A stretch of DNA of 64,000 nucleotides from an uncultured bacterium (GCA_963717085.1 CAVQVM010000013.1:71442-135441), one strand, 5' to 3'. Shown: positions 1-64,000, numbered from the stretch's first letter. A program made the numbers and translations. Notes: generated by a model not told the origin, from the letters alone.

Positions 1-399
1 TCGACCGCCCCGCGCGTCGCCTACATCCTCGGCGAGGTCTTCCAGCTCCCCAGCGAGACCGGCGCCGCCATCTGCAACACCACGCCCGCCGCCTACCGCA
101 AGCGTCTGTCCCGTGGACGGACCAAGGTACGCGCCTTCGTCGCCGAACACTGCGGCATCGTCAACCCCGACGCCGCCTGCCGGTGCAGCCGGCGCGTCCA
201 CGCCGCCATCCGAGCCGGCAGGATCGACCCGGCAGCACCAACGTTCGTCGGCCATCCCACCCTCGCCTCTCCGCCACCCATAACCGCTGCAGTCGCCGAG
301 ATGGAAGACCTGCACGACGCCGCCGCCTTGTTCCGTTCGCACCCCGACTTCGCGGCGCCCGAACGCGTGACCCGCGCCGTCGTCCAGGTCAGCTCTTGA
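1..399 (+). CDS. ECF RNA polymerase sigma factor, C-terminal part (region 4 plus Cys-rich extension); 5' end outside window
   Basis: Frame 1 from base 1 reads RVAYILGEVFQLPSETGAAICNTTPAAYRKRLSRGR (sigma4 HTH-like), then HCGIVNPDAACRC; TGA at 397-399. Not in the ORF track because there is no start codon. Confidence 0.75.
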   Translation, partial: STAPRVAYILGEVFQLPSETGAAICNTTPAAYRKRLSRGRTKVRAFVAEHCGIVNPDAACRCSRRVHAAIRAGRIDPAAPTFVGHPTLASPPPITAAVAEMEDLHDAAALFRSHPDFAAPERVTRAVVQVSS

Positions 400-1046
400 T
401 CCGGTCTGTTTCGTAGGCCCACATGGCCAGCTCCACGCGGTTCCGTGCGGCGAGCTTGGTCATGAGGCTTGCGATGTGCGCCTTCACGGTGCTGACGCTG
501 ATGTATAGGTCCTCGGCGATCTCGGCGTTGGTTCGGCCGCGGGCCACCGTTACGAGCACCTGCTCTTCGCGCTCGGTGAGCGGTTCGATGGGCTGAGCCG
601 ATGGGCTTCCCGCGGGTGGACGGGAGAACGTGGCGAGGAGTCGGACGGTCACGCTCGGGGCGATGAGTGCGTCGCCGTTGGCGGCGGCGCGGGTCGCCTG
701 GACCAGCAGCTCCGGTCCGGCGTCCTTCAGCAGGAAACCCCGGGCGCCGGCCTTGAGGGCACCGTGCACGTACTCGTCGAGGTCGAACGTTGTGACGACC
801 ACGATCGCGAGTGGGTCGTCAACGTCGGGCCCGGCGAGCTGTCGGGTGGCCTCGATGCCGTCCAGGGTGGGCATGCGTATGTCGAACAGGCACACGTCGG
901 GGCGTAGCCGGCGAGCGAGCAGCCACCGCGTCGCGGCCGTTCGCAGCCTCGCCGACCACGTCGATGTCGGGCTGAGCGTCGAGGATCATCTTGAGCCCGG
1001 TGCGGACGAGGTCGTGATCGTCTGCGACGAGCACTCGGATGGTCAT
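389..1046 (-). CDS. NarL/LuxR-family response regulator, split by one frameshift near 900-925
   Basis: MTIRVLVADDHDLVRTGL (819..1046) joins CLFDIRMP...TTFD...GFLLKD...LTEREEQVL...VSTVKAHI (389..895); overlaps the kinase stop. Confidence 0.9.
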
Positions 1047-2206
1047 GCACCCCTACCGCTCTTTGGCAGCTCGGCATGCACCGCCCAGCCTCCGTCGCGG
1101 TTCGGACCGGCCTCGAGGGCGCCGCCGAGGAGCCTGGCTCGCTCGGCCATGCCCAGCAGCCCGAAGCCCGAGGACGAGCCGGCGTCGACTGGGCGGGCGT
1201 CACCGTCGTCCCAGACGGTGAGCCGTACGCAGTCGTCCTCGCCGGTGACGACGACATGGACTTGGGTGGCATGACGTGCGTGTCGCAGCGCGTTCGTGAC
1301 CGACTCCTGGGCCAGGCGGTAGAGCGCCGCGTCGACCGACGGAGACAGCTCGTGAAGGTCGCCCGTCAGCGTGACGTCGACATGGGGCACGTTCCCAGTG
1401 TTCCCGGCGAGCCGCTCGATGTCGGCGACACGGGGTTGGGGGGTGAGGTCGGCTTGCTCGCCCTGGCGAAGGGCGCCGACGATTGTTCGCATCTCGGTCA
1501 GCGCCCGCGACGCCTCCTTCTCGACGACGACGAGCGCGTCGAGGACGGCCTCGGGATGAGACTCCGCGACGGTGCGACCTGCCTGGGCCTGGATGGCGAT
1601 GGCCGACACATGGTGAGCGACGGTGTCGTGCAGCTCGCGCGCCAGCTGCTCGCGTTCGCGGAGCTTGGCTTGGTCCCGCCCGTGGAGCCGAGCGCTGCTC
1701 CGGTACCGGAACGCCGCGCCGAGGGCCGCGGCGAACAGCAGGATCAGGGCTCCGCCCACCACCTCGCCCACGGGGTCGCCCCGAACCGGGACGCCGACGA
1801 CGGCGCCGAGCACGACCGGGCACAGCACGATCGGCAGTCCGATCGTGGCCTCGCGACCCGAGCCCCATCGGAACAGCGCGTACGGAAACAGCAGGAGGAC
1901 CAGGGCCGTGGGATTCGGCCCGTCCCACGTCACGCCCGTCACGATTGCTGCGAGGTCGACGACGGCGAATAACGGGAACACAATTGCGACCATCGCGAGC
2001 GGGTGCGTGCGCCGCCAGAGCAGCATGGGCGCCACGACGACGATCAGGATGAGGTTGACGGGTCGCCACACCACGTCCTCTCGGGCGACCGTCTCGATCG
2101 CCGCCAGCACCACCAGCGCGGCGACGAGCACCCAGTCCCACCACAGCTGCTTCGGCGCGTTGGGCACTCGGGGTTCGGCCCACAGTGAGCGCACCGCGGC
2201 TGGCAT
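1043..2206 (-). CDS. Membrane sensor histidine kinase (HisKA_3 / NarX-like)
   Basis: TM helices, ERxxLARELHDTVAH H-box, QESVTNALRHA N-box, DDG and GFGLLGMAER G-box; ATG at 2206 chosen. Confidence 0.92.
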   Translation of the reverse strand: MPAAVRSLWAEPRVPNAPKQLWWDWVLVAALVVLAAIETVAREDVVWRPVNLILIVVVAPMLLWRRTHPLAMVAIVFPLFAVVDLAAIVTGVTWDGPNPTALVLLLFPYALFRWGSGREATIGLPIVLCPVVLGAVVGVPVRGDPVGEVVGGALILLFAAALGAAFRYRSSARLHGRDQAKLREREQLARELHDTVAHHVSAIAIQAQAGRTVAESHPEAVLDALVVVEKEASRALTEMRTIVGALRQGEQADLTPQPRVADIERLAGNTGNVPHVDVTLTGDLHELSPSVDAALYRLAQESVTNALRHARHATQVHVVVTGEDDCVRLTVWDDGDARPVDAGSSSGFGLLGMAERARLLGGALEAGPNRDGGWAVHAELPKSGRGA

Positions 2207-2340
2207 CACGGGGCAAGCGTAAATGAGCCGAGCGACCGGCGTAACGGCTGAAAGCACGAGGCTGACATCGTTCTTTCGGTCAGTCCACAATGGCTGGACA
2301 CCCGATGTGCCCGGGGGTCATGCATGGTGACGATCCCCGT

Positions 2341-4881
2341 ATGCGTGCAGCGACGACGCCGAGTCCCACCAACCGTGTGCTTGTCCGCAGAGAGGACACG
2401 ACACTCAGCCGCCTCGGGGGCTGGTGCTTTGATCATCGGATCGCCGCCGTCGGCGTGTGGCTGTTGGGCCTGGCCGCCGTCTTCGGCGCTGCCGGGGCCA
2501 TCGGTCCGGCCTACGACGCGGTCCTCGACATCCCCGACTCCGACAGCGCGGACGGCTTCGCGGTGCTCGACGAGCACTTCCCCGCGCTCGGGGCCGGAAC
2601 CCAGTCGGGAACGATCGTCTTCCGGGCCGACCAGGGCGTCGCCGACCCCGAGGTCACGGCAGCGATGGAAGAGCTGTTCGCGCTGGTGGACGCCGGGTTC
2701 CCCGACGAGGACGGCGTCCCGGAGCATCCCGGCGCCACGGTCATATCGCCCTACTCCGAGCAGGGTGAGGGTCAGATCGCCGGGCAGGGACCGTTGGCCG
2801 ACGAGCTCGCCTACGCCCAGGTCAACCTGGCGGCCGACATCGATCTGACCGAGTCGGCGCTCATCGGGGAAGCCATCGCCGAGCACGCGCCCGCGATCGA
2901 GGGACTCGAGGTGTTCCCCGGCGGCGCGGCGCTCGCACCCTACGAGCCGCCGGGGTCGGAGCTGATCGGCTTGGCGTTCGCCATCTTCGTGCTGATTGTC
3001 GCGTTCGGGTCGGTCCTCGCCATGGGCCTGCCGGTCGCGGTCGCGCTGGGCGGCGTCGGAGCCGGCGTCGGCGCGACGCTGCTGCTCAGCAACGTCTACC
3101 CGATCCCCGACTTCACGCTGAGCGTGGGGGTCATGATCGGTCTCGGGGTGGGCATCGACTACGCCCTGTTCATCGTCACCCGCTACCGCGAGGGCACGCG
3201 CGCCGGGATGTCACCGCGGGCCGCGACGCTGGCGGCGATGGACACCGCCGGCCGGGCGGTGATCTTCGCCGGGATCACGGTGGTGATCTCGCTGCTGGGC
3301 ATGTTGCTGATGGGCATCCCGCTGGTGGCCGGCGTGGGGCTGGGGGCGTCGGTGACCGTGCTGTTGACGATGATCAGCTCCCTGACCCTCGTGCCGGCCC
3401 TGCTCGCTTTGGCCCAGGAGCGGATCGAGGTCACCCGGTGGCGTGGTCTCGTCGCCGCCGGCTTGGTCGCTGTCGCCTTGCTCGGGGCCGGGATCGGCTT
3501 CCCGCCGCTCGCCGCGGGTGGCGCCATCCTCGCTGCGGCGACGCTGCTGGTGAGCTTCGCCGTGCGTCCTCTGCGCCGGCAGGTGCCACGGCGCAGCGCC
3601 AAGCCCGTGCGAGACACCGCCGCCTACCGATGGAGTCGCATCATCCAGCGCAACCCGTGGCTGTGGCTCGCCGTGGGAACGGTCGCCCTGCTGACCCTGG
3701 CGTCCCCCATCCTCGGCCTACGACTCGGCGTCGCCGACGAGAGCAACCACCCGGAGGGCACCTACACCCGCCAGGCGTACGACCTCCTGGCCGAAGGCTT
3801 CGGCGAAGGGTTCAACGGGCCGCTCCTGATCACCATGGTCCCTGGTGCCGGTACTGACGCGGGCAACTCGGCTCAGGCGGTGCAAGCGCTGCGGCAGTCG
3901 CTCGACGGGACCCCAGGGGTAGCTGCCGTCACCGAGCCGCTCGCAGATGACCCGACGGCCCCAGAAGCATTCCTCATGACGGCGATCCCGACGACGGCCC
4001 CTCAGGCCGAAGCCACGAGCGATCTCGTCACCCGGCTCCGTGACGCCGTCATTCCGGCGGCGGTCAGCGGCACAGAGGTGGAGGTCAGGGTCACCGGCAC
4101 GGCCGCAGCCAACATCGACCTCACCAACTTCCTCGGTCGTCGGGTCCTGCTCTTCTTCGGGGTGGTGCTGAGCCTGTCGTTCGTGCTGCTGCTGATGGTG
4201 TTCCGTTCGCTGCTGGTCCCCCTCAAGGCGGTGATCATGAACGTGCTCGCGATGACTGCCACCTACGGCGTGGTCGTCGCCGTGTTCCAGTGGGGCTGGG
4301 GCGGGGACCTGCTCGACATCGCGGGTGCTCCCATCGAGCCGTTCATACCGCTGATCCTGTTCGCCATCGTCTTCGGCCTGTCGATGGACTACGAGGTGTT
4401 CCTGCTGTCCCGGGTACGTGAGGAGTACACCCGGACCAACGACGCCGTGGAGTCGGTGGCCGATGGCCTGGCTGCTACGGCCAGGGTGATCACTGCGGCC
4501 GCCGCCATCATGGTGGTCGTGTTCGGCTCGTTCGTCTTCGAGGACGACCGCGTCCTCAGAATGTTCGGTCTCGGCCTGGCCGTGGCCGTGCTGCTCGACG
4601 CCACCTTGATCCGCATGCTGCTGGTGCCGGCCACGATGGAGCTGCTCGGGGCCCGCAACTGGTGGATGCCCCGGTGGCTCGACCGGCTGCTCCCCCGCCT
4701 AGGTGCCGAAGGCCCGGGCACCGGTGCCGGCTCCGATGGGCACCACGAGGCGCCGCGCGACGAGGCCGAGACCGCCGAACCCGTGCCCGCCGGAGAACCG
4801 CGAGCTGTGCCGAGCGAAAAGCTCGTCACAGCAGTGCCGGCCCCTGTCGGGGCAGAGCTCGACCCCCAGTCAAAGACGTAG
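2341..4881 (+). CDS. MMPL/RND family transporter
   Basis: GVGIDYALFIVTRYRE and FGLSMDYEVFLLSRVRE motifs, two TM repeats; divergent from the two-component pair; start uncertain (2290-2400). Confidence 0.93.
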   Translation: MRAATTPSPTNRVLVRREDTTLSRLGGWCFDHRIAAVGVWLLGLAAVFGAAGAIGPAYDAVLDIPDSDSADGFAVLDEHFPALGAGTQSGTIVFRADQGVADPEVTAAMEELFALVDAGFPDEDGVPEHPGATVISPYSEQGEGQIAGQGPLADELAYAQVNLAADIDLTESALIGEAIAEHAPAIEGLEVFPGGAALAPYEPPGSELIGLAFAIFVLIVAFGSVLAMGLPVAVALGGVGAGVGATLLLSNVYPIPDFTLSVGVMIGLGVGIDYALFIVTRYREGTRAGMSPRAATLAAMDTAGRAVIFAGITVVISLLGMLLMGIPLVAGVGLGASVTVLLTMISSLTLVPALLALAQERIEVTRWRGLVAAGLVAVALLGAGIGFPPLAAGGAILAAATLLVSFAVRPLRRQVPRRSAKPVRDTAAYRWSRIIQRNPWLWLAVGTVALLTLASPILGLRLGVADESNHPEGTYTRQAYDLLAEGFGEGFNGPLLITMVPGAGTDAGNSAQAVQALRQSLDGTPGVAAVTEPLADDPTAPEAFLMTAIPTTAPQAEATSDLVTRLRDAVIPAAVSGTEVEVRVTGTAAANIDLTNFLGRRVLLFFGVVLSLSFVLLLMVFRSLLVPLKAVIMNVLAMTATYGVVVAVFQWGWGGDLLDIAGAPIEPFIPLILFAIVFGLSMDYEVFLLSRVREEYTRTNDAVESVADGLAATARVITAAAAIMVVVFGSFVFEDDRVLRMFGLGLAVAVLLDATLIRMLLVPATMELLGARNWWMPRWLDRLLPRLGAEGPGTGAGSDGHHEAPRDEAETAEPVPAGEPRAVPSEKLVTAVPAPVGAELDPQSKT

Positions 4882-5105
4882 TCGCGCTTCGTCGCCGCTC
4901 ACCGCCGCTCATCGACATCCATACCGGCGGCCGGCGCCGTCGGCACCTCGACACTACGGCCGCAGCCGACCGATCCCCCGGCTCACCCTGCGTGTCCCAT
5001 CACCGAGGCGGACCGGAGTTGTCGTTCGTTGCACCAGGCCCAGTCGCTGGCGAGCACGCGCCCTGGCCCGTGACCGCCACATCCTCATGACTCACCGAGC
5101 CGCGG

Positions 5106-5723
5106 TCAGGGACGCGAGGCGGGCCGCGCGATACGGCCTATGTCCACGCCAGCCGTGGCGACGACCGTGCGCACGAGCTCGAGTCGAGCCGCGGCGTCGA
5201 GCGTCGGCGCGTCGACGAGTACGGCCGTCAACCGCTCGATCTCGGCGATCGTGGCGTCATCCGTGAGCCGTCCCCCCGCATCGGACTTCGTGCGTGGAGC
5301 GGCGATGCCGATCTCGGCGACGACGTGCGCGCCCTGCCACGTCAGCGTCTGTATGAGCATCTGGCGGGCGAACGGTCCACCCGTGGTACCCGCGGACATG
5401 ACGGCCACGGGCTTGGCGTACAGCTCACCCGAGCCGACGATCCAGTCGAGGGCGTTCTTGATCGTCCCGGCGAGCGCACCCGCGTACTCCGGAGCGGCGA
5501 TCATGACCGCTTCCGATCTGCCGATCCGCTTGCGCCACGCGGTGACCACCGGACCGGGGTCATCGAGGGCAGCGTTGAGGGGCGGGATCCTCGCCAAGTC
5601 GGCGTAGTCGTCAATCTCGACGTCACGCCGGGAGCGCATGTACGAATGCGCCACATCGATCGCCGCCCGGTTCGCCGAGAACGGCTGGATGCTTCCGCAA
5701 ACGGTAAGCACCCGGACGCTCAT
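5106..5723 (-). CDS. NADPH-dependent FMN reductase
   Basis: GSIQPFSANR, PEYAGALAGTIKNALDW motif. Confidence 0.88.
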   Translation of the reverse strand: MSVRVLTVCGSIQPFSANRAAIDVAHSYMRSRRDVEIDDYADLARIPPLNAALDDPGPVVTAWRKRIGRSEAVMIAAPEYAGALAGTIKNALDWIVGSGELYAKPVAVMSAGTTGGPFARQMLIQTLTWQGAHVVAEIGIAAPRTKSDAGGRLTDDATIAEIERLTAVLVDAPTLDAAARLELVRTVVATAGVDIGRIARPASRP

Positions 5724-5738
5724 CGACCGACGGCGCAG

Positions 5739-5954
5739 TCAGGCCGCGACGAGGGCCTCGTCTGCGTCGGGCCGATACACCGTCACGTCCTCCAGCAACG
5801 ACAACCGGCCCAAGCCCGGGCGATCACCATCGAAGAGGTCAAGCAATACGACGCCGTCGTCGGTCACGAGCATCGCCTCGGCCGTTCGGCGCTCGCCACG
5901 CAACGTGAACTCGAAGACATCGCCTTGCTTCACGGTCTGATTGCCGTCACTCAC
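5739..5954 (-). CDS. Small hypothetical protein (71 aa)
   Basis: GGAGGG RBS before GTG 5954; MSDGNQTVKQGDVFEFTLRGERRTAEAMLVTDDGVVLLDLFDG has protein-like composition. Confidence 0.6.
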   Translation of the reverse strand: MSDGNQTVKQGDVFEFTLRGERRTAEAMLVTDDGVVLLDLFDGDRPGLGRLSLLEDVTVYRPDADEALVAA

Positions 5955-6240
5955 AGTCTTGCCCTCCGCATCACATTCGCTACCGACTTCAAGGCGGGTT
6001 GACCGCGGAACATTCCGACATCTACCGCAGCGTCGTGGTGACTTTGGGCACGCCGGTTCGCTGGCGATCTCCCCGGGGTGACCGCCTACCGGGGCTGGGA
6101 GACGACGGCGGATCAATGGGTTCAGGGTTGCGTAGGCACGCCGGCGGCGCGGCCGCTCTGGCCAGCGCGATCGCTCCGGAGCGTTGTGCGGTGCTCCATC
6201 GCTCGGTCCCGGCCGGCTCCAGATGCGCCGTTCGGTGCTT

Positions 6241-6315
6241 TCGAACTGCGCTCACCACCATGGCGTTCTGTGTTCGCGTTCGGTCCGTGCTCGGCACGAC
6301 CGACTGGGCAGGTCA
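6241..6315 (-). repeat. Degenerate copy of the intergenic palindromic repeat, starting at the LLM gene stop codon
   Basis: Minus strand TGAcctgccc...aacacagaacgcc...gagcgcagttcga. Confidence 0.55.
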
Positions 6316-7252
6316 GGTGCCAGCGAGGCGGTTGACGACCGGCGTCACGGTCTCGATCGAGTCGTCGAACACGGTGAAGTACGAGAAGCCCCAGCGCTCC
6401 CTCGCCGCGAGGACACCTTCGCAAATCGACTCCAACGTGCCAATCCACAAGTACGGGCTGGCCAGGATGTCCTCGACACTCAGCTCAGGCAGGGACTCTC
6501 GGGCACGCTCGGCGGCGCCACGCGGATCGTCGGTCACGATCACGCGTTGGACCAGCGCCTGGAGTTCGACATCGCGCCCGCCAGACGCGGCGCGCACCAG
6601 AGTGACGTGTACATCGACCGCCTCGGGAGCGAGGCCGGCCGTCCCGGTGCGTAGCGCCATCCGATCCTGTCGGTCCGATCCCCGACAGCGAGACAACGTC
6701 GGAACGTTCGGCGGCGACGCGGAGGATTCGGCGTCCGCTGCCCCCGACAAGGATCGGTGGCCGGGGTTGCTGGGTCGGCGCAGGCCACGCTCGGTGGCCA
6801 TTGAGCCGGTAGTGCTCGCCGCTGAAGGTGACGTCGTTACCTCGGAGCAACCCGTCGAGCACCTCGATGGCCTCAGCGAGCCGCGCAACTCGTGTGGCGC
6901 CATCGTCGAAGCCGATGCCGACCGACTCGTACTCGGGCGAGCTCATCGTCGAGCCGGCACCAAGACCGAGCTCCACGCGTCCTCCAGAGAGCGCGTCGAG
7001 CGCCAGAACCTCACGTGCGACCAGCGCAGGGTGGCGCAAGTCGTTGTTGAGCACCAGCGTCCCGATCCGCAAGGCCGAGGTCGCGTCGGCGGCGACGCCG
7101 AGGGCCGCGAACGGTGCGAGGCATCCATCGATGAGGTGGTCGGGAACGGTGAGTACCGAAAACCCCGAGTTCTCGACCAGTCGGGCCAGCGCCACCCACT
7201 CGTCATGGCCCGACCGCGCCAGGACGTGCACGCCGAATCGCAATTTCTTCAC
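6313..7252 (-). CDS. LLM-class (probably F420-dependent) oxidoreductase, frameshift near 6650-6680
   Basis: VPDHL, LRIGTLVLNNDLRHP, LSGGRVELGLGAG, PPILVGGSG; C-terminus SPYLWIGT...RERWGFSYFTV in a second frame. Confidence 0.85.
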
Positions 7253-7492
7253 GGACGCACAGGCTGACACGAACTGGCCCGACGATCAGGACGTCGAGAA
7301 TACCGACGCGCCGTTCGGTACCCGGCGGCCGCCGCCGAGACGGTGTTCGGTAGCGGCGTTCTGTGCGGGGTCCGTGGCCGCGGATCGGCAGATGTGGGCG
7401 GTGTCAGCTCTTCACGGCGAAGAGGCGCGAGTAACTATGCCTGGTCAGCACCGGAGCCGCCGCAGACCGGGTCGGCACTTCGGGGCGGACGC

Positions 7493-8344
7493 TCAGTCGA
7501 GGCGTTTGGCAACAAGCAGGATGCGCCGGGTGTACGGACGCGTTTGGACGGTGAACATCGCTTCGGCGAGCACGCCAGCGGCGGCACGCTCACCGAGGTC
7601 GGCCACGAGAGCGTCTGCGGCGTCGACGAGTGCCTGGAAGGTGCCGTACACCCGTGAAGCCCACCCAGGGGTCTCCTCGTAGGCGTCGACCGCGAAGCCG
7701 GCTGCCTCGACGACGGGCGCGTAGTCGGAGTGCGGATCGACGCCCTGCACAGGGAGCCCGGCGACTATGGACGGGTCCACCTCGAAGCAGACGATCCCGA
7801 TCCGTGCTCCGGGCCGGAGGATGCGGTGAAGCTCGGCGAGGGCGGCCCGCTTGTCGGGCGCGTACTGGAACGCCTCGATGCTGACCGCGCCATCCGCGGA
7901 CGCGTCGGGAAGGCCGGTCTGCTCGAAGGTCCCCTGCTGGAACGTCGCTCGCGACGCGAGCCCTACGTGCTCAGCGCGCTGGCGGGCCGCCGCGAGACCA
8001 GCGGCCGACGGGTCGACGCCGATGAGCGTCGCCCCGGTCTGCTGAGCAGCCCACAGGCCAGGGCCGCCTGCACCGCACGCAACATCGACGAGCACGTCGT
8101 TGCCGCCGAGGCGGAGTAGCTGGAGCAGATGGCGGCCTTCGTCGACGGTGAGAAACCCGATGTGTGCGAAATCGTCTGGGAAGTCAGCTCCATAGGCGTT
8201 GGTGGCCCAGATCTCGGTGAAGACTCTGCTGTTGGGCAGGGCGTCGTACACGGCGTCGTAGCCGTCGAGCACCGCCCGGAAGACGCCGCTGTCTGTGACG
8301 TCGTCGAGGGGACCGGCAGTGGCTTCGTCGGCGATCTCGTTCAT
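7493..8344 (-). CDS. Class I SAM-dependent methyltransferase
   Basis: LVDVACGAGG motif I, GVDPS, ELHRILRPGA. Confidence 0.88.
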   Translation of the reverse strand: MNEIADEATAGPLDDVTDSGVFRAVLDGYDAVYDALPNSRVFTEIWATNAYGADFPDDFAHIGFLTVDEGRHLLQLLRLGGNDVLVDVACGAGGPGLWAAQQTGATLIGVDPSAAGLAAARQRAEHVGLASRATFQQGTFEQTGLPDASADGAVSIEAFQYAPDKRAALAELHRILRPGARIGIVCFEVDPSIVAGLPVQGVDPHSDYAPVVEAAGFAVDAYEETPGWASRVYGTFQALVDAADALVADLGERAAAGVLAEAMFTVQTRPYTRRILLVAKRLD

Positions 8345-8445
8345 CTCGCACCCTTCCCGTATGTCGCCGCGATACTGGTCGATCAGGGACCACGGCCGCA
8401 GGCCGCACTGGCCCGACGCCAGCTCGAGATCGAGGTCCGGAGTCG

Positions 8446-9252
8446 ATGGTCGCCAACGAGCGCTGGGCACAGATGCTGTCGGAGTGGTCGATCCCCCAGG
8501 AGCTGATCGCCGCGGCGCCCGAGCCGCCGTACTTCTTCGACCCGGTCGTGTTCACCGGTGCCGCCGACGAGGCGGTCCGGCGCCCAGACGACACCCCTTC
8601 AGACCGCGCCGCCCGGGAGGCGGTGTCCGTCGGCGGCCGGGTGCTCGATGTCGGTGTGGGCGCCGGCGCCGCCAGCCTCCGGCTCGGCGCCGGATACGTC
8701 ATCGGCGTGGACCCGAGCCGAACGCTGCTCGACGCGTTCGCCGAGCGCGCTGAGCGTCTCGGGGTGGACCCCACCCAGATCGAAGGCGCCTGGCCCGACG
8801 TGGCGACGCAGACCCCCGTGGCCGATGTCGCCGTCTGCCATCACGTCGTCTACAACGTCGCTGACCTCGCTGCGTTCGCCGAGGCCCTGACCGACCACGC
8901 CAGCGCCCGTATCGTGATCGAGCTGACCGCGGTGCACCCGATGACGTGGCTGACGCCCTACTGGAGGTCGCTCCACGGCATCGACCAGCCCGAGCGACCG
9001 ACGGCCGACGATGCCGTGGCGGTGCTCCGGGAGATGGGCCTCACGGTCCACCTCGAGCGGTGGCGGCGCCGGATCCAGATGATCGGCGAGACCAGCAACG
9101 AGCAGCTCAACCGGATCGCTCGGCGCCTGTGCCTCGGGCCGAGTCGGCACGCCGAGCTCCGACGCCTGCTCGAGAAAATCCCGCCGCCGGTCGATCGCGA
9201 CGTCGTGACGCTCTGGTGGCCCGGCGGAGCTGTCGCAAGTTCCACCAACTGA
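8446..9252 (+). CDS. Class I SAM-dependent methyltransferase
   Basis: VLDVGVGAGAAS, GVDPS, DVAVCHHVVYNV. Confidence 0.88.
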   Translation: MVANERWAQMLSEWSIPQELIAAAPEPPYFFDPVVFTGAADEAVRRPDDTPSDRAAREAVSVGGRVLDVGVGAGAASLRLGAGYVIGVDPSRTLLDAFAERAERLGVDPTQIEGAWPDVATQTPVADVAVCHHVVYNVADLAAFAEALTDHASARIVIELTAVHPMTWLTPYWRSLHGIDQPERPTADDAVAVLREMGLTVHLERWRRRIQMIGETSNEQLNRIARRLCLGPSRHAELRRLLEKIPPPVDRDVVTLWWPGGAVASSTN

Positions 9253-9314
9253 CGACGCTGCGCACGGCGTCGTTCGACCTGCGACGAGGGCGACCGGCAC
9301 GCGATGTCACGACG

Positions 9315-9394
9315 CACCGATTGCCCGCACCGAGCGCACCCCCGCCTGCCAATCGGACAGCAGAGAACGGCGCCGCCCGAGATCGACAGGTCTG
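9315..9394 (+). repeat. Intergenic palindromic repeat copy
   Basis: caccgattgcccgcaccgag...ccgcctgcc...cagcagagaacggcg...cgagatcgacaggtctg. Confidence 0.8.
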
Positions 9395-9420
9395 TCGCGC
9401 TGCCGTCGGTCTTGCTTGGA

Positions 9421-9843
9421 TCACTCAATCGGTTGGCCGGAGCTCCGGTCCCCGGGCGACGGCGCCGGATGCCAGCCCGCCCCGTAACCCTCCTCGTGGA
9501 AACGGCGGGCTTGGAGGGCGTCACCGATTGACCCGAAGGTGGCGAGGCAACGGGTGATGTGCCATTTGCGTAGTAGGGCACGGGCGGTGGCCCGGGGACA
9601 CACCAGACAGCACTGGTCGGGATGGTCGCTGGCACCCACGACCCAAGCGGCGAGGCCCATCACGGGTGCGGGCGATACCAACGTGATCTGGCTCAGGTCC
9701 ACGATGACTGGCGCGCCTGCAACCAGCGCCTCGAGCTGATCGACCAGCCCGGAAGGCAAGGGATCATGCAGCGTGCCCAACGGTGTCGCGATCATCACGC
9801 CGTGGCGCTGTTCGAGCGCGGCTCGGAGCGGACCGACCGACAA
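9421..9843 (-). CDS. STAS-like (anti-sigma factor antagonist-like) hypothetical protein
   Basis: GGAAGGAG RBS before TTG 9843; PVIVDLSQITLV, LVCPRATARALLRKWHI...FGSIGDAL resemble STAS elements. Confidence 0.55.
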   Translation of the reverse strand: MSVGPLRAALEQRHGVMIATPLGTLHDPLPSGLVDQLEALVAGAPVIVDLSQITLVSPAPVMGLAAWVVGASDHPDQCCLVCPRATARALLRKWHITRCLATFGSIGDALQARRFHEEGYGAGWHPAPSPGDRSSGQPIE

Positions 9844-10168
9844 CCGCAGCTCCTTCCTCTGCTGCGTCTGGCCGGTTGCCGCGCCGGACCGATTCCGGTC
9901 TTGAGGATGACGGTCGGATCCCCCTGGCCGCTCTTGATGGTGACGGTCGCGTCCCAATGCCCGGGCGCCCGGCGCCACGAGCCCCCGACGCCACAATTTC
10001 TCGGGGCCGGTCCCCGAGGCCGCCATGAGCGGCGGCTCCCGAGTGCCTCGTGCCCCGAGGCCCCCGTCGCGAGCCTCGCGCGCAAACTTGTCGGGGTAGC
10101 CGGACAACCGTCGCATGAGAGGACACCTCCCCCGCGGTGTCCCGCCTCGATCCGCCCGTACCCAATAA

Positions 10169-10247
10169 CGGTGGCCCCGAAACGATCCGTCGCGTGTCGC
10201 TTGCCGGCGGGCGGTACAGAACGCCGTAGCCCTGAGCGGCAGATCTG
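10169..10247 (+). repeat. Intergenic palindromic repeat copy (diverged)
   Basis: cgcttgccgg...gtacagaacgcc...gagcggcagatctg, ending 8 bp before the hydrolase stop codon. Confidence 0.65.
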
Positions 10248-10255
10248 CTGCCGCG

Positions 10256-11026
10256 TCAGGAAGATGGTGGGCTCGCCGAGGATGATAAGCCGGTGCGCCA
10301 CAAGGTGAGCAGTGCCTGGTTGAGGGGTGTCCCGGTGAACTGGACTTCGTGGCCGGCACCCTCGACCACGATTCGTGACGCGCCGATCCGTTCGGCCATG
10401 TCGTCGCAGATGGCGTCGAAGCCGCCGCTGTGGCCCCCAGAGGCGACCAGCTTTGGAAACGAAGCGGCCGCCAGCTCGGCCAACGGCAGGTCGGGATACC
10501 AGATCGGCCGCCCGCGGCGAAGCACCGGCACCAGCGGCACGGCTGCGGCGAGAAATTCGGGGGGGAACTCGTCCGGGTCGCTCCCGACCGCCTTCAGGAA
10601 GCGGACGACCCACTCCTCATCGGGGAGGTCCAGGTCCCAGACACGGCGAACCCCGTCAACGAGCGCCCGCGCCTCGGCATGACTTTGGCCCAATGCGAAC
10701 GCGCCCGGCTCAAGCAGTGCTAGCGATCGGGTCGCATCGGGACGGCGGGCAGCGGCGAACATGACCCCGAGGCCCCCGTAGGAATGACCCACGAGATGGG
10801 CACCGTCACCCATTAGCTCGGCGATGTCGTCGCCGTCACGCAAGAAGTCCTCCCCGTCGGCGGCGGGGCTGTTGCCGTAGCCCCGTCGATCCAGCACCAG
10901 CAGGCGAAAGCCCTCGTCGGCTAGTGGTCGCTGGGCCTCCCATTCCTCGGCGCCGGCAGCCAGCGAGCCGTGCGCGAGCACCACGGGTGTACCAGCACCC
11001 CACGCCTCCACGAAGAGGTCGCTCAC
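10256..11026 (-). CDS. Alpha/beta hydrolase
   Basis: HGS, DRRGYG, GHSYGG nucleophile elbow, GAGH; GAGGAGG RBS before GTG 11026. Confidence 0.9.
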   Translation of the reverse strand: MSDLFVEAWGAGTPVVLAHGSLAAGAEEWEAQRPLADEGFRLLVLDRRGYGNSPAADGEDFLRDGDDIAELMGDGAHLVGHSYGGLGVMFAAARRPDATRSLALLEPGAFALGQSHAEARALVDGVRRVWDLDLPDEEWVVRFLKAVGSDPDEFPPEFLAAAVPLVPVLRRGRPIWYPDLPLAELAAASFPKLVASGGHSGGFDAICDDMAERIGASRIVVEGAGHEVQFTGTPLNQALLTLWRTGLSSSASPPSS

Positions 11027-11222
11027 CGCGGGGTCCTCCTCTCCCTGCCACGTCCGCAAAGCGTGCACCACGATATGTGCCCGCGCCTTCGTGAGGCGCG
11101 TGGTGATGGCCGACCGAGGCGCCTGCGATCCCGCCGATCTCGTTTCGAAATGGGTGGAGCCGCACGCGGGGCCCTGTGCTTGACTCGACTCGCCGACCCG
11201 GCTGATCCGGAGGAGTGACGAC

Positions 11223-12452
11223 ATGCGAGCTGCCTTCATGCCCGTGCCTGCAGTGTCGAGCGTGAAGGATGTGCATGCCGGCGAGCGGATTGCCTACGTG
11301 CGTCTGCTCAGCGGCACGCTCCGCGTGCGTGACCGTGTGGGCGAGCACACCGTCACGGGCATCGAGGTGTTCGACCGTGCTGCGACCGTCCGCCGGTCAT
11401 GCGCCATCAGCGGCGAGATCGCCAGGGTCTGGGGGCTCGATGAGGTCCGCATCGGCGACACGATCGGCGAGCGACGCGGACACGGCGCCGAGCACCACTT
11501 CGCACCGCCCACACTCGAAACCGTCGTCGTGCCCGACCCCGAGCACCGCCGGGCGCTCCACACCGCGCTCACCCAGCTCGCCGAACAGGACCCGCTCATC
11601 GGCTTGCGCCTCGACGAGGACAGACAGGAGCTGCACCTGTCCCTCTACGGCGAGGTGCAGAAGGACGTCATCCAGGCCGCGCTCGCCGACGACTTTGGCC
11701 TCGACGTCGAGTTCCGCGACACGAGACCGATCTGCATCGAGCGGCCCGTGGGCACGGGCACGGCGATCGAGACGATGCCGCGCGGCCGGTCGGCACAGCA
11801 CCCGTTCCTCGCTGGTGTCGGCCTGCGCGTCGATCCGGCACCGGTCGGTTCGGGTGTCGCCTTCCGCTACGAGATCGAGCTTGGCTCGCTGCCCTCGGCG
11901 TTCATGAATGCGATCGCCGAGACCGTGCCCCAAGCACTGCGCGGAGGCCTCCACGGCTGGGAGGTCACCGACTGCATCGTCACCCTGACGCACTCGCAGT
12001 ACGCGCCACGGCAGAGTCACTCACACCAGGGGTTCAGCAAGGCGATGTCGAGCATCGGCAGCGACTTCCGTCTCCTGACGCCGCTCGTCTTGATGGCTGC
12101 ACTCGGTCGGGCCGGCACGGCCGTGTACGAGCCCATCCACCGCTACGAGCTCGAGATACCCGCCGACACGCTCTCCGTCATAGTGCCGACGCTCGCCCGT
12201 CTGGAGGCGCCGCCACTGGAGCAGACCGCGAGTGGCTCGGCGCTCGTCCTCGGCGGTCAGATCCGCGCCGGGCTCGCGCACGCCCTCCAGACGCATGTGC
12301 GCGAGCTGACCCGCGGCGAAGGGGTGCTCGAAGCAGCCTTCGACAGCTACCAACCAGTGCGCGGCGCACCACCGACGCGGCCCCGCACCGACAACAACCC
12401 GCTGAACCGGAAGGAGTACCTCTTGAACGTGCTCGGCGCGGTCGGGGACTGA
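11223..12452 (+). CDS. TetM/OtrA-family ribosomal protection protein homolog lacking the N-terminal GTPase domain
   Basis: ERIAYVRLLSGTL (domain II), LAEQDP, SLYGEVQK, GLHGWEVTDC, YAPRQSH...DFRLLTPLVL, C-terminal RPRTDNNPLNRKEYLL; no GxxxxGKT or DTPG motifs in or upstream of the ORF. Confidence 0.85.
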   Translation: MRAAFMPVPAVSSVKDVHAGERIAYVRLLSGTLRVRDRVGEHTVTGIEVFDRAATVRRSCAISGEIARVWGLDEVRIGDTIGERRGHGAEHHFAPPTLETVVVPDPEHRRALHTALTQLAEQDPLIGLRLDEDRQELHLSLYGEVQKDVIQAALADDFGLDVEFRDTRPICIERPVGTGTAIETMPRGRSAQHPFLAGVGLRVDPAPVGSGVAFRYEIELGSLPSAFMNAIAETVPQALRGGLHGWEVTDCIVTLTHSQYAPRQSHSHQGFSKAMSSIGSDFRLLTPLVLMAALGRAGTAVYEPIHRYELEIPADTLSVIVPTLARLEAPPLEQTASGSALVLGGQIRAGLAHALQTHVRELTRGEGVLEAAFDSYQPVRGAPPTRPRTDNNPLNRKEYLLNVLGAVGD

Positions 12453-12617
12453 TCTTCGAGCACGGTGTCCTGTGCCTTTGCTGCGTCCATCCCAGAGGCG
12501 CAGTACCGCACCCTTGGCAGGTGAGGCTGATTGGTAGGGAGATCACGTCGTCCGAGCCCATGGGTACAAGCCGACTGCGGTAGTCCGCGTGAAGCTCGCC
12601 TCGATCACGTCTTCCCA

Positions 12618-12658
12618 GATCGTGAGCGCGAAACGACCGGCGCAAGATCGGCAGGTCG
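12618..12658 (+). repeat. 3' half of the intergenic repeat
   Basis: gatcgtgagcgcgaaacgaccggcgcaagatcggcaggtcg. Confidence 0.55.
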
Positions 12659-12852
12659 CGAGCAGGACGCTCCGGACGCGTCGGCGCCGACGACGGCCGG
12701 GCGTGTCGGACTCGCTGATCTCAGCCGTGGGTCGGCCCTGAACGTGGTGGATGCCCGCCGTTTTCGGGGCACGAACTCACCCCAACCGGGTGGGGCTTTC
12801 CCGACGATGAACGTGTCAAGTGCGATCCAGAGACACGAACGAGGGGGACACG

Positions 12853-13270
12853 ATGGTCCTTGCCGACATCGGGTTGGGCCAGCTGATCTGGACGACGTTC
12901 TTTCTTTTCATACTGGCCGCGTTGGTCTGGGTGTTCATCGTCGTCGTGAGAGACCTGTTCCGCAACCGCGAGCTGTCTGGATGGGCCAAGGCGGGCTGGT
13001 TGGTGGCGCTGATCCTTGTCCCGTTGCTCGGATCGATCGTGTACATCATCGTGCGAGGCCTATGGGTGGGGCCGGTCGTGGGTACGGCCGAGGATGCGGC
13101 GGCGCGGGCGCAGCTCAGCCCGACCGAGTTCGAACGCCATGACCGCGGCATCGCCGATACAACGGAGACCGGGCCGGTGGACCGACGTGACCCGGCTGGT
13201 AGAGCAACCGAACAACCGCACGATCATTGATGCTGAGTTCGCGACGATGAAGGCGCGGGCCACGGACGGT
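12853..13270 (+). pseudogene. PLDc N-terminal-domain / SHOCT membrane protein, frameshifted
   Basis: DLFRNRELSGWAKAGWLVALILVPLLGSIVYIIVRG; SHOCT-like IIDAEFATMKARA appears in another frame. Confidence 0.65.
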
Positions 13271-13455
13271 ACCGCGACAACGCCGATAGCGACGGACACT
13301 CCGCGGCGACGGATCGTTGCGCCCAACACCGCAGATCCGGACGCGGTGTTGTGCGCCGTCGTGCGCCACGACTGCCCAGAACTCCAGCCAACAGCTCAAC
13401 AGGATGCGCTCGGTGACGCCGTTGACCTGGTCGGGGTTCTCCGGCACCGGTGGCT

Positions 13456-13890
13456 TCATCTCTCGCCCTGGCCGGCTCCTTCGTGGAACCAAGGCGTATA
13501 GCACACGCCCACGACCATGCCCTCGGGGCCGAGAAGACGGGCGATGATCTGGCCCCAGGGCTCGGTGCGAGCGTCGTGGATGAGTCGATGGCCCTGACCG
13601 GCCAGCTCGGCGGCCGCCGCCGGCACCGCCTCCCGGCTGGGCAGCTCGAACTCGAGGCTGGCCTGAGGGACCGGGACGCTGCTCGGCCAATCCGGTTGGC
13701 CGTAGCAGGCCTGGGCAGCCTCTGTCAGCGGCCACAACCCGAAGTGCTTCACCCCACCCAGCGTCTCCGTGAACACGTAGTCGTCTGCCTCGCCCTCGAA
13801 CGACAGGCCGAGCGCCTCCTGGTAAAAGGCTCTGGCGGCCGAGGGGTCAGCGACGATAGGTGAGAAGCTGGCGACGAACTGGACATCCAT
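13456..13890 (-). CDS. VOC/glyoxalase family protein
   Basis: AARAFYQEALGL, EPWGQ...GPEG. Confidence 0.88.
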   Translation of the reverse strand: MDVQFVASFSPIVADPSAARAFYQEALGLSFEGEADDYVFTETLGGVKHFGLWPLTEAAQACYGQPDWPSSVPVPQASLEFELPSREAVPAAAAELAGQGHRLIHDARTEPWGQIIARLLGPEGMVVGVCYTPWFHEGAGQGER

Positions 13891-14112
13891 GACTGGGCTC
13901 CTTGACCGTTACCGATGACCGGTCCGGGCGGACCGAACAGCCCGAGTCTCCTCGACCCGAACGTGGGGCACCCCGGGAGGCGCACCGAATGCCAGCTCTG
14001 GCGTCGGTCGTGACCGATGAGGTGTGGGCGTCGGGCCTAGCCCGCGCATACGCTGCTGGTCACCGAGGAGAGCCAGGGCCATCGTCGTGACGGGATCACC
14101 GGGGCAGTTCCC

Positions 14113-14451
14113 ATGGACAAGCTGAAGCTGTACGCGGTGGTGATGGGCATTGGGGCGGTGATTGGGGTCACGGTCGCTGAGATCTGGCGTCGAAGGATGC
14201 GTGAGGACAGTTACCTGAACTATTTGCCGCCGCCTCGCGACCGCGATGGCGCAGGGACCGACGGCGACCGCTCCGGTGGACGGATGCGTGGAGCGGCCAA
14301 CCGGGTGTGGTCGCCCGTCGCGGCATCTGCCAAGAGCGACTGGGCGCGCCTACGACGCATCCGCGCTGGCGCGCCCCGACCCAGCATCGGCGCACCAGCG
14401 CCACCCGAGGAGCAGCCGGATGCTGCCGTGCCTCCGGTTGCGCCGACCTGA
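14113..14451 (+). CDS. Hypothetical single-TM protein
   Basis: MDKLKLYAVVMGIGAVIGVTVAEIW hydrophobic N-terminus; no family recognised. Confidence 0.5.
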   Translation: MDKLKLYAVVMGIGAVIGVTVAEIWRRRMREDSYLNYLPPPRDRDGAGTDGDRSGGRMRGAANRVWSPVAASAKSDWARLRRIRAGAPRPSIGAPAPPEEQPDAAVPPVAPT

Positions 14452-14582
14452 GAGCTCGGGTCCGCGTGCGGCGACCTCGGTGGCACCTGCACGGGCCAAA
14501 GGCCACTCCGGCTGAGCGACCTGCACTCTGAACTACGAGCGCATCGCGCCCGCTGCGGGCGGGCGTCTGCGACCGACGAGGT

Positions 14583-15083
14583 GTGAGCGGCGACGTGACC
14601 CACGCCGTGCTGGCAGTCAGTGACGCCGAAGCCCAGCTGGCGCTGAGCTCGATCGAGCAGCGGCGCCGCCAAGTGATCGCCGAGATCGACATGCCGCGCT
14701 GGTACTGGTGGGGTCTGGCCGCAGGATGGGTCGGGTTGGGGATCCTCGCCGATCTCGATCACCCGTGGCTCACGCTGGCCGTCACGCTCGGCTTCGGCGC
14801 GGCCCATGCCTCCGTCGCGAGCCACGTCCTGTCTGGCCGCCACCGCTCGCAGCAGCTGAGCGTGCGGGCGGATGTGGTCGACCCGCACATCCCGGCCCTC
14901 GTCATCGGCTTCCTGCTCCTCATGGTCGCCGCAACCGTGGTGGTTGGCCTGTTGGCCGACGCCGATGGCGCCCGGCATCCCTCGATCATGGCCAGCGTCG
15001 TCGTCGCCATCGCCGTTCTCTTGTGCGGGCCAGCGCTGATGGCCGCTGTCCGCCGGCGCCTCGCGCACCGCCTCGTGGCATGA
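14583..15083 (+). CDS. Hypothetical membrane protein
   Basis: GAGG RBS; four hydrophobic segments, PRWYWWGLAAGW. Confidence 0.75.
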   Translation: MSGDVTHAVLAVSDAEAQLALSSIEQRRRQVIAEIDMPRWYWWGLAAGWVGLGILADLDHPWLTLAVTLGFGAAHASVASHVLSGRHRSQQLSVRADVVDPHIPALVIGFLLLMVAATVVVGLLADADGARHPSIMASVVVAIAVLLCGPALMAAVRRRLAHRLVA

Positions 15084-15211
15084 CTGCGAGCGGCCGGCAC
15101 CCATGCGATCCGTGCAACCAAACGCCGCGCGCGAGCACCGAGCGGACGGACGGGAGGGACAGTGATCCTGGTGGATGCGTAGCGGGGCTTCGTGATGGAC
15201 CGGGCCGGTGG

Positions 15212-15505
15212 TCAGACGGCGCTGCCCCGGGGCATGGCGTTCCGCTGGCTCGCCGACGCGCTCCAGTGGGCGAGGTCGAGGAGCACGGCCAGGGCAATCC
15301 ACAGCCAGTCGGACCCGGTGACGCCCGTGCCCGGCGTCCACAGGAGCACGTAGATCAGCGTCGTGAACGGCAGGAAGATGATGCCGAGGAGAGGCCACAG
15401 GAACGTGGTGAACGTGGCGTCCATCCGTTCCGGCCTCGCGATCCAGAAAATGATCAGCGCGAAGCGCGGGAACATCCCGGCGAAGACAGCAAGCAGACAA
15501 CCCAT
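15212..15505 (-). CDS. Small hypothetical membrane protein
   Basis: MGCLLAVFAGMFPR...WPLLGIIFLPFTTL; GAGGG RBS. Confidence 0.75.
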   Translation of the reverse strand: MGCLLAVFAGMFPRFALIIFWIARPERMDATFTTFLWPLLGIIFLPFTTLIYVLLWTPGTGVTGSDWLWIALAVLLDLAHWSASASQRNAMPRGSAV

Positions 15506-15615
15506 GCGGCCACCCTCGCCCGCATGCGGCCGGTCCGGCATCCCCCCGTCGGGGTGAGTCCCGGACGCGGTAGACAACGCGGGCGATCACGCGCGTGGAC
15601 GCCTGAACCACCTGC

Positions 15616-16422
15616 GTGGGCGCGAGACTTTCGACCGTGGCAAAGCGACCGGTCGGGCGAGAGTCGTTTGACAACGTCGCGAATGTGTACGACGAAATCC
15701 GACCCGGATACCCGCCAGCCTTGTACGCAGACCTCTGCAGGTTGCTTCCCCCGCGGCCGCTCATCCTCGAAGTCGGCCCTGGTACGGGACAAGCAACTCG
15801 AGACCTCCTCGCACATGGCGCGCTTGTTGACGCAGTCGAGATCGGACCGGCGATGGCGGCCAAGCTCCGGGAAGTTCTTCGGTCCGATCACCTCAAGGTC
15901 ATAGTCGGCGATTTCGAACAGGTACCGCGAACCGGTCCGCGGTACGACGCGATCTTTTCAGCTACCGCGTATCACTGGATTGCTTCCGACGCGCAACTCG
16001 AACGCCCGACGCGTCTGCTGAAGTCTGGCGGGGTCATTGCGGTAGCCGATATCGTCCAAGTCGACTCCGAGACGGACCATGGGTTCTTCGCTGCCGTACA
16101 GCCGATCTACGAGCGATACGGCCAAGGCCACACCGGTCCGGCCGCACCCAAGAGAGATCAGGTAGAACCGAAAATTCGTCAATCCCTGCAATGCGACCCG
16201 CGGTATTCCAATGTGATGCTCCGAACGTACGACTGGGATCAGACGTACTCCGCGAGTGGGTACCGCAAACTCATGCTCTCGTATTCAGGCACGCAGATGA
16301 TGAAGGAACCCGCGCGAACCGCACTCGTTGATGACATGGAGCACTTCGTTCGCGACCGTTTCGATGACCGCGTCACTCGGCCACTTGTCGTCGCGCTCAC
16401 GACCGCAACGCTCGTTGGCTGA
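15616..16422 (+). CDS. Class I SAM-dependent methyltransferase (lower GC than neighbours)
   Basis: FDNVANVYDEIRPGYP, ILEVGPGTGQAT, SATAYHW. Confidence 0.9.
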   Translation: MGARLSTVAKRPVGRESFDNVANVYDEIRPGYPPALYADLCRLLPPRPLILEVGPGTGQATRDLLAHGALVDAVEIGPAMAAKLREVLRSDHLKVIVGDFEQVPRTGPRYDAIFSATAYHWIASDAQLERPTRLLKSGGVIAVADIVQVDSETDHGFFAAVQPIYERYGQGHTGPAAPKRDQVEPKIRQSLQCDPRYSNVMLRTYDWDQTYSASGYRKLMLSYSGTQMMKEPARTALVDDMEHFVRDRFDDRVTRPLVVALTTATLVG

Positions 16423-16426
16423 GAGC

Positions 16427-16507
16427 GCACGATGCCCGAACCGAGCGCCCACCGTCTGCTCGGCGGTCAGCACAGAACGACAGGGCGCGAGATCGGCAGC
16501 CATGTGC
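16427..16507 (+). repeat. Intergenic palindromic repeat copy, 4 bp after the methyltransferase stop
   Basis: gcacgatgcccgaaccgagcgccc...gtcagcacagaacgacagggcgcgagatcggcagccatgtgc. Confidence 0.88.
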
Positions 16508-16789
16508 TCCCACAAGCGTCGGCGTCGCTGGTCACTTCGTTGACGGAGCGATGCCCGCGAACCGGGCAGGCTGCGATCCGTTCCTCCTGCGTGCGAGGAG
16601 CGAACATGGCCCCTACACGGGACGTGTAGGTGGTGGGCGCTCCTTGGGACGACGATGAACTGATTCTGAACCGCCGATCGGTCGCGTTTCCTGACAAGCA
16701 CCGATGAGTCTGCGAACGGCGTTCCGTCACAAGGTTGCACCACGTGGTGCGGCGAGAGCCGACGGCCGCCTGAACGAGGAGGAGACGGA

Positions 16790-17485
16790 GTGAACACACC
16801 GCCCATCGTTTCGCCCGAGGAGTGGCAGACCGCCTGGGAGAACTTGCTTGTCAAGGAGAAGGAGCTGACCCGCGCCCGTGATGCCCTGGCGGCCGAGCGC
16901 CGGCGCATGCCCTGGATGGCGGTCGAGAAGGACTACCGCTTCGAGGGCCCGGACGGGCCGGCGAGCCTGCTCGACCTGTTCGAGGGCCGGCGCCAGCTGG
17001 TGGTTTACCGCGCCTTCTACGCGCCGGATGTCACCACGTACCCACAGGCGGGTGGCGCGTACCCGGAGCGGGCCTGCGTGGGCTGCTCCTTCGGCGCAGA
17101 CCAGGTTGCGCACCCTGCCCATCTGAACGCCCGGGACACGACGCTCGCGTTCGTCTCGCGCGCCCCCCAGGCCGAGATCCAGGGCCTGAAGGAGCGAATG
17201 GGCTGGCAGAAGATCCCCTGGTACACGATCACCGACGACTTCGACGCCGACTTCGGCGTGAACGAGTGGCACGGCACGAATGCCTTCATCCGTGAGGGCG
17301 AGAAGGTCTTCCGCACCTACCTCATCAACAGTCGCGGCGACGAGGCGATGGGGAGTACCTGGGCGTACCTCGACATCACCGCCCTCGGCCGCCAGGAAGA
17401 GTGGGAGGACTCACCGGAGGGCTACCCGCAGACCCAGCCGTACGGGTGGTGGAACTACCACGACGCCTACGGCAAGGAAGCCTGA
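16790..17485 (+). CDS. DUF899 thioredoxin-like protein
   Basis: KEKELTRARDALAAERRRMPW, LLDLFEGRRQL, CVGCS, LDITALGRQEEWEDSPEGYPQ. Confidence 0.92.
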   Translation: MNTPPIVSPEEWQTAWENLLVKEKELTRARDALAAERRRMPWMAVEKDYRFEGPDGPASLLDLFEGRRQLVVYRAFYAPDVTTYPQAGGAYPERACVGCSFGADQVAHPAHLNARDTTLAFVSRAPQAEIQGLKERMGWQKIPWYTITDDFDADFGVNEWHGTNAFIREGEKVFRTYLINSRGDEAMGSTWAYLDITALGRQEEWEDSPEGYPQTQPYGWWNYHDAYGKEA

Positions 17486-17865
17486 TCGCCCATCTCACGA
17501 AATCGGCAATCTGTCACTGCTCTAGCGACAAACGCCTCCCAGTACCACCGCGGCGCGAAGAAACCAGGGCCGGAGTTCCCTCCGCCCTGGGCGCCCCCGA
17601 TGGAGGGGGTATCGAACCATCTGACGACGCCGGCCGCCCGCTTCCCACTCGGGACAAACCCATCGTCCCCGGACCACCTCAAATGCGCCATTGGCTGCAT
17701 GGTACGACGCGGCGGCCGACTCGACGGCGCGGCCGACGCCGTTGCCTCGTGTCGCGACATCAAGGCCATACGTACCGCCCGCGTGGAGTGCGCTTGCGGC
17801 GCGGGGGGCGCCCTCTTACCGTCCCGATGTTCCCAGAACCATCTTCACGGGAGGACGAGATCGTC

Positions 17866-18564
17866 ATGAACCCAGGCTCACGAGTCAACAACATCGTTCT
17901 CGTCCACGGCGGGTTCGTGGACGGGTCCGGCTGGCAGGCCGTCTACAACCTCCTGAAGGAGGACGGCTACAACGTCAGCATCGTCCAGAACCCGACTCTG
18001 TCCCTGGAGGGCGACGCCGAAGCCACCCGGCAGATCATCGACGCGCAGGACGGCCCCGTCGTCCTGGTCGGCCACTCCTACGGCGGAGCCGTGATCACCG
18101 AGGCGGGGAACAACGACAACGTGGCCGCACTCGTCTACATCGCGGCGTTCGCGCCGGACAACGGCGAGTCGGTGAACACGCTGATTGCAGACCCGCCGCC
18201 GGGCGCACCGGTGCCGCCGATACTGCCGCCGCAGGACGGCTTCCTGTTCCTCGACCGTGACAAGTTCCATGCGTCCTTCGCTGGTGACCTGCCGGCCGAT
18301 GAGGCCGCGTTCATGGCCGACTCGCAGGTCCCGTGGGGCGTCGACGCCCTCGGCGGGTCGATCACCCAGGCTGCTTGGCGTGGCAAGCCGACCTGGTACC
18401 TGGTGGCGACCGAGGACCGGATGATCCCCCCACCGGCGCAACGCGTCATGTCCGCGCGGGCGGGTTCGACGGTGGTCGAGGCCGCCGGCAGCCACGCCAT
18501 CTACGTCTCCAAGCCGGCCGCAGTGGTGGCGCTCATCGAGCAGGCCGCGTCCGGGACTCTGTAA
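17866..18564 (+). CDS. Alpha/beta hydrolase
   Basis: IVLVHGGFVDGSGW, GHSYGG, DRMIPP, GSHA. Confidence 0.92.
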   Translation: MNPGSRVNNIVLVHGGFVDGSGWQAVYNLLKEDGYNVSIVQNPTLSLEGDAEATRQIIDAQDGPVVLVGHSYGGAVITEAGNNDNVAALVYIAAFAPDNGESVNTLIADPPPGAPVPPILPPQDGFLFLDRDKFHASFAGDLPADEAAFMADSQVPWGVDALGGSITQAAWRGKPTWYLVATEDRMIPPPAQRVMSARAGSTVVEAAGSHAIYVSKPAAVVALIEQAASGTL

Positions 18565-18586
18565 CGCCGGCCGGTCGGACGCGGGT

Positions 18587-18668
18587 GACCTCGCCGAACC
18601 GCCCGCCTGCACGACGGACCAAAGGCGCCGACAGAACAGCACGCGACGGCGCGAGATCGGCAGTTCGG
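18587..18668 (+). repeat. Intergenic palindromic repeat copy (diverged)
   Basis: tcgccgaaccgcccgcctgc...acagaac...ggcgcgagatcggcagttcgg, 22 bp after the hydrolase stop. Confidence 0.72.
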
Positions 18669-18827
18669 CTCTACTCGACCGACGATCGCTCCTCGGCAAG
18701 CTGGAGCAACAGCCACGGCCAGTAGACGAACGCGGCTGACCCTAGGAGCAACCCCCGCCGCGGCGAGCATGGCCGGGCGATCCTGAGCGAGTCGAGGCTC
18801 CCGTCGGCGTTCCCGGCGACTGGGTGC

Positions 18828-19643
18828 TCAGATCGAGGGGATGGCGCCGCCATCAACCGGGAGCATTGCGCCCGTTATGAAGGACGCGGCCGGGGACAGC
18901 AGGAACGCGGCAGCTCGCCCGAACTCCTCGGGCTCGCCGTACCTGCGCAGCGGTATCCGCGCAGACTGGCGGGCACGTTCCTCATCAGGATCGCCGCGCA
19001 GGGCATCAAGTTCACGGACCCTGTCGGTGGCGATCCGGACGGGCAGCAGCCCGTTGATCCGGATCCCGGCCGGGCCGAGTTCGCCGGCGAGGGTCTTCAC
19101 GACGCCGGCGAGGCCGGGAAACAGTCCGTTGGAGATGGCGAGTTCCGGCAGCGGCACACGCACCGACGAGGCCAGCACCAAGACGATGGAGCCGCCTGTC
19201 CCGGAGCTGGGCCCAGTCACGGCACCGCCTTGGCTTGCGGCGCCCAGATGTGTCGCGAGCCCCCGCGTCAGCCGGACGGCACCGAGGAAGACGCTTTCGA
19301 ACGCGGACCGCCACGCCTGGTCCGTCGTGGTCGCGATGGTCCCTGTTGGCGTTCCGCCCACGCTCATCAGCGCACCGTCGAGGCGGCCAAACCGGTCCTC
19401 GGCGGCGGCGAGCAGCCGGTCTGGGGTGTCGGGATCGGCGTTATCGGCGGCGACCCAGGTGGCGCTGTCAGCCGCGGCGGCGTTGTGCGCGAGGCGGGCA
19501 GCAGCCGCGGCGGCCGTCGCCTGGTGGGGGGCGCTGAGCACGACGCGGGCCCCGTCCGCGATGAGCGCCTCGGCAGCGGCGAACCCAAGACCGCGGCTGC
19601 CGCCGGTCACGAGATAAACCCTGTCGCGCAATCCCAGATCCAT
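18828..19643 (-). CDS. SDR family oxidoreductase
   Basis: MDLGLRDRVYLVTGGSRGLG, PLRRYGEPEEFG, ITGAMLPVDGG. Confidence 0.9.
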   Translation of the reverse strand: MDLGLRDRVYLVTGGSRGLGFAAAEALIADGARVVLSAPHQATAAAAAARLAHNAAAADSATWVAADNADPDTPDRLLAAAEDRFGRLDGALMSVGGTPTGTIATTTDQAWRSAFESVFLGAVRLTRGLATHLGAASQGGAVTGPSSGTGGSIVLVLASSVRVPLPELAISNGLFPGLAGVVKTLAGELGPAGIRINGLLPVRIATDRVRELDALRGDPDEERARQSARIPLRRYGEPEEFGRAAAFLLSPAASFITGAMLPVDGGAIPSI

Positions 19644-19669
19644 GCCGTCACTCTGCCCTGGCGGCCGGG

Positions 19670-19769
19670 GCCAGCGCGCAGGATCCGGTCCCACACCGTC
19701 GTGTCGAACGCGTGGCCACGCAGGTTGGTCGCCATCGCGGTTTCCCGTGCCGAGAACAGCGAGTTTCAT
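19670..19769 (-). pseudogene. N-terminal remnant of an NAD(P)-dependent (beta-hydroxyacid dehydrogenase-like) oxidoreductase
   Basis: GGAGGTGG RBS, MKLAVLGTG, then frameshifted AMATNLRGHAFDTTVWDR; nothing further. Confidence 0.45.
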
Positions 19770-20140
19770 GCGTCCACCTCCACGTCTCGAGCCCAACGGC
19801 GCAGACCATCAGCGCCCCCGCGACGCCACGACCCGGGCGGTGAGATCCTTCAGGGCGAGCGCCGGAACCCCGGGTCGACGCCCGCCTCTGCGGAGTGGTG
19901 ACGGCAAGCGGACGGTGGCCGGCGGTGACCAGCGGCGCAAGGGCCTCGTCCTGGGACACTCGGAGCCCAGTTGGTTCGGCTGGTTCGCCGTAATGACACG
20001 GTCACCCGCTTGCGCGACCATCTTGTCAGCACCGTCCCCGGCTCATCCTCGGCGAGGTCGTGGGTGCCATCACCACGGCGAGATGGCCGACCCCACTCGA
20101 GAGCCCACACGGCGACCCGCATCGACAGGAGGTCCCCGAC

Positions 20141-20965
20141 ATGCCTTTCGTCACCGCGCAGGACGGCACGGAGATCTTCTACAAGGACTGGGGCAGCGGT
20201 CAGCCGATCGTGTTCCACCACGGATGGCCGCTCAGTTCCGACGACTGGGATGCCCAGATGATGTTCTTCGTGCTGCGCGGCTACCGCGTCGTCGCCCATG
20301 ACCGTCGTGGTCACGGCCGCTCGACCCAGACGTCGGACGGCCACGACATGGACACCTACGCTGCTGACGCTGCGGCCGTCGTAGCTCACCTCGACCTGCA
20401 CGACGCGGTCCATGTTGGCCACTCGACTGGAGGCGGTGAGGTTGCCCGGTACGTCGCCCAGCACGGACAGGGCCGTGTGGCGAAGGCGGTGCTGGTCAGC
20501 GCGGTGCCGCCGCTGATGCTGAAGACCGAGGCCAACCCCGGTGGCGTGCCCATCGAGGTTTTCGACGGCTTCCGTGAAGGCACTGCCTTCAACCGGGCCC
20601 AGTCCTTTCTCGACATCGCGGCCGGACCGTTCTACGGGTTCAACCGCCCGGGGGCGACGGTCTTGGAGGGCGTCATCCGGAACTGGTGGCGGCAAGGCAT
20701 GATGGGCGGCGTCAAAGCCCACTACGAGGGCATCAAGGCGTTCTCGGAAACCGACCAGACCGAGGACCTCAAGGCCATCGAGGTCCCCACGTTGGTGATG
20801 CACGGCGACGATGACCAGGTTGTGCCCATCGCGGTCGGGGCCGAGCGGTCGATCAAGCTGCTGAAGAACGGCACGCTGAAGGTGTATCCGGGCTATCCGC
20901 ACGGCATGTGCACCACTCACGCCGACGTCATCAACCCCGACCTGCTTGCCTTCATTCAGGCGTGA
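20141..20965 (+). CDS. Non-heme chloroperoxidase-type alpha/beta hydrolase
   Basis: [42 protein letters not shown]. Confidence 0.93.
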
Positions 20966-21375
20966 CCGTCGTACGTCGAGCAGCACCTGCACCCGGAATC
21001 GCTTCGTCGGCCCGCCGATCGATGCCTCCACGGACCGCCGCATAACCTCACGGCCGTCGCAGCACAATCCGACACGAACGAGTGTCATGCGGTCCGTGGC
21101 ACGCCGAGGCACGTGGTAGACGTCCGTGCCCTGGCAGGCTCAGAGCCCCAGGTCGGAAGGCCCTAGGCCGGTGCGCGCCGAGCTACTCGCCGATGAGGCG
21201 CAGGTTGTAGGCCGCCTTGACGTCGGGGATCCAGTCGCCGAAGTAGCGGATGCTGTGCGGCTCCCCAAGGCGATTCAGTTCGTCGAGGCCCCCCGCCGCG
21301 AACCTGGCCACCCGGGGTTCCGGCGGTTCCTTTCGTCCAAGACTGCAGGGCATGGTTCCTGCGACGCTCCGGGGC

Positions 21376-21792
21376 ATGGAGCTCGTGACCGAACCCCGTG
21401 GCGCCATCGACCTCACTGCCACCCCCGTTCATCTAGCCCTCGGGTCCCGGGCACTGGCCGTCGAAGGCTTCGAGTGGGACGGCCGCGTGCTGGAGGCCTA
21501 CGCCGCCGCGGTCTCCGAAGACGGCGCCGAGGGCCGGCTAGTGATGGTCTTCGAGGGCAGCCGGTCATGGGACATTTGGGAACGGCACCCCGCCGGTGAC
21601 GAGGTCGTGATCTGCCTATCCGGCCGGATGACGGTCATCCAGGAGGTCGAGGGCGGGCACGAGCCCATCGGGCTGGGACCGTGCGAAGCGATGATCAACC
21701 CCTCCGGCGTTTGGCATACCGCGGACGTCCACGAGCCGGCCCGGTTCATGACGATCACGCCTGGCCAGGGAACCGAGCACCGGCCACGCTGA
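21376..21792 (+). CDS. Cupin domain protein
   Basis: WERHPAGDEVVICLSG, INPSGVWHT. Confidence 0.85.
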   Translation: MELVTEPRGAIDLTATPVHLALGSRALAVEGFEWDGRVLEAYAAAVSEDGAEGRLVMVFEGSRSWDIWERHPAGDEVVICLSGRMTVIQEVEGGHEPIGLGPCEAMINPSGVWHTADVHEPARFMTITPGQGTEHRPR

Positions 21793-21933
21793 CAGGCCGG
21801 GCGACGGCCGGACGTCGCCACTGCCCGTGAGACGCACGCCCTGAGCCAGCGATCCGCAGCAGTCGTCAGCCGTTCAAGTGGGCCTTGACGGCGTGTCCTG
21901 CTCGATCCACGGGATGTGCGTTCGGTTCGGCCA

Positions 21934-22115
21934 TCATGAACTCGTCCCGTCGACATTCCGGGCTTCGATCGCTTTGATGGTGTTTCCGAGCGCCTTTCCC
22001 AGCAAGCGCTTGCCGCCGATCGCGAGCCCCAACCCGAGCACACGTCCCTCGAGGTTCTTACCCTCGCGTACCACGACGACATCCACGTCGGTAATCCCGT
22101 TGGGCTGCCCGGGGT
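21934..22115 (-). pseudogene. C-terminal fragment of a hypothetical (SRPBCC-like) protein
   Basis: TDVDVVVVREGKNLEGRVLG...IKAIEARN looks coding, but no plausible N-terminus. Confidence 0.4.
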
Positions 22116-22348
22116 GATAGCGCCGGATCGGCGCCTCTGTCGGCGGGTGGAATCGCGCACAGAGGTCGCCCGGTTGATCGGGCAGAACGTCGGCAAGCAC
22201 CCGGTCTGCTGTGGATACGGACCGTCGCTCGGCGCGCGGTCAAGCCAGCTATCCGGGACCGCGTGGCAACATTGAGGGCGGGGACATTCCGTGCGTGGCG
22301 ACCGACCGCGACTCGGGGAAGCTAGCGACGGTGGGGAGGTCGCGACGG

Positions 22349-22708
22349 TTAGCCCGCCGGGTCGATCTGCTCCACTAGTTCGTATACGTGGCCGTCAGGG
22401 GCCCGGAAATGGGCGTACCGGTACCTGGCGTTGACAGACACATCGTCGTCAGTGGGAACACCGGCGGTCCGCAGCTCGGTGGCGGCCTGGTCCACGTCGT
22501 CGACGAGGAAACCGACGATCCGACCGTCTCCACCCGCCCCGTCGGACGGGCCGACGGCGAAGGTCGACCCGTCGGGGAGGGCGAAGAAGTCATGCCCGGA
22601 GCCCTCGACTGGCACCGACCGGAGCCCGAGTACATCGCGAACCAGGGCGGCCATGCGTTCCCGAGCGTCGGTGGACGTGCCCACGAAGGTGAGCCCTCTG
22701 ACCCTCAT
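22349..22708 (-). CDS. VOC family protein
   Basis: RDVLGL, GFLVDDVDQA, HFRAPDGHVYELVE. Confidence 0.88.
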   Translation of the reverse strand: MRVRGLTFVGTSTDARERMAALVRDVLGLRSVPVEGSGHDFFALPDGSTFAVGPSDGAGGDGRIVGFLVDDVDQAATELRTAGVPTDDDVSVNARYRYAHFRAPDGHVYELVEQIDPAG

Positions 22709-22831
22709 CGTGTCGCTCCTCCCGCCCTTGCCGCGTGGGCGCAACCGTAGCTGGCTGTTTCGGCGAGACCGCGCTGACGGTCGGGTGCATCGGGCGGTGC
22801 CGACCCCGCCGAGAACCCGTGGGAGTTGGCC

Positions 22832-23455
22832 CTACCGTTCGCTAACTTCGGCGAGTACGACCGCGTTCTCCTGGCCGTCCCAACTCGCTGTGAGCCCGAT
22901 GGCGGGACGAGGTCCGGGGCGAGGGTGCCGGAACACGGTCATCTCGAAGCGGTCGTTGTGAAGCACAGCACCACTGGCGTCGTCGGATCCGAGCTCGAAG
23001 CCGTCGACGGGCACTCGCTCGAGGGTCCAACCGCCGCCCCGGATGCGGACGTTGGTCGGCGCGATGTACCAGCGGCCCTCGTACACGACCATGCCGAGTG
23101 CCTCGCCCTGACCGGTCATGGCCACTGCCGCAAGCATCATGACGAGGTGCGGGTCTCGCAGCCCGTCGTACACCCAGCGGGTGCCGAGCACGGAGTGCTG
23201 CATCTCGGTGATGAAGGCGTCTTCGCCGCCGTCGAGGGGCTCGTCCCGGTAGGTGAGTGGGACCTGCAAGAGCATTTGTCCGGCGGCGACGAGGTGGGTC
23301 TCCATGCCGACGCGACCGTCAGGATCGTCGAAGCGATAGGACCCGATGACTTCCATGGCGACGCCCCCGGGGGGACCCCACGGTCGGGTCGGGGCCCACT
23401 GGGCGATGAGCTGGTCCTTCGTCGGGTTGATCGTCGCGCGGTGGAAGATCGCCAC
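22832..23455 (-). CDS. Maltokinase N-terminal cap-like domain protein
   Basis: ATINPTK, YRFDDPDGRVGME, QVPLTYR, HSVLGTRWVYDG. Confidence 0.8.
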   Translation of the reverse strand: MAIFHRATINPTKDQLIAQWAPTRPWGPPGGVAMEVIGSYRFDDPDGRVGMETHLVAAGQMLLQVPLTYRDEPLDGGEDAFITEMQHSVLGTRWVYDGLRDPHLVMMLAAVAMTGQGEALGMVVYEGRWYIAPTNVRIRGGGWTLERVPVDGFELGSDDASGAVLHNDRFEMTVFRHPRPGPRPAIGLTASWDGQENAVVLAEVSER

Positions 23456-23639
23456 GGCCAGCACCATAGAACGAGGTGCGCCCCGACGAGCCGCCCGACG
23501 TCCCAACGATGCCGGATCTGCGCTGACACGCAAACCAGGTGGCCGCCTATGCCGCCGAGGCTCTCCGGGCAGGCGCCGACCGGCGTTCGCCCCAGACCGC
23601 CGGCTCGGTGATGTGCGGAACGAGCGCCAGACTGCAGGG

Positions 23640-24359
23640 ATGATCGTGGAACGCGACGTGGACTGCGGGATCGTCTACCAGCGGCTACGTCGACGCCTGA
23701 TGGCAACGGTTCGCTCGTTGGACAGTGATGTGCTCGCTCTCACCGTGCCGGCGACGCCGGCCTGGTCGGTGCGTGACGCGGTGGCACACGTGATCGGGAT
23801 CGCTCACGATCTCAACGCCCAGCGCTTCGACGTGACCGACCCCGACGAATGGACGGCCCGTCAGGTTCGGGAACGGCGTGATGCCACCATCGACGACCTC
23901 GAGGTCGAGTGGGACCGCGAGGCCCCGCGCTTTGAGGAAGGCCTGCGGTTGATGGGCTACGAGGTCGGCAGCCACTTCGTGGGCGACTTGCTGCACCACG
24001 CGGCCGACATCCACCACGCGGTCGGCCTCGGGCCAATCGACGACGACGACGAGGCTCTGGCCGTGGGCCTCGACTTCTACCTCGACACATGCCACAAGGA
24101 CCTCGTGGCCCATGATCGGGGTTCTCTCGGCGTACAGGCGAACGACCCGCCCCAGGACCGATGGACGCTCGGCGCAGGCCGCGAGGTCGCGACGCTCGAA
24201 GCGACCCGCTACGAGCTCTTCCGCGCCCTCGGCGGCCGACGTAGCCAACGCCAGCTCCGCTCCATGACGTGGACCGGTGACGTCGACGAGGTCGTCGGAG
24301 TGCTCACCAGCTACGCACCACCGATCCACGACCTCATCGAGACGTCATCGACCTCCTGA
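23640..24359 (+). CDS. Maleylpyruvate isomerase-family mycothiol-dependent (DinB-fold) protein
   Basis: VPATPAWSVRDAVAHV, DLLHHAADI, LFRALGGRRS. Confidence 0.85.
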   Translation: MIVERDVDCGIVYQRLRRRLMATVRSLDSDVLALTVPATPAWSVRDAVAHVIGIAHDLNAQRFDVTDPDEWTARQVRERRDATIDDLEVEWDREAPRFEEGLRLMGYEVGSHFVGDLLHHAADIHHAVGLGPIDDDDEALAVGLDFYLDTCHKDLVAHDRGSLGVQANDPPQDRWTLGAGREVATLEATRYELFRALGGRRSQRQLRSMTWTGDVDEVVGVLTSYAPPIHDLIETSSTS

Positions 24360-24408
24360 ACCGCGTGCTGTCCCCAAACGCCGGGTCTGGGCGACGACCG
24401 CACTAACG

Positions 24409-24480
24409 CCGAATGCCCGAACACCCTCACCTGTCGGATCGTCAGCACAGAACGACGGGACGCGAGATCAGGCAGATATG
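24409..24480 (+). repeat. Intergenic palindromic repeat copy
   Basis: ccgaatgcccgaac...cacctgtcggatcgtcagcacagaacgacgggacgcgagatcaggcagatatg. Confidence 0.88.
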
Positions 24481-24823
24481 GGCGGCCCTCCACAAAAATC
24501 GCGCCCGCGATTCGAGCGGCACGATCGGCGCCGGGGCGCAGCGCGTAGGCGCTGCGAGCCTGACGCGCCCGATCCTCGGTTCAAGAGGTGCGCTTCCCGG
24601 GATCCGGTCGAGGGACTGCAAGTACCGGCACCCCTTTGCCCTGCGGACGACAAAGGGTTGAAGCCACGCACGCCGTCACAGCAAATCGGAGACTCCGGTC
24701 GACAGCCATTGACATGCCAACATGGGTGGTGCAGCCTGGCACTGAAGGCGGACATCGTCTTCGGCGGGCCGGCGGATGAGGCGGATCGGTGGTTCGCGTC
24801 CAAACACTATGAGGAGGCGGGCC

Positions 24824-25090
24824 TTGAAGCGTTTCGTTATCGTCCTTTCGATATCGCTTTTGGCAGCTCTTGGATTGAACACCGGCATTGCGAGTGCTGG
24901 CCAGCCGGCGAACCAGGCATGCGTCGGTGAGAGCCTGTCGGCGCTGGCGTCCAACCAGGAGGACCCGGGTCAATTTGGGCAGGCCACTCGTGGCTTTGCT
25001 CAGCTCCCAGGTCCCCATGGCGGAAACATCCAAGCCTTCCAGGCGGGTGTGGTCGGCGATGACATAGTGCCGAACACCTGCAACGACTAA
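24824..25090 (+). CDS. Small secreted protein with two Cys (88 aa)
   Basis: GAGGAGG RBS, TTG start, signal peptide MKRFVIVLSISLLAALGLNTGIASA; followed by a terminator. Confidence 0.75.
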   Translation: MKRFVIVLSISLLAALGLNTGIASAGQPANQACVGESLSALASNQEDPGQFGQATRGFAQLPGPHGGNIQAFQAGVVGDDIVPNTCND

Positions 25091-25111
25091 CTCGTTTGCA
25101 CTGAAGCGGCG

Positions 25112-25146
25112 AGCGGCACCCTTGGCGTTCTTCGGGGTGCCGCTTT
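25112..25146 (+). terminator. Probable intrinsic terminator
   Basis: agcggcaccc...gggtgccgct stem ending in a short T run, 21 bp after the stop. Confidence 0.6.
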
Positions 25147-25167
25147 GCCTATTCCGCACTCGCCGCC

Positions 25168-25243
25168 CGTAATGCCCGAACCGCGCACGCCTCGCCCGCC
25201 AGCCGTCAGCACAGAACGCCGAGGCGCGAGACCGGCAGTTCGG
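25168..25243 (+). repeat. Intergenic palindromic repeat copy
   Basis: aatgcccgaaccgcg...tcgcccgccagccgtcagcacagaacgccgaggcgcgagaccggcagttcgg. Confidence 0.88.
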
Positions 25244-25324
25244 CGCTAGCTGTTGATCTCGCCCGCCTCACGAGCGCGGCGCCGATCCTCATCGAAATCG
25301 GCCTGCCAAGCTCCGCGCTCGCCT

Positions 25325-25757
25325 TCATCGAGATCGGTGAGGAGGCAGCGCACGGTCGTCCGGGGAGTCTCGCAATAGGCGGGATGGTTCTCGTCCGGAC
25401 AAAGGGCGGGCGATCGCCTTCTGGGCGTGTTGCGCCTGTTCGTCCGTAGCCTCGATCACGACCTGGATCGACCAGACCTGACGCAGCCGGCGCCCTGCCA
25501 GCAGCGCCGCCGCGTGCTCCAGGTAGCCGTCCCGTACGGCGCGGACTGCTTGGTAGCCGCCGAGCAGCACCGGATGCAGCGGCTCGGGGAACGCTGTCGA
25601 CGGTGATCGCCAAGTCCAGGGCGTAGTGGCCACGGGCGGCGGCGTCGAAGTCCAGCGGGCGCGGGCCTGGCCGTGGGGTCACGGACGTTGCCCAGGTGCA
25701 GGTTGGTATGGACCAGCCGCGCCTCGTTAGCGTCGCTCGGTGTACGACTGATCTCGT
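25325..25757 (-). pseudogene. Phosphotransferase (APH/kinase-like) C-terminal fragment
   Basis: LVHTNLHLGNV, LDFD, GHYALDLA, LLGGYQAVR across three frames; the sequence just upstream is the M1 gene end, so the 5' part is absent. Confidence 0.6.
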
Positions 25758-27161
25758 CTACCAGGCGGTGGGCTTGTCGGGTTGGTACAGCCAGACGTCG
25801 AAGAAGTGCTTCAGGTCTATCCCGCTGCGCTGCTCGGCGAGATCGATGAACTGGGCTGTCGTCACGTTGCCGTAGCGATTCAGCGTGGCCCAGTCGCGCA
25901 GCACCGTGAAGAACGTGTCGTCCCCGATCTTCTCCCGTAACGCCTCGAGGGTCATCGCCCCGCGGTAGTAGATCGTGCCGTTGAACATGAAGACGGGTGT
26001 ACCAGGGTCGCCTGGCGGAGGCGTCCAGAAGGCGGTGTCCTGCGCCGGGGTGTTGTACAGCTGCTTGAACCACTGCGCCGCCGACTTGTTGCCCTGGTAC
26101 TCGCTCCAGATCCATTCGGACCAGGTGGCGAAGCCTTCGTGCAGCCATATGTCGGGCCACGTCGTGAGGGTCACCGAATCGCCGTACCACATGTGGGAGA
26201 TCTCGTGAACCAGCGTCGCCTCATCCGGCATCCGGTCGAACACCGGCTTTGTCTGCGTCTCGAGTGAGTAGCCGACGTCCTTGGCGCTGTCGACGACCGC
26301 ACCCACGGCGTTGAACGGATACGGCCCGTAGATCGATGTGAAGAAGTCGACCGCCTCCGGAAGCATGCCCAGCACCTGGCCCTTTGGAAGCTGTGGATCC
26401 ACGGCGACGTACGTTGGAATTCCCGCCGAGGTGGTTGAGATGGTCAGGTCGAACCGGCCGAGTGTCGCCGTTGCGAGATACGGGGCCATCGGATCGGTCT
26501 CGTTCCAGACCCAGGTCGTTCTACCGGCGGCCGTCTGGTTGGAAACGAGGACTCCATTCGCCATCGCCGTGACCCCGGCCGGCACGGTGATGCTGAAGTC
26601 GAACGTTGCCTTGTCGCGCGGGTTGTCGTTCACCGGGTACCACGCCGGTGACCCCTGCGGCTCGCCGACCACGAAGGCGCCATCATCAGTGGGGACCCAG
26701 CCCTCGATCGATTGATCGGGGTCGGTGACCACGGCGGGCGTGCCGGCGTAGTCGATCACAACTGTGAACACCGTGCCCGCTCTCAGGCCGGCCCGAGGCG
26801 TGATCACGAGCTCGTGCTCACCACTGCGGGCGAAGGCAGCGTCGTGGCCGCTGACGAGCAAGCGCGAGATCGAGAAGCCCCGCAGATCGAGGTTGAAGCT
26901 GGAGAGGTTCTGCATGGCGCTCGCCGTGATCACGGCGGTGCCCGTCAGCTGGTTCGTGGATGGCTCGTAGGACAACGTCAACGCGTAGTGCGTCACGTCG
27001 TAGCCGCCGTTGCCGGCGTTCGGGAAGAACGGATCGCCCAGGCCGGCGGACCCCGGAACGAAGTTCTCCGCGGCCGCCGGTGGAACCGTGGCAAGGCCGG
27101 TGGTGGCCATGCAGATCGCGCCGACACTGAGCAGGCGGCGCGCCACACGCGTGAGCTTCAT
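25758..27161 (-). CDS. Secreted M1 family metallo-aminopeptidase
   Basis: Signal peptide, GDPFFPNAGNGGYDVTHY, HEISH...WLHEGFAT zinc motif, YYRGA. Confidence 0.93.
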   Translation of the reverse strand: MKLTRVARRLLSVGAICMATTGLATVPPAAAENFVPGSAGLGDPFFPNAGNGGYDVTHYALTLSYEPSTNQLTGTAVITASAMQNLSSFNLDLRGFSISRLLVSGHDAAFARSGEHELVITPRAGLRAGTVFTVVIDYAGTPAVVTDPDQSIEGWVPTDDGAFVVGEPQGSPAWYPVNDNPRDKATFDFSITVPAGVTAMANGVLVSNQTAAGRTTWVWNETDPMAPYLATATLGRFDLTISTTSAGIPTYVAVDPQLPKGQVLGMLPEAVDFFTSIYGPYPFNAVGAVVDSAKDVGYSLETQTKPVFDRMPDEATLVHEISHMWYGDSVTLTTWPDIWLHEGFATWSEWIWSEYQGNKSAAQWFKQLYNTPAQDTAFWTPPPGDPGTPVFMFNGTIYYRGAMTLEALREKIGDDTFFTVLRDWATLNRYGNVTTAQFIDLAEQRSGIDLKHFFDVWLYQPDKPTAW

Positions 27162-27454
27162 GGCACCCCTCCATGGGTTGCGGCTGGCCGCGACGCTAGC
27201 GGCCGGCACAATGGCGCGGCTAGGGCCGACGTAGAGTCGCCTCTCTTGACGCTGCGGTCTCAGAAGGTTGTGTGGGCCCAGGTCTTCGGCGACAGGGTGT
27301 AGGTCCCCAGGCGGTGGAGCTGACGGCGACGGACGTCAGAGCAGCACACAACATCGCGCTGCTGCGCTCGGGGTTCGTGCCGGCTTGGGCCAACGACCTC
27401 AAGGTCGGCGGCCGCATACTGGGCGTCGTGTCAGTACGGTCGGATGTCGGGTGG

Positions 27455-27730
27455 TGGGTGTTGCATGTCGACCTGGATGAGTTCCTCGCCGCAGTCGAGA
27501 TCGCCCGGCGCCTTGAGTTGCCGGGCAAAGCCCGTGGTCGTGGGCGGCAAGGGCGACCCGACCGAGCGGGCGGTGGTGGCCACGGCGTCGTACACGGCCC
27601 GCGAGTTCGGGATCCGTTCGGGCATGCCGCTCCGGACCGCGGCCCGGCGGTGCCCGGAGGCGGTGTTCTTGCCATCGGACCCACCCACCTATGAGGCAGT
27701 CTCTGAGCAGGTCATGGCCACGCTGCTCGA
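27455..27730 (+). pseudogene. dinB: DNA polymerase IV N-terminal fragment
   Basis: WVLHVDLDEFLAAVE, frameshift, PVVVGG...VVATASYTAREFGIRSGMP...CPEAVFLP...YEAVS; truncated before the catalytic DE motif. Confidence 0.8.
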
Positions 27731-27763
27731 CCGGGCGAAGGGCCGAGACCCACCTCCGCGCAA

Positions 27764-27792
27764 GGGAAGGGCCGTGCGAGACGGCCCTTCCC
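27764..27792 (-). terminator. Hairpin downstream of the M4 peptidase
   Basis: GGGAAGGGCCGT-gcgag-ACGGCCCTTCCC perfect 12-bp stem. Confidence 0.6.
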
Positions 27793-27809
27793 GCCGGTAG
27801 TGCCGCCGC

Positions 27810-29417
27810 TCAGCAGGCGGTCGGCACGCCGACCGCGTCCCAGGCCGCGGTCGTCGAGGCGCGCTGCTGCGACGCGGCGCCGAAGATCGCCGCGGCGCTT
27901 GCCTCGGTCGCTTGCCGCGCCTGGCAGAAGGTCGCCCGCTCCGGCAGCGACGTGATGCCCGCGAACATGATCTGCTCGGCCGCCGCCAGGCCGATGCCCG
28001 TCACCACCGGCTCCCCGGGCCCGCAGTGCGCGGCATTGTGGGTCGTGGGCGCCGCGCAGCTCGCGTTCATGCCACCGTTCACCAGCAGGTAGTAGGCGTG
28101 GTTGGAGATGGCGCTGTTGGAATGCACGAAGCCCCGATCGGCGCTCCCGAGCAGCCGCTCGCTGTAGTCGTCCGGATCGCTGTCCTCCTCTGGGTCCGCC
28201 ATGTTCCGGAATCCGGGCACGGCGTCGGCCGGCAGGAAGACATCCTCGCCGATCGTCCAGTCGGCACAGGATGCCTGCCCGGCCGCCAAGATGCAGTTGG
28301 AGCTCAGCGGCTCCGCCGCGAAGAACTCGGCGCTGTTTCCGAGCATGTCCGAGAAGGACTCGTTGAGGGCACCCGACTCGTCGCGATAGACGAGGTCGGA
28401 GGTGCATTGGGTCACCGCGTGGGTGTTCTCGTGCGCGACCACGTCCAGGCCGCCTGACAGCTCGCGGAAGATGACGCCGCTGCCGTCGCCGTAGACGGTC
28501 ACCTTGCCGTTCCAGAAGGCGTTGTCGAAGCCCTTGCCGTAGTGCGCGACCAAGTCCATCCCGCCGGGGAAGCAGTCGGTGAAGTCGAAGCCTTGGCGGG
28601 CGAGGTAGTAGTCGTCGGTCACGTTCCCGTAGTAGTGGGCGTCGACGAGCGCCGGCTGGCCGGGCGAGCCCCGATCGGGCGTCACCAGCGTCCAGTGGTT
28701 GTCGGCGTCGGTCGCGGGCGCCTTCGACGTCGAGCCCGTGTTGCGCGCGTCGGATGTGAACTGGCGACTGTCGCGGGAGGTCAGGTGCCAGATCCCGTCG
28801 GCGAGCACGGTGAGGTCGTCCGCGAGCCCTGCTTGCCCGTCGAGATCCTTGACGTCGCCCTTGACGCCCGTGCCGTGGTCGTCCTGGATGGCGTCGAGCT
28901 TCACGAGCACCTTGCCGTTGTCGGCGTCGACCCAGTGGACCCAACGCTCCGCGAACCGCTGCGTCTCGACACTGTAGAAGTAGCGCCCGCTCTCCGGGTC
29001 GATCATGACCCGGACGGTTCGCGTCCCCGACGCGCCGACGTCGCCGGCAGCCCTCTTCAGGGCCGCGCCCTTCGACAGCTTCACCGAGTTCTGGGGCGCG
29101 ATCTCCGCGTAACGCGACCCGATGACCGTCCGTATGGCACCGGACGCATTCCGGTAGACGCTGACCTGACCGCCGAGCACGTACGCGCCGGCGGCGCCGT
29201 AGACCTGCTGGTAGCGCTCGTAGGTGCCGCGGCCGAACTCGAGCTTCCGGACGAGCGTCATGTCGGCCGGAACCGTATAGCTGGACGCGGCGCTTCCACT
29301 GAGCGCCATGAACGCGGTGCCCGCCGGCGCCGCCGCGCCGCTCTGCGGAGCCGGCAGCGCCGCCATGGTCGCCGCGGCGGCAACGATGACGACGAACACT
29401 GAGAATCCCCTGCGCAC
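27810..29417 (-). CDS. Secreted M4 (thermolysin-like) metallopeptidase with FTP/PepSY propeptide
   Basis: NAFWNG, YGDG, DVVAHENTH, ESGALNESFSD, VHSNS; GTG 29417 with RBS. Confidence 0.93.
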   Translation of the reverse strand: MRRGFSVFVVIVAAAATMAALPAPQSGAAAPAGTAFMALSGSAASSYTVPADMTLVRKLEFGRGTYERYQQVYGAAGAYVLGGQVSVYRNASGAIRTVIGSRYAEIAPQNSVKLSKGAALKRAAGDVGASGTRTVRVMIDPESGRYFYSVETQRFAERWVHWVDADNGKVLVKLDAIQDDHGTGVKGDVKDLDGQAGLADDLTVLADGIWHLTSRDSRQFTSDARNTGSTSKAPATDADNHWTLVTPDRGSPGQPALVDAHYYGNVTDDYYLARQGFDFTDCFPGGMDLVAHYGKGFDNAFWNGKVTVYGDGSGVIFRELSGGLDVVAHENTHAVTQCTSDLVYRDESGALNESFSDMLGNSAEFFAAEPLSSNCILAAGQASCADWTIGEDVFLPADAVPGFRNMADPEEDSDPDDYSERLLGSADRGFVHSNSAISNHAYYLLVNGGMNASCAAPTTHNAAHCGPGEPVVTGIGLAAAEQIMFAGITSLPERATFCQARQATEASAAAIFGAASQQRASTTAAWDAVGVPTAC

Positions 29418-29599
29418 GAATCCTTCTCCCCGGGTCGGAAGCGAGGCGACGCAGAGCCTACAAACCAATGACCCGCTCAGGTGACGACATGACGCGCGGT
29501 CGTTCCGCGCATCCACCCAACGCGTGAACGCTGCCCCCCATGGCGAGCGAGTCGATGACGCCCCAGCCTCCGGTCGGGGACCGCGACCGCCCGGAAGTT

Positions 29600-29715
29600 C
29601 GCCGCCGCCGTGGCGCCGATGATCTGGCGCCGTGCGGTCTTCCCGTTGAGGATGCGACCTGCGTCGACGGCCGACACGTTGCGGGCGATGCGCAGCAGCC
29701 CGAGGTCCGCGCCTT
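29600..29715 (-). pseudogene. Internal fragment of a xanthine dehydrogenase-family molybdopterin subunit
   Basis: DLGLLRIARNVSAVDAGRILNGKTARRQIIG resembles the D(A/G)GRILNxxxAxxQIxG motif. Confidence 0.55.
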
Positions 29716-29885
29716 CGCCTTGTCCCCGCCCGCCGGCCTGGATTGGCCCCCGGCTCGGCTCCCCGGGGGGTCGCCACTGTGCCCGACTATGTGCGCGACC
29801 GGGTTCGGAGCGGCCGCGGTGACCCAGCCGACCCAGGTAGGCCGCGACTCGCACCTGTCGGTCCCGCTGCTTCCCGACTGACGGG

Positions 29886-30365
29886 TCACGCGAGCGAGAC
29901 GACCAGCAGCACCGACGCCACAGTGCCCAGCAGTGCCCGCACGTGGTTCCACGCGGTCCACTGCCGGAGGTACGTGCGCCAGTACGACGCGCCCTCGTCG
30001 CTGGCCGGGTCGACCGCATCGAGGCGGTCGTTCATCGGCACGTTCACGACCATGGTCTCGACGAACACCCCGACCACGTAGAGGGCACTCCCGATGCCCC
30101 GCAGGGTCGCGTGCGACTCGTCGGTCGTGAACGGCGCCGTCACGGCCAGCACCAGGCACAGCACCATCGTGCCGCCGAACACGATCCCGAACAGCGGGTT
30201 GAGGATGGTCGAGTTGATCGCCTGCATGGCCGAAATGCCCTCGGCCGCCGGCCGCTGTCGCAGTGCGGGTATCACGCTCGTCGAGAAGGCGAACAACAGC
30301 CCGGCCACTAGGGCACAGCCGACGGCGGCCGCCACGGTGCCGGTGGTGATCAGGTCCTCGGTCAT
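29886..30365 (-). CDS. DUF1772 / anthrone oxygenase family membrane protein
   Basis: GLLFAFSTSVIPAL, MQAIN, NVPMNDRL, WTAWNHVR. Confidence 0.9.
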   Translation of the reverse strand: MTEDLITTGTVAAAVGCALVAGLLFAFSTSVIPALRQRPAAEGISAMQAINSTILNPLFGIVFGGTMVLCLVLAVTAPFTTDESHATLRGIGSALYVVGVFVETMVVNVPMNDRLDAVDPASDEGASYWRTYLRQWTAWNHVRALLGTVASVLLVVSLA

Positions 30366-30438
30366 CGGATGCTCCTCCGTCGCGGGATGGGTCGGCGGGT
30401 GGGGATGAGGGGGCCCGGCGGGTGATGGCGGGCGGCGC

Positions 30439-31032
30439 TCATGATGGTCCGCCGACGCTCGCTCCTGCCTTCCGGTCGGCTGTGCTGCGTCCGTGCAGGA
30501 ACAGGGCACGGGCGAGGGCAGCGACCGCCGCGGTGGAGAGCAGGGTGCGCACGATGTTGGCGGCCACCCACGGTCCTTCGAACTGGTTGCGGACATGGGC
30601 GAGGTCGGCGATGCGGTCGGGGTCCCCGGCCCGGTCGAGCTCGTCGTTGAGAGGGATGTTGATGCCGAAGGTCACGGCGACGACGATCCCGTAGAGCACG
30701 AGCGCAGCGACGGTCCAGCGCACGGCGACCCCGGAGCCGTGACGTCGCTGCAGCACGGCAGCGAGCGCGGTCAGCACCAGCGCCCCGGTGAAACTGAGCT
30801 GGAACACCGGATTCTCGTTGAACCGCTGCATGGTCGCCACGAAGGTTCGGTCGTCGGCGCCGGCCAGGTTGGGCATGACCGCAACCGAGAACGTGTAGAT
30901 CAGCCCGGCGACGAGGGCCATCGCCACCAGCGCGGCGCCGAGCACAAGCCCGGTCCACCCGTCACCGTCGAGGCGGTGACGGGCCGACCGGACCGGCTCG
31001 GCCACCGGGGAGCGGACGTCGTGATCAGTCAT
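30439..31032 (-). CDS. DUF1772 / anthrone oxygenase family membrane protein
   Basis: GLIYTFSVAVMP, MQRFN, NIPLNDEL, WVAANIVR. Confidence 0.9.
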   Translation of the reverse strand: MTDHDVRSPVAEPVRSARHRLDGDGWTGLVLGAALVAMALVAGLIYTFSVAVMPNLAGADDRTFVATMQRFNENPVFQLSFTGALVLTALAAVLQRRHGSGVAVRWTVAALVLYGIVVAVTFGINIPLNDELDRAGDPDRIADLAHVRNQFEGPWVAANIVRTLLSTAAVAALARALFLHGRSTADRKAGASVGGPS

Positions 31033-31877
31033 CGGTCCGCGGACGGGGTCCAGATGCCGGTGGCGGCGGTCCGGCTGGCGTAGTCGGTGAAGTCCCGGGC
31101 CGGCCGGCCCAGGGCCCGCTGCACATCGTCGGTGACGTAGGCCTTGTTGCCGAGGACGTCGCTGAACAGGTAGGTCAGGAATTCGACGAGCTCGGCGGGG
31201 ACGCCGTGCTCGGCGGCACCGGTCGCGTAGTCCTCCACCGACACCGGCACGTAGGTGATGTCCCGGCCGCTCGCCTTGGCGATCTCGGCGATGGCCTCGG
31301 GGAAGCTCAGCAACCGCGGGCTGGTCAGCTCATAGACCTGCCCCGCGTGGCCGGGCTCGGTGAGCGCCGCCACCGCGACGTCGGCGATGTCGTCGGCGTC
31401 GACGAACGGGTCGAGCTGCCCGTCGTCGGCCGGGAACACGACCTCGCCGGCCAGGATCGGGTCCAGCAGGTAGTCCTCGCTGAAGATCTGCATGAACCAG
31501 GCGCAGCGCACGATGGTCACGTCGGCGCCGGTGTCCTGAACCTCACGCTCGGCCCGCTGGGCCTCGTCCTCGCCTCGGCCGGTCAGCAGCACCAGCCGGG
31601 TGACGCCTTGCTCGATCGCGAGTTCGGCGAACGCCCGGACGGCCTTCGTTGCTCCCGGGATGACGAGATCGGGGTAGGGGATGTATGCCGCCCGCACGCC
31701 CTGCAGCACCGGCGTCCAGGTGGACTGGTCGCCCCAGTCGAAGGGCGGCCGTCCCGAACGGGAGCCCACCCGCACAGGGAGGCCCCGTGCGCCGAGCCGA
31801 GCGACGACCCGGCGCCCGGTCTTGCCCGTGCCGCCGAGCACCAGTGTGGGCCGTTCGTTGTGTGAGATCTCGGTCAT
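31029..31877 (-). CDS. NmrA-like NAD(P)H-binding protein
   Basis: LVLGGTGKTGRRV, FVDADDIADVA, ALGRPARDF. Confidence 0.9.
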   Translation of the reverse strand: MTEISHNERPTLVLGGTGKTGRRVVARLGARGLPVRVGSRSGRPPFDWGDQSTWTPVLQGVRAAYIPYPDLVIPGATKAVRAFAELAIEQGVTRLVLLTGRGEDEAQRAEREVQDTGADVTIVRCAWFMQIFSEDYLLDPILAGEVVFPADDGQLDPFVDADDIADVAVAALTEPGHAGQVYELTSPRLLSFPEAIAEIAKASGRDITYVPVSVEDYATGAAEHGVPAELVEFLTYLFSDVLGNKAYVTDDVQRALGRPARDFTDYASRTAATGIWTPSADR

Positions 31878-32021
31878 GGTCGGTCCTCTCTTGACTGGGC
31901 GATGTACCTGCCGTCCACTCTGAGGGAGCTGATCCGGTGGAACAATGCTCGCCCGTCGCTCATTCATGCCCGTTCGTCCAGCTTCTGTGGACGCTCGCGT
32001 TCCGGGCGGCAGACTGGGCCC

Positions 32022-33008
32022 GTGCGAGGCGAGGATCCTTGGACCACACCCGACCCGCTGGGCGAGGCGCTGCACGTCCTGCGCATGTCGGGCACCTTCT
32101 ACTGCCGGTCCGACCTCACGGCCCCCTGGGGGCTCGACCTCCCGCCCGAGCCCCAGTCGATGTGGTTCCACGTCGTGAACGCCGGGCGCTGCTGGCTCGA
32201 GGTCGGCGGCGACGAGCCCCGGCAGCTGCACCCCGGCGACTTCGCCCTGGTGCCGCACGGCCAGGGCCACCTACTGCGCAGCGAGCCCGGTGCGCCGGCC
32301 CCCCGGGTCGACGAGCTGGACTACGACTACGCCAGCGACCGCTACGCGATCCTGCGGTACGGCGGCGGTGGGGCGCCCACGAGCATCGTGTGCGGCACCG
32401 TCCGCTTCGGGCACCCGGCGGCCCGCAACCTGGTGGCGCTGCTGCCGCGCGCGATCCTCATCGAGGGGGCGCCGGCGTCGCCGTCGCCCGAGGCCGACTG
32501 GATGCACAGCACGCTCCGGCTCATCGCCGCCGAGGGGCGGGAGCTGAGGCCAGGCGGCGAGGCCGTGATCACGCGCCTGTCGGACATCCTGGTCATCCAG
32601 GCCGTCCGCTCGTGGATCGCCGGCGACCCGGCGGGCCAGACCGGGTGGCTCGGTGCACTGCAGGATCCCCGCATCGGCCGGGCCATGTCGCTCGTGCACC
32701 GCGACCCGTCCCAGCCCTGGTCGGTGGCGTCGCTGGCGCGGGAGACGGCCATGTCGCGGTCGGCGTTCGCGGCCCGGTTCACCGAACTGGTGGGTGAGCC
32801 CGTGATGCAGTACGTGACCCGGTGGCGGATGCAGGTGGCGCTCGACTGGCTGCAACACGACGATGTCCCCGTCGCGGTGCTCGCCGACCGCCTGGGTTAC
32901 GAGTCCGAAGCGGCATTCAGCCGCGCCTTCAAGCGCACGGTCGGCATCTCCCCGGGCGCGGCCCGCCGGTCGCCGCCGGAGACACTCCCCGAGACACTCT
33001 CGGCCTGA
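32022..33008 (+). CDS. AraC family regulator (cupin_6 + HTH)
   Basis: APWG, FHVV, WSVASLA...MSRSAFAARF...GYESEAAFSRAFKR; divergent from the NmrA-DUF1772 operon. Confidence 0.92.
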   Translation: MRGEDPWTTPDPLGEALHVLRMSGTFYCRSDLTAPWGLDLPPEPQSMWFHVVNAGRCWLEVGGDEPRQLHPGDFALVPHGQGHLLRSEPGAPAPRVDELDYDYASDRYAILRYGGGGAPTSIVCGTVRFGHPAARNLVALLPRAILIEGAPASPSPEADWMHSTLRLIAAEGRELRPGGEAVITRLSDILVIQAVRSWIAGDPAGQTGWLGALQDPRIGRAMSLVHRDPSQPWSVASLARETAMSRSAFAARFTELVGEPVMQYVTRWRMQVALDWLQHDDVPVAVLADRLGYESEAAFSRAFKRTVGISPGAARRSPPETLPETLSA

Positions 33009-33049
33009 CGGGCCACTGTGCGGCCGGTGCCGCCGGGGCCACCGATCGG

Positions 33050-33090
33050 TGCCTACCGGCCGGGCCTCGTCGTTCTGTAGGCGGGCACGA
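33050..33090 (-). repeat. Shortened copy of the intergenic repeat
   Basis: Minus strand tgcccgcctacagaacgacgaggcccggccggtaggc. Confidence 0.5.
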
Positions 33091-33290
33091 ACCTCACGCT
33101 GGAGGGGCCGAGCCCCCTCTCCATGTGCATCGCCGAGAGGACGAAGCGTTCTATGTCCTTGAGGGTGAGTACAGCGTCTTCATTGCGGACGACGTGATCA
33201 CGGCGTCTCCAGGCACCTGGTCTGGGGACCGCGAGGTGTGCCGCACGGTTATCAGGTCCATTCGGAGCGCGGCCCGCATCTGAGCCTCGT
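33085..33290 (+). pseudogene. Cupin fragment lacking its N-terminus
   Basis: PPLHVHRREDEAFYVLEGE, then frameshifted PRGVPH. Confidence 0.7.
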
Positions 33291-33400
33291 GGACCTACCC
33301 GATCACTCCTCCCGCCGGCATGAGTGCGGAGAACCCCAACTACCCGCTGGTCTCCCGCGGCCAACCTTGCTGCCGGCCGTCGTGTCGCTCGTGTTCGCGC

Positions 33401-34156
33401 TCAGGTGATGATGGCTCCGCAGGTGATGTTGATCGCCGACGCGGTGATGGTGCGCGCCCGCTCGGAGGCCGCGAAGGCAGCGACGTTGCCGACGTCGTCC
33501 AGCATCGCTCCACGACCGAGCAGGGTCGGCGCGACCAACGACTCGACCAGCGCGTCGCGACCCTCGAAGTCGGCGGGGATCGAGTCGATCACACCGCCGG
33601 TCAGCAGCGACACCACCCGGATGCCGTGGCGGCCGAGCTCGCTTGCCAGCTGCTTGCGCAGGGCCTCGACGGCTGTGAGGGAGATCTGGAATCCGCCGAT
33701 GTTGTAGTCACGGATCGGGTCACCTTCGCCGCCGAACACCAGGATGACCCCTGAGCCCTGGCGGATCATGTGACGGCCGGCGGCGCGTGCGGTCACATAG
33801 GCCGAGCGAATGGCGTTGTGGATCGGCCGCTCGAAGTCGGCGAGATCCATCTCCACCAGGGGCGTGCCCTGCACGTCGCCCGTCGAGATGAGGTTCATCG
33901 AGATGTCGAGGGTTCCGTGGTCGCGCACCAGCTCGTCGGCATGTGCGTCCACGGCGCGCTCGTCGAGGGCGTCGACCTGCGCAACCGTCGCCGTGCCACC
34001 GTCCTGACGGATCTCCCCTGCAACCTGCTCCAGCTTGGCCAGCGTTCGTCCGGCGAGGTGCACGGTGGCGCCTTCACGGGCGAAGGCGCGGGCGACCGCA
34101 CCACCGATGGTGCCGCCGCCGCCATAGATCACTGCGTTCTTGCGCTCCAGCAACAT
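33401..34156 (-). CDS. SDR family oxidoreductase
   Basis: KNAVIYGGGGTIGG, VDALDE, DVGNVAAF. Confidence 0.9.
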   Translation of the reverse strand: MLLERKNAVIYGGGGTIGGAVARAFAREGATVHLAGRTLAKLEQVAGEIRQDGGTATVAQVDALDERAVDAHADELVRDHGTLDISMNLISTGDVQGTPLVEMDLADFERPIHNAIRSAYVTARAAGRHMIRQGSGVILVFGGEGDPIRDYNIGGFQISLTAVEALRKQLASELGRHGIRVVSLLTGGVIDSIPADFEGRDALVESLVAPTLLGRGAMLDDVGNVAAFAASERARTITASAINITCGAIIT

Positions 34157-34304
34157 CGCGTCCCTCCTCGGGCATGCGTCGGAGATTGGGAATCCCTTCA
34201 CGACGACTGAGGCACCGACTACTCATCGGTCGCCTGCCTCCGAATCTCGGTTGCACCCTGTTTCTAGGGATGGGGCCCCAAGCCGAGCCACCGGGTGCGA
34301 GGGG

Positions 34305-34511
34305 TCAAGCGGGCGGGACGACGATGTCCTTGACCTCCGCCATGTAGCGTCCGGCGGCCGCGGAGGCCGCCTCCGGGGTGTCTCCGCGCTGGCGGGCGTC
34401 CATGTACGCCGCGTACCAGTCCCACCAGTCGTGCGGTGGGGCGACTGCCTCGAACGAGCCGTGATGCTCGGCCGTCTCGTGCAGAAGCTGTGCGAGATCC
34501 GCAACGTCCAT
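34305..34511 (-). CDS. Small hypothetical protein downstream of a VOC gene
   Basis: LAQLLHETAEHHGSFE...HDWWDWYAAYM. Confidence 0.75.
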   Translation of the reverse strand: MDVADLAQLLHETAEHHGSFEAVAPPHDWWDWYAAYMDARQRGDTPEAASAAAGRYMAEVKDIVVPPA

Positions 34512-34513
34512 CG

Positions 34514-34759
34514 TCACACCCGCCCCGGAAGCCGCTCGGTGGTCTCCTGCAGCAGCCAACCGTTGCCGTCGGGATCGTTGAACGAGGCATACGAGCCGTA
34601 GGAACGGCCATGGGGATCTGGACCCGCGGCGCGCCCCTCGGCGCCGGCGCCGGCGGAGACGTCGGCGCCGAGCCGGCATTCCAGCCCCGCTTCGCAGACG
34701 TGCATGGCTTTGTCGACGCCGCTGACGGGCACGACGACGACCTCGAGCTTCAGGTCCAT
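34514..34759 (-). pseudogene. VOC family protein with internal deletion
   Basis: MDLKLEVVVVPVSGVDKA joined almost directly to GPDP...SYGSYASFNDPDGNGWLLQE; central segment missing. Confidence 0.7.
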
Positions 34760-34809
34760 GACTTGGACTCCTTTCACTTCTACGGTGGCGCCGGGTGACG
34801 CCACGCCGG

Positions 34810-35931
34810 TCAGCCGGCGGTGAAGATGTCTTCGGGTAGGAAGGCGGACACGAGCATGTTGGGCACGTCGACGAGCTGGCTGACCTTGAGGTCGACGGCG
34901 ACGCTGCAGATGGCGTAGGCCTCCTGGCGTGTCCAGCCTCGCTCGGTCAGGTGGTCGATCATGTTGAGGAGCGCGTTGCGGGCGGCAAGCGAGACGTCCT
35001 CGGAGTGGTCGACGCCGTCTTTGGTGACCGAGATGCCGGTAGTGGCGTAGAACCGACGCGGTGCGGCGAACTCGGGTGGCAGGTAGTAGTCCTGCCTGGT
35101 GAACCGGAGGTGGCGGATGCCCTTGTCCGCCGCCTCGCCCTTGCGCAGCTCGAACTGGACGTGCAGCGTCGCGTCCATCTCGATGGCGGTGCCGCAGGTC
35201 TCGCAGTCGCCCTGGGCGAAGTGGGCGTCGCCGGCGGAGAACAGCCCACCGGGGGTGTCCACGGGGATGAGGAGGTGCGCGCCCTTGCTGAGCTGCTTGA
35301 TGTCGACGTTGCCGGCCTGCTCGCGGGGCGGGACGGTCCGCAGGGCGTGGGCGGCGATGTTCGGGTCGGTGGGGACGGCTCCTGCGGCCGACGGGGGGAG
35401 CACGAAGCCGCCGCGGTCGAGCAACGCCTGTTCGCGGGCGGTGGTGCCGGCGAGCAGCTCGTGGCCGGGAGACAGGCCGATCGTGCCCATGAACGGGGCT
35501 CCGGGGATGCGGACGCCGGGAAGGTTGTCGGAGGTGGCCCAGCCCCCGGCGATGTCCCAGTTGACCTTGAAGGGCTCGGGGAACTCGTCGCGGAGGAACC
35601 CGAACCCGGGTACCTGGACGGTGTAGCCGTAGCGGTCGGGTTCGACGTCGAGGATCTCGATGTCGAGCAGGTCGCCCGGCTCGGCGCCGTCGATGTAGAC
35701 GGGGCCGGTCAGGGGATGCACCACGTCGAGGTTCGCAGCGGCGACGTCGTCCCGCGAGGTGGCGGGGCCCAACTGTCCGTCGAAGGCGTCACGGGTCTCG
35801 AGGATCACCTCGTCGCCGGGGTCGCAGTGGATCACCGGTGGGATGTCGGGGTGCCAGCGGTTGTGGCCGGTGCCGGGCTCCTCCACCAGCGTCTTGGTCC
35901 GGTCGATGCGGATCTCCGGCGTGGTCTTCAT
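34810..35931 (-). CDS. Acetamidase/formamidase family protein
   Basis: HNRWHPDIPP, HPLTGPV, GNVDIK, GDAHFAQGDCE, AIEM. Confidence 0.92.
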   Translation of the reverse strand: MKTTPEIRIDRTKTLVEEPGTGHNRWHPDIPPVIHCDPGDEVILETRDAFDGQLGPATSRDDVAAANLDVVHPLTGPVYIDGAEPGDLLDIEILDVEPDRYGYTVQVPGFGFLRDEFPEPFKVNWDIAGGWATSDNLPGVRIPGAPFMGTIGLSPGHELLAGTTAREQALLDRGGFVLPPSAAGAVPTDPNIAAHALRTVPPREQAGNVDIKQLSKGAHLLIPVDTPGGLFSAGDAHFAQGDCETCGTAIEMDATLHVQFELRKGEAADKGIRHLRFTRQDYYLPPEFAAPRRFYATTGISVTKDGVDHSEDVSLAARNALLNMIDHLTERGWTRQEAYAICSVAVDLKVSQLVDVPNMLVSAFLPEDIFTAG

Positions 35932-36704
35932 CGGGTTCCTCCCCGGTTGGACAGGAGCTGCTGGCCGCCGTCGATGTCATAGGTCGCCCCAGTGAGCGCG
36001 GTGTTGGTCATGAGGTGCACCGCCAGCGCCGCGACATCGGCCGGTCCGACGACGCGGCCGATGGGGAGCGTGGCACGGAGCTCGGCGCGGCGGGCGTCAA
36101 GCTGGTCGCCGAGCAGCGACGCCGACAAGGGCGTGTCGACGAAGCCGGCGGCGATGAGGTTCGCCCGGATCGGCGCCAGCTCGACCGCCAGGCTCGCGAC
36201 CAGCGCCGGGAGCGCCGCCGTCATCGCCGAGATGAGCGTGAGACCGACGCCGGCGCTGCGGCCACTGGTGCCGCCCATGAACAGCAGCGTGCCCGGCGGT
36301 CGCATCCGGGCGGCGCCGTAGCGGGCGACGGCGAGCGTCACCACGATGCGATCGTCGACGTCGCGCCGCGCCGCCTCGAAGTCCATGTCGGCCAGCGACG
36401 AGTAGTACGGGCCGGGCCCGGTGACCATGACGTGATCGATCGGCCCCGGCAGATCCTCGAAGAACCGTTCGAGGCGCCCGAGATCGGTGACGTCGAACGC
36501 CGCCGTACCAGACGCGTCGACCTGGTCGGCGGCGGCTTGGAGGCGGTCGGGATCGCGGGCGGTCAGGACCACCGCGGCGCCGCGAGCCCGTGCAAGACGG
36601 GCGGTCTCGAGCCCGATGCCCGCGCTCCCACCGATGACGACGACGGTCTGGCCGAGCAGGTCCTGATGGTCGCCCGTGTCAGGAGCGACGGTTGCGCCGG
36701 TCAT
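35928..36704 (-). CDS. SDR family oxidoreductase
   Basis: VVVIGGSAGIG, LAVELAPIRAN, TGATYDIDGG. Confidence 0.9.
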   Translation of the reverse strand: MTGATVAPDTGDHQDLLGQTVVVIGGSAGIGLETARLARARGAAVVLTARDPDRLQAAADQVDASGTAAFDVTDLGRLERFFEDLPGPIDHVMVTGPGPYYSSLADMDFEAARRDVDDRIVVTLAVARYGAARMRPPGTLLFMGGTSGRSAGVGLTLISAMTAALPALVASLAVELAPIRANLIAAGFVDTPLSASLLGDQLDARRAELRATLPIGRVVGPADVAALAVHLMTNTALTGATYDIDGGQQLLSNRGGTR

Positions 36705-37228
36705 GGTGCCTCCCGGGTGAGGGCCGCGAACACCGCGCCCGTTGTGACGCCGAACAGGAGGTGGTCCGACAGGTCCACGCCCAGCGTCCGCGCGTCGTAC
36801 TCCCAGATCGGCTTGTACACCCCGGCCAACGGGAGAACCACGTAGCCCGCGAGCCACGCCGCCGGGCCCAACGCGAGCCCACGGATCCACGGGTACCCGG
36901 ACGTCCTGCCGGCCAGCGCGCCGTACTGGAGACCCCAACCGATGCCCGTGGCCCAGTGCACGAGGTTCGTCGTGGTCCGAGCCCACCGATCGGGGGGCGG
37001 CCGCCCCGTGACGAAGCGCTCCACCTTCTGGCCGACTTGGCCCGGAGCCGACGCCTCGTCCCAGCTCGTCACGCCGGCCGCGAGCTCCCACCGCCAGAGG
37101 GACTCCTTGCCGCCCTCCCGGCGGTAGCGCAGGTACTGCACGACGTCCATCGCGGCCGTGCCGACCGCGCCGGCCACCGCACCGGCGGCGAGGTGACGAA
37201 CGATGCCGAAACCGCGTGCGTTGCCCAC
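36701..37228 (-). CDS. Hypothetical membrane protein
   Basis: AGAVGTAAMD, HWATGIGWG, PLAGVYKPIWEYD, HLLFG. Confidence 0.75.
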   Translation of the reverse strand: MGNARGFGIVRHLAAGAVAGAVGTAAMDVVQYLRYRREGGKESLWRWELAAGVTSWDEASAPGQVGQKVERFVTGRPPPDRWARTTTNLVHWATGIGWGLQYGALAGRTSGYPWIRGLALGPAAWLAGYVVLPLAGVYKPIWEYDARTLGVDLSDHLLFGVTTGAVFAALTREAP

Positions 37229-37593
37229 GAGAAGAGCCTCCTGGTGACGTTCGTCTTCGCGAGGTCGAGCAGCTCGTCGCCCCGTCCGGAGAGCACGCTC
37301 CTCGTGGCGTACAGCGTGAAGCCCTTGATCTGCTCGAGGGTGATCGTCGGCGGCAACGAGAGTTCCTGTCGTGCGGTCACGACATCGACCAGGGCGCACT
37401 CGTCGTGATCGAACGCCGCCCGAAGCGCGAACGCCGCCGCCTCCTCGTGCCGTACGTGCTCCCACGCCAAGTTCCCGTTGCGGCGCAACGCATCGGTGAG
37501 CCCGTTCAAGGAATCCCCGGGGAGCCCGTACACACGACGCACGCCGGCCTTTGCCACCGTCTCGACCACCAGGTCCGAGGTGGTGAACGACAT
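37229..37593 (-). pseudogene. poxB: Pyruvate dehydrogenase/oxidase (PoxB-like) reduced to its N- and C-termini
   Basis: GVRRVYGLPGDSLNG...HVRHEEAAAFA fused in frame to LRAAFDHD...LVDVVTARQEL...KGFTLY...GRGDEL. Confidence 0.8.
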
Positions 37594-37706
37594 GGGGGGC
37601 GCTCCTGTGTCGTCGGCGCCCGTGGCATGACGATCGCGCGGCCGGCGCCTGGTCGCTACCTCAGAATCCTGATACCCGAGTCAACCCCAGGCGCCCCCCG
37701 CCAGCG

Positions 37707-37880
37707 TCAGTTCAGCGAGCACCTCTCGGCTGGCCGCATCGTGACCCTGCCCTGCTGGTCGACGACGACGATCACGTGTGCCGCGTCGTCCACGAGCGTG
37801 ACGGCATGATCGAGGGTGCGTGCGGCGTGCGACGCGTCGGCCAGCGCGGCCACCGTGAGTCCAAAGTTGTGCGTGCTCAG
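37707..37880 (-). CDS. Small hypothetical protein or fragment, paralog of 43873-44100
   Basis: HNFGLTVAALADASHAARTLDHAVTLVDDAAHVIVVVDQQGRVTMRP. Confidence 0.55.
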   Translation of the reverse strand: MSTHNFGLTVAALADASHAARTLDHAVTLVDDAAHVIVVVDQQGRVTMRPAERCSLN

Positions 37881-38000
37881 GGCTCGATCGAGGGTGGCCA
37901 CATTGCCGAGATCGTCTCTTTCCATGAGCCGGCGCTGTTCCTGGCGTTCGGCCTGCCCGAGACCCTGCCGGCCGAGCCGGCCGATGAGGGGCGAACAGTT
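37870..38000 (+). pseudogene. C-terminal remnant of a SigG-like ECF sigma factor (SnoaL-type extension)
   Basis: IEGGHIAEIVSFHEPALFLAFGLPETL. Confidence 0.5.
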
Positions 38001-38053
38001 TCCCGCCGAGCCACCGTCACAACACCGGTGACAACCCTTGACCCGGAGGCATC

Positions 38054-38611
38054 ATGGCCAAGCTCATCTACGCCGCGCTCACATCCCTCGACGGCTTCAT
38101 AGAGGACGAGGAGGGCCGGTTCGACTGGGCCGTGCCCGACGCCGAGGTGCACGAGTTCGTCAACGACCTCGGGCGGCCCGTCGGCACCCACCTCTACGGC
38201 CGGCGCATGTACGAGACGATGGCCGTCTGGCAGACGGTCGGCGACGAGCCCGGGCTGCCGGTCGCCGAGGCGGACTTCGCCGAAACATGGCGCGCCCTGG
38301 ACAAGGTTGTGTACTCGCGCACGCTCGACGCCGTGTCGACGCCCCGCACCCGGCTCGAGCGCACGTTCGACCCTGAGGCCGTGCGCAGCATGAAGGAGGC
38401 CGCCGACCGCGACATCAGCGTCAGCGGCCCCGGCCTGGCGCAGCACGCGTTCCGGGCCGGGCTGGTGGACGAGGTCCATCTGTTCGTTTTCCCGGTCGTC
38501 GTGGGCGGCGGCAAGCCGGGGCTGCCCCGGGACGTCCGGGTGGACCTCGAGCTGCTCGACACGCGACGGTTCGGCAACGGCGTGGTGCACATGCATCACC
38601 GCACGCGGTGA
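38054..38611 (+). CDS. Dihydrofolate reductase-like (RibD C-terminal) protein
   Basis: SLDGFI, LYGRRMYE, KVVYSRTL, LVDE...PVVVGGG. Confidence 0.92.
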   Translation: MAKLIYAALTSLDGFIEDEEGRFDWAVPDAEVHEFVNDLGRPVGTHLYGRRMYETMAVWQTVGDEPGLPVAEADFAETWRALDKVVYSRTLDAVSTPRTRLERTFDPEAVRSMKEAADRDISVSGPGLAQHAFRAGLVDEVHLFVFPVVVGGGKPGLPRDVRVDLELLDTRRFGNGVVHMHHRTR

Positions 38612-38685
38612 GCTGGTTGACCGCTGAGATGGAGCCGCTATGAGTGCGGGAGACAGCGGGATGCAATTGCCTCGTTCGCCCGGGT

Positions 38686-40095
38686 TCAGCGGCTCAGGCT
38701 GGAGGCCGTCGCTCGCAACCGCTCGGCGTTGGCGAGGGCGGGCTCCATGTGCTCGAACCACCTACCGAGTGCCGCTTGCATCCGGGGGTCCCCCATGTGG
38801 TCGTTCATGCCGCGGGTCGTGTTGAGCCGGCAGGTCCCCAGCCAGGCGGCCAGGTCGGGCTCCTGAAGCATCTGAGTGATGACACGGAAGCCGCCCTCGA
38901 ACACGCTGATCCAGTCGGTCGACTGGCTGGGGTAGGCCGTCGGGGGGCAGAGCCGGTTCTTGTCAGCGTCATTGTCCCGTGCCGCCTCAACGAAGCCGAC
39001 CATGGCGGCGTTGAAGGTGGTGAAGCCGCCCATGAGTGACTGGGGCGTGATTCGCCCCTCTTCGAAGATCGGCCGAGGCGCCACTTCCCGCAGCCCGTAG
39101 GCCGTGCAGTCGACGTGGACGGTGCCGCGGTCCGTTGGGATCTCGTCGTCGTCGAGCAGGATCCGGTCGGTGTCGATGCGATGTACCCGTCCCTGCCGGA
39201 CGACCCGCTCGATCTGCATCAGGGTCCGGTGCTCGGCTGGGCTGACGATTGCGCCGCGGAACATCGTCGGCTCGACGGCAGGGTCGAGGCGCAGGAGCGC
39301 CCCGCACGCCTCGAGCCGGCGGAAGAGGTCGTCGAGGTTCTCGGCCTCGGCGAGGGACTCCAGCACCAACGAGAGGCTCTCGACGGTCGAGGCGACCAGA
39401 TCGAGCGGCTGCCAGGACGCCCGGTTCATCAGCCAGGCGTCCCGCGGTCGGACCCAGCGGATCTTGTCCGGATCGACACCGTTGTCGAGCAGGAAGCTGC
39501 ACGCATCCATGGCTGTCTTGCCGGCGCCGAGCACGGTGAAGCCCGAGGGCGGCTCGGTGACGTCGACCAGCTCGCCCACGGGGATCAGCTTGACCCCTGC
39601 ACCGACAGTGAATGCAGGCGTGTGCGTCGCCGGCACCGACGTCTCGAGGTAGGTGGCGTCGACAACCTTCTGACGCACCCGCACCGTCGTCGTCTCGCCG
39701 GTGAGTCCCGAGCTGAAGGCGTGGTCGCCTGCGTGGTGGCCGCCATAGTCGCACTGCCCGAAGAAGCGGACCTGACCCGAGCCCACCAATTGCTCGTCGA
39801 GCACCCGCCGGAAGTAGTCGCAGATCTCCACGCCGGTGGCTCGCTCGTAGAACCCGGCGTTCGGTCCGGAGGCATCGATCGTCTCGGTGCCCAACGGTCG
39901 TGAGGTGACGCCGTAGGTGGACGACGGCTGGTGGAGCCGAACGAAGGGATAGGCGTCGTTCCAGTGCCCGCCCGGACTGTGGCGCCGGTCCACCATCACA
40001 ACATCGACCTCGGCATCGGCGATCAGCGCGTCGGTGAACGCCATCCCGGACGCGCCCGCGCCGATCACCAGGTAGTCGGTCTCGATCTCCGCCAC
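38686..40095 (-). CDS. FAD/NAD(P)-binding oxidoreductase
   Basis: DYLVIGAGASG, GGHWNDAYPFVRLHQPS, LGAGKTAMD. Confidence 0.9.
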   Translation of the reverse strand: MAEIETDYLVIGAGASGMAFTDALIADAEVDVVMVDRRHSPGGHWNDAYPFVRLHQPSSTYGVTSRPLGTETIDASGPNAGFYERATGVEICDYFRRVLDEQLVGSGQVRFFGQCDYGGHHAGDHAFSSGLTGETTTVRVRQKVVDATYLETSVPATHTPAFTVGAGVKLIPVGELVDVTEPPSGFTVLGAGKTAMDACSFLLDNGVDPDKIRWVRPRDAWLMNRASWQPLDLVASTVESLSLVLESLAEAENLDDLFRRLEACGALLRLDPAVEPTMFRGAIVSPAEHRTLMQIERVVRQGRVHRIDTDRILLDDDEIPTDRGTVHVDCTAYGLREVAPRPIFEEGRITPQSLMGGFTTFNAAMVGFVEAARDNDADKNRLCPPTAYPSQSTDWISVFEGGFRVITQMLQEPDLAAWLGTCRLNTTRGMNDHMGDPRMQAALGRWFEHMEPALANAERLRATASSLSR

Positions 40096-40253
40096 ACCCG
40101 CCTCCCGTGTAGCCCTGCCTCGAAGAATGCGTGCCTCACACCCTCGCAGCCACGTTTCGCGCCAACCAGGGCCGGATCGGTTGGTTGGGCAGAGTAGGCG
40201 CCCTCGAGCTCTGCAGCAGCCGAGTTTGGGGGCAGCCCACCGGTTGTCGGCCC

Positions 40254-40318
40254 GAGGCAATGACGACCGTTCCCGAACCCTGAGGCAATGACGAACGCTT
40301 TCCGTGCGTCATTGCCTC
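40254..40318. promoter_or_regulatory. Three copies of GAGGCAATGACG (two direct, one inverted); possible operator
   Basis: Direct copies at 40254-40265 and 40282-40293; reverse complement at 40307-40318. Confidence 0.45.
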
Positions 40319-40422
40319 GCCCTCGCCAAAGCGTTCGGTATTGCCCCGGGGCCTCGGCCTCACCGCCGGGGCGGCAACCACGGTTGCCCCGGAGTCCTCG
40401 AACGGCCGGCCCAACGCCCGCG

Positions 40423-41664
40423 TCAGCCCGTCGTCGTGCCGCCCCGCCGCGCTACGGCATCGACAGTTACGGCCGCGATCAGCACGATCGCGGTGACGAT
40501 GTTCCTGGAGGCAGCGCTGAAGCCCTGCAGCCCCATGCCGTTGTCGATGGCCGCGATCACAATGCCGCCGAGAACGGCGTGCATAGCCTTCCCACGACCG
40601 CCGAACAGGCTGGTCCCGCCGATCACGGCTGCGGCGACGGCGTAGAGCACGAGCGTTCCACCATCGATGTTCGTTGACACCGAACGCAGGCGTGACGCGT
40701 AGATGATGCCGGCCATGCCCGCGGTGAACGATGCCAACACGAAGCACAGGGTGCGCACCCGCGCCAATCGGATGCCCGAGCGACGAGCCGCTTCCGCGTT
40801 GCCGCCGATCGCGTACACGTGGCGACCGAACCTCGTTCGCCCGAGGAGGATGGACCAGGCGGTTGCCACGGCCAGGACGATCAGGAGCACCCACGGCATG
40901 CCGCGGATCGGCACGAGCACCCCGCGGTCCGTGTTGCAAACCAGTACCAGCAAGACGCCGGCGACCGCGACGCCGGCGATCTTGAAGATGGTGACGCCGA
41001 CCGGCGGTGCAACAAGCCCGCGCGCGCGCCGGCGTGCTGCCCTGCGCCACGTCGTCAACCCGTACACCGCGACCAGCACGAGCGTGACGATCCAGCTGGC
41101 TGCCGGCGTGAGGTTGGCGTTGGCGACGTCGTTCACGACATTGTCCTGGATCGGCAGAGTGCCCCCGTTGCCGAGGATCGCCAGCATCACGCCTTGCCAA
41201 CCGAGCAGGCCCCCGAGCGTGACCACGAAGGACGGCAACCCGAGCCGGGTGATCAGCGTCCCGTGGAGGAGCCCGATGGCGGCGCACACCAGGAGCGCGG
41301 CCAGGATCGCCGCCCACCACGGCCAGCTGCCGTGCGACGTCGTGAGCAACTCGGCGGTGACGACGCCGGACAAGCCGGCCACGAAGCCGGCCGACAGGTC
41401 GATCTCGCCGAGGAGCAGCGCGAAGACCTCCGCCAGTGCGAGCATCATGAAGACCGCACCCTGCACCAGCAGGTTCACGATGTTGCCCGAGGTCAGGAAC
41501 TTCGAGTTCAGCGACTGAAAGATGATCGTGATCGCGAGCATGCCCACGACGACCGGGAGCACACCGCTCTCCCCGGCGCGCAGCCGGGCGTACCACAGGT
41601 GCAGGTAGTCGCGGAGCGAGCCCGCGGCGAGCTCGGGCGATATGGCGACCTCGGCGGCCACCAC
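40423..41664 (-). CDS. Sugar ABC transporter permease (XylH-like)
   Basis: GEIDLS, PSFVVTL, TRFGRHVYAIGGNAEAARRSG, AAAVIGGTSLFGGRG. Confidence 0.93.
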   Translation of the reverse strand: MVAAEVAISPELAAGSLRDYLHLWYARLRAGESGVLPVVVGMLAITIIFQSLNSKFLTSGNIVNLLVQGAVFMMLALAEVFALLLGEIDLSAGFVAGLSGVVTAELLTTSHGSWPWWAAILAALLVCAAIGLLHGTLITRLGLPSFVVTLGGLLGWQGVMLAILGNGGTLPIQDNVVNDVANANLTPAASWIVTLVLVAVYGLTTWRRAARRRARGLVAPPVGVTIFKIAGVAVAGVLLVLVCNTDRGVLVPIRGMPWVLLIVLAVATAWSILLGRTRFGRHVYAIGGNAEAARRSGIRLARVRTLCFVLASFTAGMAGIIYASRLRSVSTNIDGGTLVLYAVAAAVIGGTSLFGGRGKAMHAVLGGIVIAAIDNGMGLQGFSAASRNIVTAIVLIAAVTVDAVARRGGTTTG

Positions 41665-41699
41665 GCGTCCTCGTCCGGGCCACCGGTCTCGTCTTCCAA

Positions 41700-42490
41700 G
41701 CCTCGGGTCTTCTCGTCGAGCCGTTCCATGGACAGTTCGCCGGTTGCGAGGCGGCTACCGCGTCTCGGGAGGAAGGTTGGACGCGGCCGAACGTCATGTA
41801 GGACACGACCGTCTGCGGATCGAAGTCGCCGATCTTGCCGGTGGCGACCATGCGACCGAGGTGCAGGATCGCGATGCGGTCGGCGACGATGAAGACATCG
41901 TGCAGGTTGTGGGAGATGAGGAGCACGCCATACCCCCGACCGGCGAGGTTGCGAACGAGGCCGAGCACCATCTCGGTCTGCGCGACGCCGAGTGCCGCCG
42001 TCGGCTCGTCCATGATCACGAGCTTCGAGTTCCACAGCACGGCCCTGGCGATCGCGACTGCCTGGCGTTGCCCACCCGAGAGCGAGGCGACCGGCTGCCG
42101 GATGGACCGCACGGTGGTCACCGAGAGCCCGGCGAGCGCCTCGGTGGCCGACGTCTCCATGCTGTCGTCATCGAGCAGCCCTGCCCTCGTCCGCTCGCGG
42201 CCGAGGAACATGTTCTGGACGATGTCGAGGTTGTCGGCGAGCGCCAGGTCTTGGTAGACGGTCTGGATCCCCAGTGCGGCCGCATCGAGCGGCGTACGTA
42301 TGTGCACCGGATGGCCTTCCCAGTAGGATCTGACCGCCGTCGGCTTGGTGGATCCCGGCGATCGTCTTGATCAGCACCGACTTGCCGGCACCGTTGTCGC
42401 CGGCCAGTGCCGTCACCTCGCCGGCAGGCACGTCGAGGTCCACTCCACGCAAGGCCACCACCGGCCCGAATCGCTTGGTCAGATACCGCG
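41700..42490 (-). CDS. Sugar ABC transporter ATP-binding protein (frameshifted)
   Basis: GDNGAGKS Walker A (42168..42461 frame); LSGGQRQ and IMDEPTAALG (40136..42307 frame); ends approximate. Confidence 0.85.
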
Positions 42491-42569
42491 CAGCTCGAGC
42501 AGTCGGCTGCCGGGCGAAGGGCGGGGTTTCGCCCGGCAGCGACTCGCTGCGGCTCGCCGTGGCCAGAGA

Positions 42570-43800
42570 CTGGCACGGCTACGAGCCGATCCCTGCCGAC
42601 TTGCACGCGGACGCCAGCGATCCGGCGCACAGAGATCCGCCGCGTTCAGCGAAGTTGTCCTTGACCACCGTGTCCTTCATGTTGGCGGCGGTGACCGACA
42701 CGGGCGTCGAGCAGCACCGATGGGACATCGGTCTGCTGGTTGTTCGTGGTGCCGTTCACGAGTGACTTCGGCGGCGTCTCGCCGGCACGGACGAACAGCG
42801 CGACCGCCGCTGCGGCCTGCGCCTCGGTGTAGATCGGCTTGTACACCGACATGCACTGGTAGACCGGCGAGGACGTTCTGCAGTCCGACCAGCGTTGCGT
42901 CCTGGCCCGTCGTAGGGATGGTCTTGGCGGGATCTTGTCGGTCTTCAGAACGGAGATCACCGAGTTCGCAAGCGTGTCGTTGGCCGTGACCACCGCGTTG
43001 ATGTTCGGGTGGGCCGTGAACTGCTGCTGGAAGTTCGTCAGAGGCCTTCTCGGCTGTCCCAGGTACCGGCCGGCTCACCGACCTTCACGTACGCCCCGTC
43101 GTCGAACTGTGGCTTCAGACGCCGAGTTGTAGCCCTGCGCGAACAGCGTCGCGTTGTTGTCGGTCGGGTCGCCGTCCATCTCGAGGACCTCTGGCTTCTG
43201 CGACGTTCCACTGCTTCACGCAGTCGACCAGGCCCTGACCGATCTTCTCGCCGACGACAACGTTGTCGAAGCTGACGTAGTACGCCGACGAAGACCCGTT
43301 CAACGTGAGCCGGTCGTAGTCGATCGATCTGCGACGCCCTTGGACTGAGCGTCCTTTCGATGGCTGCGCCACTACCCGAATCGAGGGCGTCGACGACCAG
43401 AACGCTCGCACCATTGGTGATGGCGGCGTCGGCCTGGGTCTGCATCGTGCTGGTGCTGCCTTGAGCGTTCTGGATGATGAAGTCGCTCTTGCTCAGCCCG
43501 GCGGCTTCGAAGGCTTGCGCTAGGAACGGGGCTGTCATACGCGACGTAGCGCGATGACTGAGGTGTCGGGCAGTAGCACCGCAACCTTGCCCTTGCCTCG
43601 GCCGGCGAGGTCTTTGAGCTTCCCATCGCGGAGAAGTCGCTAGTGAAGTCGGCTGGCGAGATGGAAGTTGCTCTGCTATTGCGATAGCGTTAGAGGAAGA
43701 GCTGCTGCTGCTGTTGCTGCAAGCAGCTGCGCTAAATGTAAAGAGGGTGGCTGTCTAGACTGCTGCTATGTGCTACAGAGTTAGGCGAATGTGATCTACT
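42570..43800 (-). CDS. Sugar ABC substrate-binding lipoprotein (XylF-like), multiply frameshifted
   Basis: Fragments NAQGS...QADAAITNGA, IDYDRL, YYVSFDN, ANDTLA, TTGQDA, MSVYKPI; damaged signal peptide with AAAC at about 43720; ends approximate. Confidence 0.8.
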
Positions 43801-43872
43801 GTGTCTAGGAAGTGTACGAGCGGTCGGCACCGACGTAATTGCCTGGCATCTCCGTCTCGCCGACATTGCGCA

Positions 43873-44100
43873 CTATGCGGCGTTCCGGGTCTCAGGCCGG
43901 ACCACGAGGCGGCTGTGCTTGTCGATGAGGACGACCACCTGTGCAACGTCGTCGATCAGCAACACGGATCGATCGCGCGAGGGCGGCCTGGGCTGCGTCG
44001 GCGAGCATCTCGATGGTGAGACCGAATACATGCACGCCCATGGAGCCGCTCTCCTCGACTTGGTGTCCTGCGTCGGTAACGCTTTCTCGGACGATCGCGC
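43873..44100 (-). CDS. Small hypothetical protein (one frameshift), paralog of 37707-37880
   Basis: HVFGLTIEMLADAAQAALA/RDRSVLLIDDVAQVVVLIDKHSRLVVRP. Confidence 0.55.
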   Translation of the reverse strand, partial: ARSSEKALPTQDTKSRRAAPWACMYSVSPSRCSPTQPRPPSRDRSVLLIDDVAQVVVLIDKHSRLVVRPETRNAA

Positions 44101-44428
44101 CACGGCGGGTCCATGTCTTCGAAGGCACCCACCATCTCGGGCTCAAGCCACCGGGGCTCACGATGTTCCGGCTAGCTTCAATGCGCCCGCCACACGGCGA
44201 GGCGATCCTGGGGAGAGCGGCTCCGGTCGCCAGATCATGGCGCTGCGCGCTCTGATCGTTGGGCGAAGGCGATGGCTGCGTCGGCCACGCCGATCGAAGG
44301 TGCCACCGCCGGGCGCTGGACGGCGCCCGCCGAGGCAGGCGTTCGGTGCTCGCGAACCGGGCCGACGAGCGAGCCTGTGCGGCAGCGGGACATCCCAGCG
44401 TTGGGATCTCGCTACCTGGCGCCTCACC

Positions 44429-47210
44429 TCATAGGGCGAGCGCCTCGGACAACTGGCGGCGCGGTCGATGCTGAGCTTGTCGAAGACTTTGCGCAGGTGG
44501 TACTCGACGGTGCGGGCGCTGATGAAGAGCTCGGCGCCGATCTGCACGTTGGACCGACCGTCTTGGGCCAGGGCGGCAACCTGGTTCTCCCGCGGTGTGA
44601 GCTCGTTGGCGTCGTCGGCGGTCCGTCACCCGCGGGCGCCGGTGGCGAGCAGTTCGTCGGCGGCCCGGCGGGCGAACGCGGCCGCGCCCATCTCCGAGAA
44701 CAGCTGGTGGGCTGCGCGGAGCTAGGGGCGGGCATCGAGCCGCCGGCGTCTCCTGCGGAGCCATTCCCCGTAGAGGAGGTGGGCGCGGGCCAGTTCGGGC
44801 AGGGCTCGGCTGCGACTGAGCCGCTCGATGGCGGTGCGGTACTGCTTGTCTGCGTCGTCACCGTCGCTGATGACCGCCCGTGCTCGTGCCTGGATGCTCA
44901 GGGCTCACTCGGTGCCGGCTGCGCGTGCCTGCGCGCGAGGCGCTCGTACGCGGCGACGGCAGTATCGGGCTCACCGGTGCGGGCGGCGGCGTCGACGAGC
45001 TCGGCCAGCACACGGCGAGCCGACGTCGTCGTGCTCGCAGGCGCCGGGCGGCGGCGAAGGCGTCTTGGTAGTGGCTGAGGCCGTTGTGGAGCACCGCTGC
45101 CGCAGCGCAGGCGGTGTGTGGGAGCTGGTGGCCGTCGGGTGGGATCGCGGTGCTCATCCGTCTCGCCGGCACGAGCTCGGCGAACTCGGCCTCCGCTCCC
45201 CGCCAGGCGGCGAGCATCAACGAGCCGGAGGGAGCCGGGGCCTGCCCGGTCAAGACGCAGACCCTGCGGGCCTCGTCGACGAGACTGGTCGCAGCGTCGA
45301 GGTCACCAGCATGGACGTACACGGTGGCGAGGTGATCGAGGGCGAGGGACAGCTCCATGAGCGCACCGGCCTCGCGGGCTAGTCGGACTCGGCGGGACGC
45401 GAGCTCGAGCGCGGCTTGGTCGTCCGCCACGACGGCCGCGGCACGCGACGCCAGCCCGAGCCAGCGGGGATTCTCGCGTCGCGACGCCGCTTCCACCGCC
45501 CGCCGCAGGGTCCCCATCGCCGCCGCGTGCCCTTCGGTGAACAACCGGACCCAGCCGTCGAACAGCAGCTGGGCGACTGAGGGAGACCTTCCCGGGACCG
45601 GAGCGCTGGCGGTGCTGGCCGCGGCGGCGATGGCGCTGGCGACGCCAGGACGGTCTGACGCGACGGTCATCTCGAGCGCCTCGAGGTACAAGCCGTGGGC
45701 ATGCCGAGGGTCGCCGGATCCCAGCGCCCACACGGCGTCGAGCAGGAGCTCGGACGGGTCGCCGTGCCCGGGTTGCGCGAACGCGAGCCGTGCCCTCAGC
45801 AGCGCGAGCCGGGCCGGGCCGATCCCGTCGAGTGGCCCCTCGCTCGCCAGCGTCAGGAGCTCGGAGGCGGCCACCAGCGAGCCCGCGTCGAGCTTCGCAA
45901 CTGCTGCGGCCAGGGCGCGCCGGGCCCGCTGTGACCCTTCCGCTGTCAGACGCGCGGCGTGCGCAAGTAGGGCGGCCGACGCCGCCACTCCACCCCGGGC
46001 GGTCATGCGCCCGGCCGAGCGCTCCAGGTCGCTGGCAACCGCTTCGTCGGGCGCCGAGCGCGGCGAGCGCGCGATGCCACGTCGGGCGATCGGGATCGAC
46101 CGCGGGGTCGCACGCGTCAGCGAGCGCCGCATGCACCCGTCGGCGCTCGTCGAGCCGCGCGTCGTGATAGACGACCGAGCGCATCCGCGGGTCATCGAAC
46201 GTCACCCGCGATCCCACGCGGACCAGACCGAGCGATGCCGCGTCGTGCGCACTGGCGGGATCGATTTCCAGCGCGGCAGCCGCTCGCAGCAGCACTGTCC
46301 GATCGCCCTCGGGCTCCGCGGCGGCGACCAGCATGAATCGTTCCGTCTGCTCCGGCGCGCCCGATAACACTTCCCGCATCCGCCGCGTGGTCGGGTCGGT
46401 CGGTGGCGGTATCGCGGGCAGACCGAACCCCCCGGCGAGCTGCTCGGCCATGACGCCGGTCGCCCCGATCAGCGCGCGTGGGTTGCCGCGGGACTCCGCC
46501 ACGATGCGGTCACGGACCGGGGTGTCCAACGGCCCCGGCACCAGCGATGCGAGCAACGCCCGGGCCTCGGCGTCGGTGAGCGGACGCAACACCAGCTCGG
46601 GCAGCCCGGCGAGGTCATCCATCTGCTCAGCCACGGTGAACACCATGGCGATCCGCTCTGATGGCAGCCGACGAGCCACCAGGGCGAGTACCCGACGCGA
46701 AGGCTCGTCGAGCCGATCCGCGTCGTCGACAGCGCACACGAGTGGCCCGTCTGCGCTCACGTAGGCAAACAGGCCCAGCACCGCCAAGCCGAGGAACAAC
46801 ATGTCGACCTGACCGCCGGAGTGGAGACCGAAAGCCGCCGCGAGCGCTTGGCGCTGCGGGGCCGGAAGCTGGTCCAGACGATCCAGCATCGGCGCGCAGA
46901 GCCGATGCAACCCCGCATACGCCAGGTCCCGCTCCGACTCCACACCTGCGACGCGCAGAGCGCGGAACTGCGTCGCCGACTTGATCGCGCACTCGACCAA
47001 CGTGGTCTTCCCCGACCCCGCGGGCCCCCGCACCACAAGCGCCCGGCCGTCCCCACCGCCAACCACGCCAACGAGCCGCTCGAGCAGGGCTCGCTCGTCC
47101 CCGAGCCCAACGACACGATCCGACCGGTTGCCGGTGGACTCACCTCCATGAGCGTCGTGAGGTGGGGAGAGACACAACTCCATGCTGGACCCTCCCGACG
47201 CGATGCCCAT
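44429..47210 (-). CDS. AAA-ATPase LuxR-family (LAL-type) regulator, frameshifted
   Basis: [26 protein letters not shown]-terminal [24 protein letters not shown]. Confidence 0.88.
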
Positions 47211-47469
47211 ACGAAGGACGATCGCGCAACAGGAGGCACATGTCGTCGCAGGCAGCCTCTACCCCGCACCCCAGCCACCGTCAGGTCCCGCCTACCGGGT
47301 GGCCCCCAGGTACATGGGCCGTTTGCGCACCGGAGCGTGGGTCCCCCGGCCCACACCCACACCAGTCCGTGGTACCGGGGCATCGACTAGGGCCTCTCAC
47401 CGGTGCGACGCGTGGCCGAGATCGCCAGCGTCGTGCGGGTACCAACGGCAACGGTTGAAAGGAGCAACG

Positions 47470-48015
47470 ATGGTTGGCACGAGATCGATGTCCACCCTTG
47501 TCTTGGGCGGGACTGTGGTCGCAGCGATGGTCCTCGGCGCCTGTGGCGGTGACGACGACGACAGCAGCAGCAGCGGGAGCTCGGCGGGCAGTGCAAACAC
47601 GTCCGCGGTCGTGGTCGAGCAGACCGACCTCGGCAAGATCCTGGCCGACGGGAAGGACCAGACGCTGTACCTGTTCCTGAAGGACAAGGGCACGACCAGC
47701 GAGTGCAGCGGTGGCTGCGCCGCGGCCTGGCCTCCGCTGACCGTGACCGGCTCACCGACGGCGGGCAACGGGGCTGAGCAGTCGCTGGTGGGGACCACGA
47801 AACGGTCCGACGGAAAGTCACAGGTCACGTACAACGGTCATCCCGTTTACCGCTACTCCGGGGACCAGAATGCTGGTGACACGGCTGGCCAAGGGCTCAT
47901 GGCGTTTGGCGCCAGCTGGTACGTCCTCTCACCGGCCGGAGACCAGATCACCGGCAGCGCCTCGACCTCCGGCAACAGCTCCGGCAGCAGCTCGGGTGGC
48001 GGCAATGGCTACTAG
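47470..48015 (+). CDS. Secreted lipoprotein with Y-X4-D repeats (COG4315 / Lipoprotein_15)
   Basis: LGAC lipobox, TLYLFLKD, CSGGCAAAWPP, QVTYNGHPVYRYSGD. Confidence 0.9.
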   Translation: MVGTRSMSTLVLGGTVVAAMVLGACGGDDDDSSSSGSSAGSANTSAVVVEQTDLGKILADGKDQTLYLFLKDKGTTSECSGGCAAAWPPLTVTGSPTAGNGAEQSLVGTTKRSDGKSQVTYNGHPVYRYSGDQNAGDTAGQGLMAFGASWYVLSPAGDQITGSASTSGNSSGSSSGGGNGY

Positions 48016-48541
48016 CGTCTCGGCCCGGCCGTGGTGGCTCGGCACCGCAGCCGCCATGGTCCTGGCCGACGCCGCGTTTGCGCTGGGCGCCATCGCCCTG
48101 GCGGGCGAGGCCGCGGTTCACATCCAGCAGTACGCCTCGCTGGTCCACGGGGTGCGCTGGATCGGCCCCCTGTTCTTGGCCGACGCCGCCACGTGCATCG
48201 CTGTGGTCCTCGCCCTCGCCTATCGGCCCACCCGCCCGCTGGCGGCGCTGGTCGGGGTCGTGACGTCGGCGCTGGCGCTCGCCGGCCTCATCGTGAGCTA
48301 CGGGCGAGAGGGTGGGCTGTTGGGCTGGTCCGAGGCCGGCTTTCGCACTGCGATCGTCCTCGCCGTGGTCGCCGAGCTCGCCGCCGTGGTCCTGCTGTCC
48401 ACCGGACTCACAGCCACGACCGCATCCCCCCGGGACCCCCGTCACCCAACACCACGAGCACCCCACGACCAACAGGCCCACGACGACGAGCTCCGCCACC
48501 CGTTCCCCTGGCCTGGGACGCAAAGCCGAACAACGGCATGA
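48005..48541 (+). CDS. Hypothetical membrane protein
   Basis: Overlaps the lipoprotein stop; AVHIQQY, IGPLFL, GLLGWSE. Confidence 0.7.
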   Translation: MATSVSARPWWLGTAAAMVLADAAFALGAIALAGEAAVHIQQYASLVHGVRWIGPLFLADAATCIAVVLALAYRPTRPLAALVGVVTSALALAGLIVSYGREGGLLGWSEAGFRTAIVLAVVAELAAVVLLSTGLTATTASPRDPRHPTPRAPHDQQAHDDELRHPFPWPGTQSRTTA

Positions 48542-48596
48542 CGACGTGTACTCGCCACCGGTCCACGGCCGACGAGATCCCGTGTCGGTGGCGACG

Positions 48597-48745
48597 TCAC
48601 GGCGGTCGAGGAAGGTGATGACGGTGAGCACGCGACGGTGGTCGTCGACCGTCTCCGGTACCTGCGGATAGCAGCAGGATCCCGACGTCGGGAAGGTAGC
48701 GTCGGATCGGCAGCGTGGCCTCGAGCCCCTCGGTCGAGCGCGACC
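48597..48745 (-). pseudogene. Response regulator remnant
   Basis: EGLEATLPIRRYLPDVGILLLS directly followed (frameshifted) by C-terminal PETVDDHRRVLTVITFL. Confidence 0.6.
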
Positions 48746-48758
48746 CCCGCGCCGCAAG

Positions 48759-50204
48759 ATGATCGATCAGATTCGCCGTGCCGCGGGTCATCGGCTTTAC
48801 TGCGGGCTGGTGGCGAGACGAGGGCTGGTTGCCCGGATGATCCTCGCGAGCGGGCTCCTCGCGGTGATCGTGGGAGGCGCCTTCGCGGTGATGCTCGCCG
48901 CCGTGGACAGGGAGCGGGACGCTTTGGATCTGTCCCGGCACTCCGAACGTGTGTTGGTGGCGGCCAGGACGCTCGAGCAGCTGGTCATCGACCTGGAGAC
49001 GGGTGAGCGGGGCTTCCTGCTGACCGACGCCGAGCGCTTCCTCCAGCCGTGGACAGACGCCCAGGCCGCACTCCCGGACGCGACCAGGGAGCTGGAGCGG
49101 CTCGCCCGGGTACCGCGTCAGCACGCGCGAGCGGAGGCCATCGCCGTTGGCATCACCTCCTACCTGGAGGACTACTCGGTGCCGGTCGTGGAGGCGGCGC
49201 GGCGCGGCGACCCCGCCGCCACGAGCGTGGCCACCGCCGAGGAAGGGAGGCGGCGAGTCGACGCGGTGCGTGCCGAGTTCGACCAGCTCCGGAGGACGGA
49301 GCGTGCGCTGGCGGCGGAACGCCAGGACCGCGCCAACGCCGCCACCGACCGAGCCATCGCCGTGGCGCTCGGGGGGCTGCTGGGATCGATCCTGCTCATC
49401 CTGTTCGTGGGGACCTACCTGTCACGGGCGATCGTTCTGCCGGTGCAGCGGGCGGCGGCGATGGCCGGCCGAGTGGCCGGCGGTGACCTCGCGGTCCGCA
49501 TTCCCGAGACCGGGGTGGGCGAGATCAGGGACCTGGAGCGGTCGTTCAACGCCATGGCGAGTTCGTTGGAGGTGGGCCGCGCCGAGCTCACCGCCTCCCG
49601 GGCCCGTGTGGTCGCCGCCGGCGACGAGGCGCGCCAGCGCATCGAGCGGGACCTCCACGACGGCACGCAGCAGCGCCTGGTTTCGCTCGGACTCGACCTG
49701 CGGGCCGCGGATGCCATTGTGCCGCCAGGGTCCGACGAGCTGCGCGCCCAGCTGGCACGCACAGCCGACGGACTCGCGGCGGCGCTAGAGGACCTCCAGG
49801 AGGTCTCGCGAGGCATCCACCCCGCGATCCTCAGCAGGGGCGGCCTCGCGCCGGCGCTCAAGGCGCTGGGCCGCCGCTCGGCAGTGCCGGTCGAGCTCGA
49901 CATTCGGGTCGACGGGCGGCTGCCTGAGTCCGTCGAGGTGGCCGTGTACTACGTCGTGTCCGAGGCGCTCACCAACGCGGCCAAGCATGCTGGCGCGTCG
50001 CTGGTACGCGTCGACCTCGAGGTGCCGGACTCGGTCCTCCGCTTAGCGGTGCGGGACGACGGGGCCGGTGGCGCCGACCCCGGCCACGGGTCGGGGCTCG
50101 TCGGGCTGCGCGACCGGGTCGAGGCGATCGGCGGAGACCTGCAGCTCACGAGCCCGCCCGACGAGGGGACCTCGCTGCTCGTCACGATCCCCGTCCGCAG
50201 GTGA
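48759..50204 (+). CDS. CHASE3-HAMP sensor histidine kinase (HisKA_3)
   Basis: DLETGERGFLLT, HAMP, RIERDLHDGTQQ, EALTNAAKHA, GSGLVGLRDR. Confidence 0.92.
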   Translation: MIDQIRRAAGHRLYCGLVARRGLVARMILASGLLAVIVGGAFAVMLAAVDRERDALDLSRHSERVLVAARTLEQLVIDLETGERGFLLTDAERFLQPWTDAQAALPDATRELERLARVPRQHARAEAIAVGITSYLEDYSVPVVEAARRGDPAATSVATAEEGRRRVDAVRAEFDQLRRTERALAAERQDRANAATDRAIAVALGGLLGSILLILFVGTYLSRAIVLPVQRAAAMAGRVAGGDLAVRIPETGVGEIRDLERSFNAMASSLEVGRAELTASRARVVAAGDEARQRIERDLHDGTQQRLVSLGLDLRAADAIVPPGSDELRAQLARTADGLAAALEDLQEVSRGIHPAILSRGGLAPALKALGRRSAVPVELDIRVDGRLPESVEVAVYYVVSEALTNAAKHAGASLVRVDLEVPDSVLRLAVRDDGAGGADPGHGSGLVGLRDRVEAIGGDLQLTSPPDEGTSLLVTIPVRR

Positions 50205-50384
50205 CCTCGAGCGGCCCACCCGCTCGGCCCATCAGATCATCGGTCGATCGAGGCTGAGCGGAGCTTCGGATCTGAGCGGGGCGACACAGGTGCCACAACG
50301 CCAGCGACCGATGACTTCGCCGGGGCCGGTGGGTCCTACCTCTGGCGGGTCACGCGGATGACGACGACGGAGACGACGAGTGAC

Positions 50385-50775
50385 ATGACCGACCAGAACG
50401 AACGTCGGGTGGTGGCCTGGGCCAGCGTGTCGATGGACGGCTTCACGAGCGGCCGTGGTGGCGTTGCGGAGAATCAGTGGCTCTACGAGCGCGCCGGCCA
50501 GGAGCAGACCGCCGCGGTACTTCGAGGGGATCTGGCGGGGCGCCGACACGGCGCTGCTCGGCCGAACGAACTACGAGGGCTTCTATTCCGTGTGGCCCGG
50601 CGTCACCCGTGATCCGGCCATGCCCGCGGCACCCGCGACCTCGGCGCCTGGATCGACGACGTCGAGAAGGTCGTGTTCTCACACACGCTGACCGATGTCA
50701 CCTGGTCGCATGCCCGGCTCGCCACCCGGCCGCTGAAGGACGAGGTGAAGGCGCTCAAGGCTGCCGCCGGTGACC
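50385..50775 (+). pseudogene. DHFR-like protein, frameshifted and 3'-truncated
   Basis: SVSMDGF, LLGRTNYEGF, KVVFSHTL in three frames. Confidence 0.75.
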
Positions 50776-50872
50776 CTGGCACGTGTCCCGACAGCCGCGC
50801 CGGGTGCGCTGTCTCGGATCGGTTCGCCGACGTGGGCGACGTCGGCGAGGCCAGCTGGTGTCGGTGGGACCA

Positions 50873-51797
50873 TCACCATGCCCCTTGTGCGTACTGGGTC
50901 AGGATGACCAGGCGAGTCAGGTGGACACGCGAGTTGGTGCCGAGCTTGCGGAAGATCGACCGCAGATGGAAGTCGACGGTGTGCGGGGACAGGAACAGGC
51001 GCTCCGCGGCCTCGCGGTTGGTGAGGCCCTCGGCGACGACGTGGGCGACGCTGCGCTCGGTATCGGTGAGGCTCGTCCAGCCGCACATCGTCCGCTCTTG
51101 CCTACGCCCTGAACGGTCGGCGCCCGCGACGACGGGCGTCAGTTGAAGGACGACCCCTGGTGCCCCGTCGTCGAGCACCGGCACGGCACGCACCGCCACA
51201 GCGCGGCCGCTGAGCAGGATTGTCATGACGTCGTCCTGCAGGCGGTCGCGTAGGCGGTCGGCAGCCTCGCGCAGCGCAGGTTCGTCGTCCGGGTCGACAA
51301 GCCGATCGGCGGCGGCATTGGGAATCAGCCGCCGTTCGGTAACGAGGACGAACGGGCCCTTGGCACCGCGCCGCTTCTTCAGGAACCGCCCGAGGGCCAG
51401 CCGTTCGGCAAGCGCCCCATCGTCGACCAGGCCTTGCTGGATCTCACGGACCGCGAGGGCGGCCAAAGGACGGATCAGCGGGTTCGCCTCGGCCCACGCA
51501 GGTCAGCGCAGGTTGATGGTGAGTGCGGAGGTCGGTGATCGGGGTCGCCGGCCCGGTCACATCGGCGAAATCGGGGTGAACACCGAGCCATGGTTCGGCG
51601 ACCCGGCGGTCCACCACGTGCCCGCCGGCATCGGACAGCACGATGCCAATCCCGGTTCCGGCAAGGTCGCTCGCGATCCGGTCCATGACCGGACGGGCGG
51701 CGCCGACGAGCCGGCCGCCGCCATTGGCGGCCGCAACCCCCACCCCCATGACCGTGGGCGGTGTCTCCGCCGCGAGGGATTGCGCTACCGAGCCCAT
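50873..51797 (-). pseudogene. GAF-domain / LuxR-HTH regulator with deleted GAF core
   Basis: AARPVMDRIASDLAGTGIGIVLSDAGG; GWTSLTDTERSVA...LTNREAAERLFLSPHTVDFHLR. Confidence 0.75.
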
Positions 51798-52144
51798 CGA
51801 GTGACCCCTTTTCCATTGGGGACGATCTGACCTCGGACTCACGGTCGCGCTCGGCGAACTCGCTGTCTTCGCTGGCAGCGGGAGTCTTGGCGCCCTGCTA
51901 GTGGGGCTTGGCCCTTCCTGCTAGCGGCAATGTCCGATCAGGCTTCGGCGTGCGATCGTGATGTCGACCTTTGGTGCCGTGTCAGGCCAACGTCGACTCC
52001 GGTACCGACCAACGGGATACCGCATCGACGACCGTGCAGCCTTGCCGGCGGCCGAGCAGCGACCGCATGTCCCTGAGGGTCTGCTCGAGCTTCACGACCA
52101 GAGCTCCGTCGCCGCCGTCGTCAGCGGGACGTGATGACGCGCGT

Positions 52145-52345
52145 TCAGGCCGCCCGCAGCGATCCGCGAGAGTCCCCAGGGTCCTGCCGCACGTCGGTGC
52201 CTTCGAGGTCGACATTGGGCAGAATTCGGCCGAGCCAGGCGGCGGGCAGCCACCACGAGCGGCGGCCGAGAAGTGCGAGCACGGCCGGCACAAACGTCAT
52301 GCGGATGACGAAGGCGTCGACCGCGACGCCGAAGGCGATGGCCCG
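52145..52345 (-). pseudogene. C-terminal fragment of an MMPL transporter
   Basis: AFGVAVDAFVIRMTFVPAVLALLGRRSWWLP...LPNVDLEG. Confidence 0.7.
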
Positions 52346-52764
52346 TCCGCCCATTCGGTACGGCGGCTCGCGGCTCGTAGCCTACGCACGCCTCACTGGC
52401 AGCTATGGGCGGGGGTCAGCCCTTCACAGCAAGAGGCGCCAGGCCGGGGCACACCCTTTCGTCCGTGCTCGCCGTGGTCGGCGAAGTCGAGACCAGAACC
52501 GCCGTCAGCGTTGGCCCAGTCGCCGGCGACGACGGTGCCGGGTGCTCGTCGACGATCCGGTACGAACCCGGACCGCCACCCGAAGGTCCGACACCATCCC
52601 GATGACAGTTGGGGTTCCTTGACGCCGCGGGCGATTGCCCCCGTGACATCCGTCAATGACGAAGGACACCTGACGCCTGCGTCACCTGCGACCGACGGCT
52701 CCCGCCGGACGGCTCATCGTGGCGTTGCCGGGTGGCGGTCGCCCGGCACCGAGGAGGACAGACC

Positions 52765-53340
52765 ATGTCGTACTTCAGCAAGCGGGCACTGCGTTGGGCG
52801 GCACCGGTCGCTCTCGTGGGAGCTCTTGGACTCGCCGCATGCGGCGACAACGATGACACCGAGGCCGTCAGGGTTGCGGCGCCTAGCGTCGCCGGTCTCG
52901 GCAGCGACCAGCACCTCACCAACCAGGCCGAGGAGCTCGCTCGGGCGTCTGCCAGCGCCGGCAGCGACCAGCACCTGAACAACGCAGCCGACGAGATCGC
53001 CCGCGCCCAGCGAGCGAACGAGGCGGCATCAGCCAGGCTGGCCGGTGAAGCCGAACGACAGGCCCATCTCGACGGCAACGCCGAGACCTACGGGAACCTG
53101 TCAGCCGACACCGCCGAAGGCCTTGCCGACGAGCAGGCGGCGGCCCAGGCCGGTGCCAACACCAGCACCGCCAAGGCGTACGGCGACGAGCAGCGGCAGC
53201 CAGACACTGGCGTCGGGCCGAACACGGCCGAGGCCGGCAACCGTGCCGCCCAGCAGGCGCAGGCCGATGCGTACGTGCAGCAACAGCAGGATCGGGCGGA
53301 CGGCTCGACCAACGAACGCTACATGCTCCCCGATTGGTAG
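52765..53340 (+). CDS. Lipoprotein with internal repeats
   Basis: GAGGAGG RBS, LAAC lipobox, GSDQHLxN repeated. Confidence 0.8.
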   Translation: MSYFSKRALRWAAPVALVGALGLAACGDNDDTEAVRVAAPSVAGLGSDQHLTNQAEELARASASAGSDQHLNNAADEIARAQRANEAASARLAGEAERQAHLDGNAETYGNLSADTAEGLADEQAAAQAGANTSTAKAYGDEQRQPDTGVGPNTAEAGNRAAQQAQADAYVQQQQDRADGSTNERYMLPDW

Positions 53341-53370
53341 TGGTTGACGATTGCATCCCGGCGGGTGATC

Positions 53371-53397
53371 ACCGCCCGGCTGTTCCAGCCGGGCGGT
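53371..53397 (+). terminator. Hairpin after the lipoprotein gene
   Basis: ACCGCCCGGCTG-ttc-CAGCCGGGCGGT. Confidence 0.55.
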
Positions 53398-53505
53398 CAC
53401 ACCGCGAGATGACGGGGTTTCACCGGCTGCGACCGGCCGTGACTGGCGCCCGTGCGCTATGTGTCGGGGGCGATTCAAGGTTTGGTAGGTGGGAAGGAAA
53501 CGCGT

Positions 53506-53584
53506 ACCGATTGCCCGAATCGCGGACTGCTCGCCTGCCGGGTCGTCAGCACAGGACGACGGTGCGCGAGATCAGGCAGGTCTG
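53506..53584 (+). repeat. Intergenic palindromic repeat copy
   Basis: accgattgcccgaatcgcg...tcgcctgccgggtcgtcagcacaggacgacggtgcgcgagatcaggcaggtctg. Confidence 0.88.
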
Positions 53585-53734
53585 TCGCGGTGTGTGCTGT
53601 CCTGGATCGGCACATCGGTGACGCGGCCGCCGGTTCGAAACACCGGCCGGCTCCACTCGTCCGGACTCCCCTTGCCGACACAATCACTTCGATAGGGTCG
53701 GGTTCACTTTCACCCGATCGGAGGGGAGTTCGAC

Positions 53735-54577
53735 ATGGCATCAATTTCCGAGCGGGAGAACCGGGAGATCGAGGCGGCCAAAACCTCTGGCAACACCCCG
53801 GTCGTCTTCATCCACGGCCTCTGGCTGCTGCCGAGCAGCTGGGCCAACTGGGCGGACTTCTTCAAGCAGGCCGGCTACGCGCCGCTGACGCCGGACTGGC
53901 CAGACGATCCGGAAACGGTTGAAGAGGCCCGGGCGAACCCGGACGTTCTCGCCAAGAAGACCTTGGAGCAGGTGGCCGATCACACCACCGAGATCATCAA
54001 TGCCTTGGACAAGAAACCAGCGGTGATGGGGCACTCGACCGGGGGATTGCTGGCGCAGATGCTCGCGGGCCGGGGCCTCTCGGCGGCGACGGTGGCGATC
54101 GACCCCGGAGTCTTCCGCGGCGTTCTGCCTCTGCCTGCGTCGGTGCTCAGGGGGGTGGGCCCGTTCCTGGTCAACCCGCTCACGCGCGGCCGCGCGATCA
54201 CGCTCACGTTCGACCAGTTCAAGTACGGCTGGACGAACGCGCTGGACGAGAAGGAGGCGAAGGAGCTCTACGACACGTTCCACGTTGCGGGCTCCGGGAT
54301 TGCTCTCGTGCAGATGGGCAACGCGAACCTCAACCCGTGGACGGAGGCGAAGGTGAACACGAAGAACCCCGACCGCGGTCCCCTGCTGATCATCGACGGC
54401 GAGAAGGACCACACGGTGCCGTGGGCGATCGCGAACGCCGCCTTCAAGCGGCAGAGGCGCAACCCCGCCGTGACGGAGATCGTGAAGATGCCGAACCGGG
54501 GCCACTCGCTCACGATCGACCACGGCTGGCGCGAGGTCGCCCAGACGGCGCTCGACTTCGTCAAGCGGTTCGCCTAG
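53735..54577 (+). CDS. Alpha/beta hydrolase
   Basis: VVFIHGLW, GHSTGG, DHTVP, RGHSL. Confidence 0.92.
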   Translation: MASISERENREIEAAKTSGNTPVVFIHGLWLLPSSWANWADFFKQAGYAPLTPDWPDDPETVEEARANPDVLAKKTLEQVADHTTEIINALDKKPAVMGHSTGGLLAQMLAGRGLSAATVAIDPGVFRGVLPLPASVLRGVGPFLVNPLTRGRAITLTFDQFKYGWTNALDEKEAKELYDTFHVAGSGIALVQMGNANLNPWTEAKVNTKNPDRGPLLIIDGEKDHTVPWAIANAAFKRQRRNPAVTEIVKMPNRGHSLTIDHGWREVAQTALDFVKRFA

Positions 54578-54794
54578 GAGGAGGTTTCCTGGCGCCGGCG
54601 GTGGGCCAAGCCTCCCTGCACGCGAGTCACGGTCCTTCGATCGCGGCGATCTCTCATCTAGCGGCGTCGACCTGCGGCGACTCGGCCGTGCCGCCCGAGG
54701 GCGTCAGCACTAGCCCTCCGGCATCTCCCGCCGGCAGCGGAGGTCGGAGGGCGAGAGCAAAGCCCCGAAACGCCGGGCAGGTAGCGCCGCGGCG

Positions 54795-54877
54795 CACCGA
54801 TTGCCCGCACCGCGCTGGGGCTGCCACCGATGCCGCCGCTACAGATCGCCGGGGGCGCGGCGAGATCGGGAGATCTG
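54795..54877 (+). repeat. Intergenic palindromic repeat copy, subtype A
   Basis: caccgattgcccgcaccgcgctggggctgcca...ctacagatcgcc...gcgagatcgggagatctg. Confidence 0.8.
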
Positions 54878-54961
54878 AGCGCGTGTCGGTGGCCATCAGG
54901 AACTGTCCGGGGGGCGGTCAGAGTGGTGCCTGCTGACGGCCAGCGCTGAGCATTTGCGTGG

Positions 54962-55315
54962 CTAACCGTCAAGAACGTTCCACTGATCGATCACCCACCG
55001 CCAAGTGCCGTCGGGCTGGCGGCGAGCGACTTCAGCAGTCACCCCGCCATCGAGGAGGCGAGTCGAGCCCAGCGCCAAGTCACCGACTCGAAGGGAAGGC
55101 TGCTGATCCCCCAGTGTCAGATTCACCCCCGAGGCGACGAAGTCCTTGAACACCTGACGGATTGCCTCGCTCCCAACCGCCACCCTCCCGGGCTGGACGG
55201 CCATCGCAGCGTGCGGCTCGTAGAGCGCTACCAGGCCTTCGACGTCGCCTGCATTCACGCGTTCCACATAGAGGCGCTCAAGGTCCTCGGGCTCAACTGC
55301 GGGTACGTTCGCCAT
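54962..55315 (-). CDS. SnoaL/NTF2-like (YybH family) protein
   Basis: NAGDVEGLVALYEP, EVARRQPDGTWRWVID. Confidence 0.88.
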   Translation of the reverse strand: MANVPAVEPEDLERLYVERVNAGDVEGLVALYEPHAAMAVQPGRVAVGSEAIRQVFKDFVASGVNLTLGDQQPSLRVGDLALGSTRLLDGGVTAEVARRQPDGTWRWVIDQWNVLDG

Positions 55316-55320
55316 CGCGC

Positions 55321-55397
55321 CAGGTTGCCCGCTGCTTGCGGACCCCGCCTGTCGGTTCGTCAGCACAGAACGACGGGGCGCGAGATCGGCAGGTCTG
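55321..55397 (+). repeat. Intergenic palindromic repeat copy, 5 bp from the SnoaL ATG
   Basis: caggttgcccg...ccgcctgtcggttcgtcagcacagaacgacggggcgcgagatcggcaggtctg. Confidence 0.9.
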
Positions 55398-55431
55398 GCC
55401 TGATGGGTGGTGCAGTCGCTTCTCCGCTGCC

Positions 55432-55797
55432 TCACCACGCACACAGGCAGAAGAGGTGACCGACCGGGTCGGCGTACACGCGGAACTTGTCTTGCGTGTC
55501 GAGATGCCGTGCGCCAAGCGCAATCGCGCGTTCGTGTGCCGCTTCGAGGTCATCCACCGCCAGGTCCAGGTGCATTTGCTGCGGGACGGCCGGATCAGGC
55601 CAGGTCGGCGCGGTGAACTCGAGAGCACGCTGAAACGTGAGTGCCGTGCCCCCGCCCGGCGGATCGATGGCGACGAAATCGCCGTCGCTGTCGGGCACGG
55701 GCCACTCGAGCAAAGCGCCGTAGAACGTGGCGAGGGCGCGTGGGTCGGGACAGTCGATGGTCACGGTGTCGAAACGGGGAACGTTGGGGCCGGGCAT
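55432..55797 (-). CDS. VOC family protein
   Basis: IDCPDPRALATFY, QQMHLDL, YADPVGHLFC. Confidence 0.9.
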   Translation of the reverse strand: MPGPNVPRFDTVTIDCPDPRALATFYGALLEWPVPDSDGDFVAIDPPGGGTALTFQRALEFTAPTWPDPAVPQQMHLDLAVDDLEAAHERAIALGARHLDTQDKFRVYADPVGHLFCLCAW

Positions 55798-56028
55798 GAC
55801 GACCTCCTGGCGAGGTGAGCAACCCCGTGGGCAGCCGGCGAGGTCTACGGACCCGAACAGAATGCCCTGATGATTGTCTGAGCGCACGGAGCTGCGGGTG
55901 GTCGTAGCTTCGTGCGCTCACACAATCATCAGGGCAATATGTACTCCGAGGCGGCAGGGGCGGATGGTGCGTCTCGCCCTGATCGCTCGGCGCCGTGCGA
56001 GACAGAGACCGCCCCAAGAGGTAGCGCA

Positions 56029-56835
56029 ATGCCGTTGTACATGGATCGCCACGAGTTCGACGACAGCGTCACCCCTCTCGACATCGCACAGGCACACGCT
56101 CGCGACGTCGAGGTGCAGGCAAAATACGCCGTCGACTACATCACGTACTGGTTCGATCATCAGCGCGGAGCCGGTTTCTGTTTGGTTGACGGGCCGTCAG
56201 CCGAGGTTGTCGAAACTGTTCATCGCGAGGCGCATGGAATGGTCGGTACCAACGTGATCGAAGTTGATCGGGCAGCCGTCGAGGCGTTCCTCGGCCACCT
56301 GGACCGTCCTGTCACGGGCGAGGCGTTCGTGGCGACCGCGTTCCGGGCCATCCTGTTCACCGACATCGTCGGTTCGACTGAACTCACGCAGCGGCTCGGA
56401 GACGCTGGTGCCATGCGAGTCATCCGAGCCCACGACGCCATCGTGAACGATGCGATCCGCCGGGGGGGCGGCCAGCGGGTGAAGCACACCGGCGACGGCG
56501 TGATGGCGTCCTTCACCTCTGTGAGTCGCGCCGTGGAGACCGCGATCGCGATCCAGCGAGCGGTTACGGAGCGCAGCCGCCGCGACGAAGTGCCGTTCGA
56601 GATCCGCGCTGCGGTTAGTGCCGGTGAGCCAGTCACCGAAGGCGATGATCTCTTCGGTGCTGCCGTTCAGCTCGCGGCTCGGGTGTGCTCCACGTGCGAG
56701 CGCGGTCGCGTGTTGGTGTCGAGCGCGGTGCGCGAGCTGTGCGTCGGCAAGGGCCTTCAGTTCGAGGACAAGGGTCTTGTCGAACTCAAGGGCTTCGACG
56801 AGCCCATACACCTCTACGGGGTGATTTGGACCTGA
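56029..56835 (+). CDS. DUF4242 domain fused to a class III adenylate/guanylate cyclase
   Basis: MPLYMDRH...AHARD...FCLVDGP...VHREAHG; LFTDIVGST, VKHTGDG, DLFG, LAAR, LKG. Confidence 0.88.
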   Translation: MPLYMDRHEFDDSVTPLDIAQAHARDVEVQAKYAVDYITYWFDHQRGAGFCLVDGPSAEVVETVHREAHGMVGTNVIEVDRAAVEAFLGHLDRPVTGEAFVATAFRAILFTDIVGSTELTQRLGDAGAMRVIRAHDAIVNDAIRRGGGQRVKHTGDGVMASFTSVSRAVETAIAIQRAVTERSRRDEVPFEIRAAVSAGEPVTEGDDLFGAAVQLAARVCSTCERGRVLVSSAVRELCVGKGLQFEDKGLVELKGFDEPIHLYGVIWT

Positions 56836-56940
56836 AGTCGGATCTCGACACCTCAGGGGGATGGGCGGCTCATCGTGGGGGGCTGATCACCAGCTTCACG
56901 GGTCGCGACTTCCAGCCCCAAGGCCCGCTACACCAGGCGC

Positions 56941-57018
56941 CAGATCCGCCGATCTCGCGACTCGTCGTTCTGTACCCCGGATCCGGTGGGCAGCGTGTGC
57001 TCGCACCGGGCCAATCTG
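56941..57018 (-). repeat. Intergenic palindromic repeat copy
   Basis: Minus strand cagattggcccg...gtacagaacgacgagtcgcgagatcggcggatctg. Confidence 0.82.
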
Positions 57019-57067
57019 CGCCTCCACCGGCGTGAGCGGCTCAATGGAATCACTTACCAGCCATCAT

Positions 57068-57829
57068 TCAGCGATCGGCGGCCGCGTCGAGGGCGGGACG
57101 AAGAGCGGCTTCGTCGAACCCGTAGCGGGCCATCATCTCCAGATGCCCGGCTGTACCCAGGATGCGCCGCAGTTGCCCATCGAACGCATGGGCCAACTCA
57201 CGCGACGCACTGTGGAACGAGAACGCACCGAGCGGCAAGCCACGTCGCTCGCCAGCGCGGCTATCCGCGACCGATACCAGCCGTGGATCGCCCAACCTCG
57301 TGATGTAGGCGACGTTGCCGGGTGCGGTGCTGACCGAAGCGTCCGCGACACCGGCGAGCACGGCTGATGCTGCCGCGTCTTGGTCTGCAAACTCCACGAT
57401 CCGGTCGCTCGGCACACCGGCTCGGAGTGCGGTCTCCACCTGCATCTGGCCAGTGACAGCAGCGAGACGAATCGAGTCATCGTCAGCGATCGCGTCGTAG
57501 CTCGTGAAGTCGCGGACATCGCTTGATCGGACGATGAAGCTGTCGGTCGCCGCCCAGACCGGCACGCTGAATCGAACGCGCCGCGAACGCTCAGCTGTGA
57601 TGAACATCGGCGCGTTGATGTGCCAACGCCTCGACGTGACGCCGTCGATCAGTTCACCGAATGTCGTGAGCACGAAGTCAACACGACGGACGCCGAGGGC
57701 ACCTAGAACCATCCCGGTCAACTCGATGTCGCAGCCGGTCGGATCCGCGCCATCGCCAGGCATGAAGTAGGGCGGCTCGTCCAGATACGCAACCGCGCAG
57801 CGCTGGCGCCACGTCGCGGGATCAATCAC
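57068..57829 (-). CDS. Polar amino-acid ABC substrate-binding protein (EhuB-like), orphan
   Basis: EPPY, GCDIEL, MFITAER...FSVP; no permease adjacent. Confidence 0.8.
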   Translation of the reverse strand: MIDPATWRQRCAVAYLDEPPYFMPGDGADPTGCDIELTGMVLGALGVRRVDFVLTTFGELIDGVTSRRWHINAPMFITAERSRRVRFSVPVWAATDSFIVRSSDVRDFTSYDAIADDDSIRLAAVTGQMQVETALRAGVPSDRIVEFADQDAAASAVLAGVADASVSTAPGNVAYITRLGDPRLVSVADSRAGERRGLPLGAFSFHSASRELAHAFDGQLRRILGTAGHLEMMARYGFDEAALRPALDAAADR

Positions 57830-57874
57830 GCCTTCAACCTTGGATCACGCGATCAGCGCTGGATAGGCCCCACC

Positions 57875-57951
57875 CACATCTGCCGATCTCGCGCCGCGTC
57901 GTTCCGTGTTGACGGTCTGGCGAGCGGCGGGCACTCGGGTCGGGCAACCTG
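57875..57951 (-). repeat. Intergenic palindromic repeat copy
   Basis: Minus strand caggttgcccgaccc...ccgtcaacacggaacgacgcggcgcgagatcggcagatgtg. Confidence 0.88.
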
Positions 57952-58000
57952 TATCCGTGGCCCGGTCAGATCTCGCCGTTTGACGCGGACTTCGGTCACT

Positions 58001-58815
58001 TCAGATGGTGACCGCGAAGAGTCGCCATGCGGCGGGTATGCCTTTGAGTTCGTGCTCGCCGCGGTCGTCGAAAGTCGTACCCGAGCCTGCCACGAGATCG
58101 ACGACCGTCCGCGACACGAGCACTTCACCAGGCTGTGCGGTTTCGCACACGCGACATGCGAGGTGGACGGCGATGCCCGCCACCTCGGTGCCGCGTCGTT
58201 CGACTTCACCGGTGTGGATCCCGACGCGGACGTCGAGGCCGATCTGGCGGGCGGCGTCGCGGATCGCGGTCCCGCAACGGATCGCCCGGGCGGGGCCGTC
58301 GAAGGTGGCGAGCATGCCGTCACCGGTGAGCCTTTCTTGGTGACCCGAGAAGCGCGCCAGTTGTCGGCGCACGGCCTCGTCGTGGAGGTCGAGCACCGTC
58401 CGCCAGGCCCGGTCGCCGACGGTGGCGAGCTGGTCGGTGGAACCGACCACGTCGGAGAACAACAGGGTGGTGAGCTCCGAGTGCGGTCGACGGCCACGCG
58501 GGTGCCGGTCAGGAACTCTTCGATCTCGTCGACGACGACGGGATCCACAGCCGAACCCAAGAACACCTGAAGGTCGGCGCCGGGAAGCTCCACCAGCCGG
58601 GCATTCGGGATGTGTTGGGCGAGATACCGGCCATGCTCGATGGGAAGGAAGCGGTTCTCCACTGTGTGCAAGACGAGCGTCGGCGCACTGATGGCCGGCA
58701 GGACCGCTCGTACGTCCGTCGCGTACAGCTGACGCATGATCGCGCGAACTCTGAACGCCAGCCGGGCGTCCCCACTGATCGCGTAGCGGACATCGACCTC
58801 GGTGTCCACGGCCAC
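58001..58815 (-). pseudogene. LipJ-like alpha/beta hydrolase-adenylate cyclase fusion with hydrolase core deleted and a frameshift near 58490
   Basis: VRYAISGDARLAFRV joined to RAIMRQLYATDVRAVLPAISAPTLVLH; LFSDVVGST, TGDG, RVGIHTGE, ELKG. Confidence 0.8.
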
Positions 58816-58875
58816 ATCGTCGCGCCCTGTCGACGAGCAAACCACGCCGGCCCTACGCAAGTCGCGCTGCCGCGC

Positions 58876-58951
58876 CAGATCTGGCGATCTCGCGCCTTGG
58901 CGATCTGTAGGGCCGGCCTCGCTGGCAGCCCGAGCGCGGTCCGGCAATCTG
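58876..58951 (-). repeat. Intergenic palindromic repeat copy, subtype A
   Basis: Minus strand cagattgccggaccgcgctcgggctgcca...ctacagatcgccaaggcgcgagatcgccagatctg. Confidence 0.85.
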
Positions 58952-59084
58952 TACTCGTGGCGGTGCGGGGCTTGCGTCCGGGGGGTGATGGCCCGAGGCA
59001 GGCGCCGGCCCGGTGGCGCTGACGGCCTTCGGAGGAGATCCGCGCACCGGGGGCGGGGCTACGTCCAGCCCGACGGAACCCGCG

Positions 59085-59900
59085 TCAGTGGTGGTGGCCC
59101 TGGCGGCCGAGGGTCTCCACGGGGGTCGCGCCGGGGCGGATCCACTGCGGCACGGGCCGGCTGGTCGGGCCCCAGGTCGCGACGCCGTCGGCATCCGAGC
59201 GCCAGTACCAGCAGGCCTGGCGGCCCTCGGACGGGTGCCCCTCGCGGACATCGCCGATCACGGGCCAGCCCTCGGGGTTGTCCTCCCACGCCTCGCCGCG
59301 GCCGTAGGGCGTCATGTCGAGCAGGCTCAAGGACCCATTGACCGGCTCGTTGCCACGGCCCGTCGTGGAGTAGGTGAGGAACACGCGGTCGCCGTCGCGC
59401 AGGAAACAGACGATGTGCCCCATTCCTCCGCCGACCGGCGCCTCCACGCCCCGCACCGAGTACCAGGGCTGGGTGTAACCCATGAACTCGACGTAGGGAG
59501 CCACCTCGTCCCACGGGCCCGAGGTCAGGACGGCGAACGAGACGCCCCGGGCGTTGAGGTAGACGGCGTCCTTCACGTGCCAGGCCGTGGTGGTGCAGCC
59601 CTCGCACTGCCCCTGGTACGGCGCGCCGTCGTACCACATGTGCTTGTAGACCACGAGCTCGTCGCGACCCTGGAACAGGTCGACGAACGGGACCGGCCCG
59701 TCAACGCCGGTGACCTCGACCGCGCCGTCGAGCTCGACCATCGGCAGCCGCCGCCGGGCCGCGGCGATCGCGTCGCCCTCACGGGTGTGCGCCTTCTCGC
59801 GGACCAGCAGCTCCTCGCGCGCCGCCTGCCAGGTGGCCAGGGCGACGACTGGCGGCTTGCCGGGGAGGTTGCTGCTCGCGTTGCCGGGCGTGGTCGTCAT
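59085..59900 (-). CDS. DUF899 thioredoxin-like protein
   Basis: REKAHTREGDAIAAARRRLPM, CEGCT, LDMTPYGRGEAWEDNPEGWP. Confidence 0.92.
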   Translation of the reverse strand: MTTTPGNASSNLPGKPPVVALATWQAAREELLVREKAHTREGDAIAAARRRLPMVELDGAVEVTGVDGPVPFVDLFQGRDELVVYKHMWYDGAPYQGQCEGCTTTAWHVKDAVYLNARGVSFAVLTSGPWDEVAPYVEFMGYTQPWYSVRGVEAPVGGGMGHIVCFLRDGDRVFLTYSTTGRGNEPVNGSLSLLDMTPYGRGEAWEDNPEGWPVIGDVREGHPSEGRQACWYWRSDADGVATWGPTSRPVPQWIRPGATPVETLGRQGHHH

Positions 59901-60044
59901 GGTGTCCTCCGCTGTCTCGTCTCGTGCGCTCGCCGGGCTCCCTGGGGGCGCCTGTCAACGGAGACGACTCACGGTACCGAGACTCATCGATCCGAGTGCC
60001 AGGTTTACCTTCCGCGGGCCGGTAGTTGAACGACTCGGCGCCGG

Positions 60045-60344
60045 TCAGGGGCAGTGGGTTGCGGGGTCCCCGTCGATCTCGCCGAGGAAGGCGCCGAACT
60101 CACCGACGTGGGTGCCGTCGCCAACGACCTCCTCGGCAACGTTGCCCAGACCGAGGCGAGGCTCGTCCTGTGACGAGGCGTGCTCGCCGATGTCGTGGTT
60201 CGCCACGGCTCGCTGGGCCGTGACCACGCCCAGGCAGTTGGGATTGGCGGGCGGCGTGCCGCCCAGCGCCGGAGGCGCCCCGGAGAGCACAGCGATCAGT
60301 CCGGCGGACAGACGGGTCGACAGGCCGGCGGTCGATCCACGCAC
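60045..60344 (-). CDS. Small secreted protein with two Cys (99 aa)
   Basis: GGAGG RBS before GTG 60344; hydrophobic leader; PPANPNCLG...THCP. Confidence 0.7.
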   Translation of the reverse strand: MRGSTAGLSTRLSAGLIAVLSGAPPALGGTPPANPNCLGVVTAQRAVANHDIGEHASSQDEPRLGLGNVAEEVVGDGTHVGEFGAFLGEIDGDPATHCP

Positions 60345-60514
60345 GGTTGGAACCTCCCTGGCGTGCCTGCGCGGAGGGGCACAAATCAGCCGGAGGACCG
60401 GTCGACCACAAGCCTTTCCGCCACGGCCGAAACTCCTTGACACGGTGGTGCGCCGGCCAAACGATGGGTGCCCCTGGCTCGTCCACGATCGCTCGGCTCG
60501 GGTGGTTTGCACGC

Positions 60515-61480
60515 ATGATTCGACTGCGGCTCGGTGTCGACGACGTTGCCGGAACGAGGTTCGCTGCGCCCAGCCCTTATTGCGAGCTCTCTGTCAGCGC
60601 CCAGGTCATACAGCAGCCGACGAGCTCGTTCCGACGACTCTGCACGGCCAGCGGGGTCCGCCTCCCGGCGTCGGCGAGCCACTTTCTGGAGTTGGTGCCC
60701 GCTCACGGCAACGTCCCCGACTTCCTCGCGCCGGAGGGGGCGAACAGCTTGGAGGAAGCCCTCGATGTCGTCATGTCCACGCCCGACCGGCTGATCCGGA
60801 ACGACATGGCGACCCTCCCACGGCCGGCAGCGTCGTCCTGGATGCTCGCCCTGGCGGACGGCTGCGTGTCCGCTCGGAAGGAACTTGCATCGTCCTTGCG
60901 TGACTACCACGACCAGGTGCTCAAGCTGCTGTGGCCGGCGATCGAACACATTCTCGAAACCGACCTGCGGTTCCGCGCCTGGCAGCTGGCGACGACGGGT
61001 GTCGCGGCGACAGTGGATGGCCTGCACCCTGGCATTCGGTGGCGCGACGGAGTGGTCGAGGTCGACGGGCCCCTGGACGCGGATGTCGACCTGGCGGGCC
61101 GGGGCCTCCAGCTCATGCCGTCGCTGTGGACCCGCCCGGGCTTCACCGGGCGCTGGACGCAACCCACGCTCGTCTACCCGCTAGGCCGTTTCGCCTGGAT
61201 GGCTCCGACAGCCACCAACAGCCACCGCGACCCGCTGGCCGCGGTGCTCGGCAACACCCGGGCACGGGTGCTCCGCGCTCTGGCCGACGAGCACACGACG
61301 AGCGGACTTGCCCGCGTGCTGGGGATCAGCCTGGCCTCGGCGTCCACCCACGCCGCCGTCCTCCGCGATGCCGGCCTTGTCACCAGCCGACGACAGGGCC
61401 AGTCAGTCCGACACACCCTGACCGGCCTCGGCGCCCAATGGACGTCGTACGACCGGCCGAACGCGACGAAGGCGGTGTGA
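60515..61480 (+). CDS. ArsR-type winged-HTH regulator (C-terminal HTH)
   Basis: MIRLRLGVDDVAGTRF, PDFLAP, LGNTRARVL...TTSGLAR...SASTHAAVLRDAGL. Confidence 0.88.
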   Translation: MIRLRLGVDDVAGTRFAAPSPYCELSVSAQVIQQPTSSFRRLCTASGVRLPASASHFLELVPAHGNVPDFLAPEGANSLEEALDVVMSTPDRLIRNDMATLPRPAASSWMLALADGCVSARKELASSLRDYHDQVLKLLWPAIEHILETDLRFRAWQLATTGVAATVDGLHPGIRWRDGVVEVDGPLDADVDLAGRGLQLMPSLWTRPGFTGRWTQPTLVYPLGRFAWMAPTATNSHRDPLAAVLGNTRARVLRALADEHTTSGLARVLGISLASASTHAAVLRDAGLVTSRRQGQSVRHTLTGLGAQWTSYDRPNATKAV

Positions 61481-61508
61481 CTACCGCCCACCCGTAAAGG
61501 AGAATGCA

Positions 61509-62843
61509 ATGCGACAGCACAGCCGGTGGTTGCGACTCCTCGCCCTCCTGACAGGTGTCACGCTCATGGCCGCTGCGTGCGGCGACGACGACGATACCGA
61601 GGCGAGTGAGGATACGACCGAGACGACAGCGGAAGAGGGGGGCGCGTCAGCTGCGCCTGCGGTCGGTGAGGCGGCGCCGACGTGTGAGGGCGAGAGCGAC
61701 GGCGTACTCGGGATCGGCGGTCTGCTCCCGCAGACCGGCGACCTTGCGTTCCTGGGCCCACCCATGGAGGCCGGTGCCGCCCTGGGGATCCAGGACGTCA
61801 ACGCCGCCGGGGGCGTGCTCGGTAAGCCGGCCGAGTTCCTGGCCGGCGACTCGGGCGACGGCGACCCCGACATCGCCAACCCCACGGTCGACGGCCACTT
61901 GGCGGCCGGTGTCGATGAGATCCTCGGTGCGGCCGCGTCGGGTGTCTCGCTCAACGTGATCGACAAGATCACCAAGGAGAACTGCAAGATCCACTTCTCG
62001 CCGGCCAACACGTCGCCGGAGTTCACGGACTACGACGACGGCGACCTCTACTTCCGCACGGCCCCCTCGGACGTGCTGCAGGGCCGGATCCTGTCCGACC
62101 TGATCGTCGAGGACGGCAACACCACCGTGGCGTTGCTCGCCCGCCAGGACTCCTACGGTGAGGGCCTGCTCGAGTTCACCAAGCAGCCCCTCGAGGAGCA
62201 GGGTGCCGAGGTCGTCGTCGAGCGGGTCTACGACCCCGAGGCGCAGACCTTCTCGGCCGAGGTCGACGAGGTGATCTCCGCCGACCCCGACGCACTGGTC
62301 ATGATCGGGTTCGCCGAGTCGAGCATCATCCTCAACGACCTGTTCGAGCAGGGCTTCACGCCCGACGAGAAGAGCATCTACCTGGTCGACGGCAACATCG
62401 GTAACGCGCTCGGCGAGGAGTTTGCCGAGCCCGGCGCCCTGGTCGGTGTCAAGGGCACGCTGCCGACGGCCGAGCTCACCGAGGACTTCCGGGGCCGGCT
62501 GCTCGGGGTCGATCCCGCACTGCAGGACTTCAGCTACGGGCCCGAGACCTACGACGCCGTGGTGATCACGGCATTGGCGGCCGAGGTCGCCGGCAGCGAC
62601 GACCCCGCCCAGATCGCCGCCAACATCAATGGCGTCACCCGCGAGGGCACCGCGTGCACGACCTACGAGGAGTGCAAGCAACTCGTCGCCGACGGCGAGG
62701 ACATCGACTACAACGGTCCGTCCGGACCACAAGAATTCAGCCAGCCAGGTGAGCCAACAGCGGCCACCTTCGCGGTCATGTCCTACGGCGAAGACAACCA
62801 AATCGACGACACCGCGACCGAATTCCGCGAGGCGTCGTTCTAG
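61509..62843 (+). CDS. Branched-chain amino-acid-type ABC substrate-binding lipoprotein
   Basis: AAAC lipobox, LLPQTGDLAFLG, GAAASGVS, FRTAPSD, YDAV. Confidence 0.92.
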   Translation: MRQHSRWLRLLALLTGVTLMAAACGDDDDTEASEDTTETTAEEGGASAAPAVGEAAPTCEGESDGVLGIGGLLPQTGDLAFLGPPMEAGAALGIQDVNAAGGVLGKPAEFLAGDSGDGDPDIANPTVDGHLAAGVDEILGAAASGVSLNVIDKITKENCKIHFSPANTSPEFTDYDDGDLYFRTAPSDVLQGRILSDLIVEDGNTTVALLARQDSYGEGLLEFTKQPLEEQGAEVVVERVYDPEAQTFSAEVDEVISADPDALVMIGFAESSIILNDLFEQGFTPDEKSIYLVDGNIGNALGEEFAEPGALVGVKGTLPTAELTEDFRGRLLGVDPALQDFSYGPETYDAVVITALAAEVAGSDDPAQIAANINGVTREGTACTTYEECKQLVADGEDIDYNGPSGPQEFSQPGEPTAATFAVMSYGEDNQIDDTATEFREASF

Positions 62844-62846
62844 ATA

Positions 62847-62880
62847 CTTCGAGGGGGGAGGGAAACCTCCCCCCTCGAAG
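62847..62880 (+). terminator. Intrinsic terminator-like hairpin
   Basis: CTTCGAGGGGGGAGG-gaaa-CCTCCCCCCTCGAAG immediately after the stop. Confidence 0.7.
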
Positions 62881-62977
62881 GACCTCCACGTCCCATAGGG
62901 CGAGCCAACCGTCGAGGGCCGGCGGGTCGAGGGGCTAGGGTCGCCGCTGAGCGTCCGGCGGTTCGGGAGACGACAGC

Positions 62978-63757
62978 ATGCCCACGCGTCACAGGCGGCT
63001 CGGTATCGGTGTCGCGCTCGTTCTCGTACCCGCGCTGGTCGGTCCGATCGCCTGTGGCGGCGGCGACGACTCGCCCGACGAAGCGTCGGCGGAGTCGACA
63101 GCGACAACGGCCGCTCCCACGACGACGAGTACCGCTCCCACGACCACGACGCCCGACGTCACCACTGAAGATGTGACGTTCACCTCCGGCGACGGGCTCG
63201 ACCTCGTGGGCCGTCTCTATGGCGAAGGCTCCACGGCGATCGTTTGCTCGCACGAGAGGCAGAGCTCCAAGGCGGACTTCGCTACCGCCGGCCCGCTGCT
63301 GGCCGCCGAGGGGTTCATGGTTCTGGCCTATGACAACCGGGGCGATGGCGAGTCGGAGCAGGGCGTGCCCGTCGATCGAGTGCTCGATCTGCTGTCGGCA
63401 ATCGAGCTGGTGCGGGCGCGTGGCGCCGAGAAGGTCGTGCTGCTGGGCGCGAGTCGGGGTGGAACGCTGTCCCTCGACGCGGCCACCCGGACCGACGTCG
63501 ATGCGATCGTTACCCTGTCGTCGCCGCCCCCAGACGACGGGCCGACCGCGGTCGCGGCGGTCACTGCGCCGAGCCTTTACGTAAACAGCGAGAACGACAG
63601 GTTTGCCGACAGCACCCAGGAAATGTTCGAGGCGGCCAACCAGCCCAAGGAGATCGAAATCTACCCGGGCGGCAACCACGGGGTGGCGCTGTTCAACTCG
63701 GAACCCGGCCTCATCGATCGCATCGTCACGTTCATCAGCGCACAGACCGCCGCGTGA
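62978..63757 (+). CDS. Alpha/beta hydrolase lipoprotein
   Basis: IAC lipobox, Thr-rich linker, YDNRGDG, GASRGG, NHG. Confidence 0.88.
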   Translation: MPTRHRRLGIGVALVLVPALVGPIACGGGDDSPDEASAESTATTAAPTTTSTAPTTTTPDVTTEDVTFTSGDGLDLVGRLYGEGSTAIVCSHERQSSKADFATAGPLLAAEGFMVLAYDNRGDGESEQGVPVDRVLDLLSAIELVRARGAEKVVLLGASRGGTLSLDAATRTDVDAIVTLSSPPPDDGPTAVAAVTAPSLYVNSENDRFADSTQEMFEAANQPKEIEIYPGGNHGVALFNSEPGLIDRIVTFISAQTAA

Positions 63758-64000
63758 CATGCGTAGATCATTCGTGTGTTGTGCGCAGCGCCAACCGCAT
63801 CAAGGTCTCGACTCAGGACGACATCGTCGTCGATAGCTCGACCGGTTAGCGCCCCACCCTGTCCGGCCCGTAGCCAGTCGGGGCTCGGTGAACCCCGTGA
63901 GCGCCATGACGGTTCCGTCGGTTGGGCGCCAGGCGACCTCGCATGGCTGGCCGCCGTTGCCGCGATGGTCGTTCTGGCCACCGCATGTCCACGCCATGCA

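Follow-up and report, generated by a model that had tools for sequence, protein, structure and literature searches.

The window analysed here, a 64,000-nucleotide stretch of DNA from an uncultured bacterium, carries copies of a repeat about 90–100 bp long that lie among genes for small enzymes such as methyltransferases and hydrolases. Their positions, the adjoining genes and the scores of a covariance model (CM), run over the whole window with filters off, are as follows:

8446-9249, plus strand: co-oriented methyltransferase gene (Pfam), 54 bp upstream of the next copy
9303..9404, plus strand: full copy; CM 68.8 bits (training row), nhmmer match
10154..10257, plus strand: degenerate copy; CM 26.8 bits, E 1.9e-4 (non-training), nhmmer 21.9 bits; adjoins the stop end of a minus-strand alpha/beta-hydrolase gene (Pfam)
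12574..12670, plus strand: partial copy, 3' half; CM 22.0 bits, E 0.003, nhmmer model positions 31-77; downstream of a truncated EF-G-like ORF
16414..16514, plus strand: full copy; CM 84.0 bits; methyltransferase ORF 15616-16422 upstream (ORF list, Pfam)
18580..18678, plus strand: partial copy, 3' half conserved; CM 28.4 bits, E 7e-5 (non-training); directly after a hydrolase gene ending at 18564 (Pfam)
24395..24490, plus strand: full copy with a short central deletion (alignment); CM 64.0 bits; after a DinB/MDMPI-like gene ending at 24359
25154..25253, plus strand: full copy; CM 76.7 bits
33034..33106, minus strand: marginal match, not counted as a member; CM 15.6 bits, E 0.13, no nhmmer match
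53493..53594, plus strand: full copy; CM 84.6 bits
54783..54887, plus strand: full copy; CM 64.2 bits; after hydrolase gene 53735-54577
55307..55407, plus strand: full copy; CM 82.2 bits; between two minus-strand genes (SnoaL-like, glyoxalase-like; Pfam) and pointing against them
56931..57032, minus strand: full copy in a convergent gap; CM 67.7 bits
57865..57965, minus strand: full copy between two minus-strand single genes (Pfam); CM 84.6 bits
58866..58965, minus strand: full copy between two minus-strand single genes; CM 79.6 bits

An earlier note had listed 15 related elements in this window, and 13 of these stand as members of a real family because the CM recovers 10 strong copies (64–85 bits), all of them the model's own training rows, along with three degenerate or partial copies from outside the training set. 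An independent nhmmer profile returned the same 13 copies. The two elements that fall away are one at 6241 on the minus strand, for which there was no match at E≤1, and the one at 33050 on the same strand, which is the marginal match listed above. The family is also apparent from its motifs: the core motif, with up to 3 mismatches allowed, occurs 7 times versus 0.76 expected, and the 3' box 12 times versus 0.33 expected, with 0 of 100 shuffles reaching these counts in either case. The element at 16427 does begin 4 bp past the stop of the methyltransferase ORF, as had been noticed. The idea that the repeats punctuate single-gene units holds for 53.5–59 kb only and fails in the 9–25 kb array, where the inter-repeat stretches run from 0.7 to 5.7 kb and contain between 0 and about 7 genes, in mixed directions; the copies at 24395 and 25154, about 0.7 kb apart, have no Pfam-supported gene between them, ORF 24581-25159 being without a Pfam match. 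The hydrolase gene at 53735-54577 is accompanied by a copy in one relative (L011) and occurs without one in three others (L012-L014).

Each copy consists of three parts, with a variable centre between a 5' box (around TTGCCCG) and a 3' box (around GCGAGATCGGCAG). The two conserved boxes, only 7–16 nt long, are inverted copies of each other, and within the centre lie a single small covarying hairpin and a conserved ACAGAACGAC motif. The terminal inverted repeat described earlier is real at the consensus level, where 77% of helix cells pair (columns 18-25 with 105-113); across the whole tested structure 76% of cells pair versus 23–41% with the partners slid by 1–3 columns. Covariation along the long stem is weak, with 10 pairs changed on both sides versus 7.9 in shuffles (reached by 64 of 500), and the sole covarying helix is a 4-bp internal one; the covarying hairpin shows an excess of G-U pairs. 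The copy at 58876, previously read as one long bulged stem, has a minimum-energy ssDNA fold of two separate hairpins (z = -0.86), and the ssDNA folds of the 10 window copies have z from -0.86 to +1.55, with 0 of 10 below -1. Likewise, RNA folds of 58 copies gained no stability over shuffled sequences, with a mean z of -0.25 on one strand and -0.27 on the other. Neither the consensus nor the alignment shows a T-run, and the boundaries of the repeat fade, with no sharp ends. The reported absence of RYYYAAC/GTTRRRY boxes is borne out by the consensus and a 48-row alignment, which show the TTGCCCG and GCGAGATCGGCAG boxes instead. Rfam gave 0 matches at gathering score over the whole window and, at E≤1 over 53.0–59.2 kb, two weak matches, neither of them on a repeat.

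About 92 copies, forming diverged subfamilies, are found in the 5.12-Mb genome to which the window belongs (G000). The repeat is present in 8 of 10 genomes of the same genus, in 3 of 14 from other genera of the family, and in 0 of 16 from other families. Strong CM matches occur in 17 of 86 searched loci, which had been preselected by a motif pattern, and 16 of these 17 are labelled Acidimicrobiales, Ilumatobacteraceae, Actinomycetota or 'uncultured bacterium'; the family was seen only in Acidimicrobiales-type MAGs, and a plasmid collection gave no match to it. The copies are extragenic, lying in gaps between called genes, and favour gene 3' ends: with genes other than the Pfam-checked ORFs called by a crude codon-score caller, a stop codon faces the repeat on 109 of 184 flanks, versus about 44% as derived from genome-wide gap counts. 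Convergent gaps hold 33 of the 92 copies versus 405 of 2568 gaps genome-wide, 17 copies are in divergent gaps, and 11 lie at most 21 bp from a stop.

The clustering anticipated in the earlier note is pronounced, with 71 of the 92 copies lying at most 3 kb from another (in random placements, 9.2 on average and 25 at most). Among adjacent pairs at this distance 48 of 50 share a strand, while such neighbours resemble each other no more than random pairs do (0.699 vs 0.682, p = 0.055); all 7 multi-copy loci of other genomes are likewise co-oriented. The orientation of the repeats stays uniform while Pfam-supported genes alternate strand, and it flips between arrays 1–50 kb apart and therefore does not track the replication arm. 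There are arrays with one repeat per gap between single co-directional genes (contig C18 of G000 at 104–113 kb; the window at 56.9–59 kb), but the layout of a single ORF followed by a site fails in the window at 9–25 kb and in arrays L035 and L039. Many inter-repeat units hold no gene or several of mixed direction, copies in some clusters follow one another without an intervening gene, and one pair overlaps in tandem. Whether the repeat points with or against its gene also varies from array to array. The array genes encode small accessory enzymes—GNAT, glyoxalase, methyltransferase, hydrolase and SnoaL.

Gene order around the arrays is not conserved in relatives, in keeping with the earlier expectation: the window at 51–61 kb and 26–46 kb matches them only as scattered single-gene pieces, mostly of about 1 kb, at 88–96% identity and on different contigs, whereas a core control region is collinear at 84–91% identity, and the repeat is absent from this 20-kb stretch. 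The further expectation that breakpoints fall inside the repeat holds in part, in that repeats do coincide with homology breakpoints and hybrid copies exist, but the positions vary and many ends are without a repeat. Of 142 homology ends, 85 are near no detected repeat, and the others have one nearby in G000 only (31), in the relative only (18) or in both (8); these shares are biased because the loci were chosen for holding repeats or window genes, and BLAST ends inside a conserved repeat are fuzzy. The breakpoints share no single position that would mark a fixed crossover point. A 983-bp duplicate of 99.6% identity starts at repeat position 27, the 5' parts upstream being unlike, and other duplicates begin or finish inside copies. 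Column pairs inside the centre are strongly linked (119 of 339 significant), and linkage is absent from 5' box to centre (3 of 224), from centre to 3' box (10 of 222) and from one box to the other (0 of 64). Boxes and centre thus assort independently, though the missing linkage could partly be recurrent mutation. The presence of the repeat beside orthologous genes is patchy between species.

The repeat is a specific and favoured landing site, at fixed points, of at least four lineages of the IS110 family, whose enzymes are RNA-guided DEDD transposases. Two transposases exceed the NCBIfam IS110 cut-off (NF033542, 155.9 and 163.9 bits vs 140), and PF01548 with PF02371 (DEDD transposase) is found in four lineages with proteins of 341, 385, 335/321 and 390 aa. 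Three near-identical copies (99.3–99.9%, pairwise BLAST) of one 1.43-kb IS split the repeat between GATCG and GCAG, and the other lineages abut model positions ~13-19 and 71-75; the borders of the independently assorting parts coincide with the IS110 insertion points. Within 500 bp of a repeat are 13 of 25 IS110 loci, and in another genus 4 of 11 IS110 matches fall inside its 20-kb repeat cluster. Leaving aside homologues of genes in the window itself, no protein family other than IS110 turned up beside arrays in three or more genomes; the recombinase postulated earlier for an undescribed capture system did not emerge, as no recombinase except IS110 recurs there.

These REP-like intergenic repeats of about 90–100 bp from an uncultured Acidimicrobiales lineage are a new family, the copies of which occupy gene-end gaps in the most plastic, accessory parts of the genome. 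That the family is a hotspot for insertion and recombination, its copies exchanging DNA with one another, is the account we favour, and one we would accept about as readily as doubt. Crossovers in the conserved boxes of recombining copies would join and reshuffle flanking blocks of one to a few genes. A circular segment inserted via recombination of two copies in direct orientation would end up flanked by direct repeats, and such insertion would explain the arrays of unlike, co-oriented copies. The exchange may be helped by IS110 copies located at the same two points. We infer DNA exchange at the repeats, with no recombination event directly seen. For ordinary homologous recombination the boxes offer little length, and no enzyme that would exchange one copy with another was recognised; both points count against exchange, as do the varying breakpoints, the many homology ends with no repeat nearby, the gene-free clusters and the tandem overlap of two copies.

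A possible, if doubtful, alternative is a gene-cassette system distinct from integrons, in which the repeats would be att-like sites at whose conserved boxes circles of one to a few genes are inserted and excised in a fixed direction by a putative site-specific recombinase or an IS110-type DEDD enzyme with a guide RNA matching the repeat. If real, it would build both the co-oriented arrays and a gene-by-gene mosaic across Acidimicrobiales species. Such a system would fit the co-orientation of unlike copies irrespective of gene direction, the arrays with a repeat in every gap between single co-directional genes, the small accessory enzymes, the repeats and hybrid copies at synteny breakpoints, and the independent assortment of repeat parts with borders at IS110 insertion points. 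A 56%-identical tyrosine recombinase at an array end in two genomes (72.6 bits against TIGR02249) might be taken as its enzyme; however, this protein was not found in the repeat-bearing genomes G003, G006 and G007, is present in three other-family genomes without the repeat, and carries stop codons in several copies, and it is only IS110 that recurs beside arrays. An integron integrase was missing, with TIGR02249 above cut-off in 0 of 11 genus genomes (best 66.7 bits vs 265). A cassette system also sits poorly with the lack of a stable ssDNA fold, the varying breakpoints, the many gene-free or multi-gene units of mixed direction, the same genes in relatives without any repeat, and the differing repeat-to-gene direction between arrays. 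An integron attC/CALIN array was considered separately and rejected: at least two same-strand sites do lie less than about 4 kb apart, but there is no core motif, stable ssDNA fold or, in those 11 genomes, IntI. In our view, these are not attC sites of the integron type served by an integrase of their own.

It is unlikely that the repeat is a selfish, non-autonomous MITE/REPIN-like element copying itself into intergenic DNA via a transposase supplied in trans, although strand-specific insertion, for example through single-stranded DNA, would yield local co-orientation. The terminal inverted repeats, the intergenic position of some 92 copies in diverged subfamilies, their patchy presence beside orthologous genes, the adjacent or tandem copies with no gene between them and the G-U excess, which points to a single folding strand, are all features expected of such elements. 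Nevertheless, no target-site duplication was found at any offset (best 12 of 50 for 2-mers and 3 of 48 for 4-5-mers), no filled/empty site pair among the 142 homology ends, and no longer element with the same ends, which might be a parent IS, in a self-comparison around all copies, the boundaries of which fade. The Y1 transposase RAYT (PF01797) has 0 matches in G000, which is 93% complete, and occurs in 1 of 11 genus genomes, G002, where the repeat was not found; moreover, the flips of orientation between nearby arrays do not follow the replication arm. The REP/MITE alternative raised in the earlier note therefore fails on its defining marks, RAYT and target-site duplication. A RAYT-associated REP/REPIN was likewise set aside: the copies are many and extragenic, but G000 has no RAYT and there is no stable stem-loop.

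Very unlikely is a passive host cis-element—a two-way terminator, mRNA-end stabiliser or protein-binding site selected at gene ends—since, for all the enrichment at gene 3' ends and in convergent gaps, the copies close to stops and the boxes conserved as sequence with one covarying hairpin, folding of either strand gives no gain in stability over shuffles, the consensus shows no T-run, 17 copies lie in divergent gaps, and it alone cannot explain co-orientation against genes, restriction to plastic islands and absence from the 20-kb core control.

Parallels might be struck with several known systems. ERIC and Correia-type sequences are intergenic repeats of a comparable kind, and the repeat shares with them and with MITEs its size class, terminal inverted repeats, intergenic position and diverged subfamilies, but differs in its strong local co-orientation and in that no target-site duplication, parent IS or sharp ends were found. 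For MITEs, the definition is taken from PMC3184786, as far as that source sets it out. The pdif (XerC/D) modules of Acinetobacter plasmids, in which short recombination sites bracket small gene modules in varied contexts, resemble the present arrays in having such modules recur in different contexts; in contrast, no dif-like 11-6-11 site is visible here, and the sites are direct rather than alternating repeats and chromosomal, without a match in the plasmid collection. CALINs are integrase-less arrays of attC sites, and our arrays resemble them in the shared orientation of the sites, in their spacing of a few hundred to a few thousand bp and in small accessory genes whose content differs between relatives. 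Unlike them, they have no RYYYAAC/GTTRRRY cores, strong bottom-strand hairpin, IntI or single crossover point, and their units are often gene-free or multi-gene and of mixed direction. A further likeness is that, in the part of the work that PMC11187229 devotes to them, IS1111-attC elements of the IS110/IS1111 superfamily target integron attC sites, just as members of this superfamily target the sites described here.

The REPs targeted by IS110 elements differ from the present repeat, which is longer (~90–100 bp), has no stable hairpin or RAYT, forms co-oriented arrays in accessory islands instead of being spread along the chromosome, and has two or three points of insertion, used by at least four lineages of IS110. 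In E. coli, IS621 is an IS110-family element that targets REP sequences. REP sequences are also the targets of the IS110-family elements ISPpu9 and ISPpu10 in Pseudomonas putida (PMC1525189; 10.1101/2025.01.17.633520; 10.64898/2026.03.19.712850), and, to the extent that these sources describe them, they are like the present repeat in being dispersed, extragenic, of dyad symmetry and linked to genome plasticity, and in being struck by IS110-family elements at fixed positions and in a fixed direction.

Approximately 92 copies of the repeat were recovered with an iterated nhmmer profile from the source genome G000 (5.12 Mb in 26 contigs, labeled C plus a number, ~69% G+C; the window is G000:C13:71442-135441), and these are spread over 12 of the 26 contigs. 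Individual copies are ~90-100 bp long and consist of three parts:

Part 1: the 5' box
Part 2: a variable centre, of which there are three or four subfamilies
Part 3: a conserved ACAGAACGAC motif, then the 3' box

The observation in the earlier note that prompted the search is largely right. Thirteen of the 15 copies it had listed are supported by an unfiltered scan of the window with a covariance model (CM) trained on 48 copies out of five genomes, ten of these being strong copies that are themselves training rows and three being degenerate copies from outside the training set; the copy at 33050(-) is marginal (E 0.13) and that at 6241(-) has no match. The core motif and the 3' box that it had described both exceed chance, with 7 matches versus 0.76 expected and 12 versus 0.33, counts that were reached in 0/100 shuffles in either case. 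The Rfam check it had proposed returned no family match in the window at the gathering score and, at E<=1, none on the repeats. On C5 (~210.70-210.76 kb) a repeat remnant of ~40 nt, set against a full repeat past the orthologous gene in a relative (L040:2897-2962), looks like both boxes without the centre.

The family is narrowly distributed, being present in 8/10 same-genus genomes, in 3/14 genomes from other genera of the family (one strongly, as a single 20-kb cluster with up to 92% identity) and in none of the 16 genomes scanned from other families of the order. Among the matches listed, strong CM loci are titled Acidimicrobiales, Ilumatobacteraceae, Actinomycetota or 'uncultured bacterium', barring one Gemmatimonadaceae; 66 of the 86 motif-pattern loci searched have no CM match at E<=0.001, and most pattern matches in genome contigs outside Acidimicrobiales/Actinomycetota titles are without CM support, with borderline scores of 28.1 bits for Streptomyces and 28.4 bits for Stellaceae. 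The Gemmatimonadaceae record, a 1.6-kb contig (L096) with a strong repeat copy of 78.2 bits, may be mis-binned. A blastn search with one copy gave no match in PLSDB plasmids or INPHARED phages, and of the 6 loci from a motif-pattern scan of IMG/VR a single one has a CM match, whose borderline score (28.2 bits) was put down to chance. Two unpublished genomes, G008 and G024, are included in the tallies of repeat range, homology and collinearity, integrase, RAYT and tyrosine recombinase, and locus L003 (from G008) in the mosaic-locus, subfamily, homology-end and protein-clustering sets; no conclusion hangs on these two genomes alone.

Within G000 the copies form co-oriented arrays: 71/92 have a neighbor <=3 kb away (random placement: mean 9.2, maximum 25), 48/50 adjacent pairs lie on the same strand, and co-orientation declines from 95% within 3 kb to ~50% past 10 kb. 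The multi-copy loci of other genomes are likewise co-oriented in 7/7 cases. Adjacent copies show no extra similarity over random pairs (0.699 vs 0.682, p = 0.055), and the arrays L035 and L039, taken from other records, keep one repeat direction while Pfam-supported genes switch strand; thus, neither local duplication nor the direction of the genes accounts for the arrays. Some clusters have gene-free gaps between copies, namely C4:88492-89739, C19:525499-525635 and C11:228293-228498, with four copies 200-520 bp apart, two tandem overlapping copies and two copies 57 bp apart, respectively.

Where copies have an aberrant 3' end, this proved to be due to interruption by IS110-family elements. 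One IS of 1.43 kb, which occurs three times with 99.3-99.9% pairwise identity, sits at GATCG|GCAG within the 3' box, the remainder of the box lying past the other IS end; its 341-aa protein scores 155.9 bits and a second, 385-aa protein 163.9 bits against the NCBIfam IS110 model (cut-off 140), and both IS110 Pfam domains are also present in two further lineages, with proteins of 335/321 aa and of 390 aa. The coordinates in G000 are as follows:

C18:9663-11094; C5:136.8-138.2 kb; C11:159.2-160.65 kb: IS110-family elements
C18:12017-13432 = C2:722.85-724.26 kb: IS110-family element
C5:139.09-141.0 kb; C4:84.57-86.03 kb: IS110-family elements

These elements abut the repeat at positions ~13-19, 66-70 and 71-75, in both arms, at least four lineages each using a fixed repeat point; 13/25 IS110 loci of G000 lie <=500 bp from a repeat, and the association is seen again in the genomes G022, G006 and G003. 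The repeat is a target of IS110 elements. PMC1525189 and 10.1101/2025.01.17.633520 already describe REP sequences as IS110 targets, and PMC11187229 describes attC sites as targets of IS1111. With at least four lineages, the repeat and its insertions make up a naturally occurring collection of guide-and-target pairs for bridge/seek RNAs. At locus L029, 9747-9841 (+) and 12086-12176 (+) match the Mycobacterium sRNA family ncrMT1302 of Rfam at 37.6 and 25.4 bits, below its gathering score of 45; the first match falls within the first IS110 element, in its non-coding end and by the 3' end of the transposase gene, and the second overlaps the 3' end of the transposase gene in the second element, each match lying on the strand opposite to the gene. 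A relationship between this RNA family and an IS110 guide RNA is possible.

Beyond being a target, the repeat bears marks from which we infer exchange between its copies. Recent duplicates start or stop inside copies, as in a 983-bp block of 99.6% identity that begins at repeat position 27 and is preceded by unlike 5' repeat parts. Linkage among variable columns is likewise organized in blocks:

Significant linkage between pairs of variable alignment columns
Within the centre: 119/339 column pairs
Within the 5' box: 5/18
5' box to centre: 3/224
Centre to 3' box: 10/222
5' box to 3' box: 0/64

The blocks have their borders at the points where IS110 elements insert, and the pattern is compatible with crossing over between copies within the conserved boxes, with recurrent mutation as a possible alternative. 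Part of window 51.5-61 kb is present in 20/24 listed sequencing runs, the best holding 0.51 of the sampled words; the four runs aligned to the stretch consist entirely of short Logan contigs. Three repeat-to-repeat joints (53541>55361, 55392>53530 and 54815>55361) were discarded as evidence, as other family copies could equally yield them, the shorter side of the first two being 35-36 nt; no inference was drawn from uneven depth along the stretch.

The neighborhoods of the repeat are plastic. The window at 51-61 kb and 26-46 kb matches relatives only as separate pieces, mostly of ~1 kb and 88-96% identity, which in those genomes are on separate contigs or widely spaced, and for a core control (C2:300-320 kb) relatives show collinear matches of 84-91% identity. 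Loci from relatives (e.g., L012, L006 and L010) are mosaics of pieces from different G000 contigs, some of which abut spacer-free. A repeat lies near the homology end in both genomes in 8 of 142 cases, in the relative only in 18, in G000 only in 31 and in neither in 85, shares that are biased by the choice of loci for repeats or window genes; these ends include no filled/empty site pair. The accessory pieces (window 26000-61000) are mostly single-gene, their identity of 88-96% equals or exceeds the 84-91% of the core, and their arrangement differs per genome. A multi-gene segment of 3.5 kb is duplicated at 99.4% (C15:66140-69624 and C18:20070-23555); the C15 copy is flanked by two IS-interrupted repeats, and the C18 copy, without repeats, has a ~32-bp direct repeat within ~110 bp of each end.

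We put at about even the chances that the family is a new REP-like repeat serving as a hotspot for both insertion and recombination within accessory islands. If so, a soil lineage of which little is known would have a new family of REP-like repeats, a single host repeat on which several lineages of IS110 (bridge-RNA) elements have converged, and the family would serve both as a marker of the plastic part of these genomes and as a natural guide-and-target set.

A dedicated cassette system distinct from integrons appears doubtful to us. The integron analogy of the earlier note captured real array behavior, but it failed each anatomical test, and no integron integrase scored above cut-off in the 11 genus genomes. 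A XerC/D-like tyrosine recombinase does stand at the array end in C18 and in L035 (56% identical to each other), its best relative, in another genus, being 91% identical; several copies of it carry stop codons, and against its role in a cassette system, it is present in three repeat-less genomes of other families. It was also set aside as a repeat-specific partner, this query having not found it in the repeat-bearing genomes G003, G006 and G007. As for the recombinase or transposase expected beside the arrays, window-gene homologues aside, only IS110 recurs there in at least three genomes, in a clustering of six-frame ORFs that is biased, since its loci had been selected for carrying repeats or genes of the window. 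The recombinases at G022:C1:445142-446107 and G000 C18:13478-14443, 91% identical across genera and each adjoining an IS110 element or fragment, probably travel on a shared mobile element. Were the cassette reading true, Actinomycetota would have cassette capture with sites and an enzyme unlike those of integrons, bearing directly on the one-at-a-time spread of accessory genes in soil bacteria. Integrons are reportedly missing from this phylum, a finding ascribed to Cury et al. 2016.

A self-copying element, in keeping with the many dispersed copies, is improbable: the REP/MITE alternative failed its own tests too, with no target-site duplication found at repeats and no Y1/RAYT in G000, the only one within the genus being in G002, a genome that gave no repeat match.

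The two boxes are mutually inverted, as the earlier note had seen, with 77% of cells paired in that helix and 76% over the whole tested structure, versus 23-41% with partners slid. This box-helix pairing stems almost wholly from invariant columns, the variable ones pairing at chance level by our own count, and both robust covariation measures for the arm-pairing structure are non-significant (reached by 64/500 and 88/500 shuffles). The long bulged stem ascribed to the copy at 58876 gives way to two predicted hairpins (ssDNA). Stability does not exceed that of dinucleotide shuffles for ssDNA folds (z -0.86 to +1.55, 10 window copies) or for RNA folds (mean z -0.25 and -0.27 by strand, 58 copies), and from MAFFT alignments RNAalifold derived no consensus structure over the full set of copies and mere fragments when run by subfamily. 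A three-hairpin model (5', ACAGA and 3'-box) found no backing in covariation, with 23 further pair types versus 23.2 in shuffles (308/500 reach 23). The sole covarying helix is a small one in the variable centre, columns 41-44 with 56-59, where the pair 44-56 occurs as GC 12, AU 10, UA 10 and GU 8 times and is unpaired in 6/47; the whole structure tested with it, of which helices 1-3 are relied on here, has 36 further pair types versus 29.1 in shuffles, 1/500 of which reach 36. A pure cis-element, to which this helix and the gene-end bias described below would lend themselves and the fold stabilities would not, is very improbable.

By our codon-score gene calls, which are crude and render 84.6% of G000 coding, the 92 copies are intergenic and biased to gene 3' ends: 33 lie in convergent gaps (405/2568 gaps genome-wide), tandem gaps hold 42 and divergent ones 17, and a stop codon is faced by the repeat 3' side in 62/92 and by the 5' side in 47/92. 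The placement downstream of a co-oriented gene that had been noted holds in the window but not on other contigs, where the opposite relation predominates in tandem gaps (29 vs 13). One RNA-library contig (595 nt, 5 differences) covers 55031-55625, including the copy at 55307-55407, which is not proof of transcription. Among the window's genes, 11223-12449 (+) is a 409-aa ORF that has EF-Tu domain 2 along with EF-G domains III, IV and C, without a GTPase domain match; it could be a ribosomal-protection-like or EF-G-like gene that is truncated or has diverged.
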